Shown: in pieces, positions 1 to 64,000 of the stretch | Position numbering within the stretch: the first letter of the stretch is position 1 | How the letters are laid out: each line of letters begins with the position of its first letter | From: an uncultured virus (IMG/VR IMGVR_UViG_3300002140_000103) | Lineage: Duplodnaviria; Heunggongvirae; Uroviricota; Caudoviricetes | Virus record (IMG/VR): IMGVR_UViG_3300002140_000103 | Strand: one strand, 5' to 3' | Length of the DNA: 64,000 nucleotides | Position numbers and translations under genes: made by a program | Notes under the pieces: generated by a model | The model's input: the letters and a program-made list of their open reading frames with translations, nothing else | What the model was told of the DNA's origin: nothing | Databases searched by the model: none

Positions 1-2
1 CC

Positions 3-449
3 GCCTACCCAATGATCAACCATTGGGTATCTTTTTTGTAGTGCTTGTTTTTGAGCAACTTTTTGTCCACCAACGACAATACGTATCTGAGGATGTTTAT
101 TTTTTGCGTAATCAAACCACTGTGTTATTTCATCTTGCGGAAACGGAAAATATACATTCCACATATTGCTTTTGCGTGTTCTACTATCAGCGCTCCAATG
201 TGTTTCCCAGTCTTCCGGCATTAGTGTACTGAAGTGTGTACTACTAAACCCTAGAAATACAGTGTCGTTACTTACATACAAGTCAATAGCACGTTTAAAT
301 CGTTCATAGTTAAAATGACTAAAGAAGTCTATAACTTTAACACAATAACCGTTTTCACGTAATCTACTAGCCACAGTATATGCGCCGGCATCTCGACCCC
401 AGCCGATACTTCCATTACATTCTGTGAATAGTACTACATCATAATTCAT
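3..449 (-). CDS. Probable cobalamin-binding radical SAM protein, N-terminal part only (runs off the left edge)
   Basis: Not in the ORF track. Hand translation from ATG at 449 (ATGA overlap with the GNAT stop) gives MNYDVVLFTECNGSIGWGRDAGAYTVASRLRENGYCVKVIDFF...IRIVVGG, open to the edge. It parallels the N-terminus of 4520..5935 (GQYQLASWLRTFGYTVKVIDF...KWILGG). The CxxxCxxC motif is not visible in the window. Confidence 0.7.
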   Translation of the reverse strand, partial: MNYDVVLFTECNGSIGWGRDAGAYTVASRLRENGYCVKVIDFFSHFNYERFKRAIDLYVSNDTVFLGFSSTHFSTLMPEDWETHWSADSRTRKSNMWNVYFPFPQDEITQWFDYAKNKHPQIRIVVGGQKVAQKQALQKRYPMVDHWVG

Positions 450-889
450 AATTCTTTAATCACGTAACAATTTAATTCACTAGTTTCAGTTTTAAAGAAG
501 TCACTTGTTTGTTCAAACCCGGCATTTAAATAAGTTTTTAACGCTGTTTTTCTCGGTAGACTCCAACAATACTTTTTATTTTCTTTAACCGCTAACTGTA
601 TTGTATATTCCAATAATAGTTTGCCTATATTATTATTTCTATATTCAGGCATTACATACAACCCTCTACTTCTATAATGTATTCTACTAGTAGCATGTCC
701 ACTATTAACACCTACTACAGTGTTATCAATTATATATCCAAAAAACGTAGGGACGTAATTTTTTAATATGCCTTTATATGCAATATCATTATAACGCATA
801 GTACTCATAGGCATTATAATAGCACGATTGGGCCAGAGATATTTCTGCCAAAATTCATAAACTGTTTCATAGTCAAGTTCCTTAATCAT
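446..889 (-). CDS. GNAT-family N-acetyltransferase
   Basis: 147 aa; acetyl-CoA motif A (GLYVMPEYRNNNIGKLL) and C-terminal YLNAGF. Confidence 0.85.
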   Translation of the reverse strand: MIKELDYETVYEFWQKYLWPNRAIIMPMSTMRYNDIAYKGILKNYVPTFFGYIIDNTVVGVNSGHATSRIHYRSRGLYVMPEYRNNNIGKLLLEYTIQLAVKENKKYCWSLPRKTALKTYLNAGFEQTSDFFKTETSELNCYVIKEL

Positions 890-1883
890 ATTGATCTCCT
901 ACAATAACGTGTTTTGGAACTAGATATTGATAAATTTTATTTGCACCTTGATTAAATGTATTTCCGCTTGCACCTACTCCACTATGAGGCATTTCGATCG
1001 GAGTAGTCATAGGCTTATTTACAAATATATTTCCCCAACGAGCGTGTTGTGATACAAATCTTTGTGTTTTTAACTCCGTTGTATATAGGTGTAACCCTAA
1101 TCTATTTGGAAGTTGATTTATTTGCTTTATTAACTCTTGTAGATTATCGTATTGACTCATAGTTGCTTCTGGTCTGAAGTGATCAATGTTTGTGAGTTGT
1201 TGTTCTTTGACACAATTTAGATTTTCAATTAACTGCGCAAACAAATTACGTTTACAAAAAATGTGTTTAGGACTGGTACAATCGGCGCCGCCATTATATT
1301 TAATACTCCAATCTAGGCTGTTAGCAATAAAACTAATATTGCCGTCATTAACAATAGCAACACTTGCTCCACCTATATCAGCAATTACATCATTATGATG
1401 TTGTTTAAAAAAATCTGCCGTTGTTTTACTACCAGTAATATCAATAAAGTCATATATGCTAAAGTCAACAGTGTCAACTACATTAACTTGTACTTTATTT
1501 TTCCAATTAGAAAATATAAATGGTACACTTCCTTTGTTTTTAGGATTTAACTTTACATCAATAGTACAACCAGCAGCAATAGCCGGAGCAATCTTCCACA
1601 TAGCAATAACTAATGGATAATTCCACGGTACAACTCCTAGACAATGACCTTTTGGCTCATAACGCATGCTACTAGTACAAGTGTTATAATACTCATCTTG
1701 CGGAGGTGCTGTTATTGTTCGGGAAACACCAGCATAAAAATTGCAGATATCAATTGCAGTATTTACATCAAAATCTGCGTTGTTTTTAAAGTCAGTTGTT
1801 TCGAGCTTAACTATTTTTTTAAAGTTATCTTGTATAAACTTAGATAAAGAGAAAAGAGTATTTTGACGATCTTGTGGTTTCAT
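882..1883 (-). CDS. Compact aldehyde dehydrogenase (aminobutyraldehyde dehydrogenase-like)
   Basis: VPWNYPL, WKIAPAIAAG, ITGS, YNGGADCT (catalytic Cys) and EMPHSG motifs; only 333 aa. Confidence 0.8.
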   Translation of the reverse strand: MKPQDRQNTLFSLSKFIQDNFKKIVKLETTDFKNNADFDVNTAIDICNFYAGVSRTITAPPQDEYYNTCTSSMRYEPKGHCLGVVPWNYPLVIAMWKIAPAIAAGCTIDVKLNPKNKGSVPFIFSNWKNKVQVNVVDTVDFSIYDFIDITGSKTTADFFKQHHNDVIADIGGASVAIVNDGNISFIANSLDWSIKYNGGADCTSPKHIFCKRNLFAQLIENLNCVKEQQLTNIDHFRPEATMSQYDNLQELIKQINQLPNRLGLHLYTTELKTQRFVSQHARWGNIFVNKPMTTPIEMPHSGVGASGNTFNQGANKIYQYLVPKHVIVGDQYD

Positions 1884-1888
1884 AACTT

Positions 1889-1917
1889 ACTATACTATAC
1901 ATTTTTACAGTTGTCAA
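1889..1917 (-). promoter_or_regulatory. Sigma70-type promoter, probably leaderless
   Basis: TTGACA-N17-TATAGT, then 5 nt, then the ATG at 1883; no Shine-Dalgarno sequence. Confidence 0.8.
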
Positions 1918-1938
1918 GTTTTTAAATAATTATTTGTA

Positions 1939-2511
1939 TCAAAGGATTACTGCAACTAAATGAATTCTATCTTCTTTACTAGCATTAAATGCAGTATGAA
2001 GTAATACTGTATTTGTCCAATACCAGTTATTTAATTCTAAATATTTTATTTCATTTTCAATAACCATAAAACACCCGTCTTGAGTCTTAACAGGGTAATG
2101 AATTCTGGTTGAATCATCTCTATGCCAGGACAAGCAAGTTTTTGATTTAGATTTCATCAAACGCACTCGACCTAATTTGTACTTATTACACAATTGCGTA
2201 TATACATCTTCAAAAAGAGTATTTTTAAACTGAGAACACAATATTGAAAAGTCTTGTTCGGTATATTTTACTTTATATTCTGGTATTTCAAAAGACTCAT
2301 TTCCGTATTCATCTGTTATTGTTTTTGAATTATTCCAATCTAACACTAAACTGCCGGTGCCTAGTAAATAGTTGTCAGGATTTTGTTCTGTAGTATTAAT
2401 ACAAATCTGATTTTCTTTAGTCCATTCTATTGTTTTATTTTCGATAAGTTTGTTGAGTTCGGAATATAAATCGTATATTGGTAAATTATCTAAATTTTTA
2501 AAATTGTTCAT
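1939..2511 (-). CDS. 2OG-Fe(II) oxygenase (Asp/Asn beta-hydroxylase-like)
   Basis: GRVRLM...CLSWHRD...RIHYP...HTAFN...RIHLV: HxD...H triad and distal Arg. Confidence 0.75.
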   Translation of the reverse strand: MNNFKNLDNLPIYDLYSELNKLIENKTIEWTKENQICINTTEQNPDNYLLGTGSLVLDWNNSKTITDEYGNESFEIPEYKVKYTEQDFSILCSQFKNTLFEDVYTQLCNKYKLGRVRLMKSKSKTCLSWHRDDSTRIHYPVKTQDGCFMVIENEIKYLELNNWYWTNTVLLHTAFNASKEDRIHLVAVIL

Positions 2512-2576
2512 CTAACATGTTCTCCGTTAATTTTTTAAATTTTTATTTTTTTATTCTATATAGTTTAGCTATCAAA

Positions 2577-3350
2577 TTACTTTAAATAATGAGTAATGCA
2601 AAGTCTGTTTACATATCCTCGTTTAAATTTATTATACTTCTTGTTATGATCTAATCCAAAAATTACTGTATCACTAGGAATTATGCCTAATTCATTGCAT
2701 ATTTCTATTTGCTTTTGTCTATATTTTTTAAATGTATCATCTGGACCTAATGTATTAATCAGATCATAGTGTATTTTAGCACTGGATAATAGTTGATAAT
2801 CCCATTCTTTGTACACTGAAACAGGGTATGTGTCTACAGTATAAATTTTACCTACACGATAATATCCAGTACCAAATGTTTTACTTAAACTAAATGCAAC
2901 AGTATGAATATTTTTATAAAGAGTAAAATCAAAATTGACGTTGGAGCAAATACCAAAGAATGCACAATCAACAAATATAGGTTTATTAAATGTATCAGCA
3001 TACGCTAATTTTTCGTGAGCACTCATTCCATCAGCACTAAACGGATGGCTTACTATAATACAATCTGCTGCTTTAAGATTTTTTGTTAGTCGTTTTTTAG
3101 GTAATACTACTTCGTGATACGGATATTCGCCTTCAAAAATGCCTATTTTATTATAGATTGCATAAGTTTGATTAAAAGCATCTGTTATTCCCGAAACTAT
3201 GTAGCTATCTTTTGGAAGTCCTTGTACTTTAAAATTAGACTTAAATATCCAATTATCAAAGTCTTGAGAAAAATTATGAAAAGATTCCATATCATCTTTA
3301 AATTTAGCAATAGGTAATGCAGCTTTTGTTATTAGATCTAAATTATACAT
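2577..3350 (-). CDS. PLP-dependent fold-type-I (aminotransferase-like) enzyme
   Basis: FVDCAF (PLP Asp) and FSLSKTFG...RVG (Schiff-base Lys); paralog of 11510..12439. Confidence 0.75.
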   Translation of the reverse strand: MYNLDLITKAALPIAKFKDDMESFHNFSQDFDNWIFKSNFKVQGLPKDSYIVSGITDAFNQTYAIYNKIGIFEGEYPYHEVVLPKKRLTKNLKAADCIIVSHPFSADGMSAHEKLAYADTFNKPIFVDCAFFGICSNVNFDFTLYKNIHTVAFSLSKTFGTGYYRVGKIYTVDTYPVSVYKEWDYQLLSSAKIHYDLINTLGPDDTFKKYRQKQIEICNELGIIPSDTVIFGLDHNKKYNKFKRGYVNRLCITHYLK

Positions 3351-4368
3351 AGCTATCTGGGCCTCCCTTACGTTTTAAATCTAGTGTTACACAATGTAAC
3401 CCGCTATCCCAAAAATATTTATGTCTAAAATTAAACGGAATTCCTTCAATGCCATTTGCTTTAAGCTGCGCATATACGTCTGCATCATATCCATTGGTAA
3501 TAACTGTGTGTTCATCAAGACTGATAACATTAATATCAAATACAGTTTCGTCTACGTAACCAATCCAATGCTGTAACCATTCTTGTACTGTACTTTTATA
3601 AAAATGTTGGCTTTTTATTTTGTGAAAATACTCAGGTAATTCTTTTGTTTTAGCTTGAATGACGGTCCACTTTTTCATTGCCTTAGGAATATGTTTTTTG
3701 TTATAGCACATGACTACACCAGGTTTAAGTAATGCTAGTTTACCATCAGCATGTCCTACTGCTGGAATTTCAACCCAATGAACATCTCTATCAATGTTAC
3801 GTTTAACCCAATCTAATCCAGCCTTTGTTCCTTTGCCCCAAGTTGTATCATCGTTGTATGGTCTTGTATGTAATAAAGTATCGCCTGCTTTAAGAACACA
3901 TGCAGCATGGAACATTATTTGACCTTCCATTTTTTTATATTTTCGATAGTAGGAGTTTAGCAAGGGCTTAGGCATATTGATATAGTTTCTTCCCTCTGCA
4001 TATTTTTTAAGCATAATATCTAAGAAGTAATCGTGTTCTGTATAACGATTACAGTCGCCGCCGGCAGTGCCTAATATAGTATTGCCATAAACAATGTGAA
4101 AGTCACGTGGGCAAATAGCAGGATAAGGATAAGCTGACTGCCAGGTTCTGTGCTGTTCTGCTATTAGAGGAAAATCTCGAGGCCTATGCACTTTAACATC
4201 TGCACTTTTAAACAAATTAGATAATTTTTGGAAATCTTCTTCTGTTTCTTCTAATATTTTACCTAATCCATCAACAAATTCTTGATCGTCAAATTGTTTT
4301 AAAACATCTATATTATATGCTTTACCTACAATAACTTCTTCTAGTTTATCCCATTCTGTATAAATCAT
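3343..4368 (-). CDS. Amidinotransferase (glycine/inosamine-phosphate amidinotransferase family)
   Basis: TEWDKLEEVIVG, CPRD, GHADG, and C-terminal DSGLHCVTLD with the catalytic Cys. Confidence 0.88.
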   Translation of the reverse strand: MIYTEWDKLEEVIVGKAYNIDVLKQFDDQEFVDGLGKILEETEEDFQKLSNLFKSADVKVHRPRDFPLIAEQHRTWQSAYPYPAICPRDFHIVYGNTILGTAGGDCNRYTEHDYFLDIMLKKYAEGRNYINMPKPLLNSYYRKYKKMEGQIMFHAACVLKAGDTLLHTRPYNDDTTWGKGTKAGLDWVKRNIDRDVHWVEIPAVGHADGKLALLKPGVVMCYNKKHIPKAMKKWTVIQAKTKELPEYFHKIKSQHFYKSTVQEWLQHWIGYVDETVFDINVISLDEHTVITNGYDADVYAQLKANGIEGIPFNFRHKYFWDSGLHCVTLDLKRKGGPDSYV

Positions 4369-4433
4369 TTATGTTCCTATAATTAAATTTATAATAATTG
4401 TTAGGCTAATTATTATAATAATTTGTATTTTTT

Positions 4434-4508
4434 TTAAATAAGTTTTATTGCAGGTTTACGTTTTGTTATTTTACTATCAAAACTGCTTACACAACTTTTA
4501 GTAATATA
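4434..4508 (-). pseudogene. Relic 3' end of radical SAM gene 5935..7047
   Basis: Translates as YITKSCVSSFDSKITKRKPAIKLI*, versus the 5935..7047 C-terminus CITDSCVSSADSKIPKRKV* (14/18 aa). 4455..4508 matches 5941..5994 at 40/54 nt, ungapped. Confidence 0.8.
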
Positions 4509-4519
4509 TAAAAATACCT

Positions 4520-5935
4520 TTATTCTAAATTTTTTGCTACATAGTTTTCTATAAACTGTTTTGTTTTATCTAACAATAATTCATCCTTAAAATCTTTTTC
4601 GCGGAGTTCTAATAAATCTTTCATATTACAACGTAGTGTTGTACTAAATTCTCCCAGTTGAAATCCTGCAATTTTTCTATATTTGTAGGATCTATTATTA
4701 TTATCTTTTGCTATCTTCATTAATTTAGTATGTACTAAGTCACCATTTGTCCAGTTAACAAAGTTATCATCAGTAAACTTGTATCCGTATTTTTCATAGT
4801 TTTTTTCAAATTCACTTACCCATTGGTGTTTATTAATAACATTAATAGGATTTATATAAAGAGCCCAGTAATACCAACAACTCATATCGTTGTCTATCAT
4901 CCATTGTAAATCTATTTCTTCTTGTTCACCGGACCATCCCGGAAGTCCAACAATCATACCCATCCACCAGTTAGTTTTTCCTTTCCATCGGGTTTTTAAC
5001 TCTAATAGAAATTCTTTAGCATACTGGCCGTTCCAACCTTTTCCTATTGCTTTTGAACCTTGTGCTTGAAAACTTTCAATACCAAAGAATGCGCTGCGTA
5101 AACCCGATTCGGGTAGTAAATCTATCATTTCTGGGTATGTTGCTAACAGATCAATTCTTATATAAGCAATGTACTCTAATTCAAAAGGTAACGATTTGCT
5201 AATACGATAAATCATTTGTACTTTATCCAAACTTTCATTAAGTGTATCATCACTAAAGTAATACTTTTTAATACCAAATCTTTCATAGTTTTGTATTAGT
5301 TCAGTTCTTATATCATTTTCACTTCGAATATTAGTTCCTTTTTTACGACCAGTTAACGGAAATTGACAAAACTTACATTTAAAAATACACCCTCTACTTA
5401 TTTCAATACTTAGTGTTTCATAGGGTTGAATATAGTCGTCATTGCTATATACTTTTACAAAGTTTTGTATATCAAATTTTGGTCTTATTTCAATTTGCCT
5501 TGACAAACTATCAAGCATTGCTAATGTTTCGTCTTCGGCAAACTGATGTATACGTATCCAATCATTATCCATTATAGGAGACGTTGAATTTGATCCACCA
5601 AGAATCCATTTTATATTAGGATGAGTATTTCTAAAAACATCTCTTAAATGCTGTACCCACTTCGGATATACAATGCCGCCGACTGTTACACTATTTAACT
5701 CAATTCCGGTTACTTCCCAAAAGGTAGTACTTACTCCAAAAGCAAGAGTGGTGTTATCGATATGTTTTTTAGCAATCTCTTCTATTATATGAGGTTGTAG
5801 TTTAAAACAAAAGTCTATTACTTTTACAGTGTACCCAAACGTTCTTAGCCAAGAAGCAAGTTGATATTGGCCACCACTACGCACAGCGTAATGCTCCGGT
5901 TCTTCCATTCCGGCAAAAATAATAAAATTTGTCAT
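4520..5935 (-). CDS. Cobalamin-binding (class B-like) radical SAM protein
   Basis: N-terminal B12-type domain; EISRGCIFKCKFC, FSDDT, FFGIES and MIVGLPG motifs. Confidence 0.85.
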   Translation of the reverse strand: MTNFIIFAGMEEPEHYAVRSGGQYQLASWLRTFGYTVKVIDFCFKLQPHIIEEIAKKHIDNTTLAFGVSTTFWEVTGIELNSVTVGGIVYPKWVQHLRDVFRNTHPNIKWILGGSNSTSPIMDNDWIRIHQFAEDETLAMLDSLSRQIEIRPKFDIQNFVKVYSNDDYIQPYETLSIEISRGCIFKCKFCQFPLTGRKKGTNIRSENDIRTELIQNYERFGIKKYYFSDDTLNESLDKVQMIYRISKSLPFELEYIAYIRIDLLATYPEMIDLLPESGLRSAFFGIESFQAQGSKAIGKGWNGQYAKEFLLELKTRWKGKTNWWMGMIVGLPGWSGEQEEIDLQWMIDNDMSCWYYWALYINPINVINKHQWVSEFEKNYEKYGYKFTDDNFVNWTNGDLVHTKLMKIAKDNNNRSYKYRKIAGFQLGEFSTTLRCNMKDLLELREKDFKDELLLDKTKQFIENYVAKNLE

Positions 5936-7047
5936 TAAACTTTCCTTTTAGGTATTTTACTGTCTGCACTACTTACACAGCTATCAGTTATACAAGGCAT
6001 TGGTTTGTTAAATAGCGTAAAGCCTGTTTCGATATTACCAAGTGGAACATCGTGACAACTATAACTACGCTTTACGCTGCCGTCGGGTTCGCGTATGATA
6101 ATACCTTGATACCCAGCATTACAATGCCATCCTTTAAACTTGTTAAAGTTAAAAGCGTTAAATCGTTCTGCTTGATCCATATAGTATTTATTACCGTTAG
6201 AATCCGCCATTTCAATTTGCATATGCCACGGCACACTAGAATCGTTCTTTTCGTTAATTTCTGTAGGTACTTGAAAATTAGGTGTAGGACGCTCCGCCCA
6301 CTTACGCTTGCTTTCTGTGTACGCACGTTGCGGCATACCGTTGTGTAAACGCTTTAGGTTGTCGTCGGTGTAGCCATCTACCACTCGACTAGCTGTAGGG
6401 TCGCTTTGAGGCTTCAGCGTGACGTTTATACCTTGCTCGTGAAAGAACAATGCATTGTCCCAATCCTTCTCAAACCACTCTGGTACCATAACCATGTTGA
6501 TAGTTACTTGTACATCATGCTCTTGACAGAAAATTAACTTGTCTGCAAAATCCTGCATCTTCTCTGGTGTGCTAAGATGTTCAGTGTGCAAACTTGCTGT
6601 AATACTTGCACGGTGAAATGGCGTTACTGCTTCTACGTACTGCTCAAACCACGCCATATTGCGTGAGCAGTTTGATGTCATATGAACACTAGTGTAATTA
6701 GTATTACCAACATCATTAGCAAGATGTTTGAGAATGTCCAAGTAACCAGGGTGAAAAGTAGGCTCGCCTCCACTAAGACTAAAATGAAAGCTATTAAAAC
6801 CGTTGTCACGTGCCTGCCTTTTTATTTCGTCAATTGTTGTAAGACATAGCTCTGTTGGTCTATGGTCTTTTCGATCAGATCTAGCGTACGGCCAACAGTA
6901 ACTACATTTATAGTTACAGAAACGGCCCAATAGCCAACTAACAGTAAAAAGATCGCGGTAAAGAAGAGTCCTTTGCCCGACACTAACAATGTCGTCAAAC
7001 GGGATTTTTGTAAAATCATAATTACTCCATTTTAAATCTTCAGTCAT
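5935..7047 (-). CDS. Radical SAM protein with C-terminal twitch/SPASM-like domain
   Basis: CNYKCSYC, SGGEPT; C-terminal CNAG...GSVKRSYSC...PLGNI...CITDSC. Confidence 0.9.
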   Translation of the reverse strand: MTEDLKWSNYDFTKIPFDDIVSVGQRTLLYRDLFTVSWLLGRFCNYKCSYCWPYARSDRKDHRPTELCLTTIDEIKRQARDNGFNSFHFSLSGGEPTFHPGYLDILKHLANDVGNTNYTSVHMTSNCSRNMAWFEQYVEAVTPFHRASITASLHTEHLSTPEKMQDFADKLIFCQEHDVQVTINMVMVPEWFEKDWDNALFFHEQGINVTLKPQSDPTASRVVDGYTDDNLKRLHNGMPQRAYTESKRKWAERPTPNFQVPTEINEKNDSSVPWHMQIEMADSNGNKYYMDQAERFNAFNFNKFKGWHCNAGYQGIIIREPDGSVKRSYSCHDVPLGNIETGFTLFNKPMPCITDSCVSSADSKIPKRKV

Positions 7048-7052
7048 AGTTT

Positions 7053-7081
7053 ATTATATTACATTCGAGCTGTTATGTCAA
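7053..7081 (-). promoter_or_regulatory. Perfect-consensus sigma70 promoter, probably leaderless
   Basis: TTGACA-N17-TATAAT, then 5 nt, then the ATG at 7047. Confidence 0.88.
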
Positions 7082-7090
7082 GTTTATTTA

Positions 7091-7097
7091 ATAAATA
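7091..7097 (+). promoter_or_regulatory. Late-type ATAAATA motif upstream of the plus-strand gene
   Basis: ATAAATA ending 21 nt before the ATG at 7119; the same motif precedes structural genes. It is short and the DNA is AT-rich. Confidence 0.45.
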
Positions 7098-7118
7098 ACT
7101 TTAGAACAGGGGTTCCGT

Positions 7119-8099
7119 ATGGATATTGATGAAATAATTGAACTATGTATATTGTATCAAAAAACAAATCATGGTGGAAGGACAAGTAGTTATGACAAAT
7201 GCAGAAGAGATCTAAAACATATTTTAGAAGCTGTTCAAAAAGACATACAGCACAACTCGACTGATTTTATTACAGGAATTGCAAATTATTTTTGGCAAAA
7301 TCAAAAACGTATGGTGTTGCGTTATAAAGTCGAACTTGACATTTACCGTTACATGTTAACGTTGCTAAAATCAAAATTTACGGCAGCAGATTTTAAAAAA
7401 GCAGATGCTAGTATTGGTGTACTTTGCGAAATCGTAGAGCACGGCCCGAGGTTAAAATCAAAACAGCTACATACAAGACTCCAAGATGCTGCAAATCATG
7501 CTAATATTTGTCAACGAAACTGGGACTATTCAATAGAAATTCCAGAGAACGACATTAGTGCATTAGTTAATGTTGCTAAACATATGCCAACAAAACAAAA
7601 CTTAGAATGTTATCAGTTAGTTGTTTCTAACAATAGAGAGTTTAATAAATATTTTTATGAACTATCGTACGACGGAATTAATGATAATAATAAATGGCGT
7701 AATGGCCAAGTTAATGCACCGTTACTTTTTTTGTGGGTTTGGCCTAATGGAACATGGGAAAGAACTCATGAGATACAAAAAGATTTTAATACTGCATGTG
7801 GCATTTCATCAGGTGCAGTAGCATTGTCTGCTAACATGTTAGGATATCGTACTGGATTTTGTAGATGTTTTCAAGGCGAAACTATAACTAAAGAAATGAA
7901 TAAATTACTCAATATTAATTCAGACGGAGTATTTCTTGCACTTGGAATCGGATATCCTAATACGAAATACCAAAGTAACGAAGTTGTTTACTACGAAGGA
8001 ATATCTTATCTAGGTAGACCTAAACAAGTTAAAAAAGATAAAGGTATTGTAACAACTATTGCACGAGAAGTTAAAGATATAAAAGTATACAGAGTCTAA
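7119..8099 (+). CDS. Nitroreductase-family protein with an N-terminal helical domain
   Basis: C-terminal half has QRNWD, MPTKQN, NAPLLF, GISSGAVALSANMLGYRTGFC and LALGIGYP. It is the only credible plus-strand gene in the window. Confidence 0.78.
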   Translation: MDIDEIIELCILYQKTNHGGRTSSYDKCRRDLKHILEAVQKDIQHNSTDFITGIANYFWQNQKRMVLRYKVELDIYRYMLTLLKSKFTAADFKKADASIGVLCEIVEHGPRLKSKQLHTRLQDAANHANICQRNWDYSIEIPENDISALVNVAKHMPTKQNLECYQLVVSNNREFNKYFYELSYDGINDNNKWRNGQVNAPLLFLWVWPNGTWERTHEIQKDFNTACGISSGAVALSANMLGYRTGFCRCFQGETITKEMNKLLNINSDGVFLALGIGYPNTKYQSNEVVYYEGISYLGRPKQVKKDKGIVTTIAREVKDIKVYRV

Positions 8100-9250
8100 A
8101 TTTTAAATTCTTCTACAATATCAAACAGACTTTCATCTCTACTTTTATCTAATGCATCAGTATAATCTAAAAATTTATTGTATTTGTTACTCCAGTCTTC
8201 TGAAAACATATAATCAATAATGCCTTGTACTCTATCTAAATATACATAGGGCTGCAAACGTTGTTGTGCAAGTGTTTTTAAGTGTTCGGGCAAAACTTTA
8301 ATATTAAGCTCGTCGGGATGATTTAAAATATTAAAATAAATTTTGTGTCCATATGGTATAGCCCAATCAATAAATTTATAAAGATGCAATATATTATACA
8401 TCTGTACTGTACAGTGTATTTCAATATTAGCATTTTCTAAAGTTCTAATTGTTTCAAAGTTTTCAACAATCTTGTTCCAGTTGCTAGGGTGTCTTATATA
8501 TCTATCTAATGCACCAGTTGCGTCAATTGAACAGTTCAACTGGATTTGTTTAAACTTCTTCCATTTTTCTAAAAGATGTTTTGGAACATTTGTTAAGTTG
8601 GTGTTGTATTTTAGTTTGATATTACGAGCAGTTCCGTTTTCAATAAAGTAGTCTAACAGTCTATGCTGTTCTTTAATGATAGTAGGTTCGCCGCCTGTTA
8701 AATATATTTCTTCAACAGTGTTTGCAATACTAAACAAATTCTCCCAAGTTTTTTCAAGCTCGGGCCAATCCATACTACTTAATCTTTTGTACTCACTTTC
8801 ACTTAGCGCATCGTTAATTAAGTTCCATTCTTTAACCCACATGTTACTTGCATATGGATTACACATGCGACATTTTAGATTACACAAGTTTCCTAAGCGT
8901 AAGTCAACATATTTTATATCAAACGTTGCATCTGTTGTATACGTTTTATCTTCTTCCCACTTGTTGTTCCATGCTTGTCTTGCACTTTTAATACCAACAT
9001 CTTCTTCTTGAAAGCAGCGTTGACACATTTCAGGACGTTCGTTTGAAAGCATCTGTTTACGAATAGTAGTATAAACTTCACTGTTCCATGCATCTTCTAA
9101 ATTATCTTTGTATAACTTATATGGAACGCCGGCGGTGTTGGTTATAAAGTTTTTTCCTGGAGTCGAGTTGCAACATACTCTTAAATTGCCACTAGCATTA
9201 GTTGCAAGATGCATCCAAGGTAAGACACAGAATGTTTTAGAAGTTGACAT
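8096..9250 (-). CDS. Radical SAM protein with N-terminal twitch domain
   Basis: FCVLPW...RVCC...CQRC, then CNLKCRMC and TGGEPT. Start moved to MSTSK (9250). Confidence 0.9.
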   Translation of the reverse strand: MSTSKTFCVLPWMHLATNASGNLRVCCNSTPGKNFITNTAGVPYKLYKDNLEDAWNSEVYTTIRKQMLSNERPEMCQRCFQEEDVGIKSARQAWNNKWEEDKTYTTDATFDIKYVDLRLGNLCNLKCRMCNPYASNMWVKEWNLINDALSESEYKRLSSMDWPELEKTWENLFSIANTVEEIYLTGGEPTIIKEQHRLLDYFIENGTARNIKLKYNTNLTNVPKHLLEKWKKFKQIQLNCSIDATGALDRYIRHPSNWNKIVENFETIRTLENANIEIHCTVQMYNILHLYKFIDWAIPYGHKIYFNILNHPDELNIKVLPEHLKTLAQQRLQPYVYLDRVQGIIDYMFSEDWSNKYNKFLDYTDALDKSRDESLFDIVEEFKI

Positions 9251-10310
9251 ATTGTTGTTTCCTAAGTGTATCACGCAACTGCGTTTGTTTTTTAAATGTA
9301 GCGTTTAGTTTATCGTCGTATTTATTTTCAAGTTCTAAAATGTCTTTTAGATATTCATTTAAGTTTGGATATTTATTATACTTATTTTTTATTTTATCTC
9401 TATATTCGAGACGGTGTACCCACGGATGTAAATGAGTCGGTTCTTCGACAAATATTAGACTTATTTCCATTCCGCGATTTAGAAAATATTCTAGCGTTTC
9501 AGGAATATAAAACACATTATATGCACTTACAGTTACAAAAATCTTTAATTCAATGTCGCGTTCTAATATTAATTTGTTAAATCTATTCTCAAAGTTTTTC
9601 CATTTACCAGGCCAACGAATATATTCGTACAAGTCGCCTATTGCATCACAACTGATATATAATGTTTTCTTTTTAAATCTGTTAAGCACTTCTAACTTAT
9701 CATCACTTATTAATAATGCATTAGTTATAAAAGAAATCTCTATATTTTCTGGGTTATGTAGTGATTTTAAAAATTTCATTATATTAGGATTGGCAAACGG
9801 TTCTCCACCGGTAAATTTTAGATATTTTAAATTTTCTAATTTGCTAATTTTATCAAATGCAATGGTGACCCAGTCTTCATTGTAATGTTGGTTAGCAGTC
9901 CATAGGTCAGTGTCAGTCCATTCTAGTGCATTTTTTAAAACTTCTTGTTTTAATACAGAACTACTATGCGGTTCGCACATTCTGCAACCGAGATTACACA
10001 AATTACCTAATTTTAAATCAATACTTACAAGCTCGTACGGTTGTTTGTACATTTTTAAAGATTGTTCTCTAAGACTTTCAATACCAACGGCTTCTTTTTT
10101 CCAGCATATATTACACTCTTTTGGTTTTTTATTATCCAGTAGTTGTGATTTTATATATGTTATTTTATCTGCCTTGGTTTGCCAACTATCTTGCCAGGAG
10201 ACTGTTTTTTCATTTTGTTCCCACTTGAATTCGCAACACGGACGATAGTATCCATCCGTTGTACTTGCTGCTTGAGTCCAAGGTAGAGGACAAAAGGTTT
10301 TAGATTCCAT
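9237..10310 (-). CDS. Radical SAM protein with N-terminal twitch domain
   Basis: FCPLPW...RPCC...CNIC; CNLGCRMC; TGGEPF. Confidence 0.9.
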   Translation of the reverse strand: MESKTFCPLPWTQAASTTDGYYRPCCEFKWEQNEKTVSWQDSWQTKADKITYIKSQLLDNKKPKECNICWKKEAVGIESLREQSLKMYKQPYELVSIDLKLGNLCNLGCRMCEPHSSSVLKQEVLKNALEWTDTDLWTANQHYNEDWVTIAFDKISKLENLKYLKFTGGEPFANPNIMKFLKSLHNPENIEISFITNALLISDDKLEVLNRFKKKTLYISCDAIGDLYEYIRWPGKWKNFENRFNKLILERDIELKIFVTVSAYNVFYIPETLEYFLNRGMEISLIFVEEPTHLHPWVHRLEYRDKIKNKYNKYPNLNEYLKDILELENKYDDKLNATFKKQTQLRDTLRKQQYVNF

Positions 10311-10746
10311 TTACAATTGTTTCGTAATAGTGCTGTGGCCAACTTTTATAATAATCAGTTGTGTGAAGATACTTGCGTTTTTCTAATATGTCACTTTTAG
10401 ATTGTATAAAAATACAATTAGTAAAGTTCTGGGTAAAGAATCCAGAATCAGGAGAACTTATAAAATATAAAAGATTAGTATCTTTTTTATTATACTCTTC
10501 TATTATTTCTTTACAATTTGCAATATTGATATTTTCTCCTAACCAACAAATTCCAATATCGTATCTATTGCTATCAAACATATTTAAATTGTCGTTGACT
10601 AATACGCTAGCATTAATAAACTGTATTTTATCAGTTAGTCTGGCACGTTTGGCATAAGGACACACAGGAAATCCATCATTCCTTACAGGTTCAATTTCTT
10701 CTTGTATCCACAATACAAACTTTATTTTAAATTCTTCAAATGTCAT
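10300..10746 (-). CDS. Hypothetical protein (DUF1415-like)
   Basis: N-terminal WIQEEIE...VCPYAK resembles the DUF1415 CPF/YA motif; coupled overlaps with both neighbours. Confidence 0.5.
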   Translation of the reverse strand: MTFEEFKIKFVLWIQEEIEPVRNDGFPVCPYAKRARLTDKIQFINASVLVNDNLNMFDSNRYDIGICWLGENINIANCKEIIEEYNKKDTNLLYFISSPDSGFFTQNFTNCIFIQSKSDILEKRKYLHTTDYYKSWPQHYYETIVNGI

Positions 10747-11513
10747 TTATGCTCTTTATAAAATTGTATATTAATTGCGTTCTTCATCCAAGTATAATTA
10801 TCGCCGGTAAGATTGCAACTAGCATGTATTTGGCAAGAATCAAATACAATTAAGGATCTAATTTTTTGCTCAATAATAATTTCTTCACTAAATCCTTTAA
10901 AGTTGTTTTTAGTTATTTGTGGGTACTTAGTTTCAGTCCACTGATTAAGATCTAGGTTGTCGTCTGTTGGAGTTCCGTTTATGTCAATCAATCCGTTGTA
11001 AGATCTTAGAATTTCGTACATCGAACTTTCGTCTCCGGACAAATAATCTTTATCAAATATTACACTGTAACCAATTCGTCTTTGATTCATAAACGCAGTA
11101 CATGCCTGAGAACCTTTTGTTAGAAATAAAGGAATAATAACACTTTTATAAGGTATTAAATTTTCTGTCCATTCATTATTAACTTCTTCATCTTGTGAAA
11201 TTAAATCAACATGAGCGTCATGTAGTTGACTTGTTATAAAATAGTTTCCAGTATGCTGTTCGGCAAAATCGCCTAATAGCTCTCTGAACCTTACAGATAT
11301 CTCGGGCAAATCTTTCATCATTTTAGTTATAGATACCACAGGTTGAATATTAGACGAGCTTGGTTGCATCTTTACTCTTTTAGCGTTCTGAAATTGATAC
11401 AATCTTAAAGTATCAATTTCTTCAATTGTAAAAAAGTTATCAATTGATTGTGCTTTTGAAAAACGATTAACTATATCATTGTTATAGTGTTTGCAGCAAT
11501 CTATATATTTCAT
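10743..11513 (-). CDS. Putative 2OG-Fe(II) oxygenase-fold protein
   Basis: AHVD...SVIIPL...LIVFDSCQIHAS...K pattern. Confidence 0.6.
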   Translation of the reverse strand: MKYIDCCKHYNNDIVNRFSKAQSIDNFFTIEEIDTLRLYQFQNAKRVKMQPSSSNIQPVVSITKMMKDLPEISVRFRELLGDFAEQHTGNYFITSQLHDAHVDLISQDEEVNNEWTENLIPYKSVIIPLFLTKGSQACTAFMNQRRIGYSVIFDKDYLSGDESSMYEILRSYNGLIDINGTPTDDNLDLNQWTETKYPQITKNNFKGFSEEIIIEQKIRSLIVFDSCQIHASCNLTGDNYTWMKNAINIQFYKEHK

Positions 11514-12439
11514 CCTAGCTTTTCTTTCATTTTTTGATAAAACACGCCGTTTCTTGAATCTAATAACGGAGTTCTAATATTAATTCTATTTGTAGTTTTA
11601 TCTCTATGGAACTCGTTCCATTCAAAGTCTCCTTGTGCAACATGTATAGTATGAGATGGGGTCAATCCAAAGTAATCACATACTGTTGCTTGATGTTCTT
11701 TATATATGTTTGCACAATTATCTGGTGAAAATTCTTTCATTAATAGCAATCCTGCAAATATGTTAGTATGTATTCCGTGTCGCCATTCGTACTGTAGTGC
11801 TAACGGACCATGATTCCACTTACTAAAACATATTCCAGATCTCCATTGCCCAGTTTGCAATCCTTTTGTTGTACTAAATGTAACTACCTTGATACAATCA
11901 TGATCTAAAGACCAACTAAGATCGTAACATGTTCCAAACCATGCACAGTCAATTAAAACTGGAATATTTAACTTATTACAAGTTTCCATAATTTCTTCAT
12001 ATAGTGGATGTACTTCGCCTGTACCACTAAATGGTATACTAAGAATAACTGCATCGCCGAATTCTAACGGTCTGTCGTCAATAAAGTCATCCCAATTCCA
12101 TGCATATGCATCTCTATTGTAAGGGTATTCACCTCTTAACATTCTCGGTGTCCAGTTATTTCTTGCACATTCGTAATGGAACCAATCTAAAGTTTGTGTT
12201 GCTCCTAGACTTACATATCGATGCGGAAAAGTTTCTAATCCAGTAATCTTAACAGTTTCTGAAGATTCTATCCATTTAGGATAAAATTCTAAAAATTCAT
12301 CTTGTACATCGTAGTCGCCATTAAACCATCCGTTTTCCTTTATGTAGTTAGATAAAAATTTTGTACATTCGGAAACTTTAGCAGAGTTGCCAGTTTTTCC
12401 TAAATAGTCTCCATACAAGGATTCAAACTTTTTACTCAT
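11510..12439 (-). CDS. PLP-dependent fold-type-I enzyme
   Basis: GEYPY, PFSG, LIDCAW, FSTTKG...RSG; paralog of 2577..3350. Start moved to MSKKF (12439). Confidence 0.75.
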   Translation of the reverse strand: MSKKFESLYGDYLGKTGNSAKVSECTKFLSNYIKENGWFNGDYDVQDEFLEFYPKWIESSETVKITGLETFPHRYVSLGATQTLDWFHYECARNNWTPRMLRGEYPYNRDAYAWNWDDFIDDRPLEFGDAVILSIPFSGTGEVHPLYEEIMETCNKLNIPVLIDCAWFGTCYDLSWSLDHDCIKVVTFSTTKGLQTGQWRSGICFSKWNHGPLALQYEWRHGIHTNIFAGLLLMKEFSPDNCANIYKEHQATVCDYFGLTPSHTIHVAQGDFEWNEFHRDKTTNRINIRTPLLDSRNGVFYQKMKEKLG

Positions 12440-13757
12440 TCCAATATTTCCTATAATTTGGCACAATTTTTAGAAAATCTGTTTTTCTAATCTTGTCTAA
12501 TGCATTCATGTAATTCTTAAACATGTTAAATAAGTATGGCTGGTTCTCTGAATCGCCTTCTTTAATAGTTTTAAGTAAAGTTTTTCTAAACTTGTATATA
12601 CCTGCAGAATATGTATATGTACTCCCATCATAGGGATAAGGCATTTCATCGTCGATATCTTTTATCATATCGTATGCAGTTTGTTTCATTTCTTTAGTTA
12701 ACACTTCGAGACTCAGATATTTTGGTGTTACTACTGTATTTGAAAATGTTATAGTAGCAGTATCTTTGTATTGTTGGAACCAGTTCCATGTTTGTGCAAT
12801 ATTAAATATATTTGGTGCCATTGTTGTATAAGCTATACACAATTCTATGTTATCAAAAGAAATAAAGTACTGAATCATTTTGTCTAAGTGATCTTGGTCA
12901 TAATGTAGGCCGCCTCGACATAGTTGATACAGTTCTCCTATACCTTCAATACTAAGATAGAGTACAATCTTTTTAAATTTTGTAAGAAGTTCAAAAAATT
13001 CAGGATTTATAATTGTTGCATTAGTTGAAATGTCTAAGGTAATACGATCATTCCATCCAAATTCAATTAGCTTTTCTAATATCTTAATATTTTTATCTTC
13101 GTAAAACGGTTCGCCGCCTCTAAATGCAACAAACTGGAGATTTTTAAAATAATCCTTGTTAGAAAATAAGTTTTCTATAACTGCATCATCAATACTATAA
13201 TATCCATAAGGATTTTGTTCATTTCTAAAAACTTCGCTGTGTTTCTTTTTTAACTTTTTTTCATCAGGTATCCACGCAGTGCTTACGTCTCCGTTGCAAT
13301 GAATACATTTTAAATTACATTTATTTGAAGTGTTAATATCTAAATATATAAAGTCTGGTTTATCAAAGTTTTCAACCTTTGGTCTACGAATAGGATTATT
13401 AAGATTAGGATCACCACGTGTATCAGGGTAGTAGTACTTTTCTTCTAATGTATCTTGTGGTATTCTTGTAGTAAAAAATGTTTCAAAAAACTTACGTCTA
13501 CTATGTCCTGCAAACTGTTCTTTTTTAACACAGTTTGAACAACCAATATTATCAGAAAAGTTAATGTGATCTTTTCTTAGGTTAGACCAGACTTCTCCGT
13601 CCCACATTTCGGATAGTGAAGATGTATTAAGATTTCCGAAGTACGGATCTCTAAATATACCGTCTGGCGCTACATTACCAAAACTATCGATGCTTAATGC
13701 CTTCCACGGTGCAATACATAATGGCTTTGGTATAAGACCTTTCCATTTACTATCCAA
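12432..13757 (-). CDS. Radical SAM protein with N-terminal twitch-like domain
   Basis: CIAPW...GNVAPD...FGNL...CSNC; CNLKCIHC; RGGEPF. Confidence 0.88.
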   Translation of the reverse strand: MDSKWKGLIPKPLCIAPWKALSIDSFGNVAPDGIFRDPYFGNLNTSSLSEMWDGEVWSNLRKDHINFSDNIGCSNCVKKEQFAGHSRRKFFETFFTTRIPQDTLEEKYYYPDTRGDPNLNNPIRRPKVENFDKPDFIYLDINTSNKCNLKCIHCNGDVSTAWIPDEKKLKKKHSEVFRNEQNPYGYYSIDDAVIENLFSNKDYFKNLQFVAFRGGEPFYEDKNIKILEKLIEFGWNDRITLDISTNATIINPEFFELLTKFKKIVLYLSIEGIGELYQLCRGGLHYDQDHLDKMIQYFISFDNIELCIAYTTMAPNIFNIAQTWNWFQQYKDTATITFSNTVVTPKYLSLEVLTKEMKQTAYDMIKDIDDEMPYPYDGSTYTYSAGIYKFRKTLLKTIKEGDSENQPYLFNMFKNYMNALDKIRKTDFLKIVPNYRKYWNE

Positions 13758-14823
13758 AGTAATCCTCCTTGGAACCTTCTCTAACTAAGTCTTGGGTTAC
13801 GCAATGTATACCACCGTCCCAGAAGTATTGATGTCTAAATTTCCAATAAATTGGTGTAATGCCGTGGTTTTCCATTCGACGAAATGCGTCTTTATTAGTA
13901 CCAGTACATATTACTGCTTCTTCTGATACACTTAAAACATTTACATCAAATACTGTTTCATCAACACAACCAATCCAATGTGAGAACCATTCTTCTATAA
14001 ACCCTTTATAAAAACGTTGTTTACGTATTGATGTAAATTCTGTAGGAAGTTCTGTTTCGCTATCTACTTCAATAATATCCCAATGTTTTAATTTTTCAGG
14101 GATCCATGATTTCTTCCATGTCATTAATACACCAGGTTTTAACAAGGCAATCTTACCATCGCAATGTCCGCCAACTTCAACTTGGTTAAATGTAAACTCT
14201 TCGCCTAATTCTCGTTTTAACCATTCCAAGCCTGCTGTAGTTCCTCTACCTTTTACTGTATCAACGTCACCCGGCAATGTATGAAACAAGTCCTTACCAC
14301 ATTTGATAATATTTGCAGCATGGAACAGTATTTGACTATTAGCTAGTGCTTCATAAGAAGTTTTTTTGTTTGGAACTTTTGCCATTGGCATTGATAGCCA
14401 ACGCATACCTCTATCATATAGTCCACGACTAATATCTTGATATGCTAAATTTTCAAACATTCTTCCCGAGTCGCCAGTGTAATGCTCAACAATAGTTGAT
14501 CCAAACACCCCTAGCACATCTCTGGGCATAAGTGGGTGATTAGGATATTCACATTGTAACCAAGGTAAGTCAATTGATTCAATTTGAGAAAAGTTAAACA
14601 AATTGTTAGGTCTATGAACTTTAATACCCATTCCAGTTAACAATGTTACTAGGTTGTCAAGGTCTTCGGCAGTTTCTTCAAATACTCGTTTTAACAAATC
14701 ACGGGCTTCTGGATCAGGGATGTTATCAAAGTTGTCAGGGCTAAATGCACTTCCGACAATAACTTCTTTTAAAGGCTGAAATTCTGTATATGTTGCAGGG
14801 CTATTCAATTTATTTCTCTCCAT
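13750..14823 (-). CDS. Amidinotransferase
   Basis: TEFQPLKEVIVG, MPRD, GHCDG, DGGIHCVTQD; paralog of 3343..4368. Confidence 0.88.
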   Translation of the reverse strand: MERNKLNSPATYTEFQPLKEVIVGSAFSPDNFDNIPDPEARDLLKRVFEETAEDLDNLVTLLTGMGIKVHRPNNLFNFSQIESIDLPWLQCEYPNHPLMPRDVLGVFGSTIVEHYTGDSGRMFENLAYQDISRGLYDRGMRWLSMPMAKVPNKKTSYEALANSQILFHAANIIKCGKDLFHTLPGDVDTVKGRGTTAGLEWLKRELGEEFTFNQVEVGGHCDGKIALLKPGVLMTWKKSWIPEKLKHWDIIEVDSETELPTEFTSIRKQRFYKGFIEEWFSHWIGCVDETVFDVNVLSVSEEAVICTGTNKDAFRRMENHGITPIYWKFRHQYFWDGGIHCVTQDLVREGSKEDYFG

Positions 14824-15890
14824 CTGTAACCAAGTACGCTACTGTCTTGTTTTCTGTGCTTGTCTAGTATTTTAAAATAGTTATAAACACTAGTAAGATT
14901 TTCTATATTTCCTGGTTTTTCTACTATGTTTTTAATTTTTCTTGCAGGTTGATAGGTTTCGCATAATTTGTAAAATATGTCTTTAGAATAACTATTGCAA
15001 TGAGACGGATTCATAAACCCGGGCGTAATAGTAGTATTCATTAAATGATCAAGACTTTCTTCTTCGGCCCATCTGCACAAGTTAGGTAACGTATGTAAAT
15101 TATAACACGAAACTGTAGTAAAGCAACTGATTTTTTTAGCTATTGTCTTGATTTCTTTAATATTTTTTTCTATCTTTGACCATTTGCTAGGCCAGCGTAT
15201 ATATTCATTTATCTCTTTATAACCGTCAATACTTAAATCAACATTAACTTTAAAATTTGAAAGTTTCTCTGTTAGTTTTTTTGGCCAATTATTTGCATTA
15301 GTTGTTAAACGTATAGTAGCTTTACTATTGTTTTTTATCAATACGTCAAGAAAGTCAACAAGATAGTTAGAAACTGTTGGTTCTCCTCCAGTAAAACGTA
15401 TTTCGTCTCTGTCGCTCATAAACTCAGCTACTTCGGATAATAATTTAGGATCGTCGTACCAATTGCTGTTGTTGCTGTTGCTGTTGAACAAGGATCTGTT
15501 GTTGATAAACTCGTGATCTGCTGTATTTTTTAATGTTCTAATTTCTAAATCAATTAAACTGCTATTAGTAGGACTACACATCATACATGCAAGATTACAT
15601 AAGTTACCAAACTTTACTTCTGCATCTCTTTTGTTAGAGTACTTGTTTATACCAGTGTAACGTAAACTTTCAACGTTGTTTTCTTCTTCAAATTTACAAT
15701 CAGCACAGCCAGACGGCCATTCGTTATTATCTAACGTATCCTCTATGGTTTTTACCCATGCACTGTTTGTATATTGAGATATATTATCAGTTACATTATA
15801 TGAATTTCCAGTATTTCTCCAACTACAGCAAGGCCTTAAATCACCATTAACGTCCATACTTACATGATTTTTAAGCCAATTGCATTTCAT
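14805..15890 (-). CDS. Radical SAM protein with N-terminal twitch domain
   Basis: KCNW...RPCC...CADC; CNLACMMC; TGGEPT. Confidence 0.9.
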   Translation of the reverse strand: MKCNWLKNHVSMDVNGDLRPCCSWRNTGNSYNVTDNISQYTNSAWVKTIEDTLDNNEWPSGCADCKFEEENNVESLRYTGINKYSNKRDAEVKFGNLCNLACMMCSPTNSSLIDLEIRTLKNTADHEFINNRSLFNSNSNNSNWYDDPKLLSEVAEFMSDRDEIRFTGGEPTVSNYLVDFLDVLIKNNSKATIRLTTNANNWPKKLTEKLSNFKVNVDLSIDGYKEINEYIRWPSKWSKIEKNIKEIKTIAKKISCFTTVSCYNLHTLPNLCRWAEEESLDHLMNTTITPGFMNPSHCNSYSKDIFYKLCETYQPARKIKNIVEKPGNIENLTSVYNYFKILDKHRKQDSSVLGYRWREIN

Positions 15891-17098
15891 TAATACATCT
15901 CCGCTGGTATAATTTTAGTTAAATCTTTTTTTGTAAACTTGTCTAAAGATTTCATTTTAATTAAAAATTCTTTCCAGAATTCATTATTTGATTCTTCTGA
16001 CAATATATGATCAATTATTCGTTTCTTTCCTTCGTTTGATAGTTGCATATTTTTAATCTTATCTATATATAAATCTTTTAAGTTTGCTGGCATATATGCT
16101 AAATTTAGATACTTAGGATATCTAACAAGATCTATGCTTTTTTGATTAAAGTTTTTAGTGTTTATATCGCTTGACATCCAGTTGGATAATTTATCAAAAT
16201 GCCAAGTAGTTAATACATTTAAAACAGTATGTATTCCAAATATTAAGTTAGTATTATACAATAAGTTTAATGAATAATACCATTCTATATTTTTTTCAAT
16301 AGTTTTCCAATTACTAAGTGTTCTAGCATAATCATTAACTTCTCCGTAGCCGTCAATACTAAAAATTATATTAACTGTTCCAATTTTTTTCCAAATTTCA
16401 ATTACTTCCAACGGAGGACGTTTTGTAACGTTAGTATGATATATTATTTCTAAAGATTCTAAATTAGGATGTACTCGTTCGAGCTCTTTTAAAAATCCTA
16501 CATGCTCTACAGACATCATAGGTTCGCCGCCAAGAATTTTTATTAATGTTAATTTTGATAAATCTATTTCTGTAAAATCGTATTGATTCATGCTTATAAC
16601 ATTTGTCTTTGCTTTTCCATTAGCATTAATAGTTTCTCTTGGAACTATATGTTCGTCTCGTATGTTATCTACATAAAAAGTTTTATTATATAGATTTGCC
16701 CAACTAGAACTATCAACTATAGTACACATTCTACAAGCTAGATTGCAAAGATTACTAAAAACAATTTCTAAATACTCTAATTCAAATTTTTCAACATTAA
16801 CTGTATTAGCAAACTGCTTATTAAATAGTTGACGCATACTTTCTTTACCGGCAGCTTCCTCGTTCCAACATTTAATGCATCCGGGAAGTTTTTCTCCATT
16901 TTGCATTTTTTGTTGTAGAAGTTTGATATAGTTTTCGTCTTTAATTGCCTCGTGCGGTGGTTGAAAGATGTTATACTCGTTATTCTCGTCTTTTCCAATA
17001 AAGAATCTGCAACATGGAGTAACAATTGGACCGTCTGGATGAGTGCCTAGTGCAACGTGTTTCCACAATAAAGAACACGCATTTGGATGTAACGTCAA
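15890..17098 (-). CDS. Radical SAM protein with N-terminal twitch domain
   Basis: CSLLW...TPCC...CIKC; CNLACRMC; LGGEPM. TTG start overlapping the upstream stop. Confidence 0.88.
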   Translation of the reverse strand: MTLHPNACSLLWKHVALGTHPDGPIVTPCCRFFIGKDENNEYNIFQPPHEAIKDENYIKLLQQKMQNGEKLPGCIKCWNEEAAGKESMRQLFNKQFANTVNVEKFELEYLEIVFSNLCNLACRMCTIVDSSSWANLYNKTFYVDNIRDEHIVPRETINANGKAKTNVISMNQYDFTEIDLSKLTLIKILGGEPMMSVEHVGFLKELERVHPNLESLEIIYHTNVTKRPPLEVIEIWKKIGTVNIIFSIDGYGEVNDYARTLSNWKTIEKNIEWYYSLNLLYNTNLIFGIHTVLNVLTTWHFDKLSNWMSSDINTKNFNQKSIDLVRYPKYLNLAYMPANLKDLYIDKIKNMQLSNEGKKRIIDHILSEESNNEFWKEFLIKMKSLDKFTKKDLTKIIPAEMY

Positions 17099-18498
17099 TT
17101 AAAAATTCCTTTCATTTCAGGAAATGTTTCAGCAAATGTAATTCCTCTTTGCTTATCGCACAACTCTAGAAATTCCTTCATCTCAGGTAAACGTACACTC
17201 CAGTCTTCTGATTCCATAAACTGTAACATACCCATTAACCTATCTACGCCGTAACTAGCAGCTCTCCATGTTTCAAAATCAACCTTGCCTTTATGCCAGC
17301 TAGGAATTCCTTTTTCCCAATTAGCTTCCCACCACGGTATAAATTCTTCATACTTTTTACGGCATTCTTCTTTAAACCATTTAGGAAGTACTTTGACATT
17401 AAGATGTGGAGGATGGTAAACAAAGTGATAGTTTACCCCGCCTGCGCCAAAAGGCCACATATTAATTTTCTTAAAGCCTTGTTCTAATTTCCATTTAATA
17501 AGATCGGGTATGTAATATATGTTTAGTGCTTGTACTGCACATGCAATTGTGATTTCAGTATTGTTTGGAGTTTGCGTGTCTAGTATATGAAATACTTCTT
17601 CCATACGGTTCCATTTACTAGGATAACGAATGTAATCGTTCATTTGCTCAATGCTGTCTATTGAATAATGGAAACGTACTAATTTAAAATGACTCCATAA
17701 CTCGAATAAATCTTCTCTCCATTCAACACCGTTTGAGTTGTAACGTATTTCTAAGTCTTTTGCATAACCCATCTTAATGGCATATTCAAGTATTTCGTAA
17801 TGTTCTTCAATAATAAGACTTTCACCGCCAGCAAAGTAAATTTGTTGCATACTGGGCATCTGTTCGTAAAATTGTTTCCAAAATGTAGGATTTTGCTTAT
17901 GCCAGTTGTAACTACTGCCGTTGTAACTGCCTTTGTTTTCCCATTGCATTGTTTCTTTAAGAGATTCATTTTTTACAGCAGGAAAGATTGATTTGTAATC
18001 TTTAATCCAACCGCTACTATCATGCGGTGAACACATTACACAAGCTAACTGACACTTTGTGCCAAAACGTAAATCAATGTATGCTAGTTGTGGCGGAACG
18101 CGGCCGTCTTCCTTTGTGTCTGCAAGTATTTTATCAACATCAACACGCTGACTCCAATATTCTGTTTCCCACATACGTTTACTATTATGCCCTGCTGCTT
18201 CTTCTTTATAACATTTTATACAGCTAGGCGGCTTTTCTCCTGCAAGCATTTGCTTACGCACATTCCTCATATATGTGCTGTTCCATGCTGTTTCAAAGTC
18301 GCTAACATTTAAATTGCTAGGTTTACCATCTTCTGTTTTAAGAATACCAACTTGTCCTCCGTGTACTTTATCATTTGTTGCACCAACACTGCTTGCATTA
18401 GCTGTACAACATACACGCATACTACCATCTGGGCGTGTACTTAGATGTACCCAAGGCAATAAGCAAAACGTATCAGATGGCATCTTTTTATCAGTCAT
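17095..18498 (-). CDS. Radical SAM protein with N-terminal twitch domain
   Basis: FCLLPW...RVCC...CIKC; CQLACVMC; AGGES. Likely start is MTDKK (18498) rather than 18618. Confidence 0.9.
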   Translation of the reverse strand: MTDKKMPSDTFCLLPWVHLSTRPDGSMRVCCTANASSVGATNDKVHGGQVGILKTEDGKPSNLNVSDFETAWNSTYMRNVRKQMLAGEKPPSCIKCYKEEAAGHNSKRMWETEYWSQRVDVDKILADTKEDGRVPPQLAYIDLRFGTKCQLACVMCSPHDSSGWIKDYKSIFPAVKNESLKETMQWENKGSYNGSSYNWHKQNPTFWKQFYEQMPSMQQIYFAGGESLIIEEHYEILEYAIKMGYAKDLEIRYNSNGVEWREDLFELWSHFKLVRFHYSIDSIEQMNDYIRYPSKWNRMEEVFHILDTQTPNNTEITIACAVQALNIYYIPDLIKWKLEQGFKKINMWPFGAGGVNYHFVYHPPHLNVKVLPKWFKEECRKKYEEFIPWWEANWEKGIPSWHKGKVDFETWRAASYGVDRLMGMLQFMESEDWSVRLPEMKEFLELCDKQRGITFAETFPEMKGIFN

Positions 18499-18571
18499 TT
18501 GTCGGCCTTCTATCTTTCTTTTCTTTAATTTTTTTCTCTTGTATGCTTGCTTTGTTGCAACTTTAAACAAC

Positions 18572-19891
18572 TTATAATCCATCGTACCAGTAATCGGACA
18601 ATTCTGGAAAATAGTCAAATATATTGTTATTGTTTATTCTATCGCACATATTGAAAAAATTACAAACGTTTTTTGTAAGTTTAGGATTGTTGTAATCTGA
18701 ATTTTTTAAAAAGTTATAACAATTAGTTGCATGATGAAGATAGTCTTCAACAAAATAACGGTCAGTTGAATAATCACCAACATGTGCTATTGTCCATTCG
18801 ATATCAGCTAATGCCTTTAATTTTAAGTCATCAGGTAAATGGATTGACGAAGTAGGATTTTTAAGTACTAAACTTGAATGAAAACCAAGATCGTTCTCTA
18901 TCCAGTCAAACATTATGTCTTTCCATCGCAAGGCAGAAAACATATTAAATGTTACAGTTCCAACTATATATCTTCTACTTTTACCTTTAAAATAATGACT
19001 AAATTTTTTAATATTATCTGTTAGAAGTTCTATGTTACCTTCGGCTCTAAAATAATTATATGTCAAAAAAGATGTATCAATACTTACACGTACTATTAAT
19101 TTATTAAACTTATCCCAGTATTCAAAATATTTTTCGATGTTGTTAATGTTGAAATTTGAATTATAATCAAGATCTTGTTTATATGAAGTTTTAGATGTAT
19201 TAACTAGATAGTCTAGCCATTCTGTATGTTCAGGGGCTAATAATGGCTCGCCACCGGAAAATTGTATTAACTTAGTTGAACTTAAAAGTTCTTTTATATC
19301 TTCTTTATATTTAGATTTACTAGTCAAACCGTTTTTAAAATGATTATTAAAATTGTCAAACGGCACATCAGTGTCACCGTTTTCAATTCCTACTACATGA
19401 TCGTATATGTCAAAGTTTTCTTTGACTGATAGTTTTTCAATCCACTTAGTAGACGAATCAGGCCCGCAGTGCATACATCTTAGATTACATAATAGACTCG
19501 GTCTCATTTCAATACGCACAAAATTTTCAATTTTAGCAGTCAATGGATCTTGTTTAATTCTTGAAATTAATGTATCTTTTTCTTTTTCATCAAGTCTAAG
19601 ATTATAATCTTTAAAAAAATCCATTCTTGGAGATATAGCGTTATGCGATTCAGCATACCAACAAGACTGGCAGTTTTTATGCTGTTTTCCTGTATACAAT
19701 GCATCTCTTATTTCTTTTGCTTTGTCACTATTAAACACATCAATAAATCGTTCTTCTTTCCAGTTACCTATGTTTTGTTGACCGCGATAACATGTTCTAA
19801 CATCGCCTACTTGATCAAGGTCGGTTCCAATATACGGAGCAAAACAAAAGGTTTCAGGATTTAATCCAAGTTTTTTTAATTGTTGTTTCAT
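18572..19891 (-). CDS. Radical SAM protein with N-terminal twitch domain
   Basis: FCFAPY...RTCY...CQSC; CNLRCMHC; SGGEPL. Confidence 0.9.
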   Translation of the reverse strand: MKQQLKKLGLNPETFCFAPYIGTDLDQVGDVRTCYRGQQNIGNWKEERFIDVFNSDKAKEIRDALYTGKQHKNCQSCWYAESHNAISPRMDFFKDYNLRLDEKEKDTLISRIKQDPLTAKIENFVRIEMRPSLLCNLRCMHCGPDSSTKWIEKLSVKENFDIYDHVVGIENGDTDVPFDNFNNHFKNGLTSKSKYKEDIKELLSSTKLIQFSGGEPLLAPEHTEWLDYLVNTSKTSYKQDLDYNSNFNINNIEKYFEYWDKFNKLIVRVSIDTSFLTYNYFRAEGNIELLTDNIKKFSHYFKGKSRRYIVGTVTFNMFSALRWKDIMFDWIENDLGFHSSLVLKNPTSSIHLPDDLKLKALADIEWTIAHVGDYSTDRYFVEDYLHHATNCYNFLKNSDYNNPKLTKNVCNFFNMCDRINNNNIFDYFPELSDYWYDGL

Positions 19892-19898
19892 TATTATG

Positions 19899-19905
19899 TA
19901 TTTAT
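19899..19905 (-). promoter_or_regulatory. Late-type ATAAATA motif
   Basis: ATAAATA 7 nt upstream of the ATG at 19891; no SD. Confidence 0.45.
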
Positions 19906-19912
19906 TGACACT

Positions 19913-19947
19913 TTATATAAACTGCGCACTAAATGGATCAAACTCGG
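19913..19947 (-). pseudogene. Relic 3' end of radical SAM gene 22426..23493
   Basis: Translates as EFDPFSAQFI*, versus EFDPFGEQFK*. 27/35 nt identical to 22426..22460, ungapped, with the stop at the same position. Confidence 0.72.
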
Positions 19948-20669
19948 TCCGAGTCTGACTTTCTGTAAATTACTTCAACCCAGTCAGTCCTTCCGTTTAG
20001 AGGATTTTTACTAATATGTGATATATCATATAGTTCAAAGTTATACGGTATAATAAGTTTTTCAAATTCTAAAAAACTAATACGTGTTTCGTATAAATCG
20101 TATAAATTTAATTCGCTAACTATTATGTCAGTGTTATTTAAAATGGACGACGCACCTTCTAAAATTAAAAGTTCAGCGCCCTGTACATCCATTTTTAAAA
20201 TATCGACCTTTGTAATATTTGAATCTTTTAAACAATTATCAAGCGTATCTACAGCAACCGTTTCAGTAGTATTATTAAAGAAATTATGATGTCCTTCTTC
20301 GGGGCGATTGACTGCTATTGAATCAGTACTAAGTTTGTTAAGATTAAAAAAACTACTCAACATTATTTGATGATGATTAACATTAAACTCACTAGTTCCT
20401 TGAAAATTTGATAATGCAATATTATATAATGTTACATCAGTATAGTGTTGTGTATTTTCTTTTAAATAATTAAACGACTGCAATACAGGCTCAAAACTAT
20501 GTATAATTGCCAAAGGCCATAGTGATTTAAAATAGTCAACACTTTGTCCTATATTTGCACCGGCATCAATAATAACAGGATTTTTAGTATGTACTAAACT
20601 TTTTAATAAATTACCTTTATTAAATTTTTCTTTAGAAATTTCACTACGAGTATGTTCCGGAGTATACAT
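19938..20669 (-). CDS. FkbM-family methyltransferase
   Basis: IIDAGANIGQ, HSFEP, VDTLD and DILKMDVQGAELLILEGA. Confidence 0.92.
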   Translation of the reverse strand: MYTPEHTRSEISKEKFNKGNLLKSLVHTKNPVIIDAGANIGQSVDYFKSLWPLAIIHSFEPVLQSFNYLKENTQHYTDVTLYNIALSNFQGTSEFNVNHHQIMLSSFFNLNKLSTDSIAVNRPEEGHHNFFNNTTETVAVDTLDNCLKDSNITKVDILKMDVQGAELLILEGASSILNNTDIIVSELNLYDLYETRISFLEFEKLIIPYNFELYDISHISKNPLNGRTDWVEVIYRKSDSDRV

Positions 20670-21190
20670 TAATAAAACTCCTTTTCTGAAAGCATCAACA
20701 ACAGTGTACGTCTATTTTCTGTACATTCCAAACTATCAAAATCGTGCCACGTATGATCATTTCTAATAAATCCAGAGCCACGGTTTGGTAACCAATTGGT
20801 AGTTTTGACGTATGTAGTTGTGTCTTTTTCTTTAAATAATTGTGTGCCACTGCCTGTGTTAGATATAGCTAATACAAATGTCATAACTTTTAATGGATTA
20901 TCATTGTGTATTTTATTATATGCCCAGCCAGGCTTAATAACATCAAATTCTATAGCAGGATACAAATTTGTTATATCGTCAATACCTGCAATACTAGCAA
21001 TTTTGTGTATATACGGAACTAATAGATTATACATTTCGGGGAAGTTATTTGAACGAACCTGTATGTTATTACGATCTCCAGTAACTGATATATTTTTACT
21101 AAATTCATTAACCCGATCAAACGCATCAATATCTAATAAATTAGTAATTGTAAAATGCTTCCACGGATCATTGTAAAATTCTATTTTCAT
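20669..21190 (-). CDS. 2OG-Fe(II) oxygenase
   Basis: DPWKH, IHND, GSGT, TWHD and RRTL. Start at MKIEF (21190). Confidence 0.72.
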   Translation of the reverse strand: MKIEFYNDPWKHFTITNLLDIDAFDRVNEFSKNISVTGDRNNIQVRSNNFPEMYNLLVPYIHKIASIAGIDDITNLYPAIEFDVIKPGWAYNKIHNDNPLKVMTFVLAISNTGSGTQLFKEKDTTTYVKTTNWLPNRGSGFIRNDHTWHDFDSLECTENRRTLLLMLSEKEFY

Positions 21191-21732
21191 TATACTAGTA
21201 CTTCCTTGTTTTTCCAATTTGAATTTACATAATTCACAATAACACTTGTTCTATCAGATGTTAATGGCGATAATGCATGTATTTCTGTGCCTGTATTATT
21301 AAAAAACCACCCACAGTTAACATGTGTATCAGTGTTAATATTATTAAAATTTGTACTAATATCACTATCACTTAAATAAATTTGTAATGTAAAAAGTTTA
21401 GCTGCATCATCTGTGTGTCCTTCTAGCCAACTTGCTTTGCTGTCTTTACACAATTCGATACGTGTTCTGCACGAACTATAATCAGTTCCTGTTATATTAG
21501 AAAATAACTGCTTTGTTTTGATACTATCAAAATAAGAAGAAAGTTCTTGATAACTACTGTTATTAATTTGATGTGTCCAAATTCGAGAAATTCTATCAGT
21601 TCTCTTACCTGACAATAATGCATACTCGTATTTTTCTGCACACGTAGTTAATTGTAACAGTTTCGCCTTATCAAAAAAATTAACAAATTTAAAAATTTTA
21701 AATCCAACATCTGCTTCTGTATAATTAAACAT
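21190..21732 (-). CDS. 2OG-Fe(II) oxygenase
   Basis: WLEGHTD...LQIYL...EIHAL...RTSVIVNY. Start at MFNY (21732). Confidence 0.72.
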   Translation of the reverse strand: MFNYTEADVGFKIFKFVNFFDKAKLLQLTTCAEKYEYALLSGKRTDRISRIWTHQINNSSYQELSSYFDSIKTKQLFSNITGTDYSSCRTRIELCKDSKASWLEGHTDDAAKLFTLQIYLSDSDISTNFNNINTDTHVNCGWFFNNTGTEIHALSPLTSDRTSVIVNYVNSNWKNKEVLV

Positions 21733-22429
21733 CAAACATCCATTTCGTTTTTCTTTTATATAATACGCAACTGTCATTAACATACACTGCTTTATTTTTT
21801 AATTCAAATTTAACTATAGGATCAAGTTCAAGAGGTAATGCCCACGAATTATTCTTAATGTTTATACACTCTTTATACACAATTTCCTGTTCCGCAGCGT
21901 TTCTGATACTTCGAGGATGAGTAATTGCAGTACTTGATAGAAAATAAAGATCGTTGCAATTAAACTCTGCAGTTGATATATCATTGAAAGATACATCATT
22001 AAAATCGGATATTACAGTGTTACTGTAATCAGTAATTATTACGTCTACCTTATCAGTATATTGCCCAAGAAAGGACAATCTAGTTTGTCCTGGGTGTAAT
22101 GCAACTTTTTTATTCTTAAAGTAGTGAATATTTAAAGGATGCAGTAGTTTACATCCTTTTTTTAGATCATCTAATATTCGAAAAAATGAATATAATTTAA
22201 CTATACTGTCAGTATCAATTGTAGCATTATTACTATAAACTAACGTACTATGTTTAAATACAGAATGTATATCACCAGCTATTTTCTTTTGAATATTTCT
22301 TTTTAAAAAAATATTATTAGTGTCTTCTAACGTTAATTTAGCAATATATGTATTTGTATTATGCATACTATCAAACTCGTTAGTTAGATTTACGAAATGC
22401 AAATAATCATTTAATTTAATTATGCTCAT
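21725..22429 (-). CDS. Hypothetical protein
   Basis: 234-aa ORF coupled to its neighbours; contains an HPGQTR motif of unknown meaning. Confidence 0.7.
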   Translation of the reverse strand: MSIIKLNDYLHFVNLTNEFDSMHNTNTYIAKLTLEDTNNIFLKRNIQKKIAGDIHSVFKHSTLVYSNNATIDTDSIVKLYSFFRILDDLKKGCKLLHPLNIHYFKNKKVALHPGQTRLSFLGQYTDKVDVIITDYSNTVISDFNDVSFNDISTAEFNCNDLYFLSSTAITHPRSIRNAAEQEIVYKECINIKNNSWALPLELDPIVKFELKNKAVYVNDSCVLYKRKTKWMFDV

Positions 22430-23493
22430 TTAAATTGTTCCCCAAATGGATCAAATTCGGCGCCGCATTTCATTGAGCATACTTTTAATTTGCCAGAGGC
22501 ACAACTTGGTTTACTCCAGCTATCTTGTATTCTATCAAATATACCAGTAGCAAATACTGACTCTAATCCGTTACGTGCATCTAACACACTTTTATTAGGA
22601 ATAAAATCCCATATCTGTTCTACTTTAGGATCTTTATGCCACCATTTATACATACGGCCCGCAGTCCAACAACACGGTAATGCCAGACCTTCTGCTGTAA
22701 TAAACAAACTGTTGTCTTTTTTAACTTTACAAATAATAGGTGCAGCATCATAGTATGCATCCATACTTCCGTATTTGTTAATAATAACGTCTTGTTTTTT
22801 AAGTGCAGCATTTTGATATTTTTCATCTGGCTTTTTAAGTTCTGTTGTTTCGTTGCCTTTACGATCAACTGCTTGATGCTTGTCTTTAGGCTCTACCTTT
22901 GATGTAACAAATCTACCAGTTTTTTTAGCAACAAATTTTTCAAATCCCCATTTACTAGCAAGTGCTTCTGCTTCTTCTACTTGATGTTGATTGTGTTCAA
23001 ATATTAAAAAGTCCCAACGTGCTCTGCCGCCTGCTTTAATAAACGCTTTTATGTTGCGCTCTACATTAGTCCAACTAACGCCTTGACGATATATATGATT
23101 GGTGTCTTTTAATCCGTCAACACTAAAAATAACTGCTCCATTGCTGCCGATAGTTTTAGCAAGTGCATGCCACCATATTGTGTTTTTAGCACCAGCATTA
23201 GTGTTCATGCTTAACCACATTTTAGGATTGTGATCTCTAAAATATGTAAAGATTTCTAAAGTATCTCGTGCAATAATAGGATCGCCTAAGTTTCCGCACA
23301 TATACATAGTATCTAACTGTGAAATAAATTCTGGCAGGAATATCTTTTTACAATCTTCAATAGTAAGTTCATCTAAATTAATGTGCGGATTGACACCTTT
23401 ACCGTTCATATTACGATCACACATAGGACAACTAGCTTGACAGTTTTGCGTAACTTCTAAGTGTATACTTCTAATATCTTCGTACTTATACAT
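22426..23493 (-). CDS. Radical SAM protein with C-terminal twitch-like domain
   Basis: CQASCPMC, CGNLGDP, FSVDG; C-terminal C...G...PCCW...CSMKC. Confidence 0.9.
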   Translation of the reverse strand: MYKYEDIRSIHLEVTQNCQASCPMCDRNMNGKGVNPHINLDELTIEDCKKIFLPEFISQLDTMYMCGNLGDPIIARDTLEIFTYFRDHNPKMWLSMNTNAGAKNTIWWHALAKTIGSNGAVIFSVDGLKDTNHIYRQGVSWTNVERNIKAFIKAGGRARWDFLIFEHNQHQVEEAEALASKWGFEKFVAKKTGRFVTSKVEPKDKHQAVDRKGNETTELKKPDEKYQNAALKKQDVIINKYGSMDAYYDAAPIICKVKKDNSLFITAEGLALPCCWTAGRMYKWWHKDPKVEQIWDFIPNKSVLDARNGLESVFATGIFDRIQDSWSKPSCASGKLKVCSMKCGAEFDPFGEQFK

Positions 23494-23755
23494 CCATTAC
23501 CAACTTTACATCTTTGCCAGGGCCGCCAACACTTGGCAGGAAAAAGTATTCTGCCATATACCACTTGATTACTGCACGATACCATTTTTGACTGTCGTGA
23601 TGTGCTTGTTTATTAAACTGGTGTATATTATTATTAGTGGTCTGCATTGTAGCAAGTGCTCTTGCACTTTCAAGTTGCAATCTTCTAACTGAAAACTGAT
23701 CTAACAATACTTCAATACTTTCGTCTCTAAGACGATCACTGTTATTTAAATCCAA
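23486..23755 (-). CDS. Small hypothetical protein
   Basis: 89 aa, fits the operon; its TTG start lies inside the methyltransferase relic. Confidence 0.6.
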   Translation of the reverse strand: MDLNNSDRLRDESIEVLLDQFSVRRLQLESARALATMQTTNNNIHQFNKQAHHDSQKWYRAVIKWYMAEYFFLPSVGGPGKDVKLVMDV

Positions 23756-23849
23756 TTCTCATAAACCTTGTGTACTTTTCTAGTTCTAGACTTCCTTTAT
23801 ATAATACATTAGTTAGAGGAGTTTGTCTACTAAAATCTTCAAGATTCAT
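23742..23849 (-). pseudogene. Relic 3' end of methyltransferase 24541..25386, still open as a 35-aa mini-ORF
   Basis: MNLEDFSRQTPLTNVLYKGSLELEKYTRFMRIGFK*, versus ...DLNNFSRQTPLNNVLYEGSLELEKYTRFMRIGFK*. Its ATG overlaps the sulfotransferase stop (ATGA). Confidence 0.9.
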
Positions 23850-24544
23850 TTTAGTTTTATACGACCGTTATTATTATTTAAATACGGGTGTGACAATACA
23901 GTTAACATTTTTTCACCCCCTATCTGCCTAAGTCTGTTATAATTAATTAAAATGCTATCTTTTGGCTGAGATTTTTTTATATTATTTTTTTTAAATGTCA
24001 TTGATTGAGTATTAGATAATTTTAAATTCTTATAATCTTTATCATAGTCAAATTTTAAATCTTCGTAATAAACAATTTCATTTAACAATTTATTTTTGTG
24101 ATTCCATTCAGCAAGATCTATAATACTTTGGTATCGACTTTCTAATGTAGATAAAAAATAAGTTTCATCTATAACAAATTTTTCTAAATAAGGAGTATCC
24201 GATGCTTGCCATAAATTAGTTTTTTCTGCAATTAGATTACTTATAGTTGATTCAACTAAATCTTGTCTTAATATAGATATTATATACCAATTGTTATTTA
24301 AAAACGCAGTTTTGTCAGCATCCGATAATCTTTTGTTGATGTTAGAAAAATGGTCTTTACACACGTTATTAGGAGTTCTTTTAATTGTTTTAATAATACG
24401 TTTTATATATTTTTGAGAATAGCTTTCCATATGTTCGTAATTAAACGGCTCGGGGTATTTTTTAAATTTTATATTAGAATTTACAAACATATTTAGTAAA
24501 TATGTGCTACCTGTTCTAGACTGAGAAACAATTAAAATATTCAC
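23846..24544 (-). CDS. Sulfotransferase-like protein (P-loop, Stf0-like)
   Basis: SQSRTGSTYL (5'-PSB loop), EPF, LRQDL...IS (3'-PB) and YYEDL. Confidence 0.72.
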   Translation of the reverse strand: MNILIVSQSRTGSTYLLNMFVNSNIKFKKYPEPFNYEHMESYSQKYIKRIIKTIKRTPNNVCKDHFSNINKRLSDADKTAFLNNNWYIISILRQDLVESTISNLIAEKTNLWQASDTPYLEKFVIDETYFLSTLESRYQSIIDLAEWNHKNKLLNEIVYYEDLKFDYDKDYKNLKLSNTQSMTFKKNNIKKSQPKDSILINYNRLRQIGGEKMLTVLSHPYLNNNNGRIKLK

Positions 24545-25386
24545 TTAAATCCGATCCTCATAAATCTTGTATACTTCTCTAGTTCTAGACTTCCTTCATA
24601 TAATACATTATTTAGAGGAGTTTGTCTACTGAAATTGTTAAGATCTGCACTGCAATTTACGTGTTCGTTAACTTCAAAGTAGTTATTACTTTGCAATACT
24701 ATTAGTACGTTATAAGGAAGTTTGTCATACCATTCTGCAAAATTTGGAATGTGTTCACAACTTGTATTAATAATAGTATTAGGCTTGTCTGTTATCGGAT
24801 AACTCATTCTGTTGTTAGCATTACTCCAATATTGCCAAGTATGTTCATTATAGTCTATATCCATAATGTCTTGAGTTAATGATTTAAAACGCCATTGATC
24901 AGTAAACCACGGAGCATTAAATACTTCTGCAATATTAACACAAGTAGGATCAATATCAAAACTTCTAATTTTATCTATTCTAAGATTTTTTTCAAATAAC
25001 ATTGTAGCAAGTGTAGCATACCATCCTGCACAAAGAAATACTGTTCCTAAATAAGGATTAATTCTTTTAAGTTCTTTAACTAGCCATAGTTTACTTTGTA
25101 GCTGTCCTCTACTAAAACAGTCATTCCATATTTCTGTTTTATTTACAAAAAAGTTTTTAAATGCTGCGGTAAATTGTGTATCAACATAGCGATCTAACAT
25201 AGGCCATAGTTTCCAAGTATTATCTTCCATAATCAATTTGCGAAGATCATCTTTATTTTCATCTGTAATTATTCTAAAGATACTATGTAAATCGTGATCA
25301 ATATATGCTCTACGCAAATCAGTTAACTTACTATTAGTTGGATATAATAACTCAAATCTATCCAATAGTTCAAATGTTTGAAGCAT
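24541..25386 (-). CDS. Class I SAM-dependent methyltransferase-like protein
   Basis: SKLWL, LCAGWY, RSFDIDP, INTSCEH and LQSNN. Confidence 0.7.
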   Translation of the reverse strand: MLQTFELLDRFELLYPTNSKLTDLRRAYIDHDLHSIFRIITDENKDDLRKLIMEDNTWKLWPMLDRYVDTQFTAAFKNFFVNKTEIWNDCFSRGQLQSKLWLVKELKRINPYLGTVFLCAGWYATLATMLFEKNLRIDKIRSFDIDPTCVNIAEVFNAPWFTDQWRFKSLTQDIMDIDYNEHTWQYWSNANNRMSYPITDKPNTIINTSCEHIPNFAEWYDKLPYNVLIVLQSNNYFEVNEHVNCSADLNNFSRQTPLNNVLYEGSLELEKYTRFMRIGFK

Positions 25387-26713
25387 AAAACTGTTCCTTT
25401 AACCAATCAAAATCATTTATTAATCGTAATGCGTCTGTATTGCCTTTATTAGATTCACCGTATTTTCTGCCAAAATTAGCACCACTAATCGCTAAATCGC
25501 CAAACGTTCTGTCATTACCTAACGTACACCACGTGTTAAGTCTAATATAAGTTTCCTCTTGTTTTTGTCTATCAATAATATTACTGCTTAACTTGACACA
25601 CTCTCTAAAAGCACTCTTCCACGTATTAAATGGGTCTGTATTAAATGCTGTGATATTAGATACAACATCTACAGTTCTAAATCGGTTGCTTATGCTAGTT
25701 GTCATATCAGGTTTGGTAATATCCATGTTGATTGTTAAATCACGTGGAAATAATTTTATACCACCATATCCATAAACAAGATCATTTATTGGATTTTGAC
25801 TTCTCCATACATGAACAATGTCTTTTTCCCAACGGTGGACCTTGAAATCAAAATCAAAATCATCTACTATTTCGGCATCACCGTCAACAATCCAAAACAT
25901 GTCAGTATCACACAACTTTGCAGCAGCAATATGTGCCTGATGTATACCCTTTACTCCATGTACTCGTTTGGCATCTGGTCTTTTTTCTAAAAGTCTATTA
26001 TAGTTAACGTCTGCATTAGGTTCTTGATAACTGATAAACACTACATCATAAGGCTTAGGAATACTTCCTATAACATTAATTTCTTTTCTATTTACAAGAT
26101 GCTTAAACTCTATTTCTTTTTGTGTCACAGGTTTGTGCTTACTTAATAACCAAAGTCCGTTGTAAAGATCCTCGTCATCTTCTCTATGTATAAATGCGTG
26201 ATTTTCATTTCTGTCATAGTTATCGTGATGCGATATATAAAACTGTTCAAAGATTTCTTGACTGACTAGGACATTTTTACTTGCAGTCCAAAACATTTCA
26301 GTAGTAGTATTTTCTAACGCATCTAGATAGTCTTTATACGAATCAACTAGAAATAAGTCAAATGTCTTTGGAGTACTAGCAAGTATGTCTACTTGTTTCT
26401 TTTTTACAAAAAATCTATGATTTATTTCGTTGTCTGTTATTATTGCATGTTTAGGTACTAAACAAACACCGTCATACGAATCTTTATTTAAAAATATATG
26501 TATGTATTCTTTACTCCAGTCATCTGGAATATAATCAAAATCAAAAGATTGTAAAACTACAATGTCATCCCACACTGCCCAAAAGAAATCAGTTAGACAA
26601 ACTTTTTGTGCTTGTCTAAATGTTTTTGCATGTTTAGAGATAGGGTAGCGTTTTTTAAATTCTTTGTAATTTGTATCTAAAGGATTTGCAGAAATAAAAA
26701 TAATATCATACAT
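25370..26713 (-). CDS. GT-A glycosyltransferase-like protein with internal repeats
   Basis: YDVVFISY.EPNA, RVHGVKG...AH, FWIVDGDA (DxD), YGYGG and WKSAFRE; the N-terminal part repeats this domain in degenerate form. Confidence 0.68.
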   Translation of the reverse strand: MYDIIFISANPLDTNYKEFKKRYPISKHAKTFRQAQKVCLTDFFWAVWDDIVVLQSFDFDYIPDDWSKEYIHIFLNKDSYDGVCLVPKHAIITDNEINHRFFVKKKQVDILASTPKTFDLFLVDSYKDYLDALENTTTEMFWTASKNVLVSQEIFEQFYISHHDNYDRNENHAFIHREDDEDLYNGLWLLSKHKPVTQKEIEFKHLVNRKEINVIGSIPKPYDVVFISYQEPNADVNYNRLLEKRPDAKRVHGVKGIHQAHIAAAKLCDTDMFWIVDGDAEIVDDFDFDFKVHRWEKDIVHVWRSQNPINDLVYGYGGIKLFPRDLTINMDITKPDMTTSISNRFRTVDVVSNITAFNTDPFNTWKSAFRECVKLSSNIIDRQKQEETYIRLNTWCTLGNDRTFGDLAISGANFGRKYGESNKGNTDALRLINDFDWLKEQFYASNI

Positions 26714-26715
26714 AA

Positions 26716-28236
26716 TTATTTTCCAATGCTTTTATATACATTGTACAACTCAGGAAACGTATTTCTAAAAGATGTGTTTCTTCTAAAATCGTGTTGATCT
26801 AAATACTTTACAAAATTCAATTCGTTTGTCTTTACTTCTTCGGTTGAGATAGTACTTCTATCTAAGAATATTTTTAAATTGCGTTCTGCTTTTTCAATTT
26901 CAAAATCATAAAATCCAACAAAATTATCAGTGTCAATATTTTCTTTCATAAAGTCTATTGCGCTCTGAATGTACGTAGCATACTCAACAGGCAGCACATG
27001 TATATTTTGCCACTCTGGTTTACGCATAATTGGAATATCAAACCATATGCGCTGACGAGGATGTATCTCATAATCGGGATGAGTATTGTAAGGATCTACA
27101 ATAGGAATATGTTTTATACCTTGGTTTGATCTGCTGTATTGATTTCTAAGATTTAAAATATTTTGTAGATATTCTTTAAACTTTGGTATGCTTAATGCAT
27201 TAAATGTATTAATAAATGTTACAGTTGTATTTGCAGTTTCATCTAGCACTCTTTGTACATTCTTTTGCATAAGATTGTAATTCAATCCTGTACGTATGTA
27301 TTCTGCTTGTTCTCCAACACTGTCTACACTTACAAACAACGCAAAATTCTTTAATGCCATGTTTACATACCAGTTGTTTCCAGACCCAGGATTAAATCGT
27401 TTCTTATCTTCCCATATCTGAATTTGTTCTAGTTTTTTAAGTTTTTCTATAAACTTATCCATAAGTTCCTCACGCGGAGGACACATATTTGTAGTAACAC
27501 TAAGTTCTAACCAAGTGTTTGGATTTTCGTAAATGTAATCTAATACTTTAAATGTGTTTACATCCATCAACGGTTCGCCGCCGGTAATTCTAAACACTTC
27601 TAATTTTGTGTACAAAGTAGGCCACCAACGCCAGAACGCATCAAGATAAGGATTGTCACTTTGTTTAGTTTTTAAAGGCATTAACCCTTGTGCTTCTAAT
27701 GCAGCAATATTGTTATGTCCGATTGTATTTCCGTATGTATCAAGAATCTTAAAATCGCCATATTGCTTTATTTCATCTTCCCAAGCTGTACTAAGATGAG
27801 GACTGCAATACATACATTTTAAATTACACGCTTGGTTAAAGTTGACTTCCATGTATCGAGGAATGATATTTCCTGTATCAAGTGCATCAATAATATCGCC
27901 GCGACTGTTTTGCGCCCAGTATTCTCCAGATCTATAAATTCTATCACTACGATTTTTGTTATCTTCAATCTTCCAACAATAACTGCAACCGTCTGGTCTT
28001 ACACCAGCAAGCATTTGTTTTCTTTCTGCTTTCTTTTGCTGTGTATTATGCAATGCACTTGGGTTTGTTTTAATTTCTGCTAAGTCTACTTTGTGCAACG
28101 GCGGATGATAACAACTATGTGTCATTCCATTAGTTAAGTGCATTGACACTTGACTCCATTTAGCATAACACATAGTTGGACTAATTCTTTTTAATTGAGT
28201 TTCTGCAATATCTGCAGAATTTTTATAAATGCTCAC
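26716..28236 (-). CDS. Radical SAM protein with N-terminal twitch-like domain
   Basis: CYAKW...HSCYHP...CSYCW; CNLKCMYC; TGGEPL; close paralog of 35840..37204. Confidence 0.9.
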   Translation of the reverse strand: MSIYKNSADIAETQLKRISPTMCYAKWSQVSMHLTNGMTHSCYHPPLHKVDLAEIKTNPSALHNTQQKKAERKQMLAGVRPDGCSYCWKIEDNKNRSDRIYRSGEYWAQNSRGDIIDALDTGNIIPRYMEVNFNQACNLKCMYCSPHLSTAWEDEIKQYGDFKILDTYGNTIGHNNIAALEAQGLMPLKTKQSDNPYLDAFWRWWPTLYTKLEVFRITGGEPLMDVNTFKVLDYIYENPNTWLELSVTTNMCPPREELMDKFIEKLKKLEQIQIWEDKKRFNPGSGNNWYVNMALKNFALFVSVDSVGEQAEYIRTGLNYNLMQKNVQRVLDETANTTVTFINTFNALSIPKFKEYLQNILNLRNQYSRSNQGIKHIPIVDPYNTHPDYEIHPRQRIWFDIPIMRKPEWQNIHVLPVEYATYIQSAIDFMKENIDTDNFVGFYDFEIEKAERNLKIFLDRSTISTEEVKTNELNFVKYLDQHDFRRNTSFRNTFPELYNVYKSIGK

Positions 28237-29460
28237 TTAGCTATACTCGCGTTCTAATTTATCGTGGTCAAATAATTTGTCGACCCATAAAAAGTTATCT
28301 TTAAAAATTACATCATTGTGTTGTTGTATAAAGAGCTCGCGATTATGTTTTGTAATTACCGAAAGTCTAGTGTTTAAATTTGCAAATTTTAGCGGATTTA
28401 ACATTGCTAATCTTTCAAACTCATTTGCAATTGCTTGTAGTCTTTTATCATCATCTTCTATTTCGTCATAGCTTTCATCAATTAACGGGCTAAATGTTTT
28501 ATACCCTTGCTCTCTTAATTCTTTCATAAAATAAGGAGTTGTAAAGGCAATAAACGGTCTATTTGCTGACATTGCTTTCCACGTTTTCTCTGTAGGAAAT
28601 GATGGAGCAAACTCTTGTATCGGTATTGACTGACGTAGTCCTTTGTATGTCCAAAAAGGATCATAATGTGATTCAATTAAAAGGTGAATATTTCCGGACT
28701 GTATAAGGTTATAAGTTTGCATATCCATTTTGTTAGTAATACAATTTTCAGCTTTTACATCATTCACAAAGTAATCACTCATTGTATAAGGAATGTTACC
28801 TATCCATTTTTTTATCTTTTTAGAGTTACTATCATATCCTAGATCAGCTGCATCTTGAAGCATTTGTTCTTCTGATATAATTTTTAAACCGCCATATGGC
28901 AAGATATTGTTGAACGTATAATTAAACTGACTCACTATACTTCTATTAACTAATTCTAAATATATGTTAGTTCTATACAAATTGTAATTTCTTGATAGTG
29001 CAGTAAATCGATGCTTAGGTTTAATATTATCATCAATTATTGCTGTTCGTTTTAACAATAACGAAAATGCTTGTATATTTGGAATATTAGGCATTCTTTC
29101 TAAGAACTTTTTTTCAGCCCAAGTTTTCCAAAATTCATTTAAAACTACTATGTATACTTGCTTTGGATTTATTTTTTGAGCTAATATTGTACGAGCCCAA
29201 TCAGTTAATTCACTCAAACTAAAATATTCATCGCCAAAGAACAATAGGATTTTTGCAGTTGAATCTGTTTTAATATGATCCCAATGCGTGTCGTCAATAA
29301 AATTATTAAAAGATTGATTGTACAATACTCTGTCGTGCTGGTCGTACCAATAAACGGCATCTTTTTCATATGTTGCGTGATCAAGATGCTTCATGTTTTC
29401 ATGTTTAAAGAGATGATGAAGCCCGGGCTTTTTTTCAAGTATTCTACTATATATTATCAT
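28237..29460 (-). CDS. Putative GT-B glycosyltransferase-like protein (GT10-like TEK motif)
   Basis: LIES...PTEKTWKA...PFI...GYKTF...IDESYD; paralog of 32114..33460. Start at MIIYS (29460). Confidence 0.5.
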   Translation of the reverse strand: MIIYSRILEKKPGLHHLFKHENMKHLDHATYEKDAVYWYDQHDRVLYNQSFNNFIDDTHWDHIKTDSTAKILLFFGDEYFSLSELTDWARTILAQKINPKQVYIVVLNEFWKTWAEKKFLERMPNIPNIQAFSLLLKRTAIIDDNIKPKHRFTALSRNYNLYRTNIYLELVNRSIVSQFNYTFNNILPYGGLKIISEEQMLQDAADLGYDSNSKKIKKWIGNIPYTMSDYFVNDVKAENCITNKMDMQTYNLIQSGNIHLLIESHYDPFWTYKGLRQSIPIQEFAPSFPTEKTWKAMSANRPFIAFTTPYFMKELREQGYKTFSPLIDESYDEIEDDDKRLQAIANEFERLAMLNPLKFANLNTRLSVITKHNRELFIQQHNDVIFKDNFLWVDKLFDHDKLEREYS

Positions 29461-30167
29461 TATTTTTGATCTCTTTTGTCGTACGGTTGGGTTGTTACAG
29501 GATCGACCCAATATAAACTTCTGTGCGGCATATCATCTGTTTTGTACTGAGAATCACTTGTATAATAAAATAATCTAAAAGTTGTACGTTGTAAGTCTTC
29601 CGGACAAGTCAACGGTTCTTTGTATCCGTGAAATCCTAATTTATGGTATTGCCAAATTACTGCTCTGTTGAATACACAATCAATTGCGTTTACAAGATTG
29701 TTATTTTTAAAATCATAAAATCCTAGTGCGCCTCCCCAATCAGGATTCCATTCTGGAGTAAGATAAACAATAAACGATAATGCTCTGTGTAATTTTAATT
29801 TTTCATTCCAGTTAAAGTCAGTGTGAACTTTTAGAGAATCATTTTTAAAACTTTTGCTGTAACCTGCACCTGTTAAATACGGATCCGGAATCAAGCTACC
29901 AATACCGGTTAGTTCTTCTAACCATAATAGCATTTTAGGACTATGCATATACTCTACAAACTTTGATGCAATTGGTAGTACTGTTAAGTCTTTACATTCC
30001 TTCATATAACTTTTATTTCTAGTAAATTCAGACCAGTGAGTATCATCAACTGTACGAGTTTCGTTGTACATACTTTTAGCAAAATCTATATCTAAAAAGT
30101 TATCTACACAAGCTGTTGGTACAGGGTCGTTAAATTTTGTTATATTTAAATTATTTGATAAACTCAT
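29460..30167 (-). CDS. 2OG-Fe(II) oxygenase (prolyl-hydroxylase-like)
   Basis: IPDPYLTGAG, LKVHTDFN, VYLTPEW...WGG, FNRAVI, FHG and R.TFRLFYY. Confidence 0.9.
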   Translation of the reverse strand: MSLSNNLNITKFNDPVPTACVDNFLDIDFAKSMYNETRTVDDTHWSEFTRNKSYMKECKDLTVLPIASKFVEYMHSPKMLLWLEELTGIGSLIPDPYLTGAGYSKSFKNDSLKVHTDFNWNEKLKLHRALSFIVYLTPEWNPDWGGALGFYDFKNNNLVNAIDCVFNRAVIWQYHKLGFHGYKEPLTCPEDLQRTTFRLFYYTSDSQYKTDDMPHRSLYWVDPVTTQPYDKRDQK

Positions 30168-30185
30168 GATGCATCCTTTAAATAG

Positions 30186-30213
30186 ATTATAACAGCTAGA
30201 TATTATTTGTCAA
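30186..30213 (-). promoter_or_regulatory. Sigma70-type promoter with extended -10
   Basis: TTGACA-N16-TATAAT with TGn directly before the -10; AAGGA SD before the ATG at 30167. Confidence 0.75.
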
Positions 30214-31126
30214 GCAGTTTCTTGTGTATATACTCTGCTACACGACAATGGTCTAAGTGTCCTGGATGTATTAAGTCTCGTGCATCGCATGTAAATTTAA
30301 AATAAGTTGATCTTGCAAAACGTGCTGCTGCTGGAAAGTACGAAAACTCAACTAACGGTACTCTGTCTTTACACAGTTGTTTAAATGATTTTGCTGTATA
30401 GTATGTTAACATGTTTTCGTTGTATATGTCTGTGTTTCTATATTGATATAATTTTAATAGTGTTTCTTCTCGTTTACCATTTACATTAAAGGCATTCCAT
30501 AATCCAATTTGCCAATATCCTTCAAATTCAAAATAACGAAAACGATCGCAAGCTGTCCAATTAACTGCAATTGCATGTGGACGATCAAATCTTTCTAATA
30601 ACAATGCTGCTGTATGAAGTAGTAATTCGTTTGATGCACTAGGTATGCCCAAGTTTACAACCTGGCGACCTGTTAATTGTTCTAATTCATATGCTATTGT
30701 TTCGTCATCCGAAACTCCAACACCAAATGTATTCGAGCATCCAATTAGAACAATAGCATCCTTCCAATTTACATCTTTCCACTCATAAGTTCTAAAACCG
30801 TTAGAGTTTAACTTATATGTTACTTTCTTATTTCTATACTTCCAATCCGGAGGCATTTTTTTTAGACTTTCTTGTAATGATGTAATTGAATCAGTATTAC
30901 TATACTCGTCTGGGTTGATTCCATTCTCAGGAGTAAATCTCCATAATTTAAAATCAAAAGGCAGTAACGGATCCATTGCATACTCAGGAAACGTCGATTG
31001 ATCTTTAACTAGTTCAATTATGTCACCGTCAAGAATTCTTTGTAGTCGTTGTTCTTGACGTACTTGAGCTTTTGCTTCGAGTCGTTGTGTTTTTGCTTCG
31101 AGTTCAGATAATCTTGATTTTTTCAT
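30203..31126 (-). CDS. SGNH/GDSL-like hydrolase or acyltransferase
   Basis: IGCSNTFG, NLGIPSASN and RDLIHPG. Confidence 0.72.
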   Translation of the reverse strand: MKKSRLSELEAKTQRLEAKAQVRQEQRLQRILDGDIIELVKDQSTFPEYAMDPLLPFDFKLWRFTPENGINPDEYSNTDSITSLQESLKKMPPDWKYRNKKVTYKLNSNGFRTYEWKDVNWKDAIVLIGCSNTFGVGVSDDETIAYELEQLTGRQVVNLGIPSASNELLLHTAALLLERFDRPHAIAVNWTACDRFRYFEFEGYWQIGLWNAFNVNGKREETLLKLYQYRNTDIYNENMLTYYTAKSFKQLCKDRVPLVEFSYFPAAARFARSTYFKFTCDARDLIHPGHLDHCRVAEYIHKKLLDK

Positions 31127-32148
31127 TGTAGACTTAATATGTGATTATGTAAATATTTAGCAAACAAATCATGTGCTTTTTCTCCAGGGTGAGCACACGG
31201 TGTAATCCATCCATTTGGAGACCTGTTTCCTAAAAATTGGAAATAGTAATCAGTCCTATCTTCTACATCAGGTTCTTGCGATAATGCTAATTCTGCAAAA
31301 GTTTTCTTGTTAGCAGGAGAAAACATCAATCTCCAAGGAAACTGATTTAATAACTTTCTACTGTGCTTAGGATCCCACGACGGCTTTAACTCTACAGGTA
31401 TTGTATTATTGTAGTCGTCTGCTCTTCTTACATCTTGTTTTAATATGTATTCAAAATAGTCTTTGTCGTACCTTTTATCAAACCCAGGAGTGATAATTAA
31501 CTTAGCATTATTGTGTGCTGTACACCACGATAATAATTCTTGAACATGTCCAATTTGTTCAAGAACTCCAAACTTTTCGCTCCATAAATTTTTTCCGTAA
31601 CCTTCCCAAAGAGTTCTTCTGTCAGACGGTTCCATACTTTCGTAATGAGGCCACATACAAACCCATCTAAAATGATCGTCGCATGTATCGTTAATAAAGT
31701 CAAATCTTTCAAGGCCGCTTGGCATGTATACTACAATAACTTCTTTTGCAAGACTCCACCTAATATCAGGATGAAAATAAAGTTCTTTAATCGAGCCGCG
31801 ATTGCCGCAGCCTCTAAGTCCGAGATTTATTGGAGTATATGTATGATTAAAGTATCTGTTACATAGTATATTTACAAATGAATTTGCATATTCTAAAAAG
31901 GTAAAATCAATGCTGCCGTCTTTTGCCCTTTTTGTAGCGGGATATTGTTTTAATATTCGTTTAACGTCTTTATCCGTTAGCGTAGGTTTTAACGATGCTC
32001 CTTCGCCTTTGTATTCCCATTCAAAGTTATCATACAAGGTATCGTTAATTGCACCCTGTCCTTGTACAAAGGAACACCCGATTGATATTATTGCTTTACC
32101 TGTTTTTTTTAAACTATCGTTTATTTCTTCGACTTGAGAATTGTACAT
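31123..32148 (-). CDS. SGNH/GDSL-like protein
   Basis: IGCSFVQG, NLGLRGCGN and CAHPGEKAH. Confidence 0.68.
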   Translation of the reverse strand: MYNSQVEEINDSLKKTGKAIISIGCSFVQGQGAINDTLYDNFEWEYKGEGASLKPTLTDKDVKRILKQYPATKRAKDGSIDFTFLEYANSFVNILCNRYFNHTYTPINLGLRGCGNRGSIKELYFHPDIRWSLAKEVIVVYMPSGLERFDFINDTCDDHFRWVCMWPHYESMEPSDRRTLWEGYGKNLWSEKFGVLEQIGHVQELLSWCTAHNNAKLIITPGFDKRYDKDYFEYILKQDVRRADDYNNTIPVELKPSWDPKHSRKLLNQFPWRLMFSPANKKTFAELALSQEPDVEDRTDYYFQFLGNRSPNGWITPCAHPGEKAHDLFAKYLHNHILSLQ

Positions 32149-33460
32149 CGTTTTCCTTAAAATGATTTGTCAACATGTTAACTGCAGGACTGACAGTTAC
32201 TCTAGTATTTAACAAGGTATTACTATTGTGAATTAATATTGATTTTAGTCCTTTAAATAACTCAAACTTTTCATCGTTGTTCATAGCGTTCAAACGTTTT
32301 AATTCTGTAATTATTGCATACAAACGATCCCATGTTTCTAGTTCATCATATGCTTCGTTTATAAAAGGATGAAATGTTTTGTAACCAAGTTCCTTAAGGT
32401 GTTTTAACGAATGTCGATTTCCAAACATAATAAAAGGATGATTACATGCTATTGTTTTAAATGTTTTTTCACTTAAAAAACAAGTATTTGTATTGTCACT
32501 GTAGTGTGCTTCGCTGATTACACTTAACCAAGTGTCTAGTGTAATTTGTTCGTTAAAGTTAGTTAAGTAATTTCCACAATCGCTGTCTGCAAACCCTTCT
32601 ACATTTTCTGCATTAGGAGGGGTCATAGGCATCAATGGCAACAACTTTTTATAAAGATCGTGCCCAACTTCTTTTCCGTCCATATGAGAATAAAGTTGTG
32701 CAAAATGATTCATACTATTAATATTGTTGTTTAGCAAGTCTGCATTATATAGACAACTAAAGAGATGCGCCCTGTGATTTCTTGGTCTTTTTTGTAAACA
32801 ATTAAAAGTTTTAATATTTGCTAAGTTGCTTTCTTTATATCTTTTTTGCTGTTTAAAAGAAGGCACCCCTTGACGATATGCTATTTCAGCCATTGATGAT
32901 TCAAAGTGCGGATATGGTATAACTAAGATACGGCTACTGTGTACATGTATAGTTGCCCATTCGTCATATTGCTCTTTACTTGCCATGTTTCCAGTGACAT
33001 ATATTACTTGCTTAGGATCAATTTTATATTCTGTACACTGATCATGAAACCATTGCCATTGCCATGTTTCTTGATAACCTTCATGTGATTGATCTAATAA
33101 TAAAAATGCCTTTCCAGATTGTAAGTCTTCTAAATAGATTGGATTTAACCAATAAAACACCGACTGCTGGTTCATTGAAAATGCTTTGCTGTTTGAATAA
33201 TTTTTAAAGCCGCCGGACCAGTTATCCGGAGAATGTGCAACTCCTGATGAAAGAATATAGTTAAATCCTTTAGACGGTCTATTTTTTGAAACTACTATAT
33301 CATCTAGCAACCCATCTACGTCTTGCCCTAATCTTATAAGATGTAATAATAAAGGAGTGGCTGTAAATCTTTTTATGCCAGAGCTATTAGTATCACCGCA
33401 TTTTACAAAATTTAAAAATACGTTTGTTTTTTCTTCTATTTCTTCAAACATAAAATACAT
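32114..33460 (-). CDS. Putative GT-B glycosyltransferase-like protein
   Basis: RPRNHR, VISE...LSEKTFK...HPFI.FG...GYKTF...INEAYD. Confidence 0.5.
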   Translation of the reverse strand: MYFMFEEIEEKTNVFLNFVKCGDTNSSGIKRFTATPLLLHLIRLGQDVDGLLDDIVVSKNRPSKGFNYILSSGVAHSPDNWSGGFKNYSNSKAFSMNQQSVFYWLNPIYLEDLQSGKAFLLLDQSHEGYQETWQWQWFHDQCTEYKIDPKQVIYVTGNMASKEQYDEWATIHVHSSRILVIPYPHFESSMAEIAYRQGVPSFKQQKRYKESNLANIKTFNCLQKRPRNHRAHLFSCLYNADLLNNNINSMNHFAQLYSHMDGKEVGHDLYKKLLPLMPMTPPNAENVEGFADSDCGNYLTNFNEQITLDTWLSVISEAHYSDNTNTCFLSEKTFKTIACNHPFIMFGNRHSLKHLKELGYKTFHPFINEAYDELETWDRLYAIITELKRLNAMNNDEKFELFKGLKSILIHNSNTLLNTRVTVSPAVNMLTNHFKENDVQFSSRRNKR

Positions 33461-34462
33461 TTAAATTAATCTTTCCTTCCAGGTTCTTGGAGTTTTAGAG
33501 TTTACTATTTCTAAAGGAAACGTATAATCAAACGGTTTGGTGCCGCGCTTTTTGATATAATCGATTGTACGTTCAACTGCTGTTTCTAAATCTGTTGTTG
33601 TTTTATAGTTTAATACTTGTCTTGCTTTGTCTGCACTACATGTTGCATGTTTAACTTCTTGTGGTCTGTCATCTACATGTATCGGTTGTAAGTTACAACC
33701 GGTTTTGTTAGCTATTAAATTTGCCAAATCTTTAACTGTAATTGTTCCTTCATCTGGTCCGATGTTTATTATTTGTCCTACAATATCGTTGTCTAATATA
33801 AGTTTTTCAAGACACTGTATACAATCGTCTACATAACTAAAGCATCGTGTTTGTAAACCATCGCCATATATAATAGCAGGCTTACCTTGTAAATTTCTGT
33901 TTATCATAATGCTCATTACGTTTCTAAACGGATCGTCATAGCGTTGTCTTGGCCCTACAATGTTGTGAGGTACTGCTATATTCCATTCCATTCCGTGCGT
34001 ATCACTTAGCATACGCAATGTATCTTCGCCTGCTACTTTTGCAATGCCATATGGATCTACAGGCATAGGCTTCATATCTTCGGTAAACGGAGTTTGTTGA
34101 TTTCCATAACGTGCCATACTAGAGCAATATACAAAGCGTCTTACTTTATTTTCTAATGCTGCACTAATTGTAGAGACTGTTGCTTGAAACACGTTTTTAG
34201 TAATAAAGTCGGGGCTTACTACACTTAGACCTTCGTGTGCTGTTGCAGCAGTATGTATTACAACATCGACATTTTTCATTATGTCTGCCATACGTTCTCT
34301 GTTGCAGCAATCTACTTTGTAAAGTGTTGCTTTATGATTTACGTTATCTTCATACCCACCAATTAAGGTATCATTACCTAATACGTCGTGTCCTAAATTA
34401 ATCATTCGATCGGCTAAATGGCTTCCTAGAAAGCCTGCTATACCTGTTATAAAAATTCGCAT
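33461..34462 (-). CDS. NAD-dependent NDP-sugar epimerase/dehydratase (extended SDR)
   Basis: [24 protein letters not shown] (YxxxK), HNIVGPRQ and [14 protein letters not shown]. Confidence 0.95.
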
Positions 34463-35151
34463 ATTCTCTCCGCAAAATAACTATGTGCTGTTTCTGAAGG
34501 ATGGAATCTAGGCATAATCCATCCGTTAAGTTCAGGAAACTTTTTATCTGTAAAATGCATTTCCATCATGGAAAGCTCTGCTGTTGAGCCTGCTTGTTTT
34601 ACTGTCCAATCAAAGAAGTTAGAACATCCGTCAATAGTTAAAAATCTATCCCATTCAACTGAATTAACAAAGTTACTATTAATAATTTTATAGAAATATT
34701 CTTTATTATATTCTCGTGTAAATGCAGGAAACATAATAAGGTTATGTCCATTAGCTTTACAAAAATTTTGAATATTAACAATGCTTACAATTGCATTTAA
34801 AACTTCTGTTTTTGCCGAAACAAAAAAAGACAAAGCCTTTTCAAGATTTACAAGTTCAACAGAACCAATGTTAACAGGTGAAGTATGCGGAAAGACATGC
34901 TCAAAGCCGTTGCCGTCGCGTCTAAATAAGTCAACTCTGTTCATACCAGTCGGCATAAAAATTACTGTAGAATTACTAGGAATGTCTGCCATTAGTACTC
35001 GCGTTACTGCACCTGCATTACCGGATGATTCTTCTCCCAAGTTAATACCGCCAAGGCAATCTATAAAGGACTTGCCTTTTTCAATTTCTGCACCTTGCAC
35101 AAAAGAACACCCAGTGCCGATAATTATTTTATTAAGTTTACGTTTTTTCAT
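34447..35151 (-). CDS. SGNH/GDSL-like protein
   Basis: [17 protein letters not shown] and FHPSETAH; paralog of 31123..32148. Confidence 0.68.
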
Positions 35152-35160
35152 ATTGCGTTT

Positions 35161-35847
35161 TTAATGTATATCTAAAAATTCTTTTAACTGCGGATACATA
35201 TAATTATTACAATATCTCATGTATGCTTCAAGTCTTGGGTGGTTGCCGTCTTTAAAAAACGGTAATTTATTTTTACGACACCAATCAACAATAGGGTTGT
35301 TAAAGATGTTAACATTATGTTTAGATAAATGTTCTTCAAATATTATTTTTTGATCGGTTGTAATTACAGTATCCCAGCCATACACTACAAATGTATTAGG
35401 TGTCATCTTTTTAGCAGAGATTATGTAAAATAAAAGATCCTCAAGATGCTGTTCAACATCCATTAGATCTCCGCCGGTTTCTTTTTGAGAAAAATATGAA
35501 TGAGATAAGAAATCAATTCTTTCTTTTTTATCAAAAATATTTATAGACTTTATAACAGTTGAAGCAAGAGCATTTTTATTTTCATTTTTTTGCTGTTTAA
35601 TAAAAAAAGGAGTCATTGGTTTTCTTAAATAACTACGTTCTGACCCAGTTATTTGCCATATAACTATATCGTTAGTAGTAATAGGAGTATTAAACATTAG
35701 TTCTTGAAATCGACGTTGCTGTAAACCATTGGAACTTGAAGATTGGGCAAGATTTATTAATGGAATTTTCATAGATTCCGAAAGACACCTTGCCCATCCC
35801 ACGTGATGTGTAATACTGCAACCTAATGTTATTAATCTATCATACAT
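35161..35847 (-). CDS. SGNH/GDSL-like protein
   Basis: LGCSIT, NLAQSSSSN and DGNHP. Confidence 0.7.
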   Translation of the reverse strand: MYDRLITLGCSITHHVGWARCLSESMKIPLINLAQSSSSNGLQQRRFQELMFNTPITTNDIVIWQITGSERSYLRKPMTPFFIKQQKNENKNALASTVIKSINIFDKKERIDFLSHSYFSQKETGGDLMDVEQHLEDLLFYIISAKKMTPNTFVVYGWDTVITTDQKIIFEEHLSKHNVNIFNNPIVDWCRKNKLPFFKDGNHPRLEAYMRYCNNYMYPQLKEFLDIH

Positions 35848-37204
35848 AACTTTTGCATAAATTCCAAAATTCTGTCATTTCAGGAAATGTTTCTAATAAG
35901 TTTGTATTCCTTCTACGATCATATTCAGTAAACCAATTGTAAAAATCTTTTCTACCTTCGGTTATTTTATGGTCATCGTATTTTACAGTGGCAAAATAAT
36001 TTCTTACTCTGCGAAATCTTTCATATTCTAGGTCACTAAACTTAGTTGTATCGTTGTCATCTTTGTTATCTTTGATAAATTGTAAGATGTTATCAAAGTA
36101 AGGAAGGAATTCTTCCTTAGGAAGTATGTGCATATCGTACTGCAAGGGTTCTTTAAGATAAGGAGTGTCAAATCTAATTCTACGTCTCTTTGGATCGTGA
36201 TACTGTTTTCTCCATTCAAGAACTTTTTCTAAAAAGTCAGTAAAACTAGTGACACTTAAAATGTTAAATGTACACATTACTGTCAGGTCGGCGCCAGTAA
36301 TATCGAGGTAATTCTTCATATTACTTTCCCACAACTCTACGTTTAAACCAGTACGCAGGTATTCTGCACGTTTGCTGAATGTATCTATACTGGTATACAA
36401 TTTAAACTTGTTGATTGTATTCGTATCTAGAAGTTCTTTTACGTTGTTAGATAATTTTGTAACTAATCGCGGAGTTACTCCGAGGTTGCTGTTTAAGTTA
36501 AGTTCAAGATTAGGTCTTGGCTCTTCTCTGAGTCTATCAAACAAATTCCAAGTGCTTTTGTGCATAAGTGGCTCGCCGCCGGTAATGCGTAAAATGTTTA
36601 ATGTTTTACTTAGCTCGGGCCACCATTCCCACCATGCTTTAATATAAGGATTGTCATCTTCGGGAATTGGAGTAAACCAATCTACGTCAAGTGCGTGATT
36701 TTTTACAGTAGTATAAGGTCCAAACTTTTTAATTTCAGCATGAAAACTACTACTTGCCATTGGGTGACAATATCCACATTTGAAATTACATTCATTACTA
36801 AATGCAATTTCAACGTATTCAGGATTAACATTAAAATCCCAAGGGTTATCAAGAATTTCTTTTATACGTTCTGGCTTATAGATACTTTCATTACGAATCA
36901 TTCTATCTGATATATGATCAGTACCTAGCGATTCGACATTCCAACAGTACTTACACCCTGCAGGCTTTTCTCCAATTAACATTTTTGCACGTTCTTTTTT
37001 CTTAATAAGCGTATTATGCAATGCACTTGGATTGTTTTTTATTTCAGCTAAATCAATTGCATGTGGAGCAGGATGATAACAACTGTGCGTTTGCCCGGTA
37101 TGCAAATATATTGTAGTATGATGCCACTTTGCCAAACAGAATGTTGGGCTTATTTCGTCCATTTCAAATGTACGATTTTTTATGTTTTCTGTTTCAGATG
37201 TCAT
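35840..37204 (-). CDS. Radical SAM protein with N-terminal twitch-like domain
   Basis: FCLAKW...HSCYHP...CKYCW; CNFKCGYC; TGGEPL. Confidence 0.9.
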   Translation of the reverse strand: MTSETENIKNRTFEMDEISPTFCLAKWHHTTIYLHTGQTHSCYHPAPHAIDLAEIKNNPSALHNTLIKKKERAKMLIGEKPAGCKYCWNVESLGTDHISDRMIRNESIYKPERIKEILDNPWDFNVNPEYVEIAFSNECNFKCGYCHPMASSSFHAEIKKFGPYTTVKNHALDVDWFTPIPEDDNPYIKAWWEWWPELSKTLNILRITGGEPLMHKSTWNLFDRLREEPRPNLELNLNSNLGVTPRLVTKLSNNVKELLDTNTINKFKLYTSIDTFSKRAEYLRTGLNVELWESNMKNYLDITGADLTVMCTFNILSVTSFTDFLEKVLEWRKQYHDPKRRRIRFDTPYLKEPLQYDMHILPKEEFLPYFDNILQFIKDNKDDNDTTKFSDLEYERFRRVRNYFATVKYDDHKITEGRKDFYNWFTEYDRRRNTNLLETFPEMTEFWNLCKSYV

Positions 37205-38124
37205 GTTTCGATATCAATGAATTGCTGCTCAGAGTTTCTTGCTGGATTTTGATAAACTGTTTTAAAGAATTTACTGCCGCCGGCGTCTAACGGCATAACA
37301 CCTATTGGGAGATCGAGTTCGTGTTTAAGAGTTTCACCAATTGATTCTATTTCGTCAATAAGATTTTCCTCGGTTACTTCCATATTATTCCACATGTTGT
37401 TAAGATACTCAAAGTCACGAACGTTGATATAATCCCAATCTGTACACATAGTTTTATACAAACCTTCACGAGCTCCGTAGATAGCCCATAATCCATTTTC
37501 AACATCGGCACCAATCATAAGCCAAATATATAAACGATGCAAGTTTTTCCAATGATTCTTTTTAAATTCATCATAGGATACCTTTACTCCACGATCAAGT
37601 GCCATTTTAACACCTTCGCGAAAGCCGGCACGCCACGCTTGTTGTGCTGTAGCATTGTTTATAATTTCACTATAGCAACTGTTCATTTGAATATATTTAA
37701 TATCCCAACAAAAATCTACTTGTGCATGTGGATTGTTTGGATCGGCATTTTCATGCGTTTTCATATTTAACACATATTCTTTAGGCCAACATTTAAGTCC
37801 GCCATTACCATACATAAGTCCGTTGATAGTATTTTTAGCAGTCCAACTCATTACACACTTTTCAAGATCTTCGTTCTCGCCGAAGTCAAACTCTTTAGAC
37901 AAGAATTCGCTGTTGATAATGTTGTCACCATCAACAGTAATAAATCTATCAGTTTCGCTAAGCCTTGCACATGCTTTATGTGCAGCATCACTGCCTTCTA
38001 CGCCGTGTACACGCTTTGCCCACGGAATCTTTTTACAAAGATCTGCATAATTTTTTTCTGCATTAGGCTCGTCGTAGCTAAGATAAATGATATCATAGTC
38101 TAGCACTCTAAATTTATTACTCAT
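37201..38124 (-). CDS. GT-A glycosyltransferase-like protein
   Basis: YDIIYLSYDEPNA, RVHGVEG..AAH, ITVDGDN, YGNGG and AWRAGFREG; paralog of the C-domain of 25370..26713. Confidence 0.68.
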   Translation of the reverse strand: MSNKFRVLDYDIIYLSYDEPNAEKNYADLCKKIPWAKRVHGVEGSDAAHKACARLSETDRFITVDGDNIINSEFLSKEFDFGENEDLEKCVMSWTAKNTINGLMYGNGGLKCWPKEYVLNMKTHENADPNNPHAQVDFCWDIKYIQMNSCYSEIINNATAQQAWRAGFREGVKMALDRGVKVSYDEFKKNHWKNLHRLYIWLMIGADVENGLWAIYGAREGLYKTMCTDWDYINVRDFEYLNNMWNNMEVTEENLIDEIESIGETLKHELDLPIGVMPLDAGGSKFFKTVYQNPARNSEQQFIDIET

Positions 38125-38699
38125 TGTATAACCTCATGATAGTATGTCTCAAGTCTCTTTACAGTATATACACTCAATGCATCAGAGTCAAGTTCAATCT
38201 GACTCTTAAATGGAATTTTAACATCTTCTTTAATTAATTGCTCCATTGACAAATTTAAAAAATTTTCTAATCGATGTGGATCATTATATCTTGTAATACT
38301 AAAACTTAAATTCTTGTTAAAGGATATTTTGTTATTTTTGAAATTATCTTTTATACCTTGATCTAACATAAATTGCCATTCTTTGTCTTTAATGTTTTGT
38401 ATAATTAACAAGTCTGGTCTGCTTATAACACGCTTTGATATAAGATAAATTTGATTATTAATATCAAACATAATATCTTCTTCGTTAAATCTGTGTTTTA
38501 ATATATAAGACTTTTTAATTGTATCAAACAATACAACATAATGGCTAAACTGTTCTTTACCACTGATTAAATTTTTAACTTCGTCGTAAGTTGTTTCAAA
38601 ATAGCTGCCTTCTTCTAAGTTATTATTTGAAACAGATAACAAGTTACCGTCTTCATCAAAGTAAACATATTTTAAAATTGGAATATAAAAATCATTCAT
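38121..38699 (-). CDS. Hypothetical protein
   Basis: 192-aa coupled ORF with no recognised motif. Confidence 0.7.
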   Translation of the reverse strand: MNDFYIPILKYVYFDEDGNLLSVSNNNLEEGSYFETTYDEVKNLISGKEQFSHYVVLFDTIKKSYILKHRFNEEDIMFDINNQIYLISKRVISRPDLLIIQNIKDKEWQFMLDQGIKDNFKNNKISFNKNLSFSITRYNDPHRLENFLNLSMEQLIKEDVKIPFKSQIELDSDALSVYTVKRLETYYHEVIQ

Positions 38700-39537
38700 T
38701 GTTTAAGTAGCTTTCGTATATCTCAATTATATCATCTGTAACAAAGTCTTTTTCAGTATAATGAAAAATTCCATTTTGTTTGTAATTACCAATTTTGAGA
38801 TTTAGTTCCTTATCTAAATACACTCCAACTCGGTCTTGCCATCTTTCAGAAAAAGTAGATTTCCATTCTTGATTGCGAGTCTTCATATGTACAAAATTTG
38901 GGTAACTAATATTTTTGTTTGTAATCTTATCTTCGCAGTTGAGTATTTTAGTAACGATAGCTGCACTAACATCAACACTGGGAAATTTTTGAAAATGTTT
39001 GCCGCCGGCATATTGTCCGTAAAATAATTCCCAATTATTCATTACAAACTCTAGCCATTTGTAAAAAGTATGCGCTTCGTCTGAACGCTCAAAATAATTA
39101 AAGCCAGCATACACATTTGGTAGCATATGATTTCTAAATGCTTTCCTATAGTATACACTAGTTACCGGATTGCCTCTATAAGTTAGTACGTTTGTAGTAA
39201 AAAATACTTTGTGATTTTTTAAATAATTCCACCAAAGTTCAATGTTGTCTAGTACTAATACATCTGTATCTAATATAATAGTGCGATCGTACGGGCAGGC
39301 ATGATAAATTTTCCAACGATTTTCTATTTTCCAATTGCTGTCTTCTGCCGAATCCTCCCACGGAATTTCAACAATGTCGTCAAATACACTAACTGTTTTT
39401 TCATCTAACGTATTATTAGTTATAAGACATATTTTACTGTCTGGATTAGTTGCACGTATGCTTAATGCACACAAGTATGCTTGTTTTACATAATCGTGTG
39501 TACTGTTTTGTGCTAGCATTGTAAAATTAATTGTCAT
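38692..39537 (-). CDS. GT-A glycosyltransferase (GT8-like)
   Basis: ALSIR, ICLIT, FDDIV, PYDRTIILDTDVL (DxD) and VHMK. Confidence 0.75.
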   Translation of the reverse strand: MTINFTMLAQNSTHDYVKQAYLCALSIRATNPDSKICLITNNTLDEKTVSVFDDIVEIPWEDSAEDSNWKIENRWKIYHACPYDRTIILDTDVLVLDNIELWWNYLKNHKVFFTTNVLTYRGNPVTSVYYRKAFRNHMLPNVYAGFNYFERSDEAHTFYKWLEFVMNNWELFYGQYAGGKHFQKFPSVDVSAAIVTKILNCEDKITNKNISYPNFVHMKTRNQEWKSTFSERWQDRVGVYLDKELNLKIGNYKQNGIFHYTEKDFVTDDIIEIYESYLNNE

Positions 39538-40369
39538 TATCTATTACTCTAGTTAAGCTAAATTTATTCATTATATGAATGTTACTATCTTTTATCTTTG
39601 CTGGAAAGTATTGATTAGACTGTGTTTCTTTTTCAATTAAAAAAAGGAATTCGTTGCCATTTATTTTTAATACTAAATCTTTATCAGTTGTATAAAACAA
39701 TGTTCCTGGCATTTCTTTGGCAAAGTCACCCGACTTGTATCCGTTCATTGTGTGTATTGCTATACTAAATGCATGATCGTTTCTAAAAACACCGGTTGAG
39801 ATTTGATATAGATTTTTATAATGTGCCCAATTGTCTTGCACATGTTTTAATAAATCAAAAAATAACTTGTTGACTTCTGTTTTTCTAAAAAATACAACAG
39901 TTGCCCAATAAAAGTCTGGACCGGTTTCGCTAATGTAATTAAATTCTGATAAATCTCTCCACCCGCTTAACTCAAACCCATTTCTATACAATAAGAAGTC
40001 GTGCTGTTGTAAAAAGCATTGGCTAAACAAGTCATTTGATATTATAAAATCGGTATCCAATAGCAAAGTTTCGTCATAAGGAGTTAAATCAAATACACTA
40101 CTACGACTAGAATTTTTAAACTCTAAACGCTTTCTTGTAAAAGTACCGTCATTGTATTTTCTAAAAGTATAATTAGAGTCGTTTGAAACTTCAATTATTT
40201 GATCAAACACTGCATAGTCATAATTGTTTATTAGATAATTTTTATTATCTGTAATTAAACTAACTGGTATATTTAGAAATTCTTTAATTCGTTTAGCAGA
40301 ATATACAGCTTGCTTAATGTAGTCAATTTCACTATTATTTCTTGCTATTAATAAAGCGCCTTGACTCAT
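39527..40369 (-). CDS. GT-A glycosyltransferase (GT8-like)
   Basis: PVSLITD, FDQII, PYDETLLLDTDF, RNDHAFSIA and HIMNK; paralog of 38692..39537. Confidence 0.75.
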   Translation of the reverse strand: MSQGALLIARNNSEIDYIKQAVYSAKRIKEFLNIPVSLITDNKNYLINNYDYAVFDQIIEVSNDSNYTFRKYNDGTFTRKRLEFKNSSRSSVFDLTPYDETLLLDTDFIISNDLFSQCFLQQHDFLLYRNGFELSGWRDLSEFNYISETGPDFYWATVVFFRKTEVNKLFFDLLKHVQDNWAHYKNLYQISTGVFRNDHAFSIAIHTMNGYKSGDFAKEMPGTLFYTTDKDLVLKINGNEFLFLIEKETQSNQYFPAKIKDSNIHIMNKFSLTRVIDNDN

Positions 40370-40713
40370 AAGTCAACAATACCTTCAACTGTTCTATTAG
40401 ATTTTAACTTGTTATATTCTGTCATATAACGATTAGCAGCTTTCCAGTATACACTTACTAATGTATCTGCAAATTTTTGTAAATCGTCAATCTCGATAGG
40501 AATATCATTATCATCAATTAAAATTGTACTAGTTTGTTCAAGTGCTAACAAACTCTGACAGAAACTTACCAATTGTTGTGTAACTGTAAACTGCCCGCCA
40601 TTATAATAATGAACAACATCGTTTTGATATTGTTCTCTTAAAATACGTTTTTGATTATTTAAAGTAATCATATAATTACTAAAATCTAACGCAGATACTA
40701 ATCGTTCGTCCAT
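40366..40713 (-). CDS. Hypothetical protein (first gene of the enzyme operon)
   Basis: 115 aa with an AGGAG SD; YNGGQF...LIDDNDIPI resembles small tail-associated phage proteins (weak). Confidence 0.65.
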   Translation of the reverse strand: MDERLVSALDFSNYMITLNNQKRILREQYQNDVVHYYNGGQFTVTQQLVSFCQSLLALEQTSTILIDDNDIPIEIDDLQKFADTLVSVYWKAANRYMTEYNKLKSNRTVEGIVDL

Positions 40714-40734
40714 AGAATTCTCCTATCAAATACT

Positions 40735-40763
40735 ATTGTATATTTTTTTTATCTATTTGTCAA
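40735..40763 (-). promoter_or_regulatory. Sigma70-type promoter heading the enzyme cluster
   Basis: TTGACA-N17-TACAAT, followed by an AGGAG SD. Confidence 0.8.
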
Positions 40764-40768
40764 GTAAT

Positions 40769-41791
40769 TTATGCAGGAGGAGTTACATTATCTGAAGTAA
40801 GTTGGACTACTGTTGCAATTGTAGGCGCTGAAATACTAACAGCTTGATAGGAAGTAGCAGCGTAAGTAAACGTACTATCTGGTCTAAATGTGTTAATCGA
40901 ACTGTTGGTTGAGCCGCCAACTGATTCATCTTGAGGATCTAGAGGGACGCCGGCTTGATCGCCTGTGTCGCCGTCATTAAAGCTAATTCTAAATCTTATA
41001 ACTGATCCGGTAACGTAACCTTCAATCGTATAATCATTATCGGCATACACTCCTGATCCTGTTTTTATATATAACTGTGCATAACTACCAGTGAGACCAT
41101 CATACCCTGTACCAGATCCGCTATCCGAAGTAATTCCATACTTGTCAAACTTAATAGTTCCCATGTTTGTTAACATAGTTGCCCAATCAGTATCTTTAGC
41201 ACCTGCTCCACTAGTAAGTGATGCTGCAAAACGGATTTCTCCGCCGGCGTTAAAATAGTAATTCATTTGATTGACACTGGCAAACGTTACTGTTACAACG
41301 TGGTATATCGACTTAGCAACATCTACAGAACCGCCCCAACTAGTAGTTCGCGGAGTACTTGATACAGCTGATCCTAATGTAAACGAACTGTCTGGCCAAC
41401 CTGATACTGATCCGTTGAAATTACTTATAGCAACAATTAACGTATCATAATCGTTATGTCCTTGATTACCGCCATCAGTAGGAGTAGCAGTTGCACCAGT
41501 TGTTTGATTAAAAGTTTGACTTACATCGGCACCAACAGTTTGTCCTGTTGGTGGTACTGCAACGCTAGTACTTGTTGCACCTTGCTGATGTATATATACA
41601 CTCTGCGCATCTAGGAATAACAAACGCATCTGATCTGAAGTAACTGAATTACTTACTCCAAAAGTGCTGCCGCCTGTAACTGCTACAGCTCTCATAGTTT
41701 GTCCGTACTCAGTTGAATATACTCCACTTAATGTAGTTCTAATATTGTTATAATTTGCGGCTGTAATAGAACCGCCGGTGACTACGGCCAT
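40769..41791 (-). CDS. Virion structural protein (tail/baseplate-associated)
   Basis: G/S/T-rich; shares YGQ, FNxGGEIR and WxxxLxxMGTIKF with 41846..42763; lies next to the tail fibres. Confidence 0.65.
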   Translation of the reverse strand: MAVVTGGSITAANYNNIRTTLSGVYSTEYGQTMRAVAVTGGSTFGVSNSVTSDQMRLLFLDAQSVYIHQQGATSTSVAVPPTGQTVGADVSQTFNQTTGATATPTDGGNQGHNDYDTLIVAISNFNGSVSGWPDSSFTLGSAVSSTPRTTSWGGSVDVAKSIYHVVTVTFASVNQMNYYFNAGGEIRFAASLTSGAGAKDTDWATMLTNMGTIKFDKYGITSDSGSGTGYDGLTGSYAQLYIKTGSGVYADNDYTIEGYVTGSVIRFRISFNDGDTGDQAGVPLDPQDESVGGSTNSSINTFRPDSTFTYAATSYQAVSISAPTIATVVQLTSDNVTPPA

Positions 41792-41813
41792 ACAAAATCT
41801 CCTATGTTACTAG

Positions 41814-41820
41814 TATTTAT
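41814..41820 (-). promoter_or_regulatory. Late-type ATAAATA motif
   Basis: Intergenic TAATAAATA followed by an AGGAG SD; resembles the T4 late promoter TATAAATA. Confidence 0.55.
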
Positions 41821-41845
41821 TAAAATATGTTCTATCAAAAAAATA

Positions 41846-42763
41846 TTATTCTAACGGTGTTGTAGTAAGATAGCTAGGAGTTGTAACATCTACATAACTG
41901 CCTGTTGCTCTTAACTGAGATACCGAACTAGTCAACGTACCGTTGATTGTTTCGTCAATAATGCCGGCGTCTCTATCTACAAATGTTACTTGGAATTCAA
42001 TTGTAGAACTATTAATTGTTCGTGCTTTAACAATATATTCTGCATTGATGCCTGCATATATCCCAGTAGATTGTTTGCTATATAATGTCTGAAATGTACC
42101 AGTTAAACTGTTGTTACCAATACTAGTTCCGGTTCCGGAACTAGCAGTAACTCCGTTATAAGTAAATTTAATTGTGCCCATCGAAGACAATAAATCTCTC
42201 CAATATGTACTCTTATCTCCAGAAGAACCTGCTAACGATGCAACTAATCTTATTTCGCCGCCGCTATTAAAAAAATGTCTTCTATGATTTGCACCAGTTG
42301 CACTGACTGTTGTACCATCAGTTTTGCCTACAGTATAGCCGCCTGCAAATATTACTTTAAATGTATGAGTTAATATATTTACAGGATCACCCCATGTACT
42401 CGACCTAGTACTTGATAGTTTATTTTCTGTTGACACTTGATTTGCAAGATAAACATCTTGTTTACTGTTATATAATGTTGTAGCAAGTGTTTCGTACGAT
42501 AACCATTCTGCATCTTCAACATCAGCGTTTGCTATTATTGTAGCTAATGATACAGAGTTTCCGGTCTGATGAACGTTTACTTTATTGATGTCTTCTTTTA
42601 AAAAATTTAAATGATTTGCAGAAACAGTATTAGTCAACGAAACTGGACTACTGCTTAATAGCTGTCCGTATCCAAACGTTAATTGTCCTTGTCCTAATAC
42701 TTCTGCAATTCGGTTTTGCATTAAGTTAAAACGTGATACTGATATTATTTCGCCTACGGCCAT
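41846..42763 (-). CDS. Virion structural protein (paralog of 40769..41791)
   Basis: GYGQ, RHFFNSGGEIR, WRDLLSSMGTIKF and DETINGTLTS. Confidence 0.65.
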   Translation of the reverse strand: MAVGEIISVSRFNLMQNRIAEVLGQGQLTFGYGQLLSSSPVSLTNTVSANHLNFLKEDINKVNVHQTGNSVSLATIIANADVEDAEWLSYETLATTLYNSKQDVYLANQVSTENKLSSTRSSTWGDPVNILTHTFKVIFAGGYTVGKTDGTTVSATGANHRRHFFNSGGEIRLVASLAGSSGDKSTYWRDLLSSMGTIKFTYNGVTASSGTGTSIGNNSLTGTFQTLYSKQSTGIYAGINAEYIVKARTINSSTIEFQVTFVDRDAGIIDETINGTLTSSVSQLRATGSYVDVTTPSYLTTTPLE

Positions 42764-42780
42764 TGTGTATTCCTAAAATA

Positions 42781-44235
42781 TTATACTTTTAAAACGCATT
42801 CGACTAATTTCTCATCTGCACTATCGTTTGATTCAAGTGCAATACCTACTAAAGCAGTTGTTGCTAGTGTTGTACATACGCCGTCTGCCATTGCATAAAC
42901 TGCTTGACCCTTTTTAACAGCACCTTTAACACGTACAGGAAGACGCCCCTTTAAACCAATGTACTGCCCAGTTGCTTCGCTGTTCATCATGTAAGCAGGA
43001 TCAGTTGAAACAACACCAATACAATGATTACTTGCATTTGCTGGTTCTACATCGTGATCTTCACAAGCGCATACTGCTACTGCAGTACCTGGTGCTAGTT
43101 CTTCTTTAGTTGAATATTTTTCTGCTAAGTCAGCATAACGTGCTTTTGTTGCAGTACCTTGGAACAGGTTGGCATATAAGTCACCGCTTGCATCTCTTGC
43201 TGCAATAGTATTTGCTGTAGCAGCAGTGCTGGCAGCTCTTCCTGTTGCGCCAACAGTAAGTAACCCTGCTTGTGTTGCTATACCGCTAAATGTGTCAGCA
43301 TACACAGTTTGCCATTTGGTACCAGCTTTACCTAAATCATACGCACTACCTGCATTTGGATGTATACCAGTAGCATCAAGATAATATATGATTGTGCCAG
43401 ATGAGTTCTTAACTCTTAATAAATTTCTCACCAGTTGAATCATTGGTGTTTCGTTGTCGGTATCAATTTTTACAATTAAGTCGGCACCTAGTCCTAACGT
43501 ATAACCAAGATCACTAAATACCACTGTTGATGTAAATGCACTCGAATCAGAAGTTACATAATTAGATGCTGCAATTCCGTTTAGTTTTATAGCATTGCTT
43601 GCTGTTCCCCAAAAACGATGTGCAGTACTTGTAATACCGTCTGTAGATGCAACAGTATTAACTAATGTAATACCCTTCCTAATTACATCAAATCCAGTAA
43701 CTGAAGTACCAGCAGAATTAGTAAATTCGTCTTTACTAATTATGTATACTACTTCATCGCCGATTACTGCTTCTTGTACATCGTGTGTTGTATTAAGAGT
43801 ATCAGTTAGTGTAGTTGATACCATTCTAGTTATTGTACTAGCAGAGCCACCTTGCGGGCCTACAAGAATCCATTCTGATGATGCATTTTTAACATAAAGT
43901 TGTCCAGTTGTACTGTTCCACCAAAGGTCACCTTCTACTAGTCCAGAAGGCGCTGATGTTGACACTTCAGTTGATCCAGTATTTTTAAATGAAGTTCCAT
44001 TATATACTTTAATTTTTTGTGTACTATTATCGTACCAAATCATTCCTGCAACTGGTTTTGAAGGCGCGGTAGATCCGGCAAAATGTTCTAATAAAAACAT
44101 AAAGTTTTCATTTTGTGCTTCACCATAACCGGCATAATTTTTACCGATAAACTTTACTTCTGTACTTTGATTTATAGTACCGTCTTGGACTGTTGCTTGT
44201 ACAGCGCCGTTGTATCTATTAATAGTATATGCCAT
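42781..44235 (-). CDS. Tail fibre with a C-terminal intramolecular chaperone/autoproteolytic-like domain
   Basis: Shared fibre N-domain; C-terminal YADLAEKY...IGVVSTDPAYMMN...KGRLPVRVKG. Confidence 0.78.
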   Translation of the reverse strand: MAYTINRYNGAVQATVQDGTINQSTEVKFIGKNYAGYGEAQNENFMFLLEHFAGSTAPSKPVAGMIWYDNSTQKIKVYNGTSFKNTGSTEVSTSAPSGLVEGDLWWNSTTGQLYVKNASSEWILVGPQGGSASTITRMVSTTLTDTLNTTHDVQEAVIGDEVVYIISKDEFTNSAGTSVTGFDVIRKGITLVNTVASTDGITSTAHRFWGTASNAIKLNGIAASNYVTSDSSAFTSTVVFSDLGYTLGLGADLIVKIDTDNETPMIQLVRNLLRVKNSSGTIIYYLDATGIHPNAGSAYDLGKAGTKWQTVYADTFSGIATQAGLLTVGATGRAASTAATANTIAARDASGDLYANLFQGTATKARYADLAEKYSTKEELAPGTAVAVCACEDHDVEPANASNHCIGVVSTDPAYMMNSEATGQYIGLKGRLPVRVKGAVKKGQAVYAMADGVCTTLATTALVGIALESNDSADEKLVECVLKV

Positions 44236-44263
44236 TTATGGACAACCCTTCTTTTAACATTAA

Positions 44264-44270
44264 TATTTAG
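44264..44270 (-). promoter_or_regulatory. Late-type CTAAATA motif
   Basis: Intergenic TAAATA core upstream of fibre gene 42781..44235. Confidence 0.4.
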
Positions 44271-44274
44271 CTAT

Positions 44275-46080
44275 TTAAACACTAGAAACTAATTCTTGAT
44301 CATATAGCCAAACATTTGCTCCATTTATAATAAATCTTTTTAGAGATCTTGTTGGTACAAAGGATACAGATTCACTTACATTACTAAAACTAACGTCTTG
44401 TATAACACTTTGATTTTCTGTACCATTTTTATCAACTGCAACAGTAGTTTTTGCAAGTCCATCGCCTGCATTATACAAAATTGTTCCGCTGTAACTTACG
44501 CAATGAACGTATGCATAAACACCAGTATTTCGTGCTGCTGCTGGATATAAATCTTCTAATACTAAAGCAACATCGCCGTTAGTTAATCCAGTAATATCTA
44601 AATACAAAGATACATCTTGATTTAACGTTGTTTCGTCTACATACTCTTTTGTTGCAACAGTGTTAGGATCGTCACTTACATCTGGTGTAGCAACTCCTAG
44701 TATTTTTCTAAATCCGCTGATTGTAATATCACCTGAGCTTGTAATAGTTAACGGATTGGTTGTTGTTATTGTTGTCCCATTTAAATTTATGTTATCAACG
44801 TCTAAACTTGTAAGTGTACCAATTGAAGTTAATCCAGAAGCAGTTGTTACTCCTGCTCCTAATGCAGTTGAACTTAATACAATAGCATTGTTAATCTTAT
44901 AACTATGCCCAACTGGTAAATCAAAGTTAGCAGAACTTGTCCAGTTACCAGTACCGCCTGTGTTTAACCATGTAATACTTTTGTCATCACCGGTTGCTCT
45001 AACAACTATACCAGCACCATTAACACCTACGTCATCTAAAAGTACACTATCAGAAGTAATTGCTAATTCAATTAGCTTGTCTTCAACACGCAATGTACTT
45101 ACATCAATACTGGTTGTGTCACCTTCAACAATAAAGTTTCCAGTAACTCTTAGGTCACCTGTAACATCTAAACTGTATTGAGGATTACTTTGCCAAATAC
45201 CAACTTTAGTTTCGCTGTTATCCACTGTTATAACATCAACCGGAAACAACCCTTGCTTTATTTGAATTTTCAAATCTGCTGCAGAGTTTTGTGTTTGCAT
45301 AAACACAGTATTGCCAGATACACTTACTTTAAAATCACTGTCGTCACCTACTACAAATCCAGTGTCGTTTTTTACATGCAGTGTTCCTGTAGTAGTATTA
45401 TTCGTTGAGGTCTTTAAAAAGTTATCAGGTGTATACGGATTACTGGCTCCATCTAATAACGAAAGTGCAGTTGAGGCAGTTCCGTAATATCTAAAATTAG
45501 CATAAGCAGTACTTATATTAATACCTGCATTAATAGTTGTACCAAAATTTGTAATTGTAGTCGCTGCTGTAAATTCTACTTTACTAATGATTGCAATTGC
45601 TGTGCCGCCGATCATTAGTCTAGCAACTGTTCTTTCATTACCACTTATATCAATTATAGTTTGTACATCAAATCCAGTAACACCTTGTCCGTATGTATAA
45701 ATTGGACCTGCTAGAATAGTTTGAGTGCCATCACTAAAACTAACTTGTTTATTTGTAGAATCAACCCATATGTCACCTGCTAACAATGCCGGTGCTGTTG
45801 CACTAACTATAGTAGTATCCGCAGAACGAAATACTAATCCGTTATATACTTTTAATCTACCTTCGCTAGAATCGTACCATAGTTGTCCTGTGATAGGATA
45901 TAATGGTTCGGATGTACTAGCAAAATTTTCTAATAATTTAACAAAGTTTTCGTTAAAATCTTCACCATATCCTGTATAGTTTTTTCCTACTAATGTTAAA
46001 TCGGTACTAGCTTGATCAATTCTTCCATCGATTAATTCGACTAACAACGTCCCGTCTGTTTTATTAATTGTATAGCTCAT
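44275..46080 (-). CDS. Tail fibre-like protein
   Basis: Shared N-domain (GKNY.GYGE...ENF..LLENFA...GQLWYD); LDVTGDLRVTGN beta-repeats; ATKEYVD motif. Confidence 0.75.
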   Translation of the reverse strand: MSYTINKTDGTLLVELIDGRIDQASTDLTLVGKNYTGYGEDFNENFVKLLENFASTSEPLYPITGQLWYDSSEGRLKVYNGLVFRSADTTIVSATAPALLAGDIWVDSTNKQVSFSDGTQTILAGPIYTYGQGVTGFDVQTIIDISGNERTVARLMIGGTAIAIISKVEFTAATTITNFGTTINAGINISTAYANFRYYGTASTALSLLDGASNPYTPDNFLKTSTNNTTTGTLHVKNDTGFVVGDDSDFKVSVSGNTVFMQTQNSAADLKIQIKQGLFPVDVITVDNSETKVGIWQSNPQYSLDVTGDLRVTGNFIVEGDTTSIDVSTLRVEDKLIELAITSDSVLLDDVGVNGAGIVVRATGDDKSITWLNTGGTGNWTSSANFDLPVGHSYKINNAIVLSSTALGAGVTTASGLTSIGTLTSLDVDNINLNGTTITTTNPLTITSSGDITISGFRKILGVATPDVSDDPNTVATKEYVDETTLNQDVSLYLDITGLTNGDVALVLEDLYPAAARNTGVYAYVHCVSYSGTILYNAGDGLAKTTVAVDKNGTENQSVIQDVSFSNVSESVSFVPTRSLKRFIINGANVWLYDQELVSSV

Positions 46081-48086
46081 TAAAAGACTCCATGAAAGAT
46101 GATATAATTGACAGTTGTAAACGGTGGCACGGTAGTAAATTCATCTTGAGAACTGAATCCTTCGATGCTACCTGTTCTTATAATACCAGTGCCTGGATCT
46201 CCGCCAACTGCATTTGTAGTAGTAGTAGCAGAATCAGTCACCGAAGTTAATCCTGATGTTGCAAGGAACGGAGTTCCGGCATCGCCTTCTAAAGTATGAT
46301 AGTGGTCTGGTAGTTGATCAGGTGTAATTAATGCACTCTCATCGCCGCCTACGTTACCAATAGTGTTAACACCTACATCGTTTAAAACGCGAGTTCCAGC
46401 TGACGCTGCGCCAATCCAACCTAATGGAAATCTTCCTCGCATATCAGGAGCTTTAAATAATAATGACGGTGACGATGACGTACCAAACGAAGCACCTATG
46501 ACAGTATATAATGCATTATATGTTGCTATAGTATATTCTGCTCCATCACATAAGAACCAACCTGCCGGTGCAGTTGTTCCGCCCCACATAGATATCATTC
46601 CTACTGGCGTTACAGGACCTACTGCAGAGTTTGGTATTTTACTAACTAGATTAGTTTGTGTAATTCTTTTAAGTGTGCCGGCATTATTAATTAATACTTC
46701 GTCAGTTGTTAGAACTGTTGTAGCTAATGTCTTTCCAGTAAAGAAGCTATCGTTTAATGATGTAGTAAAAGTTTTTGTAGTTCCACCAGTCTGTCCATCA
46801 AATGTGAAGCTACTAGCACTTACATCGCCAGTTAATGCAAATGTAGTCGGACTCGAAAGTTTTCCTGCAGTAGCAGCAGCACCTGTTATACTCCCTGCTA
46901 ATGACCCAACAAATGATCCGTAAAAGTTGTTTGCATAGACATTGTTAAATTTAAGTAAGTTAGTTCCTATACTTGTAGTTTGAGTTGTTTCTGGTAAAAT
47001 ATTACCAGACACCGTAGTTGTTCCAGTTATATCAATTGCACCGCCAACTACAATATCTTGAGCAACGCCAATGCCGCCTTTAACAACTAATGATCCAGTG
47101 CCAATGCTAGAGCTATTAGTAGAGCTATTAGCTGTGATAGTGCCAGATGCATATATATTTCCAACAACGTCAAGTGCTAGCCCAAGTTCTGTTAAAGGCG
47201 AGCCTATTGCTACTTTAGTGTCATTAAATATTCTTAATGCAGTAGTTGCAGTTCCACTATTGTTTACTTTAAAGTCAATGTTGCCATCGCTGGTTGTATT
47301 TCTAATTTCTGCAGTACTTCCGGAAACAGACAGCGATAGAGTTGAATTTTCGCCAATTGAAACTCCACTATTAGTTGATACTTTTAACAGTTGAGTTAAT
47401 ACGTTTGCTGCGTCTAATCTAGCAAAAGCTGCTCCGTTATAGGCAGTACCTGATACTAGTAATTGTTCAGATTTTTGAGATGTACCGTAGTACTTATAAC
47501 TGCTACTAACGTTAACACCTGCACTAATTGTAGCAAAGCCACTTATAGCAGCTTTTGGCGTAAAGCTAGTTGAACTTATAATTGATACTGGAGTACCGTC
47601 TGAATAATTTATAATTATAGGAATGTTTACGTTTTCTGTACTTGCTATAGTTTCAAATTGCGCTCCTGTAGTATTGCCTTCTGAGTATTCTGGTCCTACT
47701 AAAACCCAGCCACTTCCGCTGTATAGATATAATTGTTGAGAACTTGTATTAACCCATAGGTCGCCTACAACACTTAATGATGCATCTGGCGCCGATGTTG
47801 CTTTTTTTAATCCACCTGCACTTATCCATTGTGCTCCTGTGTATATTTTAAGTTGATCAACACCGTCGGTGTTATCATACCATAGTTGACCTTCTACTGG
47901 ATTAGTTGGGCTATTATTATTAGCAAAATTTTCCAATAGATGCAAAAAGTTTTCTAAAACCACAGTTCCGTAATCAGTAAAATTACGTCCAGGTAGTCCT
48001 AGACTAGTCTCTACATTTAGAGTAGTATCTTCTACTGTAATAGATCCTTTATTAACACTGTCGGTAAAATTTACTGTATATGCCAT
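46080..48086 (-). CDS. Tail fibre with a phage tail collar domain
   Basis: PVGMISMWGGTTAPAGWFLCDG...LYTVIG...PDMRGRF; C-terminal PPFTTVNYII. Confidence 0.88.
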   Translation of the reverse strand: MAYTVNFTDSVNKGSITVEDTTLNVETSLGLPGRNFTDYGTVVLENFLHLLENFANNNSPTNPVEGQLWYDNTDGVDQLKIYTGAQWISAGGLKKATSAPDASLSVVGDLWVNTSSQQLYLYSGSGWVLVGPEYSEGNTTGAQFETIASTENVNIPIIINYSDGTPVSIISSTSFTPKAAISGFATISAGVNVSSSYKYYGTSQKSEQLLVSGTAYNGAAFARLDAANVLTQLLKVSTNSGVSIGENSTLSLSVSGSTAEIRNTTSDGNIDFKVNNSGTATTALRIFNDTKVAIGSPLTELGLALDVVGNIYASGTITANSSTNSSSIGTGSLVVKGGIGVAQDIVVGGAIDITGTTTVSGNILPETTQTTSIGTNLLKFNNVYANNFYGSFVGSLAGSITGAAATAGKLSSPTTFALTGDVSASSFTFDGQTGGTTKTFTTSLNDSFFTGKTLATTVLTTDEVLINNAGTLKRITQTNLVSKIPNSAVGPVTPVGMISMWGGTTAPAGWFLCDGAEYTIATYNALYTVIGASFGTSSSPSLLFKAPDMRGRFPLGWIGAASAGTRVLNDVGVNTIGNVGGDESALITPDQLPDHYHTLEGDAGTPFLATSGLTSVTDSATTTTNAVGGDPGTGIIRTGSIEGFSSQDEFTTVPPFTTVNYIIFHGVF

Positions 48087-48090
48087 TTAA

Positions 48091-48702
48091 TTATACTCCA
48101 TTTAGTCCGCTAAGACTTTGTATTCTTACAGTATAATCAATTTGAATTAATCTATTCAAACTCTTTTGTACTGGGTGGAAAATAACATGAGTGATCAATC
48201 TGCCATCGCCGGATGCATTATAACTTCTTAAACCTAGTTCATCAAATACAAACTCCGAGTCTGTATTAGCCGAAGTATCAAACGCTTGTTGGCCGTTTGG
48301 TTCGCTATAATCTAGTAAACAACTTACTACAATGTCGGTATAATTTGTACCAGGTACGTGTCTTATTTCCGTTTTATTTCTATACGGATCTGTGTTGTTT
48401 ACACTTCTATCATCAACAATCTTTGCATATGTTTGGTTATAAAGACTACTGTTTGTTCCAGTAGTATTTGGAGTTAAGTACGTAATTATACCAGTAGGAT
48501 CGACACTAGTACCTCCGTTGCCAAACGACATCTGATATATGAACCCTTGACCTGCGTTGCTTAAACTCTCAGCTAGGGCCACACTCATATTTTCGTAATG
48601 AATTGCATTACGTTTGTTAATGAATATCTGTTTGCTCAAAGGGTCATATATTTTAATATGCCCTTCAATATGTATTCCGTTGTAATCTTTAAAGTCTGTC
48701 AT
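48091..48702 (-). CDS. Probable baseplate/tail structural protein
   Basis: GHIKI, MSFGNGG, FDELGL, THVIFHPVQKSLNRLIQIDYTVR; lies between the giant protein and the fibres. Confidence 0.6.
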   Translation of the reverse strand: MTDFKDYNGIHIEGHIKIYDPLSKQIFINKRNAIHYENMSVALAESLSNAGQGFIYQMSFGNGGTSVDPTGIITYLTPNTTGTNSSLYNQTYAKIVDDRSVNNTDPYRNKTEIRHVPGTNYTDIVVSCLLDYSEPNGQQAFDTSANTDSEFVFDELGLRSYNASGDGRLITHVIFHPVQKSLNRLIQIDYTVRIQSLSGLNGV

Positions 48703-48720
48703 GTTTTATACCTTATACTG

Positions 48721-48727
48721 TATTTAT
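48721..48727 (-). promoter_or_regulatory. Late-type ATAAATA motif
   Basis: TAAATAAATA overlapping the giant gene's stop, upstream of the ATG at 48702. Confidence 0.45.
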
Positions 48728-51700
48728 TTAGGTAAGCTGATTGTTGCGCCGCGTAAGAATCTGCTTATTGCATTATCCGATTGTGCTAAACTATTATTAC
48801 CATTGTTCCATATTTTTCCTGTTTTTCTAACAATTTTAACGTCTATTCCTGCATCTGGTGTAGTACTTAACAATACATCGTTCCCTGATATTGTAAATTC
48901 GGGTTCTAATGTAACTGTTCCTTTGTTACTGTTGTATCTATCAATATCTAATGATGGATTGTGTACGGTTAATGCAGTTTTTCTTAAACGTATACCTCCA
49001 ACAAACACATCGATTTCATTTACATTAGTAGAAGCCATGTAATCTCTAAATGCTATCTGATAGCTGCCAGAACTACCATCAGAAATAGTTGTTTGCGATA
49101 AAATTACATCCGAATAGTTTATTGTTTCGTCAAGTCCTTGTCCGTATGCAACTGTTCCAACTGCATATACATTTCTAACACCAGTTCCGAGTGTACCTCT
49201 TCTTAACTGTGTTAAATCTCTTCCAGAAATTCCAAAGTACTCTATTCTTTCACCTTCAATGAATATAACTCCAGGAATATTTTTACTTGTGTTTGGTTGG
49301 AAAAGTCCGTCTGCACTTTCAAGACTTATTTTATGATCGTAGTAATTAAGAGATGATATTAATGCATACCCTTTATCTTGATTTAATCTCTTGTAATGAG
49401 TTCTGTCTAACATATCTTTAAATATTCTAAATCCAAACTTAGCAGTAGTTGGTGCGTTAGCAAATTGTAATACATCAATTATATCGTTCTCTAAAGGCTT
49501 GTTTACTAGTTGTATAGCATCGCCTGCTGGTAATAGATAATAATCAATGTGCGGAGTTAGCAAGGTACCGTTTACCGAAACCCATGCATACTCGGCACTG
49601 CTTATTGTACCGCGAAGTCTTACATAACCGCCAACTATAAGATTTCTTTGAATATAAGAGAACGTATCAATTGGCAGTGGAGCATACCCTGTACTATCTT
49701 CTGGATTAGTAATACCAACTGTTCTGACTTTATAAGTAATTCTTTCAAACTGATTTACATCGTGATTACTGAAAGTATATATCTCAACTTCTTCTCCGCT
49801 TGAAGGAGCAATTGCAAATGTAACACTATCGCTAAGAACATATGATACATCTGTAATATAAGCATCGTGATTGACTTCTGAATTACTCAAAAGAAGAATA
49901 TTAAATTCTGTACTGTTGTATTGTGTAAACAACGCATGTATATCTTTACGATAACTTCTTACTACAACTGATGATTGACTAATTGATTTAATTATTGCAT
50001 TAACAGATGTTGCACTGCTGTCTATTGATTGTATAACAATTTCGTCACCTACATTAAATGTAGATGATATATTAATTTCAGAACTGTCTATTGATTGTAA
50101 GTCTATTTGCGTATCAACAAAGTAGTATTCTGCATCGCCAATTACAAAAATATCAAGTTTTGTTCCTTGAGGTGCAACATCGTTTCTTAATAGAGTTATT
50201 CTTCCATTAATAGGATCCCATGTAAACTCTGTTCTTGTTAAACGTACACCGTCAGCAAATACTAAAACTTCAGCTTCGTCAATTAAACTTATATCTTCAA
50301 ATTGCCATTCCTCAATGTCATATGTTCTATGACTTTGTGTTGTGTAAGAAGTACTATAACCAGGATTAAGAATTGTATCGTTAACTTTAACTAGAATTTT
50401 ATGAGAGAACGGTTGACTTTCAAACGGAGCAGGATTAACTGTATGATAATCAGTTGTACCATTAGATTCAAACGTTCTATCAATAACTACTTGACTATAA
50501 GTCTTAACTGTTGTACTATAGATACTATACTGGAAAAAGTCACCTTCTGCTAGGATACCTGGTTCAAAAACAATTTTAAGTCTGTTTGAAGCATTGTCTT
50601 CTGTTGTTGTAACTAGATAGTTGTAATCCACCCCACTTGTTTTTACAATTCCGTTTACTGTTAAAAATACAGATAAGCTGTCTGTCCATATTGCGCCAGT
50701 AATAAATGTTGTAGTGCTACCGTCTGACGTAAAGTAGTTTGTTTCAATTAGATTATTACCATTTGTACCTATTGTTGTAATAGCTAAACTGGATCCAATA
50801 GAAATACTACTGTCTGCAAACTCAAGTGTGTTATTCTCAAAATTCAAGTTATATCTGCTTGGATCTTGAATTACATTGTCAAGTTTTACAATTACAGATT
50901 CTGTTGTTTGTGCAATTCCAGGTAACCCAAATATTACAGTAGATCCATCTAAAAGAACGTAATTTGTAGTACTGATTACACCTACGCCGTCGGAATCTCT
51001 ATGATAAACTTTTATATCAAGGGTATCTACTATTTCTCCCGGAACAAGTTCTTCAGGACCTTTGCTTGTAGTTGGAGTAACAAACCCATCGCCGTCAACT
51101 GTAATATCTTCAGTTAACAGTCCTGTAGCAGTTGTGTATGCTAGGTTGCCGCCGCCTAATGCAGTATCATAACTTGTGCTTGATGGAGTATAACTTCCAT
51201 CGCTTGTACTTTTTCTAATGATTACTATATCGCCGGCAAATGTTGGAACAAGGTCTTCGTCAATTGTAATTGTATCTGTTACCCCATCACCGACTATTGT
51301 TTCCAATACTGCATTTGGATTAGATAGCACAGTTGTTAAGTCATACTCTGGATCGTCAAGTCTAACTCCGTTTAGATAGAAGTTATATTCAACTCCGTCT
51401 TCTAATGCTTTAGATAGTTGGAATACTGTTGTACTGCCGTCAAGTACAAAGATTTCGTCTTCGTATGTGTTATCAAATGTATCCCACGGTGCAGCACCAA
51501 ATAATCCGCCAAATCCTTGTTCGTTTCCAAATCCAATGCTATCAAATTTTACACCTGAATATTCAACGCCGTCCATCAGCTGTGCTAAATCTTTACCAGC
51601 CATTCCAGTTGTAGGATTATAGAAGAAGTTTATTCTGTCTGCAGCACTTAAGAAGCTAACATCTTTCATGTAGTAAACTTTAATAACTGCTCCTACTGCA

Positions 51701-54700
51701 GGTGCTTTTACAAATCTAATACGACCGCGTTGCACATTATAACCAAGTGTTAAATGTGATGTGCCCGGACCTGCTGCAGTGTTTTGCAACGTGTCATAGT
51801 TAAATGATTCATCATCATATAACTTCTCTTGGTCAGTTGTAAAAGAATTAGAAACAGTATATGTACTACTTAATTGTAGAGTATTATTAATGTAAACACT
51901 GTACTGATCAGTTCTAATATCAAGTGGCCACTTAGTATTAAAAGTGCGCTGGGAGCCAGTGCCGACAAATGTTTCGTATCCATCTACATTTGGTTTAAGG
52001 TCAGTAACATAATAATTGCCACTAACTCTGTCAAACTTAATTGTAATATGTGCAGATCTAACCAGTGGATTTCCAAGTACCGGAGATACTTTAGCAGTAT
52101 ATCCGTTTGTATCAGGATCGGCAACAGTTACAGTTGGCGGAGTAATAAAACGCTCACCTCTTGTTATTAATTCAACTTGATAAACAGCACCTTTTCTAAC
52201 ATAAGCTCTAGCAGTTGCACCATTACTTGGTGTTACTGTTACAGCTGGTGATGAAGTATAACCAGACCCGCCTTCAACTACTTCATATGATACAACATGA
52301 TAACCGTTGTTATCTACCCAATTATCATAAGGAGAGTAAAGATATTTGTCAAGTATATTAGTTACAACACCATCCTGCACTGTTGCAATACTTGTTTCGA
52401 TAATGTTAGTTTCTTCGTTGTAACTTGGAGGTAAATCAAAGTCAGTTGTTAATGAACCAGTTGGTTCAACATAAGTGTAACTACTAATATATTCTCTCAC
52501 CTTAGTACTGTAAGGTTTTACTTCGTTAACATAGTCTTGATAATTTTCTAAATTATCATTCTGGAATGTAAGTTCTTGACGGAAATCTCCAAGGTTATGT
52601 TTTGCTCTTACAAAACTTGTTTTGAATATCCAATCAATATTTGACTGTTCTGCAAATGCGTATCGTACACCTGCAAAGAATAGCTTGTTGTATTCTACTG
52701 CTAAGTCGCTTATAAAGATATCGTCACGTAGTGCTATAATTATATTTCTTAGTTCATATATTGGTTCTCTATCATAAAATGATGTATCGTATATTCCGTT
52801 GTCAAATCCAGTAGAAACAGTATACAAATACGGACTAAGTTGTAAAGTTCCGTTTTGTCGTCCTACAGTACGATAATTAATTGTATAATCTTCTGTTAGC
52901 TGATCGTCAACTTTTTCTAATAATAGCCAGCCGCCGCTGCCTACGTTTTCAATTTTAACTATGTCACCAATAATATCATTTAAAGGATATAGTTTATAGC
53001 TCGAGTCTATTAAATGTTTAATTTCAGTTGAACTAGCGTATCCTTCGGCATACCAATCTGTATAACTCCAATAACGTGTAGTATCATATGCTTGATTGCT
53101 AGTTCTGAACCATACTTGCTGTGCAGAATCCCAACTATAAATTGCCCAACGGTTTCCAATTTCAGAATCTGAACTTACTAATACCGAGAATGGGCGAACT
53201 TCTAAAGCGGTATCTGGTGAATAGTTTTTACCTTGAGAACGTATATTAACACTGGTAACTTGCCCTAAATTGTTTATAGTTGTTTTAATAATAGCCCTAG
53301 AACCATAAGTGTCTGTTACAGTAACAACCGGAGAAACTTTATATCCTCTACCAGCATTCAGAATAGTAACATTTGTTATTTTTCCATTAACAACAGTAGG
53401 TTGCAACACTGCTTGAGAAAGTTTTGCAACTCCAAGAAATTGAAGTTGACTTACTGTATCTGCTGTAGTGTCATATTTTCCTACGTTGATATTAGGAACT
53501 TCGTCTTTAAGTAACATACCTGTTAAGTTGTAGTTGTCAACAATTTGGTTTTCTGCAAATACAATATTAACTCTTTCAACAAACTGTTTAAGTGCTTCTA
53601 TTCTATTAACAAACATACTTTGTCTTGGAACATTTAAAATTCCATATTTTTGTTTTACAGTTAATCTAGTATCGGGCACTGGTTTATTATTAGAGTCGTA
53701 ACCTATTAAACTGTCAAACCACTTTGTTTCTATTTCACTGTTTACACGACTTGTATCCAGTCCTTCTGTAATTAGCTGATATTCGTTGTGTGTATTTGAT
53801 TGTAGTTCGTTATCTTTATAAAATCCAAAGTGTAGTATTGTGTTAGTACCTTCGACTAACCCTTTAGAGTTATATAATGCAAACTTGTCTTTATCAAGTG
53901 GTGCAATAAATCTATATCCAAAGCCTGCAGGGTCTTCTATCAGTGCTGCAACTTGCTGCGCTGGTAGTCTTCTGTTATTATTGTTTTGTGGTAATATTCT
54001 ATTATTTTTAACCCAGAAGTAGTATTTTAAAACAGTTGTATTTTTTTCAACATCGTATGTATTTTTAAAACTAAAAATTGTATCATCGTATAGCGGAAGC
54101 CCGCTGATTCCTCTTGAAATGCCTGCAGTTGTATCAGCTAATGCAGCCCATTCAGTTGGAGATACATCTGACCTTACCCATTCGTATACATCAACAGTTG
54201 ACCCAACTGTTAGTTTATTCCATACAGAAGATCTATATTGTATATCGCCTTGGTACGGATTGTACCAACTAGCAGTACTCATATCCCACCATAACATTCC
54301 AACGTATTTGTCTGTCCAATTAATCGAACTATCAACAGTAATGTCAGTAATGGTTCCTGATGCATTAACAGAATATGTTGCTGGATCGTAATGAGTTTTG
54401 AAACTTAATTCTTGTTCTGCCGGTCCTGCAAATTTTCCTTGACGTGGATCAATAATATCTAAGTTTAAAATTAAATCGCTTGTATCGTTTGCATATAAGA
54501 AACAACGTTGTATTGCTGGTATGCTAACTTTGCCAGACTGTTGTGCAATATTCACCCAAGCATTGGCATTTTGTTCTGATCTTAAGTCTGCAAGAATACC
54601 AACAGAAGAGTTGTCAGTTATATTATATCCGTCTTCTAACGAAGAATCACCAACTAAGTTAAGATCAACTTTTGGTAAGCCTATATATAAATGATTGTTT

Positions 54701-57700
54701 ACTAATTTAAAATTACTTACATCATTAAATTTAATATTTCTATTATACGCTGCATCTTCTCCGTATATATAATAGTCATCAATTTCTTGCCATATAGAAA
54801 CTCGTCCTGAGTCCTTTATAGTAGTAATTAACTTAGTAGAATTACCATCAAACGTAGTAGGTGCTGCACTTTCTGCAGAAGTATTATCAAATACATAAAC
54901 AGAATATATATTAGCACCGTCTTCGTCTTTACCAACAACTACATTATAATTTAATTCAGTGTATCTGTCAAGTGTTGTATGAATCTTTGTATCTGTGTTT
55001 TTTCCACTGATAGCAAGTTTATTTCCGTAAAAATCTAAACCAGTGCCAAATGCTTCGTTTGGTTCGTCAAACGGACTTTTTAATGTTTGATTAAGTGTAT
55101 ATGTAGATACGTTATCTGTTGTAACTTGCTTATAAACATATACTACACCTTGATCAATGCCAGCATCGTCGTTAAGAGGAGCACCAATAGCAATTTTTTC
55201 TCCTACTTCGTCAATAGCAACAACATAGCCAAAATCTTCTAGCGAATCGTCAGTGTCAATACTTTGGCTATAAGTCCATCTGTTATCAGTATGTCTGTAT
55301 ATTGTAACACGTTCGTGTGCTGCTGCATTATTTTGATCAGTTGAAGCTGGCATAACAAAAATGTCAGCAAGTTTGTTAACATCAAATATTTTACCTATGT
55401 TTGTTGCAGTAGAAAATAATGAGGCTTCCGAAGCTTCGATTGATAAATCGCCATGCGGTACATATCCAGTATGCTCTACATCTGTAACTACTTGCCAATC
55501 AGTGTTAATTGACGTTGGAGGCGAAACTCCTGCATCGATGTTTGTTAGTGCTTTATACAAAACATTAGACTCAAATACAATATCATTAATATCGTATTTT
55601 GCATAATCACTGTAACTTCCTTTGAACTTTCTGTCTTTAGTATATGTCCATGCATCATCTGTATTGTCTAAAAAGTAAATTCTTCCTTGGTCAACAGCAT
55701 CTTCGCCTGGAGCTCCAACAAACAACTTTGTTAAGCCAGTTGAAGTTTTTCTTAATTCAACCTTGTATCCAAATCTTTCATCTGTAGTCGGATTTGGACT
55801 TACAATACAATGCGATAGTTCGTATGTATTATCATCTATTCTGCGTTCATATAAAAATACTGCACCCTGATTTGTATAACCAAAGTCCGTATTTCCAAAT
55901 TCTGATGTTTCATTTAAATATGCAGGGGCCCAGTCTTGATCATTTATATCAATAGTACTACTATCGCCCGATCCCCAACTAGCTATGTCAGTTAATGCTC
56001 TCCATAGAGTTCCTCTATCGTTTACAATGTCACCTATGTTATAAGATTTATCTGGTTCAACATAGCCTGCATAATAAGTTTTTGCATTACTTGCATTTGG
56101 TGCGCCAACAGCAATATACTTACCGTCTTCACTTATTGCAACGTCAAATCCATATTTGCTATCAACATCAATGGTTGAATTAACTAACAACGTCTGGAAT
56201 AAAGTTTTTTCTTGTGCTTCAACATTTCTAGTATAAATTCTTACACTATTGTCTATTGACCCAACAACAACCACAGCATTAGAATCGTTAATGTCAAAAC
56301 TGGTAGAGAACCCAGTGCTTGTTACATCTGGATTTACAATTTCTTGTTGTACTGAGAATACAGGATTATTAGTAAACACAGCAAACGATTCTTCGCCACT
56401 GTCTATCCATACAGTATCATCAAATTCTGAAGCAACTTGTTTTATATTTTGATTTAAGTCGTTTATATCAGTAAAGCGTCTTTTTACAAAGCGTGAAACA
56501 TTTATTACTGTACTATCGTCACCTTCATCTGGTTCTGTAATCTCAGCTTGTGTAATGAATACAACTTCATTACCAACTACACTTTTAACTTTGTGGAACC
56601 CGTTAACACCATCTAGCCTGCTTCTAAGTCCTACAAGTTCATCTTCAACAAAATCTACAGTTGTATCAAAGTAAACTGTAAACCCTATAAGATCTGTTGC
56701 ATCAAACGTAGTTTCGTCTGGTAGTCTAGCAATAATGCTTTCAACATTATAGCCTGTGCTCACATGTCTAATTGCATTCCAGTTTTGTTTTTGATTTTTG
56801 ATCCATACAAAATCGCCAATTTGTATGTCATCAATATTAAGATTTACTAATTGTTCTTCACTTTCAGAAACAAACGTAACGTCTTCGTTACGGCAGTATC
56901 CTGAATTTTTAGTAAAAATTGATTTATTAACTGTAGTTGAAAATAGTGCAGAATGGTCGTAATCAGTTGGTAACAAAACTGCATCACTTTGTAAAAGTTC
57001 GTAAGTTAAATCTGTTCTGTTTACATTTGTATTATTAACTAATTCAAATAACTGAGGCTCAAGACTATATTTTGACTCGTCAAGTTTAAATTCTACTTCT
57101 ATATTGTTTTCTACAGAACCATACTGGCCTAATCGTATAGCCCATTCTTCGTAAAATTCTAAACTATCAGTGTTTGCACTACTTAAAGCATCAAACAATT
57201 TAGTCAAACTATTTTTTGTACCTTTGTCTTGAATAAATCCTTGATAGAACTTATATTGGCTTACACTATCTGTAATAATATTACTTAGATAATTACGTTT
57301 TTGATATCCAATTAAATGCTGGCCTAGTCTTTGTTGCTCGGAATCAAAGTTGTCAGTATCTAGACTATAGAAATCTGTAAACTGATTTACTCTATAATCC
57401 CAGTTTGGCAATAGCTCAGGCTCTGGTCTGTCATTTAATATAGACCAGTGGTTTGCATCAAAGTATTCATTACTAGTATGTTTTACAGTTGATACATAAT
57501 AGAATTCTTTATATTTTACTAGATCGCCTAATGAGTAATCAGTCCATATGCTCCATACTGTAACTTTTGCATCATCATATATAAATCCAGGAATGTTAAG
57601 ACTACCGTTCCAGTTGTCAGTTCTATAACCCACAAGTTTTATTCTATCTTGTCTGTATCCAGTAATTTTATCAAATATTACATCATTAAACACAGTTTCG

Positions 57701-60700
57701 TTGTCAATAAGAATAACATGCTCTTTTTGAACCAATGGTAGTTTTACAAGAAAAATGCCTTCTGACATTCCGATAGGTTTTAATCCAAACTCGTTTTGAC
57801 TATTTCTAAATATATTAGAAAACTCTTTACTTACACTTTGACCATTTCCTGCTAACAAGCTATAGTCATAAAATCCATCAAACAAGTTATCAACTACATG
57901 ATAAGGTCTTTCAAATGAAACTTGATTAGCTACAGGACTTACTGTTAATATAGTACCGTTGTCCCAGTTTTGTGTAGTCCAGAATAAGAATTCCTTGACA
58001 CAAAGTTGCATGTTTTCTACTGCTTCGGTTTCGGTATTAAAGTATTCAAACTTAAATCCTTGATTTTTTAAATAGTATTCATACCCTAACATAAAGTCAA
58101 CTAGATCTTGCTTACTTGATAGCAGTGTGCCGTATGATAAACGAGAAACTTGAACATCGAAGTTTCTTTTTAATACTGCGCTTGCACCACCAACAATAGG
58201 AATACTTGCTATTTGTGCAAATTTATTTGAATCAAATTCTGTTGTACTTTGATGTGTTGTTTTTGTTCTATAATACTTACTGTTGTATTCGACAATTGTA
58301 CCAATAGGATATGTTTTATTTTCAGCCCAAGTCACAAACTTTTCAGAAATACCGCCAACTGTTATTGCAGGATCTGAATTTGTTAATGCCGGAACATTGT
58401 ATAAGAAAACAGGATCTTCTTTATCGTACCCAGATATAAGATAACCGTTTGCGGTTTTTTCTATTATAATACCACTTAACACTGCAATTTCTAATGCAGA
58501 ACTTGTAATGAATGCAATTTGATAATTTTCATCTGGTACAAATACACTGGTTTTATTCAGTGGGCTTCTACTATCTAATAATAGTTTTAACTTAGTCTTA
58601 TCAGCAAACCCGCCTAGCTTTATTGCAAGTTGGTTGTTTAACCCTTTTAAATTAGTAATGTAATTTGTGTATCTTGATGCATTTTTACCTGACATGTAAC
58701 TAGCAATATAGTTAACCAATCCAGATGTTAGGATAACATTTGTATCTATGCCTATTGTTGGAAATTTTAAACTACTAAGAGAAATTCTTTTATCAGTTTC
58801 TGTATAAACTAAATTTCCAGCAGCATCTCTTTTAATCCTACTTAGGTCAAACCCTAGGCCTAATAACTTAGCCGGTTGTAATAGTACCCATGAAGTAATT
58901 AAGGAGAACGGGTATTCACTACTACGTCTCCATGCAGTTTCAACAGGCGAAGAATCACCAAACTTAAATGCTGCTTGTCCATTTGAAATACTAAAGTTTT
59001 TTGCTAATCCACACTCTAATGGGCTTAATAATTTACCATATTCGTCTACAGGAATAAAGGTTAATAATCCAGGTCTTATATATTTTGGATCTCTTATTAT
59101 AGCTGCATTTGGTACTTTTATAATACCGTCTTGTAGGTCGTTCCATAATATTAAGTTGTCGCTAGTATACGGAGCAGGGCCGTATTGAGCTTCCCACCAT
59201 GTTGGTTTAATTGTAAACCCTAACATTTCCCAAGGATGGGTATGAGGTCTATCTGTGTCAAAGTATTTTTTAAAAATACTTCTCCAATAACCTGATATTT
59301 CATTATCGTTGTAATCTGTCATTGAATAATAGTTATAAGTAAAACTATCTTGACTATCGTAAAACGTATTTGAGGAATAGTCAGGCGATCCTGCTATCTC
59401 TATCCATTGTGCAAAATCGGCCAGCATTGCATTGTTAATATCTACTGTGTCAAAATTAGTATTTCTAAATGCGCCACCGACAAAACTGTGTACATCTAGC
59501 AATGACGTATTGTACTCTATTTTGATATTGTTATAAATTCTAGTTTCTAGTTCTAATATTAAGTCATCTCTATAGTCATCAAAGGCAAGTATAATACTAC
59601 CATCGTGTCCTTGAATTACATTTTTAGGAGTACTATAAGAGTTGTCAGTAAACTTCATAGGAAGATATTTTGGATATAATCCTAATTTAGTAGGTGTTGG
59701 AGGAATATACGTCCCGTTTGTTGACTGGTATTCGTAAACTGTAACAGTATCGCCATATACTAAATCTAACACATAAACAAATCTATCTGTAAAATTATAA
59801 TCATCTCCGTGAACTAGTTGCACATCGTTTTTATAAACAAGAACAGATTTTGTTGAAAGGGTTAACAGGTCAAAGTCTAATGAAAGTGCAAAATACGACG
59901 GGCCGTCATATTCAACTGTATGTATAGTTTTAGTATTTGCGCCAACTCCCAGCATATCACTGAAGTAGAAAGGCATAGATGATGTTTTGTCTTTTGTAAT
60001 AGTAGATAAAATTAAATCAACATGCTCTTTTGTACCGCCATGAAATCCAGTGTACTCAAATTCATTAATAAACTGTCTTTTAAATTTTGCATATTCCTTT
60101 CTAGCAAATTTTAAAGATTTAATAATGTTAGCATCTTTATCGGTAACATGGTATAGTGCAAGATTTAAAGGACCACTGTGTTGTACAAAACGCTTGCCGT
60201 GTTCGGTTACATTTCCAAGATCACGCAGGTTGTTAACACCTAAAATATCTCCAGAAAATCCTGGAACATCTTGTACTATACTGCTAACATGATCATTTAC
60301 TTCGCCAAGTGTAAAGGTTAACAGATTTTCGTTTAACGGATTTTTTTCAAAGTTAATAGGCATTTCGTAAAACCCATTGCTGTTTTTATTTGCGTTACTA
60401 TAGCATTTTAAAACAACACTTGAATTAGCAGTTGATATTGTAGGTAAGAAAGTAACAATTTTTATATTGTTTCTAGTTGAAAGTGTATAGTGAACGTTTT
60501 CTTCTTTCTTTACACCATCGAGATATACTCTAACAACAAGATCTGTTAACAATCCGCTGGAGACGGTAAAAACGTCAACTTTGTAAGGACCGGGTTCACT
60601 TACGTACTGTCTTATAACAGGTTGTTTACTATTAGCAATTGCTTTTTTCCAACCGTTTACATATATAGATTGATCTCCTATATTATTATAAGATTTTAAA

Positions 60701-62643
60701 AATCCAGTATCGGTGTAGACAGTAATTGATTCCTGTGCAGTGTCTTGGTATATAAATGAACTGTCTAGTATATTAAAATCAAAAAGGATATCGCCAATAT
60801 TGTTAATATTTCTATAAGATAATGAAAATCCTAATTCGCTATCAGCTGTGCTAGTTCCAACTTGGTAGCTAAAAAGTTTATTTCCTGCAAAAGTACTATA
60901 AGGATATGTTATAGAATCGTTAAAAGAATTTCCATCTTTATCAAACATATCAAATAACGGTGCTTGGTTTACTGCTGTTTTTTCTTGTGATGGATTCCAC
61001 AAAGTTCCGTTATAGTAGAACATCTTTCCTTTGTATTCAGTTCCTTGCAGTACTAATACTGTTTCGTTAATAACAGGAGAAGAATCGGTTGTAGCAATTA
61101 AACTGATCTGTCTACGACCGTTATGAGTTATAAAGTTTACTTCGTAAATGTTATTAGCTACTAGTATGTCTTTATCAGCAGTAAATAAGATACGCATACC
61201 ATCAACTAAATTGATTCCGTCAACGTTGTATCCAATACTACCTTCAATGTTGCTAAAAACATCTGTAGTGTAAGTATCAACTAAGTCAACATTTACTTTA
61301 CATTTTGTACCGTGCTGAAACAGTTTTAACCCTGCTTCAAATTCAATAATAGGACGTTTAGCTCGTTGGGTTTGATCAAGAACAACAGGTTGATTGTTAA
61401 TATAAGCAACTTGTTCGATAATTGAACGATGGCACCATCTGTTATATCTACTCCACGGGTTTCTGTCTGCACTTGCTCTATTAATTACAATGTAATCTTT
61501 AGTGCCAGGAAAACTAGTACCATCTTCAAAGGGATATTGATCAAATGCTTCGTCGCCGCCATCAAACGGAATTTTATATTCGCTTGTAAAAATTGATGGT
61601 ACTTCTAGATTCTTTTCTGATACTAGTACTATAGAATTACCAACACCTTCAACATACCAATAACCTTCGGCATATGTATCAGGAATAACTGTTCCAATAA
61701 ACTTTAGTTTCATTCCATTACTTAATTCAGTACCGTTGCTAGTTTTATAAGTTTTCTTTCCTAGTATATCCGAGTTTATATCGAGTTCTGTATTTTCAGT
61801 TATATCATTAATTGAAAAAATACCACTAACGTTAATATCATTCTGACTAACGTAGTATAATGTATCAGGCGCATTATCAGGAACTGTAAATTCAATAACT
61901 CCGTCTTCTACATAAACAGTTTCTTTTGAAACGCCTGTGTTATAGAAATTAGTTGTATTAAATTCTCTATTACTTGTAATAGCTATTGGATGCCCAACAG
62001 TATTGATTTCAAATTTATAACGTTGTCCTCTATACAACTTAATGATAGGGTTTCTTTCAATTCCTGTAGTAGGATAATCTGTTTCTGTGAATATATAAGA
62101 CGGAGTAGCAATATCATAAACTAGACTTATCGAATATGTACTTACTACACTTCTTGATGTTCCGTATACAGTTATAGAATCCGGGCCCATAGGTAGCCAA
62201 TAGTATTCTCTAAAGTTTGTAAACTTATCCCAATCGATATGAGGGTTCCATGTATAAAATTCTTGACTGTTTGTTAAACTATGATTACTAGTTGTACCTT
62301 TAAAGTTTTTAATTTGAGATATATAATCATTGTAATTCTTTAAAAAGTTTACATTGTTTAATTCATCTTTATAAACTGCAACTGGCTCAAACTGATAGTT
62401 TGATCTATCTGCTGATACGTCCTCAAGGTAGCTATCATCAACTGATCTAGTTTTTGAATGTCTTCTTCCTGCAAAAACATTAAGTTTTTCAACAACACCT
62501 GGTGCAAGCATTTGATCAATAGTACTACTGATAAACTTTTTATTAATGTCTGTTCTAAAGTATTTTGGTAGAAAGTTTGATGAACTTCTGTCAGTGTTAT
62601 TGCCTGCAGGAAGATTAAATTCGTCTTGATTACTGTTAGCCAT
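48724..62643 (-). CDS. Giant 4639-aa multidomain virion (baseplate/tail) protein
   Basis: Uninterrupted ORF following the baseplate wedge-like gene. Contains FG-GAP-like propeller repeats, W-x4-Y-xxG-xxV sugar-binding-like repeats, GxGY-xxxPxV repeats and many beta-sandwich-like units. Confidence 0.85.
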   Translation of the reverse strand: MANSNQDEFNLPAGNNTDRSSSNFLPKYFRTDINKKFISSTIDQMLAPGVVEKLNVFAGRRHSKTRSVDDSYLEDVSADRSNYQFEPVAVYKDELNNVNFLKNYNDYISQIKNFKGTTSNHSLTNSQEFYTWNPHIDWDKFTNFREYYWLPMGPDSITVYGTSRSVVSTYSISLVYDIATPSYIFTETDYPTTGIERNPIIKLYRGQRYKFEINTVGHPIAITSNREFNTTNFYNTGVSKETVYVEDGVIEFTVPDNAPDTLYYVSQNDINVSGIFSINDITENTELDINSDILGKKTYKTSNGTELSNGMKLKFIGTVIPDTYAEGYWYVEGVGNSIVLVSEKNLEVPSIFTSEYKIPFDGGDEAFDQYPFEDGTSFPGTKDYIVINRASADRNPWSRYNRWCHRSIIEQVAYINNQPVVLDQTQRAKRPIIEFEAGLKLFQHGTKCKVNVDLVDTYTTDVFSNIEGSIGYNVDGINLVDGMRILFTADKDILVANNIYEVNFITHNGRRQISLIATTDSSPVINETVLVLQGTEYKGKMFYYNGTLWNPSQEKTAVNQAPLFDMFDKDGNSFNDSITYPYSTFAGNKLFSYQVGTSTADSELGFSLSYRNINNIGDILFDFNILDSSFIYQDTAQESITVYTDTGFLKSYNNIGDQSIYVNGWKKAIANSKQPVIRQYVSEPGPYKVDVFTVSSGLLTDLVVRVYLDGVKKEENVHYTLSTRNNIKIVTFLPTISTANSSVVLKCYSNANKNSNGFYEMPINFEKNPLNENLLTFTLGEVNDHVSSIVQDVPGFSGDILGVNNLRDLGNVTEHGKRFVQHSGPLNLALYHVTDKDANIIKSLKFARKEYAKFKRQFINEFEYTGFHGGTKEHVDLILSTITKDKTSSMPFYFSDMLGVGANTKTIHTVEYDGPSYFALSLDFDLLTLSTKSVLVYKNDVQLVHGDDYNFTDRFVYVLDLVYGDTVTVYEYQSTNGTYIPPTPTKLGLYPKYLPMKFTDNSYSTPKNVIQGHDGSIILAFDDYRDDLILELETRIYNNIKIEYNTSLLDVHSFVGGAFRNTNFDTVDINNAMLADFAQWIEIAGSPDYSSNTFYDSQDSFTYNYYSMTDYNDNEISGYWRSIFKKYFDTDRPHTHPWEMLGFTIKPTWWEAQYGPAPYTSDNLILWNDLQDGIIKVPNAAIIRDPKYIRPGLLTFIPVDEYGKLLSPLECGLAKNFSISNGQAAFKFGDSSPVETAWRRSSEYPFSLITSWVLLQPAKLLGLGFDLSRIKRDAAGNLVYTETDKRISLSSLKFPTIGIDTNVILTSGLVNYIASYMSGKNASRYTNYITNLKGLNNQLAIKLGGFADKTKLKLLLDSRSPLNKTSVFVPDENYQIAFITSSALEIAVLSGIIIEKTANGYLISGYDKEDPVFLYNVPALTNSDPAITVGGISEKFVTWAENKTYPIGTIVEYNSKYYRTKTTHQSTTEFDSNKFAQIASIPIVGGASAVLKRNFDVQVSRLSYGTLLSSKQDLVDFMLGYEYYLKNQGFKFEYFNTETEAVENMQLCVKEFLFWTTQNWDNGTILTVSPVANQVSFERPYHVVDNLFDGFYDYSLLAGNGQSVSKEFSNIFRNSQNEFGLKPIGMSEGIFLVKLPLVQKEHVILIDNETVFNDVIFDKITGYRQDRIKLVGYRTDNWNGSLNIPGFIYDDAKVTVWSIWTDYSLGDLVKYKEFYYVSTVKHTSNEYFDANHWSILNDRPEPELLPNWDYRVNQFTDFYSLDTDNFDSEQQRLGQHLIGYQKRNYLSNIITDSVSQYKFYQGFIQDKGTKNSLTKLFDALSSANTDSLEFYEEWAIRLGQYGSVENNIEVEFKLDESKYSLEPQLFELVNNTNVNRTDLTYELLQSDAVLLPTDYDHSALFSTTVNKSIFTKNSGYCRNEDVTFVSESEEQLVNLNIDDIQIGDFVWIKNQKQNWNAIRHVSTGYNVESIIARLPDETTFDATDLIGFTVYFDTTVDFVEDELVGLRSRLDGVNGFHKVKSVVGNEVVFITQAEITEPDEGDDSTVINVSRFVKRRFTDINDLNQNIKQVASEFDDTVWIDSGEESFAVFTNNPVFSVQQEIVNPDVTSTGFSTSFDINDSNAVVVVGSIDNSVRIYTRNVEAQEKTLFQTLLVNSTIDVDSKYGFDVAISEDGKYIAVGAPNASNAKTYYAGYVEPDKSYNIGDIVNDRGTLWRALTDIASWGSGDSSTIDINDQDWAPAYLNETSEFGNTDFGYTNQGAVFLYERRIDDNTYELSHCIVSPNPTTDERFGYKVELRKTSTGLTKLFVGAPGEDAVDQGRIYFLDNTDDAWTYTKDRKFKGSYSDYAKYDINDIVFESNVLYKALTNIDAGVSPPTSINTDWQVVTDVEHTGYVPHGDLSIEASEASLFSTATNIGKIFDVNKLADIFVMPASTDQNNAAAHERVTIYRHTDNRWTYSQSIDTDDSLEDFGYVVAIDEVGEKIAIGAPLNDDAGIDQGVVYVYKQVTTDNVSTYTLNQTLKSPFDEPNEAFGTGLDFYGNKLAISGKNTDTKIHTTLDRYTELNYNVVVGKDEDGANIYSVYVFDNTSAESAAPTTFDGNSTKLITTIKDSGRVSIWQEIDDYYIYGEDAAYNRNIKFNDVSNFKLVNNHLYIGLPKVDLNLVGDSSLEDGYNITDNSSVGILADLRSEQNANAWVNIAQQSGKVSIPAIQRCFLYANDTSDLILNLDIIDPRQGKFAGPAEQELSFKTHYDPATYSVNASGTITDITVDSSINWTDKYVGMLWWDMSTASWYNPYQGDIQYRSSVWNKLTVGSTVDVYEWVRSDVSPTEWAALADTTAGISRGISGLPLYDDTIFSFKNTYDVEKNTTVLKYYFWVKNNRILPQNNNNRRLPAQQVAALIEDPAGFGYRFIAPLDKDKFALYNSKGLVEGTNTILHFGFYKDNELQSNTHNEYQLITEGLDTSRVNSEIETKWFDSLIGYDSNNKPVPDTRLTVKQKYGILNVPRQSMFVNRIEALKQFVERVNIVFAENQIVDNYNLTGMLLKDEVPNINVGKYDTTADTVSQLQFLGVAKLSQAVLQPTVVNGKITNVTILNAGRGYKVSPVVTVTDTYGSRAIIKTTINNLGQVTSVNIRSQGKNYSPDTALEVRPFSVLVSSDSEIGNRWAIYSWDSAQQVWFRTSNQAYDTTRYWSYTDWYAEGYASSTEIKHLIDSSYKLYPLNDIIGDIVKIENVGSGGWLLLEKVDDQLTEDYTINYRTVGRQNGTLQLSPYLYTVSTGFDNGIYDTSFYDREPIYELRNIIIALRDDIFISDLAVEYNKLFFAGVRYAFAEQSNIDWIFKTSFVRAKHNLGDFRQELTFQNDNLENYQDYVNEVKPYSTKVREYISSYTYVEPTGSLTTDFDLPPSYNEETNIIETSIATVQDGVVTNILDKYLYSPYDNWVDNNGYHVVSYEVVEGGSGYTSSPAVTVTPSNGATARAYVRKGAVYQVELITRGERFITPPTVTVADPDTNGYTAKVSPVLGNPLVRSAHITIKFDRVSGNYYVTDLKPNVDGYETFVGTGSQRTFNTKWPLDIRTDQYSVYINNTLQLSSTYTVSNSFTTDQEKLYDDESFNYDTLQNTAAGPGTSHLTLGYNVQRGRIRFVKAPAVGAVIKVYYMKDVSFLSAADRINFFYNPTTGMAGKDLAQLMDGVEYSGVKFDSIGFGNEQGFGGLFGAAPWDTFDNTYEDEIFVLDGSTTVFQLSKALEDGVEYNFYLNGVRLDDPEYDLTTVLSNPNAVLETIVGDGVTDTITIDEDLVPTFAGDIVIIRKSTSDGSYTPSSTSYDTALGGGNLAYTTATGLLTEDITVDGDGFVTPTTSKGPEELVPGEIVDTLDIKVYHRDSDGVGVISTTNYVLLDGSTVIFGLPGIAQTTESVIVKLDNVIQDPSRYNLNFENNTLEFADSSISIGSSLAITTIGTNGNNLIETNYFTSDGSTTTFITGAIWTDSLSVFLTVNGIVKTSGVDYNYLVTTTEDNASNRLKIVFEPGILAEGDFFQYSIYSTTVKTYSQVVIDRTFESNGTTDYHTVNPAPFESQPFSHKILVKVNDTILNPGYSTSYTTQSHRTYDIEEWQFEDISLIDEAEVLVFADGVRLTRTEFTWDPINGRITLLRNDVAPQGTKLDIFVIGDAEYYFVDTQIDLQSIDSSEINISSTFNVGDEIVIQSIDSSATSVNAIIKSISQSSVVVRSYRKDIHALFTQYNSTEFNILLLSNSEVNHDAYITDVSYVLSDSVTFAIAPSSGEEVEIYTFSNHDVNQFERITYKVRTVGITNPEDSTGYAPLPIDTFSYIQRNLIVGGYVRLRGTISSAEYAWVSVNGTLLTPHIDYYLLPAGDAIQLVNKPLENDIIDVLQFANAPTTAKFGFRIFKDMLDRTHYKRLNQDKGYALISSLNYYDHKISLESADGLFQPNTSKNIPGVIFIEGERIEYFGISGRDLTQLRRGTLGTGVRNVYAVGTVAYGQGLDETINYSDVILSQTTISDGSSGSYQIAFRDYMASTNVNEIDVFVGGIRLRKTALTVHNPSLDIDRYNSNKGTVTLEPEFTISGNDVLLSTTPDAGIDVKIVRKTGKIWNNGNNSLAQSDNAISRFLRGATISLPK

Positions 62644-64000
62644 TAGTAAATAAAGCCCCCGGTTGTTGTTGTTGCAGTACTAATGCCACTAGTAACTGTA
62701 TTTGGTGTGGTAGCAGTTGTTGATGTTACTATGCTACCACTTGCTTTTAATCTCTCAGCAGTTATTGAAGAAATAATTTCTACATCTTTAACTGTTGCAG
62801 CACTTATGAAGATTTCATCTGATTCTGCTTTTATTTCAAATAAACTACCAAAACTACTAGTAGCATCTCTCGGAACAAGAACAATACTGCTTATATCTGG
62901 TGCTAAATCTTGCATAATATAAGTAGACAATTCACTCCAATAAAAAGTTTCTCCAAAGTCCCAATTGTCTAATGCAAAAAACTTGTTAATAGCACCAATT
63001 GTTCTAGATTTTAAATCATTGTCATCAGTTACACGCCCGGCATTTTTTACTATTTTAAATGTAGCTTGCATATTTGTATCGCTCTTACTTCCAAATAATA
63101 TTTTATATTTTACAGGATGATAAATTACTTCATCGCTTATACTTTTAATTTTATTAATTGCAGTACCGTAACTTCTATAAAGTTGGTCACTACTTTGTGC
63201 CAACGGTTTAACAGCTAATACTCCATTAAGATAATATCTAAAGTTTGTATCATATTGCTTTGTTAAAATATATGTGTCTATGATATTAGTACTACTTGGA
63301 TCAATACGACTATTTTCATCTGCTGCATGAAGATATTGGAATTTTATATTATCTCTTCCAATGTATGCTGTATAATCGTACAATTGAGTTAACGCTCTTG
63401 TTGAGCTGTTTAGTTGTTTAAACACATTGTCGTCAACTATGTAATATATAGGATTGCCTTCAGCTAACAAGTTTGGCGATGAGCCAGTTGCTACTGTTAC
63501 TATGTTCTCTGTAGTTGCGTTAACATATACATTAAAAACATTATTGTTTATAAGAATATTTTTAGTAAAGACAAAGTTAGTTGGACTTACAATAATAGCA
63601 AAAGTATCAGGATCATCAACTACTCCATCATCATCAAGATCTGCAAATGTTACTTCAATTTTTTTACTATCGATGTACCCTGCTGTATCACGATATTCGC
63701 TAACTATTTTCCATTCTAAATCTCTACTAAAAGGACGTCCAACATATGTGTTTACGTCACTGTTAATACTTAAAACAGATACAGTGTCTTTAATAATGCC
63801 GCCGGTCTTACTATCGTATATTTTTTTACTGCTATCATAATAAAATCTACATTCAGTGTCGCTTTCAAAAATATATCTTAATGTTTTGTAAGTCATTTCG
63901 TAATCAAAGCCGTTTGTTTCAAACAATATAATCCAACTACTATCAAGTTGTTGACCTGTTGTGTCTCCTGCTAACCCAAGGCTAAAATCGTCTATTAAAT
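62643..64000 (-). CDS. Baseplate wedge-like protein, C-terminal part (runs off the right edge)
   Basis: Frame is open to the edge; IDPS.TNIID.YIL, K.ISDE.I.HPVKYK and NWDFGETFY.SEL resemble T4 gp6/baseplate-J-like C-termini. Confidence 0.7.
   Translation of the reverse strand, partial: LIDDFSLGLAGDTTGQQLDSSWIILFETNGFDYEMTYKTLRYIFESDTECRFYYDSSKKIYDSKTGGIIKDTVSVLSINSDVNTYVGRPFSRDLEWKIVSEYRDTAGYIDSKKIEVTFADLDDDGVVDDPDTFAIIVSPTNFVFTKNILINNNVFNVYVNATTENIVTVATGSSPNLLAEGNPIYYIVDDNVFKQLNSSTRALTQLYDYTAYIGRDNIKFQYLHAADENSRIDPSSTNIIDTYILTKQYDTNFRYYLNGVLAVKPLAQSSDQLYRSYGTAINKIKSISDEVIYHPVKYKILFGSKSDTNMQATFKIVKNAGRVTDDNDLKSRTIGAINKFFALDNWDFGETFYWSELSTYIMQDLAPDISSIVLVPRDATSSFGSLFEIKAESDEIFISAATVKDVEIISSITAERLKASGSIVTSTTATTPNTVTSGISTATTTTGGFIY

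Follow-up and report, generated by a model that had tools for sequence, protein, structure and literature searches.

Directly behind the tail-fibre genes of an uncultured marine giant phage lies a genuine block of enzyme genes, which fills positions 1-40763 of the window (the whole 64,000-nucleotide stretch of DNA that was analysed) and whose chemistry is, as the best-supported reading, probably directed at sugars. We propose, at just short of even confidence, that the whole island is a phage-encoded, cytoplasmic system that builds and edits sugars and uses one of the phage's own fibre-type proteins as the acceptor. Positions 1-40763 hold 44 ORFs (o01-o44, 89-507 aa each; Table 1), 43 of them on the minus strand; 36 of the 43 junctions overlap or span 9 nt or less, and the remaining seven are gaps of 35-151 nt. 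The first-pass annotation had described about 43 tightly coupled, co-oriented genes, and this description stands except for o09 (7119-8099), the only plus-strand ORF. Its boundary at base 1 does not: four more minus-strand genes, namely the rest of o01, a 588-aa radical SAM, a cupin and a class-III aminotransferase, extend the block by about 4.5 kb, up to genome position ~53907, and the whole block comprises about 45 kb, 48 genes and 14 radical SAMs.

Table 1. Features of the enzyme block and the adjoining fibre region (positions within the window).
Feature	Positions	Strand	Assignment	Basis
o01	3..449	-	N-terminal part of 512-aa B12-binding radical SAM	Pfam B12-binding and Radical_SAM on full ORF L084:3331-4866
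o02	446..889	-	GNAT acetyltransferase	Acetyltransf_7 E=6.6e-9
o03	882..1883	-	aldehyde dehydrogenase, short (333 aa)	Aldedh E=1.4e-38
site upstream of o03	1889..1917	-	promoter-like	TTGACA-17-TATAGT, 11/12 matches, 55-nt gap
o04	1939..2511	-	Asp/Asn beta-hydroxylase-type 2OG oxygenase	Asp_Arg_Hydrox E=8.2e-8
o05	2577..3350	-	PLP fold-type I-like, paralogue of o14	BLASTP to o14 E=2.8e-18
o06	3343..4368	-	amidinotransferase, paralogue of o16	42% identical to o16
o07	4520..5935	-	B12-type radical SAM, PhpK/HpnJ-like	Radical_SAM E=6e-14
o08	5935..7047	-	anchor radical SAM without N-terminal twitch domain	Radical_SAM E=7e-13
site upstream of o08	7053..7081	-	promoter-like	TTGACA-17-TATAAT, 12/12 matches, 71-nt gap
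o09	7119..8099	+	nitroreductase-family protein	Nitroreductase E=9.2e-6
o10	8096..9274	-	N_Twi_rSAM	NF033640 397 bits
o11	9237..10310	-	N_Twi_rSAM	NF033640 251 bits
o12	10300..10746	-		phrog_10325 E=1.8e-7; no Pfam match
o13	10743..11513	-	candidate 2OG/cupin oxygenase by motif only	His101, Asp103, His230 invariant, 12 homologues; no PDB or profile support
o14	11510..12466	-	PLP fold-type I-like	Aminotran_1_2 E=0.04
o15	12432..13757	-	N_Twi_rSAM	NF033640 235 bits
o16	13750..14823	-	amidinotransferase	His340-Cys341 invariant
o17	14805..15890	-	N_Twi_rSAM	NF033640 215 bits
o18	15890..17098	-	N_Twi_rSAM	NF033640 254 bits
o19	17095..18618	-	N_Twi_rSAM, most conserved anchor	NF033640 417 bits
o20	18572..19891	-	N_Twi_rSAM	NF033640 219 bits
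o21	19938..20669	-	FkbM-family methyltransferase	Methyltransf_21 E=1.4e-18
o22, o23	20669..21217, 21190..21783	-	candidate oxygenases by motif only	HxD motif; no Pfam, PHROG or NCBIfam match
o24	21725..22429	-		no Pfam, PHROG or NCBIfam match
o25	22426..23493	-	anchor radical SAM with C-terminal Cys cluster	Radical_SAM E=1.4e-5
o26	23486..23755	-	small, very conserved, 53-residue core	in 56/80 loci
duplicated 3' end of o28	23742..23837	-		translates to last 31 codons of o28
o27	23846..24544	-	candidate sulfotransferase, variable cassette	Stf0 E=0.12 only; no PDB match
o28	24541..25386	-	class-I methyltransferase-like anchor	nearest Pfam-bearing Atlas cluster Methyltransf_31
o29	25370..26713	-	anchor; C-terminal half a GT-A domain paralogous to o40	BLASTP to o40 E=3e-31
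o30	26716..28236	-	N_Twi_rSAM, paralogue of o39	NF033640 301 bits
o31	28237..29511	-	C-terminal stretch in common with o35	46% identity over 93 residues only
o32	29460..30167	-	2OG-Fe(II) oxygenase	2OG-FeII_Oxy_3 E=1e-12
site upstream of o32	30186..30213	-	promoter-like	TTGACA-16-TATAAT
o33, o34	30203..31126, 31123..32148	-	SGNH-like by motif only	Gly-Cys-Ser block; no Pfam or PDB match
o35	32114..33460	-	GT-B-fold GT-like protein	predicted model, pLDDT 87
o36	33461..34462	-	NDP-sugar epimerase/dehydratase (SDR)	Epimerase E=8.9e-48; GDP_Man_Dehyd E=3.3e-39
o37, o38	34447..35151, 35161..35847	-	SGNH-like by motif only	o37 paralogue of o34, E=1e-12; no Pfam or PDB match
o39	35840..37204	-	N_Twi_rSAM	NF033640 316 bits
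o40	37201..38124	-	GT-A-fold transferase	predicted model, pLDDT 88
o41	38121..38699	-		no Pfam, PHROG or NCBIfam match
o42, o43	38692..39537, 39527..40369	-	paralogous GT8-like GT-A candidates	profile match to glycogenins
o44	40366..40713	-	conserved 115-aa protein, first gene of enzyme block	homologues in 19/80 loci
site directly upstream of o44	40735..40763	-	promoter-like	TTGACA-17-TACAAT, 55-nt gap
o45, o46	40769..41791, 41846..42763	-	Ser/Thr-rich fibre-type proteins	S+T 25-26%, no Cys
o47, o48, o49	42781..48086	-	three paralogous tail fibres	Collar domain E=1.8e-18; tail-fibre PHROGs
o51	48724..62643	-	giant 4639-aa virion-type protein	CBM_5_12 and FG-GAP_2

The case for sugar chemistry begins with the glycosyltransferase (GT)-like genes. 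About six had been proposed, none of which is recognised by Pfam itself; Pfam gave no GT match for the 26 ORFs that lacked any other assignment, up to E<=5, or for the other block ORFs, at E<=0.01. Both modelled families nevertheless fold as GTs, contrary to the lack of GT folds by which the first-pass proposal would have been refuted, and a third weakly matches the GT8 glycogenins, although the TM-scores of the fold matches are low (0.2-0.39). Residues 4-157 of the o40 model match GT-A transferases at VIA Z 9-10.8, a core that also resembles the nucleotidyltransferases IspD and MobA (Z ~9), and Asp65 and Asp67 are invariant in this family, to which the C-terminal half of o29 is related. For o42/o43, all 19 profile matches are glycogenins (best E=1.9e-4) and cover the N-terminal ~100 residues with the DxD motif, of which Asp90 and Asp92 are invariant; o31 qualifies only through its 93-residue likeness to o35. 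The GTs were thought to lie nearest the fibres, which holds for o43, o42 and o40, whereas o35, o31 and o29 lie mid-block. The NDP-sugar epimerase gene was confirmed as o36.

The Foldseek matches listed for the o35 model are all GT-B enzymes (OtsA 1.1e-4, T4 BGT 1.5e-4, FucT, GtfA, SdgB), and none of its 323 homologues carries a Pfam domain. The second-best of these matches is T4 DNA beta-glucosyltransferase, a point against the proposal. As to DNA modification, genes for dCMP deaminase and for a canonical ThyA are present on the contig, as is a separate 7-deazaguanine module, and aGPT-Pplase, TET/JBP and DNA methylase were not found on it; as the contig is incomplete, these findings lower the probability of DNA modification to some extent.

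For o28, the nearest Pfam-bearing Atlas cluster carries Methyltransf_31 on 21% of its members (score 0.95). In eight of the 80 related loci, a single ORF of 854-1215 aa combines an o29-type GT-A domain with an o28-type methyltransferase that follows it, and in seven of the eight an o40-type GT-A domain precedes both. Relatives of o26 are 62-90% identical to it (alignment A5), and its family of 44 representative proteins consists almost entirely of proteins of 26-158 aa; in P0250, an o29-type GT-A domain is followed by o26 in one protein, which suggests that o26 serves the o29/o40 transferase as an accessory module. Homologues of o44 also occur in Ralstonia phage RsoM2USA and the Bdellovibrionales locus L106, always before an o43 homologue.

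The most numerous enzymes are radical SAMs. All 13 that had been claimed in the window (o01, o07, o08, o10, o11, o15, o17, o18, o19, o20, o25, o30 and o39) were confirmed by Pfam and NCBIfam, and the CX3CX2C motif is intact in all 14 of the whole block. Nine match NF033640 (N_Twi_rSAM) at 215-417 bits, against a cut-off of 170 bits; o30 and o39 are 35% identical. The B12-type enzyme o07, which matches the PhpK-family model at E=3.5e-17, below the model cut-off, is probably a methyltransferase. The phage itself encodes a SAM synthetase.

Bacterial relatives of these enzymes point to sugars. When 401 genomes of a single phylum were sampled, N_Twi_rSAM was found in three, including the centre genome, which was picked because it has N_Twi_rSAM. 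Five of the ten bacterial loci examined are deoxysugar, GT or O-antigen ABC-transporter loci. In L089, two copies flank FdtA and an NDP-hexose 2,3-dehydratase; L088 has a GT4 with two EryCIII-like GTs, L108 an SDR with a GT2, and L106 a GT2-like gene. In L105, four tandem copies adjoin RmlC, RmlD, Wzm, Wzt, a TylF-type methyltransferase and a WbsX GT, and one of these copies and the O-antigen exporter Wzt are encoded by the same open frame.

The remaining enzymes would serve as tailoring functions, and here the first-pass assignments fared unevenly. GNAT, aldehyde dehydrogenase and nitroreductase families were confirmed by Pfam and NCBIfam for o02, o03 and o09, the nearest NCBIfam models of o03 being aminobutyraldehyde and betaine-aldehyde dehydrogenases, all far below cut-offs. 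The FkbM assignment holds for o21 (TIGR01444, 91 bits, above cut-off), and so does that of two StrB1-type amidinotransferases, as the o06/o16 family profile, with its invariant His-Cys, matches StrB1 (1bwd) at E=5e-36, followed by HsvA, SxtG and AGAT. Of five proposed 2OG oxygenases, Pfam supports o04 and o32, whereas o13, o22 and o23 show the HxD motif only. The two PLP enzymes, o05 and o14, are fold-type I-like with invariant Ser198 and Lys201 (o14 numbering), but their profile matches aminotransferases weakly (E=4.8e-4). Similarly, the four SGNH-like genes retain their motif (invariant Gly24, Cys25, Ser26, Gly110, Asn116 and His320 in the o34 family) without a Pfam or PDB match, and the sulfotransferase claim comes down to the weak Stf0 match of o27. 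Homologues of o27 occur in 2/80 loci, and related loci show the order o28-o26-o25 without it; positions 23742-23837 match 24541-24636 at 85 of 96 nt, a duplication that appears to be the scar of the o27 cassette insertion.

Comparison of gene order shows that islands of this kind recur in an aquatic jumbo-phage lineage and swap cassettes, with o40/o29, o28, o26, o25, o19 and o08 as their fixed anchors. Among 166 o19 relatives in IMG/VR, 80 loci were kept for the counts given here; across these, o19 is 63-89% identical (at least 72% in 79 of them), o25 is present in 79 (invariant Cys 255, 274, 275, 339 and 343), o28 in 71, o29 in 69 and o08 in 64 (median identity 77%). The order o46-like, o44, o43, o42, o40 is seen in three settings: in L034 and other marine relatives; in RsoM2USA; and in L106, a chromosomal locus that adjoins pheS/pheT and is collinear with the fibre-to-transferase part of the island. 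In L106, the counterparts of o08 and o29 are 61% and 47% identical, respectively; o42/o43 homologues are found there and in RsoM2USA.

From the gene content, folds, synteny, fusions and bacterial contexts observed, we infer the following scheme. The core common to most related phages (GT8-like o43 and o42, the GT-A pair o40 and o29, the methyltransferase o28, and o26) would use nucleotide sugars to assemble a glycan that is short, or a repeat. The fixed radical SAMs o25, o19 and o08, together with the changing N-terminal-twitch paralogues, would act on the sugar or nucleotide-sugar precursor, with epimerisation, deoxygenation, oxidation and C-C or C-methyl bond formation as candidate reactions. 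Swappable cassettes would add amino groups through the aminotransferases, guanidino groups through the two amidinotransferases and, besides these, acetyl, methyl and hydroxyl groups; sulfate and O-acyl groups may also be added, though this is less certain. The earlier proposal of glycan building and diversification is partly supported by the GT folds, the NDP-sugar SDR and the sugar context of the bacterial loci; the glycan would be a predicted product, with the virion, the host surface, a soluble product or DNA as its possible destinations.

As the target we tentatively favour a virion fibre protein, the preferred guess being the Ser/Thr-rich o45/o46, encoded directly upstream. Homologues of o45/o46 precede those of o44-o43-o42 in L034, L106 and RsoM2USA, and in RsoM2USA the o45/o46 domain forms one protein with the N-terminal region of the o47/o49 fibres; the giant protein o51 is homologous to ORF361, which the available part of the description of that phage lists among its virion proteins (PMC8504454). 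Four sigma-70-type promoter-like sites (TTGACA-N16/17-TAnnnT) lie in intergenic gaps of the block, including one before o44, and none precedes the fibre genes; this suggests that the block is transcribed separately from the fibres, and it may therefore be expressed earlier, a timing with which host remodelling or precursor synthesis would agree as well. Soluble GTs can still use lipid-linked intermediates and exporters of the host. Modification of the host O-chain by similar clusters is favoured by the authors of a pelagimyophage study, in its accessible part (PMC7029224). The block itself, however, has no membrane segment in o01-o44 (19-residue hydrophobic segment, Kyte-Doolittle >=1.6), and Pfam, PHROGs and NCBIfam identify none of its genes as a flippase, polymerase, exporter or lipid-carrier primer. 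If the fibre-directed proposal is correct, the phage would coat a host-recognition structure with a variable glycan.

The pelagimyophage papers, in their accessible parts, describe this type of island in outline only. A minimal version is carried by the cultured soil jumbo phage RsoM2USA, which has a single N-twitch gene, 35% identical to o39, and whose RsoM2USA_350 is 46% identical to o40.

The enzyme block reported in the first-pass annotation is real and, for the most part, was annotated correctly. The window (GC ~0.32 throughout) corresponds to bases 58418-122417 of a single viral contig of 146,632 bp. Reading along the minus strand from high to low coordinates, it carries a baseplate wedge protein, a giant protein (o51), three paralogous tail fibres, one of them with a Collar domain, the Ser/Thr-rich fibre-type proteins o46 and o45, and then, between 40713 and 1, the 44 ORFs of the block (o44 to o01), 43 of which lie on the minus strand; 36 of the 43 junctions overlap or measure at most 9 nt. 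The block continues past window base 1: behind o01 (a 512-aa B12-type radical SAM) come genes for a 588-aa radical SAM, a cupin and a class-III aminotransferase, and the block ends at genome position ~53907, at the start of a convergent gene; the whole island therefore comprises ~45 kb, 48 genes and 14 radical SAMs. No major capsid protein or terminase was found among the contig ORFs scanned and the contig stops just after the portal gene, so the contig is incomplete.

Several genes outside the island touch on its chemistry (see table). The phage encodes its own MetK, which makes sense in a genome with 16 radical SAM genes. Genes for GTP cyclohydrolase I (FolE), a QueE-like radical SAM and a QueC-like protein together likely constitute a 7-deazaguanine (DNA or tRNA base) module, and a second sugar-nucleotide module contains a cytidylyltransferase-like protein, a phosphomannomutase, a UDP-Glc/GDP-Man dehydrogenase, a weak GT1 and an epimerase. 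The contig also holds a 434-aa radical SAM neighboured by a DnaJ-like protein, a peptide deformylase and a Lon-type protease, together with further unusual genes.

Locations of the features discussed (window coordinates unless a locus, Lxxx, or a genome position is named; L081-L084 belong to the same contig as the window)
Feature	Location	Strand	Details
Baseplate wedge protein	high-coordinate end	minus	phrog_10646, E=2e-89
Giant protein o51, 4639 aa	48724-62643	minus	CBM_5_12 carbohydrate-binding module; FG-GAP repeat
96-nt direct repeat of o28 3' end	23742-23837 and 24541-24636		85/96 identical; flanks o27
MetK, full three-domain S-adenosylmethionine synthetase	L082:16974-18065 (genome 34974-36068)
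GTP cyclohydrolase I, QueE-like radical SAM, QueC-like protein	L082:15175-16900 and L083:16507-17406		outside island
Second sugar-nucleotide module	L082:5080-13461 (genome ~23080-31460)	plus	far from island
434-aa radical SAM	L081:7429-8730 (genome 7429-8733)		N-twitch-like CX3CX2C context; among early-type genes
Sodium:solute symporter, SET-domain protein, 680-aa Mtd_N-domain protein, 957-aa subtilase	L083:1233-2696, L083:17402-17935, L083:11560-16483
GT-A/methyltransferase fusions	L011, L015, L016, L018, L021, L022, L041, L071
Collinear bacterial island	L106:6061-18142		Bdellovibrionales MAG contig; directly beside pheS/pheT, trmD, rimM
Further sugar gene of L106	L106		GT2-like gene
854-aa open frame	L105:8582-11143 (genome G105, contig 19)		Wzt ATPase, Wzt C-terminal domain and N_Twi_rSAM
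Sugar genes of L105	L105		RmlC, RmlD, Wzm, Wzt, TylF-type methyltransferase, WbsX GT; four tandem N_Twi_rSAM copies
Sugar genes of L089	L089		FdtA and NDP-hexose 2,3-dehydratase between two N_Twi_rSAM copies
Sugar genes of L088	L088		GT4 and two EryCIII-like GTs
Sugar genes of L108	L108		SDR and GT2
Carbamoyltransferase	L092

The 13 radical SAMs originally counted in the window were borne out by curated family models, and the CX3CX2C motif is intact in all 14 of the block. Nine of these enzymes (o10, o11, o15, o17, o18, o19, o20, o30 and o39) scored 215-417 bits against NF033640, the NCBIfam model of radical SAMs with an N-terminal twitch domain (N_Twi_rSAM), for which the curated cut-off, applied to the whole-protein score, is 170 bits; o08 and o25, at 41-44 bits, are not members. 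Pfam placed SPASM at residues ~14-137, ahead of Radical_SAM, in o10, o15, o19 and o20, and the twitch cysteines (Cys52, Cys133 and Cys136) are invariant across all nine proteins, as are those of the CX3CX2C motif (Cys189, Cys193 and Cys196), in paralogues that are just 20-34% identical to o19. The family name gives no reaction, and our literature searches yielded no assayed member. The nine copies in the phage block compare with 2-6 matches, often in tandem, in each of the four bacterial carrier genomes that were searched whole.

Radical SAMs with SPASM or twitch domains are often peptide maturases. The radical SAMs, oxygenases and methyltransferases of the island might modify amino-acid residues in a fibre protein, the giant protein or o26, in the manner of a proteusin (RiPP), and not a sugar at all. 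Weak NCBIfam matches to the maturase models PapB, YhhB and SkfB-type, the Asp/Asn hydroxylase-type oxygenase o04, and the position of the tiny, very conserved o26 ahead of the radical SAM o25 are consistent with such radical peptide or protein modification; however, the maturase scores all lie far below their own cut-offs, whereas the N_Twi_rSAM scores lie far above theirs. Furthermore, o26 is conserved along its full 53-residue core with no variable core peptide, and in a representative related protein, P0250 (307 aa), an o29-type GT-A domain (42% identity, E=1e-52) is followed by o26 (45% identity, E=1e-24). Because of this fusion to a GT-A domain, we regard o26 as a transferase accessory module and not as a precursor peptide. 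Pfam named no PqqD-like element, peptidase (leader peptidases included), transporter or peptide exporter in the island, and none of its peptide natural-product hallmarks occurs in the ten bacterial loci compared. Editing of peptides or proteins by the island is thus, in our judgement, quite improbable. The roles of RiPP precursor and carrier protein, once considered for o26, were dropped in view of the GT-A fusion, and the predicted o25-o26 complex (score 0.01 against a mark of 0.32) has no bearing either way.

About six glycosyltransferase (GT)-like genes had been proposed. Three GT-like families gain support, one as a candidate through a glycogenin-like profile match and two through a GT-A and a GT-B model, whereas Pfam names none: it returned no GT match for the 26 otherwise unassigned ORFs at E<=5 or for the remaining block at E<=0.01, and Glyco_transf_8 did not match o42/o43 even at E<=5. 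The 27-sequence profile of o42/o43 yielded 19 PDB matches, all of them glycogenins (GT8; best E=1.9e-4) and limited to profile positions 3-102, with invariant DxD residues Asp90 and Asp92. In the model of o40 (pLDDT 88), residues 4-157 form a GT-A core; the best structural matches (Z 9-10.8) are B4GALNT1, a Leptospira GT (6p61), STIV A197 and ThuS/SunS, the alignments to B4GALNT1, 6p61, STIV A197 and ThuS having an rmsd of 3.0-3.6 A over 136-142 residues, and the acidic metal-binding motif (Asp65 and Asp67) is invariant. Nucleotidyltransferases also match o40 at Z ~9, and because they share the GT-A fold, we infer its transferase activity. o40 has a paralogue in the C-terminal half of o29. For o35 (pLDDT 87), all Foldseek matches listed are GT-B enzymes, namely OtsA, T4 beta-glucosyltransferase (BGT), a fucosyltransferase, GtfA and SdgB (E from 1.1e-4, probability 0.96-1.0, TM 0.3-0.39), and a sequence-profile search of the PDB gave no match; o31 has only a C-terminal 93-residue stretch in common with o35. 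Sequence profiles likewise gave no useful PDB match for o40/o29, o28, o13, o34/o37, o27 or o45/o46. The first-pass annotation had considered that its GT-like ORFs might lack GT folds; the models instead predict a GT-A fold for o40 and a GT-B fold for o35.

The similarity of o35 to T4 BGT, which is among its best structural matches, brings up DNA hypermodification, the alternative named in the first-pass annotation, by which the bases of the phage genome would receive an elaborate glycan or amine and so evade restriction or CRISPR. Early-type promoters in the island are compatible with this idea, and phage GTs that hypermodify DNA with glycans are described in the accessible text of 10.1101/2023.12.21.572611. 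Against it, the phage encodes a canonical thymidylate synthase (ThyA, 330 bits) beside a dCMP deaminase, the island sits within the tail module and not the replication module, and a 7-deazaguanine route is already explained by the separate FolE-QueE-QueC-like module. The enzymes that mark a DNA-hypermodification cluster (hydroxymethylase or TET, DNA-base kinase, aGPT-Pplase and DNA methylase) were not found as such in the incomplete contig scanned, and the absence of TET/JBP, aGPT-Pplase and DNA methylase from the ORFs scanned in these 146 kb is provisional for the same reason. We retain a very slim chance for DNA as the target, given the incomplete contig and the good structural match between o35 and T4 BGT.

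Among the other tailoring enzymes proposed, GNAT, ALDH, nitroreductase, FkbM and NDP-sugar epimerase/dehydratase were all recovered by curated models, and the assignment of two amidinotransferases (o06 and o16) held firmly, with a six-sequence profile that matches StrB1 (1bwd) at E=5e-36 and next HsvA, SxtG (positions 3-341) and AGAT; His340-Cys341 is invariant in the six sequences. The remaining classes fared unevenly. Curated models recognize two of the five suggested 2OG oxygenases, one of Asp/Asn hydroxylase type and one 2OG-FeII_Oxy_3; the three further candidates stay at motif level, because hhalign of the o13 family against o32 gave a probability of 1.2% and BLASTP of o22 against o23 an E of 0.088. 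The two PLP enzymes have weak support from a fold-type I aminotransferase profile match (E=4.8e-4) with an invariant Ser..Lys pair. The SGNH-like proteins o33, o34, o37 and o38 are likewise motif-level candidates, in which an invariant Gly-Cys-Ser, Gly110, Asn116 and His320 fit the SGNH blocks; they had no Pfam match at E<=5, and their 19-sequence profile had no meaningful PDB match. The sulfotransferase candidate o27 is also a motif-level call (Stf0, E=0.12 across 36 residues; no PDB profile match). For o28, the nearest Pfam-bearing Atlas cluster (score 0.95) carries Methyltransf_31 on 21% of its members, which gives a lead towards a class-I methyltransferase.

The island recurs widely in related phages. 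IMG/VR contains 166 relatives of o19, from which we kept 80 loci, with o19 identities of 63-89% (>=72% in 79 loci) and contigs as long as 457 kb. Across these loci, o25 is present at high identity in 79, o28 in 71, o29 in 69, o08 in 64 and o26 in 56; the rest of the island consists mostly of genes that are rare or strongly diverged. Typically, the order runs fibres, o46, o44, o43, o42, o40, o29, o28, o26, o25, variable radical SAMs, o19, variable radical SAMs and o08, with 1-8 N-twitch ORFs per ~21-kb locus (median 5 in the 51 full-length loci). In the window, o27 separates o28 from o26, and a direct repeat of the o28 3' end flanks it, the downstream copy of which still overlaps the start of o26, as the real o28 does in related phages; to judge from its sequence, this repeat looks like the scar of a cassette insertion. 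In 8 of the 80 loci, a single ORF of 854-1215 aa joins an o29-type GT-A domain to an o28-type methyltransferase that follows it; seven of these eight fusions begin with an o40-type GT-A domain.

This distribution also bears on whether the island produces a soluble secondary metabolite, an aminoglycoside- or pseudo-oligosaccharide-like compound bearing guanidino, amino, methyl and sulfate groups and acting on the host or on competitors. Amidinotransferases of the StrB1, SxtG and HsvA type typically belong to small-molecule pathways, the block further contains aminotransferases, ALDH, GNAT, B12-type radical SAMs, FkbM and oxygenases, and bacterial relatives adjoin EryCIII-like natural-product GTs and a carbamoyltransferase. 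However, the amidinotransferases and aminotransferases are variable, occurring in 7-18 of the 80 loci (the amidinotransferases in seven), whereas the fixed core consists of transferases and radical SAMs; no exporter, self-resistance gene, cyclitol synthase, PKS or NRPS was found in the block, and a diffusible product would leave the conserved link to a fibre-type protein unexplained. We therefore consider such a metabolite unlikely.

A minimal, collinear form of the island is present in a cultured phage. Megablast of window 30000-50000 and tblastn of o46 against cultured phages gave no match; the baseplate wedge protein has its closest counterparts in the jumbo phages Phosso, Atu_ph07, RsoM2USA and PA5oct. 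In RsoM2USA, a cultured jumbo phage of Ralstonia from soil (MG752970.1), ORFs ~348-355, downstream of the giant protein, comprise a fibre whose N-terminal part matches o47/o49 (tail fibres of the window) and whose C-terminal part is an o45/46-type domain, followed by homologues of o44, o43, o42 and o40, one N_Twi_rSAM, an o29-type GT-A protein and an o28-type methyltransferase. These proteins are 29-46% identical to those of the window (o40, 46%; the N_Twi_rSAM, 35% to o39), and all the island genes are annotated as hypothetical. Unlike the present island with its 14 radical SAMs, that of RsoM2USA has one, and it is without o26, o25, o19 and o08 and without the amine, guanidino and oxygenase cassettes. 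The RsoM2USA giant protein is among the abundant virion bands, and the portion of the report consulted (PMC8504454) mentions no glycan analysis.

The same gene order extends to a bacterium. A Bdellovibrionales locus (L106) carries homologues of o46, o44, o43, o42 and o40 in phage order, together with an o29 homologue, an o08 homologue that is 61% identical and three N_Twi_rSAM genes. Of 401 genomes sampled within one bacterial phylum, three carried N_Twi_rSAM, one of the three being the centre genome that was picked for having the family. We compared ten distinct bacterial loci (L088, L089, L090, L091 (=L107), L092, L093, L105, L106, L108 and L109); the nine-locus bacterial set derives from a single-protein seed, which finds closer relatives only, L094 and L095 were too short, and the ORF calls of the high-GC loci L088-L090 are crude. 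Sugar genes accompany N_Twi_rSAM in five of the ten (L088, L089, L105, L106 and L108). In L105, the open frame that joins Wzt to N_Twi_rSAM is followed by three more tandem N_Twi_rSAM genes, the TylF-type methyltransferase and the WbsX GT.

Carbohydrate chemistry is the best-supported reading of the island. No 19-residue segment with a Kyte-Doolittle value >=1.6 occurs in o01-o44, and no flippase, polymerase, exporter or lipid-carrier primer is named in the block by Pfam, PHROGs or NCBIfam; the enzymes are therefore soluble. The o45/46-type protein (S+T 25-26%, no Cys) stands next to o44-o43-o42-o40 in phages from the sea and from soil as well as in a bacterium, and this shared adjacency makes it the best acceptor candidate. 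We tentatively propose, as one possibility, that the twitch-first radical SAMs edit a glycan combinatorially, that the phage attaches this glycan to its own receptor-binding fibre protein (o45/o46), and that related phages swap cassettes around three fixed anchors, which would yield on the host-recognition apparatus a rapidly diversifying, exotic coat of guanidino, amino, methyl and sulfate groups.

The promoters of the island complicate this proposal. The element TTGACA-N16-18-TAnnnT occurs 26 times in the genome versus 10.4 times in shuffled sequences (shuffle maximum 17); of these, ten (at nine sites) are plus-strand matches in the early-type region, and four are minus-strand sites in intergenic gaps of the island, ahead of o44 at 40735-40763, o32 at 30186-30213, o08 at 7053-7081 (12/12 matches) and o03 at 1889-1917, with none ahead of the fibre genes. 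The totals of the generic scan are no higher than those of shuffles (promoters, 104 versus 100.9; terminators, 10 versus 7.6); the promoter reading uses only the top-scoring generic-scan sites inside gaps. The T4 late-promoter motif TATAAATA is strongly depleted, with one copy in the window, inside o38, versus 15.5 expected (sd 4.2), and no late promoter could be defined from it in the window. The sites in the gaps suggest, as far as motifs can, that the island may not simply be co-expressed with the fibres. Separately, the interior of o51 contains four TTGACA-N16/17-TAnnnT sites on its own strand.

Sigma-70-type promoters, which suggest early, fibre-independent transcription, would suit a role in remodelling the host envelope, in which the enzymes would alter the nucleotide-sugar pool or lipid-linked O-antigen or capsule intermediates for transport by host flippases and exporters. 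This role would also agree with the presence of bacterial N_Twi_rSAM genes in O-antigen-type loci, one of them within a Wzt open frame, and with the second sugar-nucleotide module elsewhere in the contig; a similar role has been proposed for GT-rich host-recognition clusters (PMC7029224, in the sections consulted). On the other hand, the 44 window ORFs include no membrane protein, primer GT, flippase, polymerase or exporter, so that a lytic phage would depend wholly on host export within one infection cycle, and the constant position next to a fibre-type gene, in phages as in a bacterium, is left unexplained. We regard host-envelope remodelling, which might serve for example to exclude other phages or to prevent re-adsorption of progeny, as rather doubtful.

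The phage is readily found in environmental data. At least 97% of the sampled 31-letter words of window 36000-44000 (8 kb) occur in DNA runs of five studies (2015-2025), which are marine or aquatic where labelled, two runs being unlabelled. Four metatranscriptome libraries from two studies contain 47-72% of the words sampled from the same region, and contigs of four RNA libraries span both island and fibres, covering 23-30 of the 30 bins of 26001-46000 at >=95% identity, with most pieces at >=99%; we take this coverage as presence only, because it derives from contigs and RNA libraries can contain DNA.

If the twitch-first enzymes do decorate the fibre protein, the phage would possess a second, non-protein layer of host-range or anti-defence variation, built from a module common to predatory bacteria. 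A radical-SAM-edited glycan would open a new area of carbohydrate enzymology, given nine paralogues per genome from a family with no reaction found in the literature. It would also mean that abundant marine phages chemically modify the structures with which they recognize their hosts, or the hosts themselves, to an extent that has until now been described for giant eukaryotic viruses alone. Occurrence in five DNA studies indicates that the phage is a common one, the family of o19 is large (166 relatives), and the question is testable through the minimal eight-gene version in a cultured phage and the collinear version in a bacterium. For enzymology and for phage biology alike, we consider the island highly interesting.

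BtrN-type twitch radical SAMs and GenK-type B12 radical SAMs belong to aminoglycoside and aminocyclitol clusters, which the island resembles in its StrB1 homology and in combining aminotransferases, GTs, radical SAMs and methyltransferases; it differs from them in that no cyclitol synthase was found here, the twitch domain is N-terminal and not C-terminal, and the amidinotransferases occur in just 7 of 80 loci. Cytoplasmic glycosylation of virions by viruses is exemplified by chlorovirus PBCV-1 A64R and mimivirus R699. As here, the virus in those systems brings soluble GTs and sugar-tailoring enzymes, the acceptor in the present case being a candidate, and the o40 model matches A64R at Z 8.6 and R699 at Z 8.9. 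To our knowledge, radical SAM arrays or amidinotransferases occur in none of the chlorovirus, mimivirus or mycobacteriophage glycosylation systems. Glycans on mycobacteriophage capsids and tail tubes are cited in the available part of PMC12619734.

Closer in layout are marine phages. One environmental viral genome, that of a T4-like marine myophage, has been reported to contain 12 radical SAM genes (Nishimura et al. 2017, PMC5332604); in the portion available, these enzymes are treated only as consumers of Fe-S clusters, and no pathway is proposed. The host recognition cluster of pelagimyophages (mean 44.6 kb) follows a giant VrlC protein and the tail fibres, contains GT8-type GTs and radical SAM-related cassettes, and diverges gradually and cassette by cassette in these marine phages; its authors favour modification of the host O-chain (Zaragoza-Solas et al. 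2020, PMC7029224, as far as its available text goes). Gene order and content of our island are alike to those of the pelagimyophage and cyanomyophage clusters, with a hypervariable block after the giant protein and fibres, GTs and radical SAM cassettes, and the peptide deformylase and Asp/Asn hydroxylase listed there as core genes are both present in this contig. Unlike in that description, the baseplate wedge of this phage has its nearest relatives in jumbo phages, and contigs with related loci are up to 457 kb long. That account, in the sections available, is an outline by gene category, in which no radical SAM family, anchor gene, fusion or counterpart in bacteria is named; the island type had thus already been sketched, and the present window adds anatomy and test handles to it and is not a first sighting. 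The island probably belongs with virus-encoded glycan systems and with phage host-recognition islands.

Follow-up and report, generated by a model that had tools for sequence, protein, structure and literature searches.

Orphan gene ends behind cargo genes in a marine T4-like phage and their probable origin by 3'-end displacement

Three repeated gene ends and their cargoes

The genome considered here is that of a marine T4-like phage, one of what are probably pelagimyophages, and was searched over its whole length of 146,632 bp (146.6 kb). Three cases of an intact gene followed by cargo, and then by an orphan copy of the end of that gene, lie within one stretch of 64,000 nt, which is referred to as the window. 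The genes and relics of the three cases are on the minus strand throughout, and are given below from the highest coordinate downwards. X1, X2 and X3 are the resident upstream genes of cases 1, 2 and 3, S is the cargo of case 3, and D is the open reading frame (ORF) downstream of relic 3.

24541..25386, minus strand: X3, conserved, 281 aa; its end is the resident copy of repeat 3 (24541-24645, last 35 codons)
23846..24544, minus strand: cargo 3 (S), putative sulfotransferase-like, 232 aa
23742..23846, minus strand: relic 3, displaced end of an A-type X3 allele (final 34 codons plus stop)
23742-23849, minus strand: mini-ORF over relic 3, 35 codons, with an ATG overlapping the S stop
23486..23755, minus strand: D, 89-aa ORF
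22426..23493, minus strand: X2, conserved radical SAM gene, 355 aa; the resident copy of repeat 2 is its last 12 codons (22426-22461)
19938..22429, minus strand: cargo 2, four ORFs (21725-22429, 21190-21783, 20669-21217 and 19938-20669, the last an FkbM-type methyltransferase)
19913..19948, minus strand: relic 2, end of a diverged X2 allele (11 codons plus stop), EFDPFSAQFI and stop
5935..7047, minus strand: X1, highly conserved radical SAM gene, 370 aa; resident copy of repeat 1 at 5941-5992
4520..5935, minus strand: cargo 1, radical SAM gene, 471 aa
4434..4508, minus strand: relic 1, decayed copy of the end of an ITKSC-type X1 allele, YITKSCVSSFDSKITKRKPAIKLI and stop

An earlier note on this DNA had called cargo 1 a B12 radical SAM gene; Radical_SAM was indeed matched in Pfam, but the B12 domain was not detected. 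The sulfotransferase label that it gave to S rests on a Stf0 match below the cut-off (E 0.12) and on Atlas language-model neighbours that include sulfotransferase clusters (0.96-0.97). GC content is 0.246 in S versus 0.299 in X3 and 0.367 in D, 0.32 in cargo 1 versus 0.408 in X1, and 0.291 in cargo 2 versus 0.356 in X2. The reported absence of integrases and transposases held, as 29 ORFs scanned against Pfam, and 21 ORFs with 15 further scans against PHROGs, gave no match to an integrase, transposase or homing endonuclease family; many of these ORFs were without any match.

Significance and assembly of the repeats

The two copies of repeat 3 (23746-23845 and 24545-24644) are 89% identical over 100 nt without gaps (self-BLAST E 8e-28), those of repeat 1 (4455-4506 and 5941-5992) are 75% identical over 52 nt (genome-wide E 0.003), and those of repeat 2 (19913-19948 and 22426-22461) agree at 27 of 36 nt by hand count. 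The longest runs of identical bases between copies are 19, 9 and 12 in cases 3, 1 and 2, the 12 being a hand count. We compared the last 105 nt of each called gene with every intergenic gap in both orientations. Among these 11,786 comparisons cases 3, 1 and 2 scored 78, 26 and 19 and ranked 1, 2 and 3-4, the score of case 2 being tied with one apparently chance match. A tblastn search with protein C-termini, suggested earlier as a check, returned E values of 7.5e-20, 1.4e-6 and 0.006 in the same order; case 2 is thus not significant by self-comparison alone.

Profiles for nhmmer were built from the 3' ends of relatives only and run against the 146,632-bp genome, and each gave exactly two significant matches genome-wide, the resident end and the relic. 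With the X3-end profile (19 sequences) relic 3 reached the higher score (E 9e-18, 61.7 bits), ahead of the resident end (E 5e-13, 46.4 bits), and the next best match was at E 1. The X1-end profile (57 sequences) found the resident end at 2e-17, relic 1 at 1.5e-6 and the next best match at 2.8, and the X2-end profile (21 sequences) found the resident end at 3e-17, relic 2 at 5.4e-6 and the next best at 0.09. The original observation of three relics behind cargoes is therefore borne out.

Contigs were compared over 19500-25500, which covers cases 2 and 3 and lies apart from relic 1. This stretch is present in 20 of the 24 listed runs, from six studies; of the four runs examined by contig, three are possible sources of this DNA and X20 is not. 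The order D, relic 3, S and X3 is bridged with 0 differences by contigs from runs X17 (23404-25500) and X8 (23499-25500), and relic 2 with cargo 2 is bridged by contigs from X17 (19565-22626), X8 (17975-22241) and X20 (19093-20052). Two metagenome contigs (L115 and L116) stop inside repeat 3. No joint skipping a cargo, such as excision by recombination between the repeats might leave, was found in the contigs of the four runs, in which rare forms would be dropped.

Allelic origin of the relics

X3 has 2573 homologues at E<=1e-30 and no match in Pfam or PHROG. In 13 of its 20 distinct alleles D lies directly downstream, abutting or overlapping the X3 end, and these loci represent empty sites. 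The motif ATTGG is kept in all 13 D-adjacent alleles and also in relic 3, which contains, 14 nt before the X3 stop, the TTG at which the D frame begins. The resident X3 end, ATCGGATTTAAGTGA, is without this TTG; it has ATCGG and AAGTGA, the latter giving the GTG start of S. X2, for its part, directly adjoins the next radical SAM gene in several loci, so that the empty-site relatives anticipated in the earlier note exist for both genes.

Relic 3 contains no stop and no frameshift. Its 34 codons have 13 nt differences from the resident end, affecting 7 codons synonymously and 5 non-synonymously (P 0.0065 versus random substitution), and all 6 changes in the last 17 codons are synonymous (P about 1e-4). 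Full-length X3 proteins of 306 aa ending in DLEDFSRQTPLTNVLYKGSLELEKYTRFMRIGFK were found on eight contigs in all (P0002, P0124 and P0125), and this P0002-type end agrees with relic 3 at 33 of 34 residues and with the resident end at 30 of 34. We refer to P0002-type (recipient) X3 as A-type and to the window-type (donor) 3' end as B-type. The X3 genes of the P0002 group would adjoin D, and the DNA of their 3' ends would presumably resemble the relic.

Three further proteins (P0121, P0122 and P0123, from 11 contigs and two sources, the longest contig being 56.7 kb) are chimeric, with a P0002-type body and the last 44 codons of window type. P0122 and P0002 are 8 residues apart, as are the two end types. 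Contig L114 matches the window with 100% identity between 23402 and 24741, a span comprising D, the relic, S and the final 200 nt of X3, and beyond 24741 it is 11.9% divergent (69 of 579 nt), its X3 body being that of P0002 with 1 difference. The chimeric X3 joined to S and the relic on L114 indicates that the cargo is indeed accompanied by a replacement 3' end, and with the P0002 match it upholds for case 3 the proposal that this end comes from a related allele. X3 is intact in the window and chimeric X3 is joined to S and the relic on L114, in agreement with the view that the target gene is never disrupted. By itself L114 could be an assembly chimera, but the members of the chimeric X3 protein cluster argue against this at the protein level. 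S is absent from the related loci examined beyond window-identical or window-genotype contigs (L114 and L115), with the exception of a 32% match in L106/L107, and no relatives of it were found in the viral contig scan or in phage records; the donor arrangement of X3 followed by S without a relic was likewise not found.

In case 2, the relic equals the X2 end of L117 (EFDPFSAQFIKS and stop) at 10 of 10 residues, and its sequence forms the last codons and the stop of the methyltransferase gene (19938-20669). Cargo 2 is absent from the related loci examined, except for one window-identical contig. X1 of case 1 has 597 relatives in viral contigs, with the C-terminal motif SCVSSADSKIPKRK in the alleles compared. 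Relic 1 carries the common ITKSC variant together with three changes at residues invariant among these alleles, and is followed by a 65-nt spacer; a search found no allele with its tail. In 5 of 80 loci cargo 1 directly follows X1, without a relic and at the same TAATG junction. Neither case 1 nor case 2 yielded a chimeric or near-identical relative. Overall, the comparisons of alleles support the derivation of the relics from diverged alleles rather than by decay in situ.

Relics were also sought in 145 distinct related loci (1.42 Mb), where they occur in one other lineage only, so that the pattern may be called recurrent, as it had been, within this genome only. In L024/L025 a relic of the X3 end, near-identical over its last 45 nt, sits behind a different cargo and forms an in-frame fusion with a truncated X2-like (radical SAM) fragment; the TTG at which D opens also opens the gene that follows the L024 relic. 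Relatives with extra DNA between conserved neighbours (18 rows, about 12 distinct sites) have no relic at the far junction, suggesting that most gains leave no scar or lose it.

Proposed displacement of 3' ends and competing explanations

We consider it probable that the relics are scars of 3'-end displacement, produced by recombination between diverged co-infecting T4-like phages. The donor genome would carry the conserved gene X followed by the cargo, and the recipient its own X allele followed directly by a different downstream gene. Donor DNA would pair within or upstream of X, giving one homologous crossover, and just past the cargo an illegitimate join would be made to the recipient X, 11-35 codons before its end. 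The product would consist, in order, of an intact X with a donor 3' end, the cargo, the orphan recipient 3' end and the recipient downstream gene. Such a process would amount to homology-facilitated illegitimate recombination, or equivalently to an unequal crossover, for which an integrase would be unnecessary and the recombination machinery of the phage enough. Only joins of this kind would survive, as the start signals of the downstream gene would sit inside the end of X, and later spread may have proceeded by ordinary double homologous crossover, with X on one side and the relic and downstream gene on the other. Case 3 carries this argument through its empty sites, its chimeric X3, the allelic origin of its relic and a geometry that is not of the Campbell type, and cases 1 and 2 would be placed under the same mechanism by analogy. 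In its favour, each gene end suits its neighbour (ATTGG before D, GTG for S, TAATG between X1 and cargo 1), the L024/L025 fusion and the methyltransferase stop inside relic 2 look like illegitimate joints, GC content is lower in the cargoes than next to them, and the scans matched no mobility enzyme family. Against it, the junction of each of the three cases is about 12 nt or less from the stop codon of the final cargo gene, which is unexpected for random illegitimate joins without later trimming or selection.

The earlier note had instead favoured integration by a single crossover, which in Campbell-type form would involve a circle of an X 3'-end fragment and cargo recombining homologously in the end of X and duplicating the fragment. 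Such integration predicts the same gene order, and has been put forward for Rhs tips by Jackson et al. 2009 (PMC2935791); T4-type phages are described as forming and packaging mini-circles via short flanking repeats without an integrase (PMC2839356), and once the repeats were present a circle could arise and pass the cargo on. However, it also predicts a relic that changes from donor to recipient sequence at the crossover, with the resident copy switching at that point. Relic 3, which starts at codon -35 directly after the S stop, is A-type from codon -33 onward, whereas the A-to-B switch in the chimeras falls between codons -67 and -44, beyond the span of the relic, which also lacks recipient codons -44 to -36. 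In addition, L024 has its relic joined to a truncated gene fragment, and no run of identical bases between the repeats is longer than 19; the lack of cargo-skipping joints in the contigs is a weak point, as contigs drop rare forms. The geometry of the relic and the L024 fusion fit one homologous crossover and one illegitimate join better than a single-crossover circle, which we regard as unlikely.

It is improbable that the repeats are instead selected functional elements, such as a translation-initiation or regulatory module or, in case 3, a translated peptide of 35 residues. D and the gene after the L024 relic both open at the relic TTG, and the ATG overlapping the S stop opens a 35-codon ORF over a relic free of stops and frameshifts. 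D, however, needs only the last ~14 nt and not 100, relic 1 is changed at invariant residues and separated by its spacer from what follows, second copies are absent from the 145 related loci bar one lineage, and neither promoter-like sites (20 versus 16.4 +/- 3.8 in shuffles) nor terminator-like sites (54 versus 41.6 +/- 6.8) are enriched. A functional role would explain the retention of the repeats rather than their origin, and is therefore compatible with 3'-end displacement.

Tandem duplications in T4-type phages arise at short homologies, and the decayed appearance of relic 1 would suit an in-situ duplication of the X end, by slippage or as an accordion, with decay of the downstream copy and a cargo unrelated to the event. 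This reading is disfavoured and very improbable, since the divergence of relic 3 is biased to synonymous sites, relics 3 and 2 correspond to the working alleles of other lineages, and in one additional case, found outside the window, the genes between and after the repeats are unrelated to each other. Chance similarity or chimeric assembly can be practically dismissed, for although case 2 ties with a chance match and repeat 3 does break assemblies at the ends of L115 and L116, nothing elsewhere in the genome falls below 0.09 in the profile searches, and the junctions of cases 2 and 3 are bridged without differences in several runs and studies, with the same structure on L114.

Several known systems resemble 3'-end displacement as proposed here. 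Integrase-mediated islands and prophages insert at gene or tRNA 3' ends and restore their target, which likewise stays intact through a supplied replacement end, with a partial copy of the end at the far border. In the phage, in contrast, no integrase was detected, the repeats are 75-89% alike without an identical core, and the cargoes are of one to four genes. The PeSL cassettes of T4-type coliphages, as described by Arbiol et al. 2010 (PMC2839356), involve novel genes in plastic regions with short direct repeats, and are gained and lost by the recombination of the phage itself, with no integrase. Their repeats, though, are intergenic promoter and stem-loop modules, many per genome, whereas ours are gene-specific coding 3' ends without promoter or terminator enrichment. 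The host recognition cluster of pelagimyophages, reported by Zaragoza-Solas et al. 2020 to contain radical SAM cassettes (PMC7029224), is similarly a large variable island by tail fibre genes and a giant gene in marine T4-like phages. Close genomes differ there by added radical SAM cassettes, which is read as gradual change, and the description of the cluster gives no junction-level mechanism or relics.

Homology-facilitated illegitimate recombination, as described for transformable bacteria and conjugation (PMC3240628), shares the one-sided homology anchor and the joining of the other end without homology. It acts there on DNA taken up by cells, whereas the exchange in our case would be between co-infecting phage genomes, with a join upstream of the anchor's end, such that recipient sequence is duplicated and not deleted. 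Accounts of 3'-end displacement in Rhs, CDI and T6SS loci (PMC2935791, PMC5361080) likewise describe an intact frame that receives a new 3' end with linked downstream gene(s) while the old end is orphaned downstream. The new end there comes from a diverged allele by way of a 5' homologous anchor, with an illegitimate join or a circle proposed on the far side and no dedicated recombinase, and Kirchberger et al. 2017 proposed the same displacement model for T6SS and Rhs arrays (PMC5361080). Those loci lie on bacterial chromosomes, exchange variable toxin domains with an immunity gene as cargo and build up arrays, whereas the phage is lytic and T4-like, would exchange conserved, near-synonymous tails of biosynthetic genes with an enzyme gene or a four-gene block as cargo, and has one orphan per site. 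The relics would thus represent 3'-end displacement, as proposed for Rhs/T6SS loci, in the biosynthetic island of a lytic phage.

Three orphan gene ends and their setting

Each of the three orphan copies of a gene's 3' end was found where the earlier note had placed it. The relics (relic1 to relic3) lie on the minus strand, each separated by a cargo from the resident end of a conserved upstream gene (X1 to X3), as follows.

Repeats formed by relics and resident gene ends (window coordinates, minus strand)
4455-4506 and 5941-5992: case 1, relic1 and the end of X1, around a radical SAM gene; 75% over 52 nt, self-BLAST E 0.003
19913-19948 and 22426-22461: case 2, relic2 and the end of X2, around a four-gene block; 27 of 36 nt alike
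23746-23845 and 24545-24644: case 3, relic3 and the end of X3, around the putative sulfotransferase-like gene S; 89% over 100 nt, self-BLAST E 8e-28

Scanning the last 105 nt of each gene against each intergenic gap took 11,786 comparisons, in which ranks 1, 2 and 3-4 went to the three cases, with case 2 level with one chance hit. The protein-level check of C-termini that the earlier note had proposed failed for case 2, which at E 0.006 fell among chance hits. The deciding test used profiles built from the relatives' gene ends alone and run against the whole genome. Every profile recovered just two sites, the relic and the resident end; the relics had E-values of 9e-18 (relic3), 1.5e-6 (relic1) and 5.4e-6 (relic2), and the next hits lay at E 1 (case 3), 2.8 (case 1) and 0.09 (case 2). 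The relic2 peptide reads EFDPFSAQFI before its stop, and X2 of the related locus L117 terminates in EFDPFSAQFIKS before its own. We also compared contigs from four sequencing runs, three of which are possible sources of this DNA, over the stretch with cases 2 and 3; contigs of several runs span both junctions with 0 differences. No joint skipping a cargo was seen in the run contigs covering these two cases, the gap in run X12, which has no coverage in parts of the stretch, carrying no evidential weight; a joint indicative of a circular form was likewise absent from those listed for these contigs. None of the five small low-depth joints listed for the run contigs matches the repeats. The observation as a whole, that of three orphan gene-end copies, is confirmed.

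Gene-end relics are rare. The three profiles were run on 145 distinct related loci (1.42 Mb), of which the L024 lineage and L114, a short scaffold from a metagenome, alone gave an orphan second hit; the second hit in L006 is a full paralogue and not a relic. Relics were also sought in 76 X1-centred loci, where 5944 comparisons gave a best score of 21 and none was convincing. The extra DNA found in relatives among X3, X2 and D, the 89-aa ORF downstream of relic3 (18 rows, about 12 distinct sites), is relic-free, its junction scores of 7-11 being close to those of interior controls. Two further repeats were recorded.

Additional repeats
Genome 36050-36085 and 36687-36722, outside the window: fourth junction repeat, 36 nt, 86%, self-BLAST E 0.003
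213-246 and 936-969 in L022/L033: 34-nt repeat, 33/34 alike, about 720 nt apart

The fourth repeat spans the six final codons of the gene at 34974-36068 and the three opening codons of the gene behind it. It flanks a gene of 194 aa, and the genes that follow each copy both start with MSL and are otherwise unrelated. The L022/L033 repeat is intergenic and off the pattern, and was rejected as a gene-end relic; its sequence may be a regulatory motif.

The window corresponds to bases 58418-122417 of a single 146,632-bp contig and carries baseplate genes, tail fibre genes and an ORF of 4639 aa. Next to the structural genes, minus-strand genes with many radical SAM and SPASM paralogues among them extend over 40 kb. 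Several of these paralogues give a SPASM hit N-terminal to the radical SAM domain in the Pfam scan (for instance residues 16-87 before 127-279), an order that is the reverse of the usual one.

Features of the region (window coordinates)
8096-9274, 12432-13757, 17095-18618 and 18572-19891: radical SAM paralogues with SPASM first
48724-62643: single ORF of 4639 aa, between tail fibre genes and a baseplate wedge gene

Two genes lying next to relics have paralogues in the same genome. The radical SAM/SPASM gene directly downstream of relic2 (window 18821-19892) has an inverted paralogue 70 kb away at genome 7437-8493, with 62% identity over 1073 nt and homology that stops at the gene start. The gene after relic1 (3343-4368) has an in-island paralogue at 13750-14823, with 61.5% identity over 551 nt, each of the pair matching phrog_25854, a family of unknown function.

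Similar sequence occurs in hundreds of uncultured viral contigs, while GenBank phage records contained no DNA match to window 19000-26000 and no protein match to X1 or S. A study of pelagimyophages describes a large variable island beside a giant VrlC gene, with close genomes differing by radical SAM cassettes (PMC7029224). The radical SAM region of the window looks like an island of this kind, and the 4639-aa ORF may be the counterpart of VrlC. The pelagimyophage host recognition cluster is an island located between the giant VrlC gene and the neck gene gp14 of a SAR11 myophage.

Empty sites and allelic origin of relic3

Relatives with empty sites, which the earlier note had called for, were found for the X3-D junction and for X2 and its next gene. 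D directly follows X3 in 13 of the 20 distinct X3 3' alleles from related contigs, and in most of these the two overlap, with a TTG 14 nt ahead of the X3 stop opening the frame of D. This junction is preserved in relic3, which reads ATTGGATTTAAATAA and then continues into D; the resident X3 end, ATCGGATTTAAGTGA, is without the TTG and provides the GTG start of S. In L016, L017, L018, L020, L021 and L117, no more than about 20 nt separate X2 from the next SPASM/radical SAM gene behind it. The radical SAM gene of case 1 stands straight after X1, with the same TAATG junction and relic-free, in 5 of 80 loci. Neither S nor the four-gene block was found in the other fetched loci, save for a weak S-like gene in L106/L107, and a search of viral contigs for relatives of S gave 13 pattern matches, all unrelated.

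Relic3 and the resident end differ at 13 nt over 34 codons, with 7 synonymous and 5 non-synonymous codons; in the last 17 codons there are 6 synonymous and 0 non-synonymous changes. Under random substitution the probability is about 0.0065 for the 34 codons and about 1e-4 for the last 17. With differences biased in this way towards synonymous sites, the two copies are taken to have diverged as functioning gene ends and not through decay where they lie.

A large protein collection holds X3 homologues whose last 34 residues match relic3 at 33/34, namely P0002 and two cluster mates, found on 8 contigs in total (recipient-type alleles). Their bodies are 79% identical to the window X3, and they depart from the window at codons -44 to -36 as well, so that these alleles are not deletion products of a window-like genome. 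Both the displaced and the incoming X3 end are conserved tails, with 29/34 residues alike. Three further sequences, in the same 90% cluster as P0002, combine a P0002-type body with the window-type last 44 codons; these chimeras are found on 11 contigs from two sources, the longest of 56.7 kb. L114 presents the chimera at the DNA level: it is identical to window 23402-24741, comprising D, the relic, S and the last 200 nt of X3, and is 11.9% divergent beyond, where its translated X3 body has one difference from P0002. The case 3 haplotypes thus fall into three classes, a recipient-type gene, a chimera with cargo and relic, and a donor-type gene with cargo and relic (the window). A back-translated pattern of the lineage-specific X3 end gave 0 matches in viral contigs. 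With P0002 as query, viral contigs gave 38 loci with a best identity of 68% and no recipient-type context, and genome contigs gave none.

The X3 homologues (P0001-P0120) fall into length classes of about 280, 305, 323, 348, 375, 390 and 481 aa, which result from a variable count (1 to about 9) of an N-terminal tandem repeat of about 24 residues (..ELRKAVxExNLHSIFRL..). The window X3 (24541-25386) has one copy and P0002 two.

The route of cargo acquisition

The earlier note had proposed that a replacement 3' end from a diverged allele accompanies the cargo, leaving the upstream gene unbroken, and that integration occurs by a single crossover. This interpretation is partly supported: the replacement end is borne out for case 3, where chimeras exist and the relic is a P0002-type end, and the single-crossover route is not supported. 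Had a circle integrated by the Campbell route, the change of parental type should fall at one and the same point of the duplicated segment in the relic and in the resident copy. In fact, relic3 starts at codon -35, right behind the stop of S, and is of recipient type from codon -33, while the chimeras switch between codons -67 and -44, outside the relic, and the recipient codons -44 to -36 are absent from it. The left endpoint falls where both X3 types share residues (codons -67 to -44); at the right endpoint S is joined to recipient codon -35 with no shared sequence ahead of the joint. These positions of the relic start, the switch and the lost codons point to a homologous exchange within X3 on one side, which would be coupled to a non-homologous join behind the cargo. 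The joint probably arose once, since the X3-S-relic joint is identical in the window and L114, and its left-hand endpoints were probably redistributed later through ordinary recombination.

The L024/L025 lineage carries a different cargo after X3, with the last 45 nt of X3 recurring nearly unchanged behind it. There the relic is fused in frame to a truncated X2-like fragment and the next gene opens at the same TTG, an arrangement that supports, as an independent case, an illegitimate joint. In case 2, the last codons and stop of the methyltransferase consist of relic sequence. We infer that viable joins must fall upstream of the start signals of the downstream gene, and as these lie within the end of X, a viable join would force a relic.

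In age, the relics seem to differ: relic3 is pristine, relic2 is short, and relic1 has changes at three residues invariant among the compared X1 alleles. The relic1 tail allele pattern gave 0 matches in viral contigs. X1 (window 5935-7047) is itself a mosaic, its first 300 nt being 96% identical to L048 (next best 86%) while further along L046 and then L097 become the best relatives, at 84-89%; the search among relatives yielded no near-identical donor of its 3' end.

The earlier note had seen no integrase or transposase nearby, and none of these families was matched among the ORFs scanned against Pfam and PHROGs, several of which have no match at all. HNH, GIY-YIG and LAGLIDADG homing endonucleases were likewise not matched among the scanned ORFs. 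Intronless homing was rejected, the cargoes of cases 1 and 3 being single enzyme-like genes without an endonuclease match. Among the cargoes, the first ORF of the four-gene block (21725-22429) alone hints at a nuclease: it resembles ParB_N-like or HNH-containing clusters (feature score 0.89; TM about 0.4 for a structure model of poor quality), though too weakly for it to be named. Promoter-like and terminator-like sites showed no enrichment over shuffled sequences and no signal at the relics. A perfect sigma-70 consensus (TTGACA-17 nt-TATAAT, 12/12) is found on the minus strand at window 7053-7081, directly upstream of X1, within the 71 nt that separate this gene from a divergent nitroreductase-like gene.

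It is possible, if rather unlikely, that cargo and displaced end form more than a scar, namely an integrase-free, self-spreading unit that sweeps by double crossover and occasionally loops out. The relic would then be a perfect copy of the gene end and downstream junction native to the recipient lineage, so that the donor end and cargo would be flanked by homology to every genome of this lineage; on this reading, the chimeras on 11 contigs suggest a sweep through diverged backgrounds by double crossover.

Relation to known systems and implications

The closest parallel is the C-terminal displacement in Rhs, CDI and T6SS effector loci, where a new tip with its immunity gene displaces the old tip and orphans remain (PMC2935791, PMC5361080). 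Jackson et al. proposed circular intermediates (PMC2935791), and Kirchberger et al., who noted that the 3' end of an effector had been shifted, put forward homology-facilitated illegitimate recombination (PMC5361080). The one-sided homologous crossover with a non-homologous join opposite, as read in case 3, would resemble the latter. The likeness extends to an intact gene with a laterally acquired alternative 3' end, here shown in case 3, and to the old 3' end kept downstream as an orphan, here as three relics. Unlike in those loci, the displaced ends are conserved tails and not variable toxin domains with cognate immunity genes, what has been inserted is a sulfotransferase-like gene, a radical SAM gene or a methyltransferase block, and the genome is that of a lytic phage. 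PeSL cassettes of T4-type coliphages have short flanking repeats that move ORFs integrase-free and can form mini-circles (PMC2839356). The repeats there are early promoter and stem-loop terminator modules, whereas here they are coding 3' ends. The relics differ from integrase-borne islands at gene 3' ends in that the ORFs scanned gave no match to an integrase or recombinase family. Our literature searches found no description of displaced 3'-end relics in phage genomes, which does not prove absence.

Gene gain by lytic phages in variable islands without integrases has mostly been inferred from gene content, whereas here the junctions retain evidence, and in case 3 the three haplotype classes allow the recombination endpoints to be read to within a few codons. 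The scope of 3'-end displacement thereby widens beyond the toxin loci of bacteria and takes in biosynthetic genes of a marine phage group that is abundant and uncultured. A simple search rule follows as well, in which the ends of conserved genes are profiled and a second hit is sought downstream, that could find recent gains and donor lineages in metagenomes. If cargo and displaced end do form a self-spreading unit, the radical SAM island of marine T4-like phages would be enlarged and reshuffled round after round, and relics genome-wide could be used to date gene gains and trace donors in uncultured phages.
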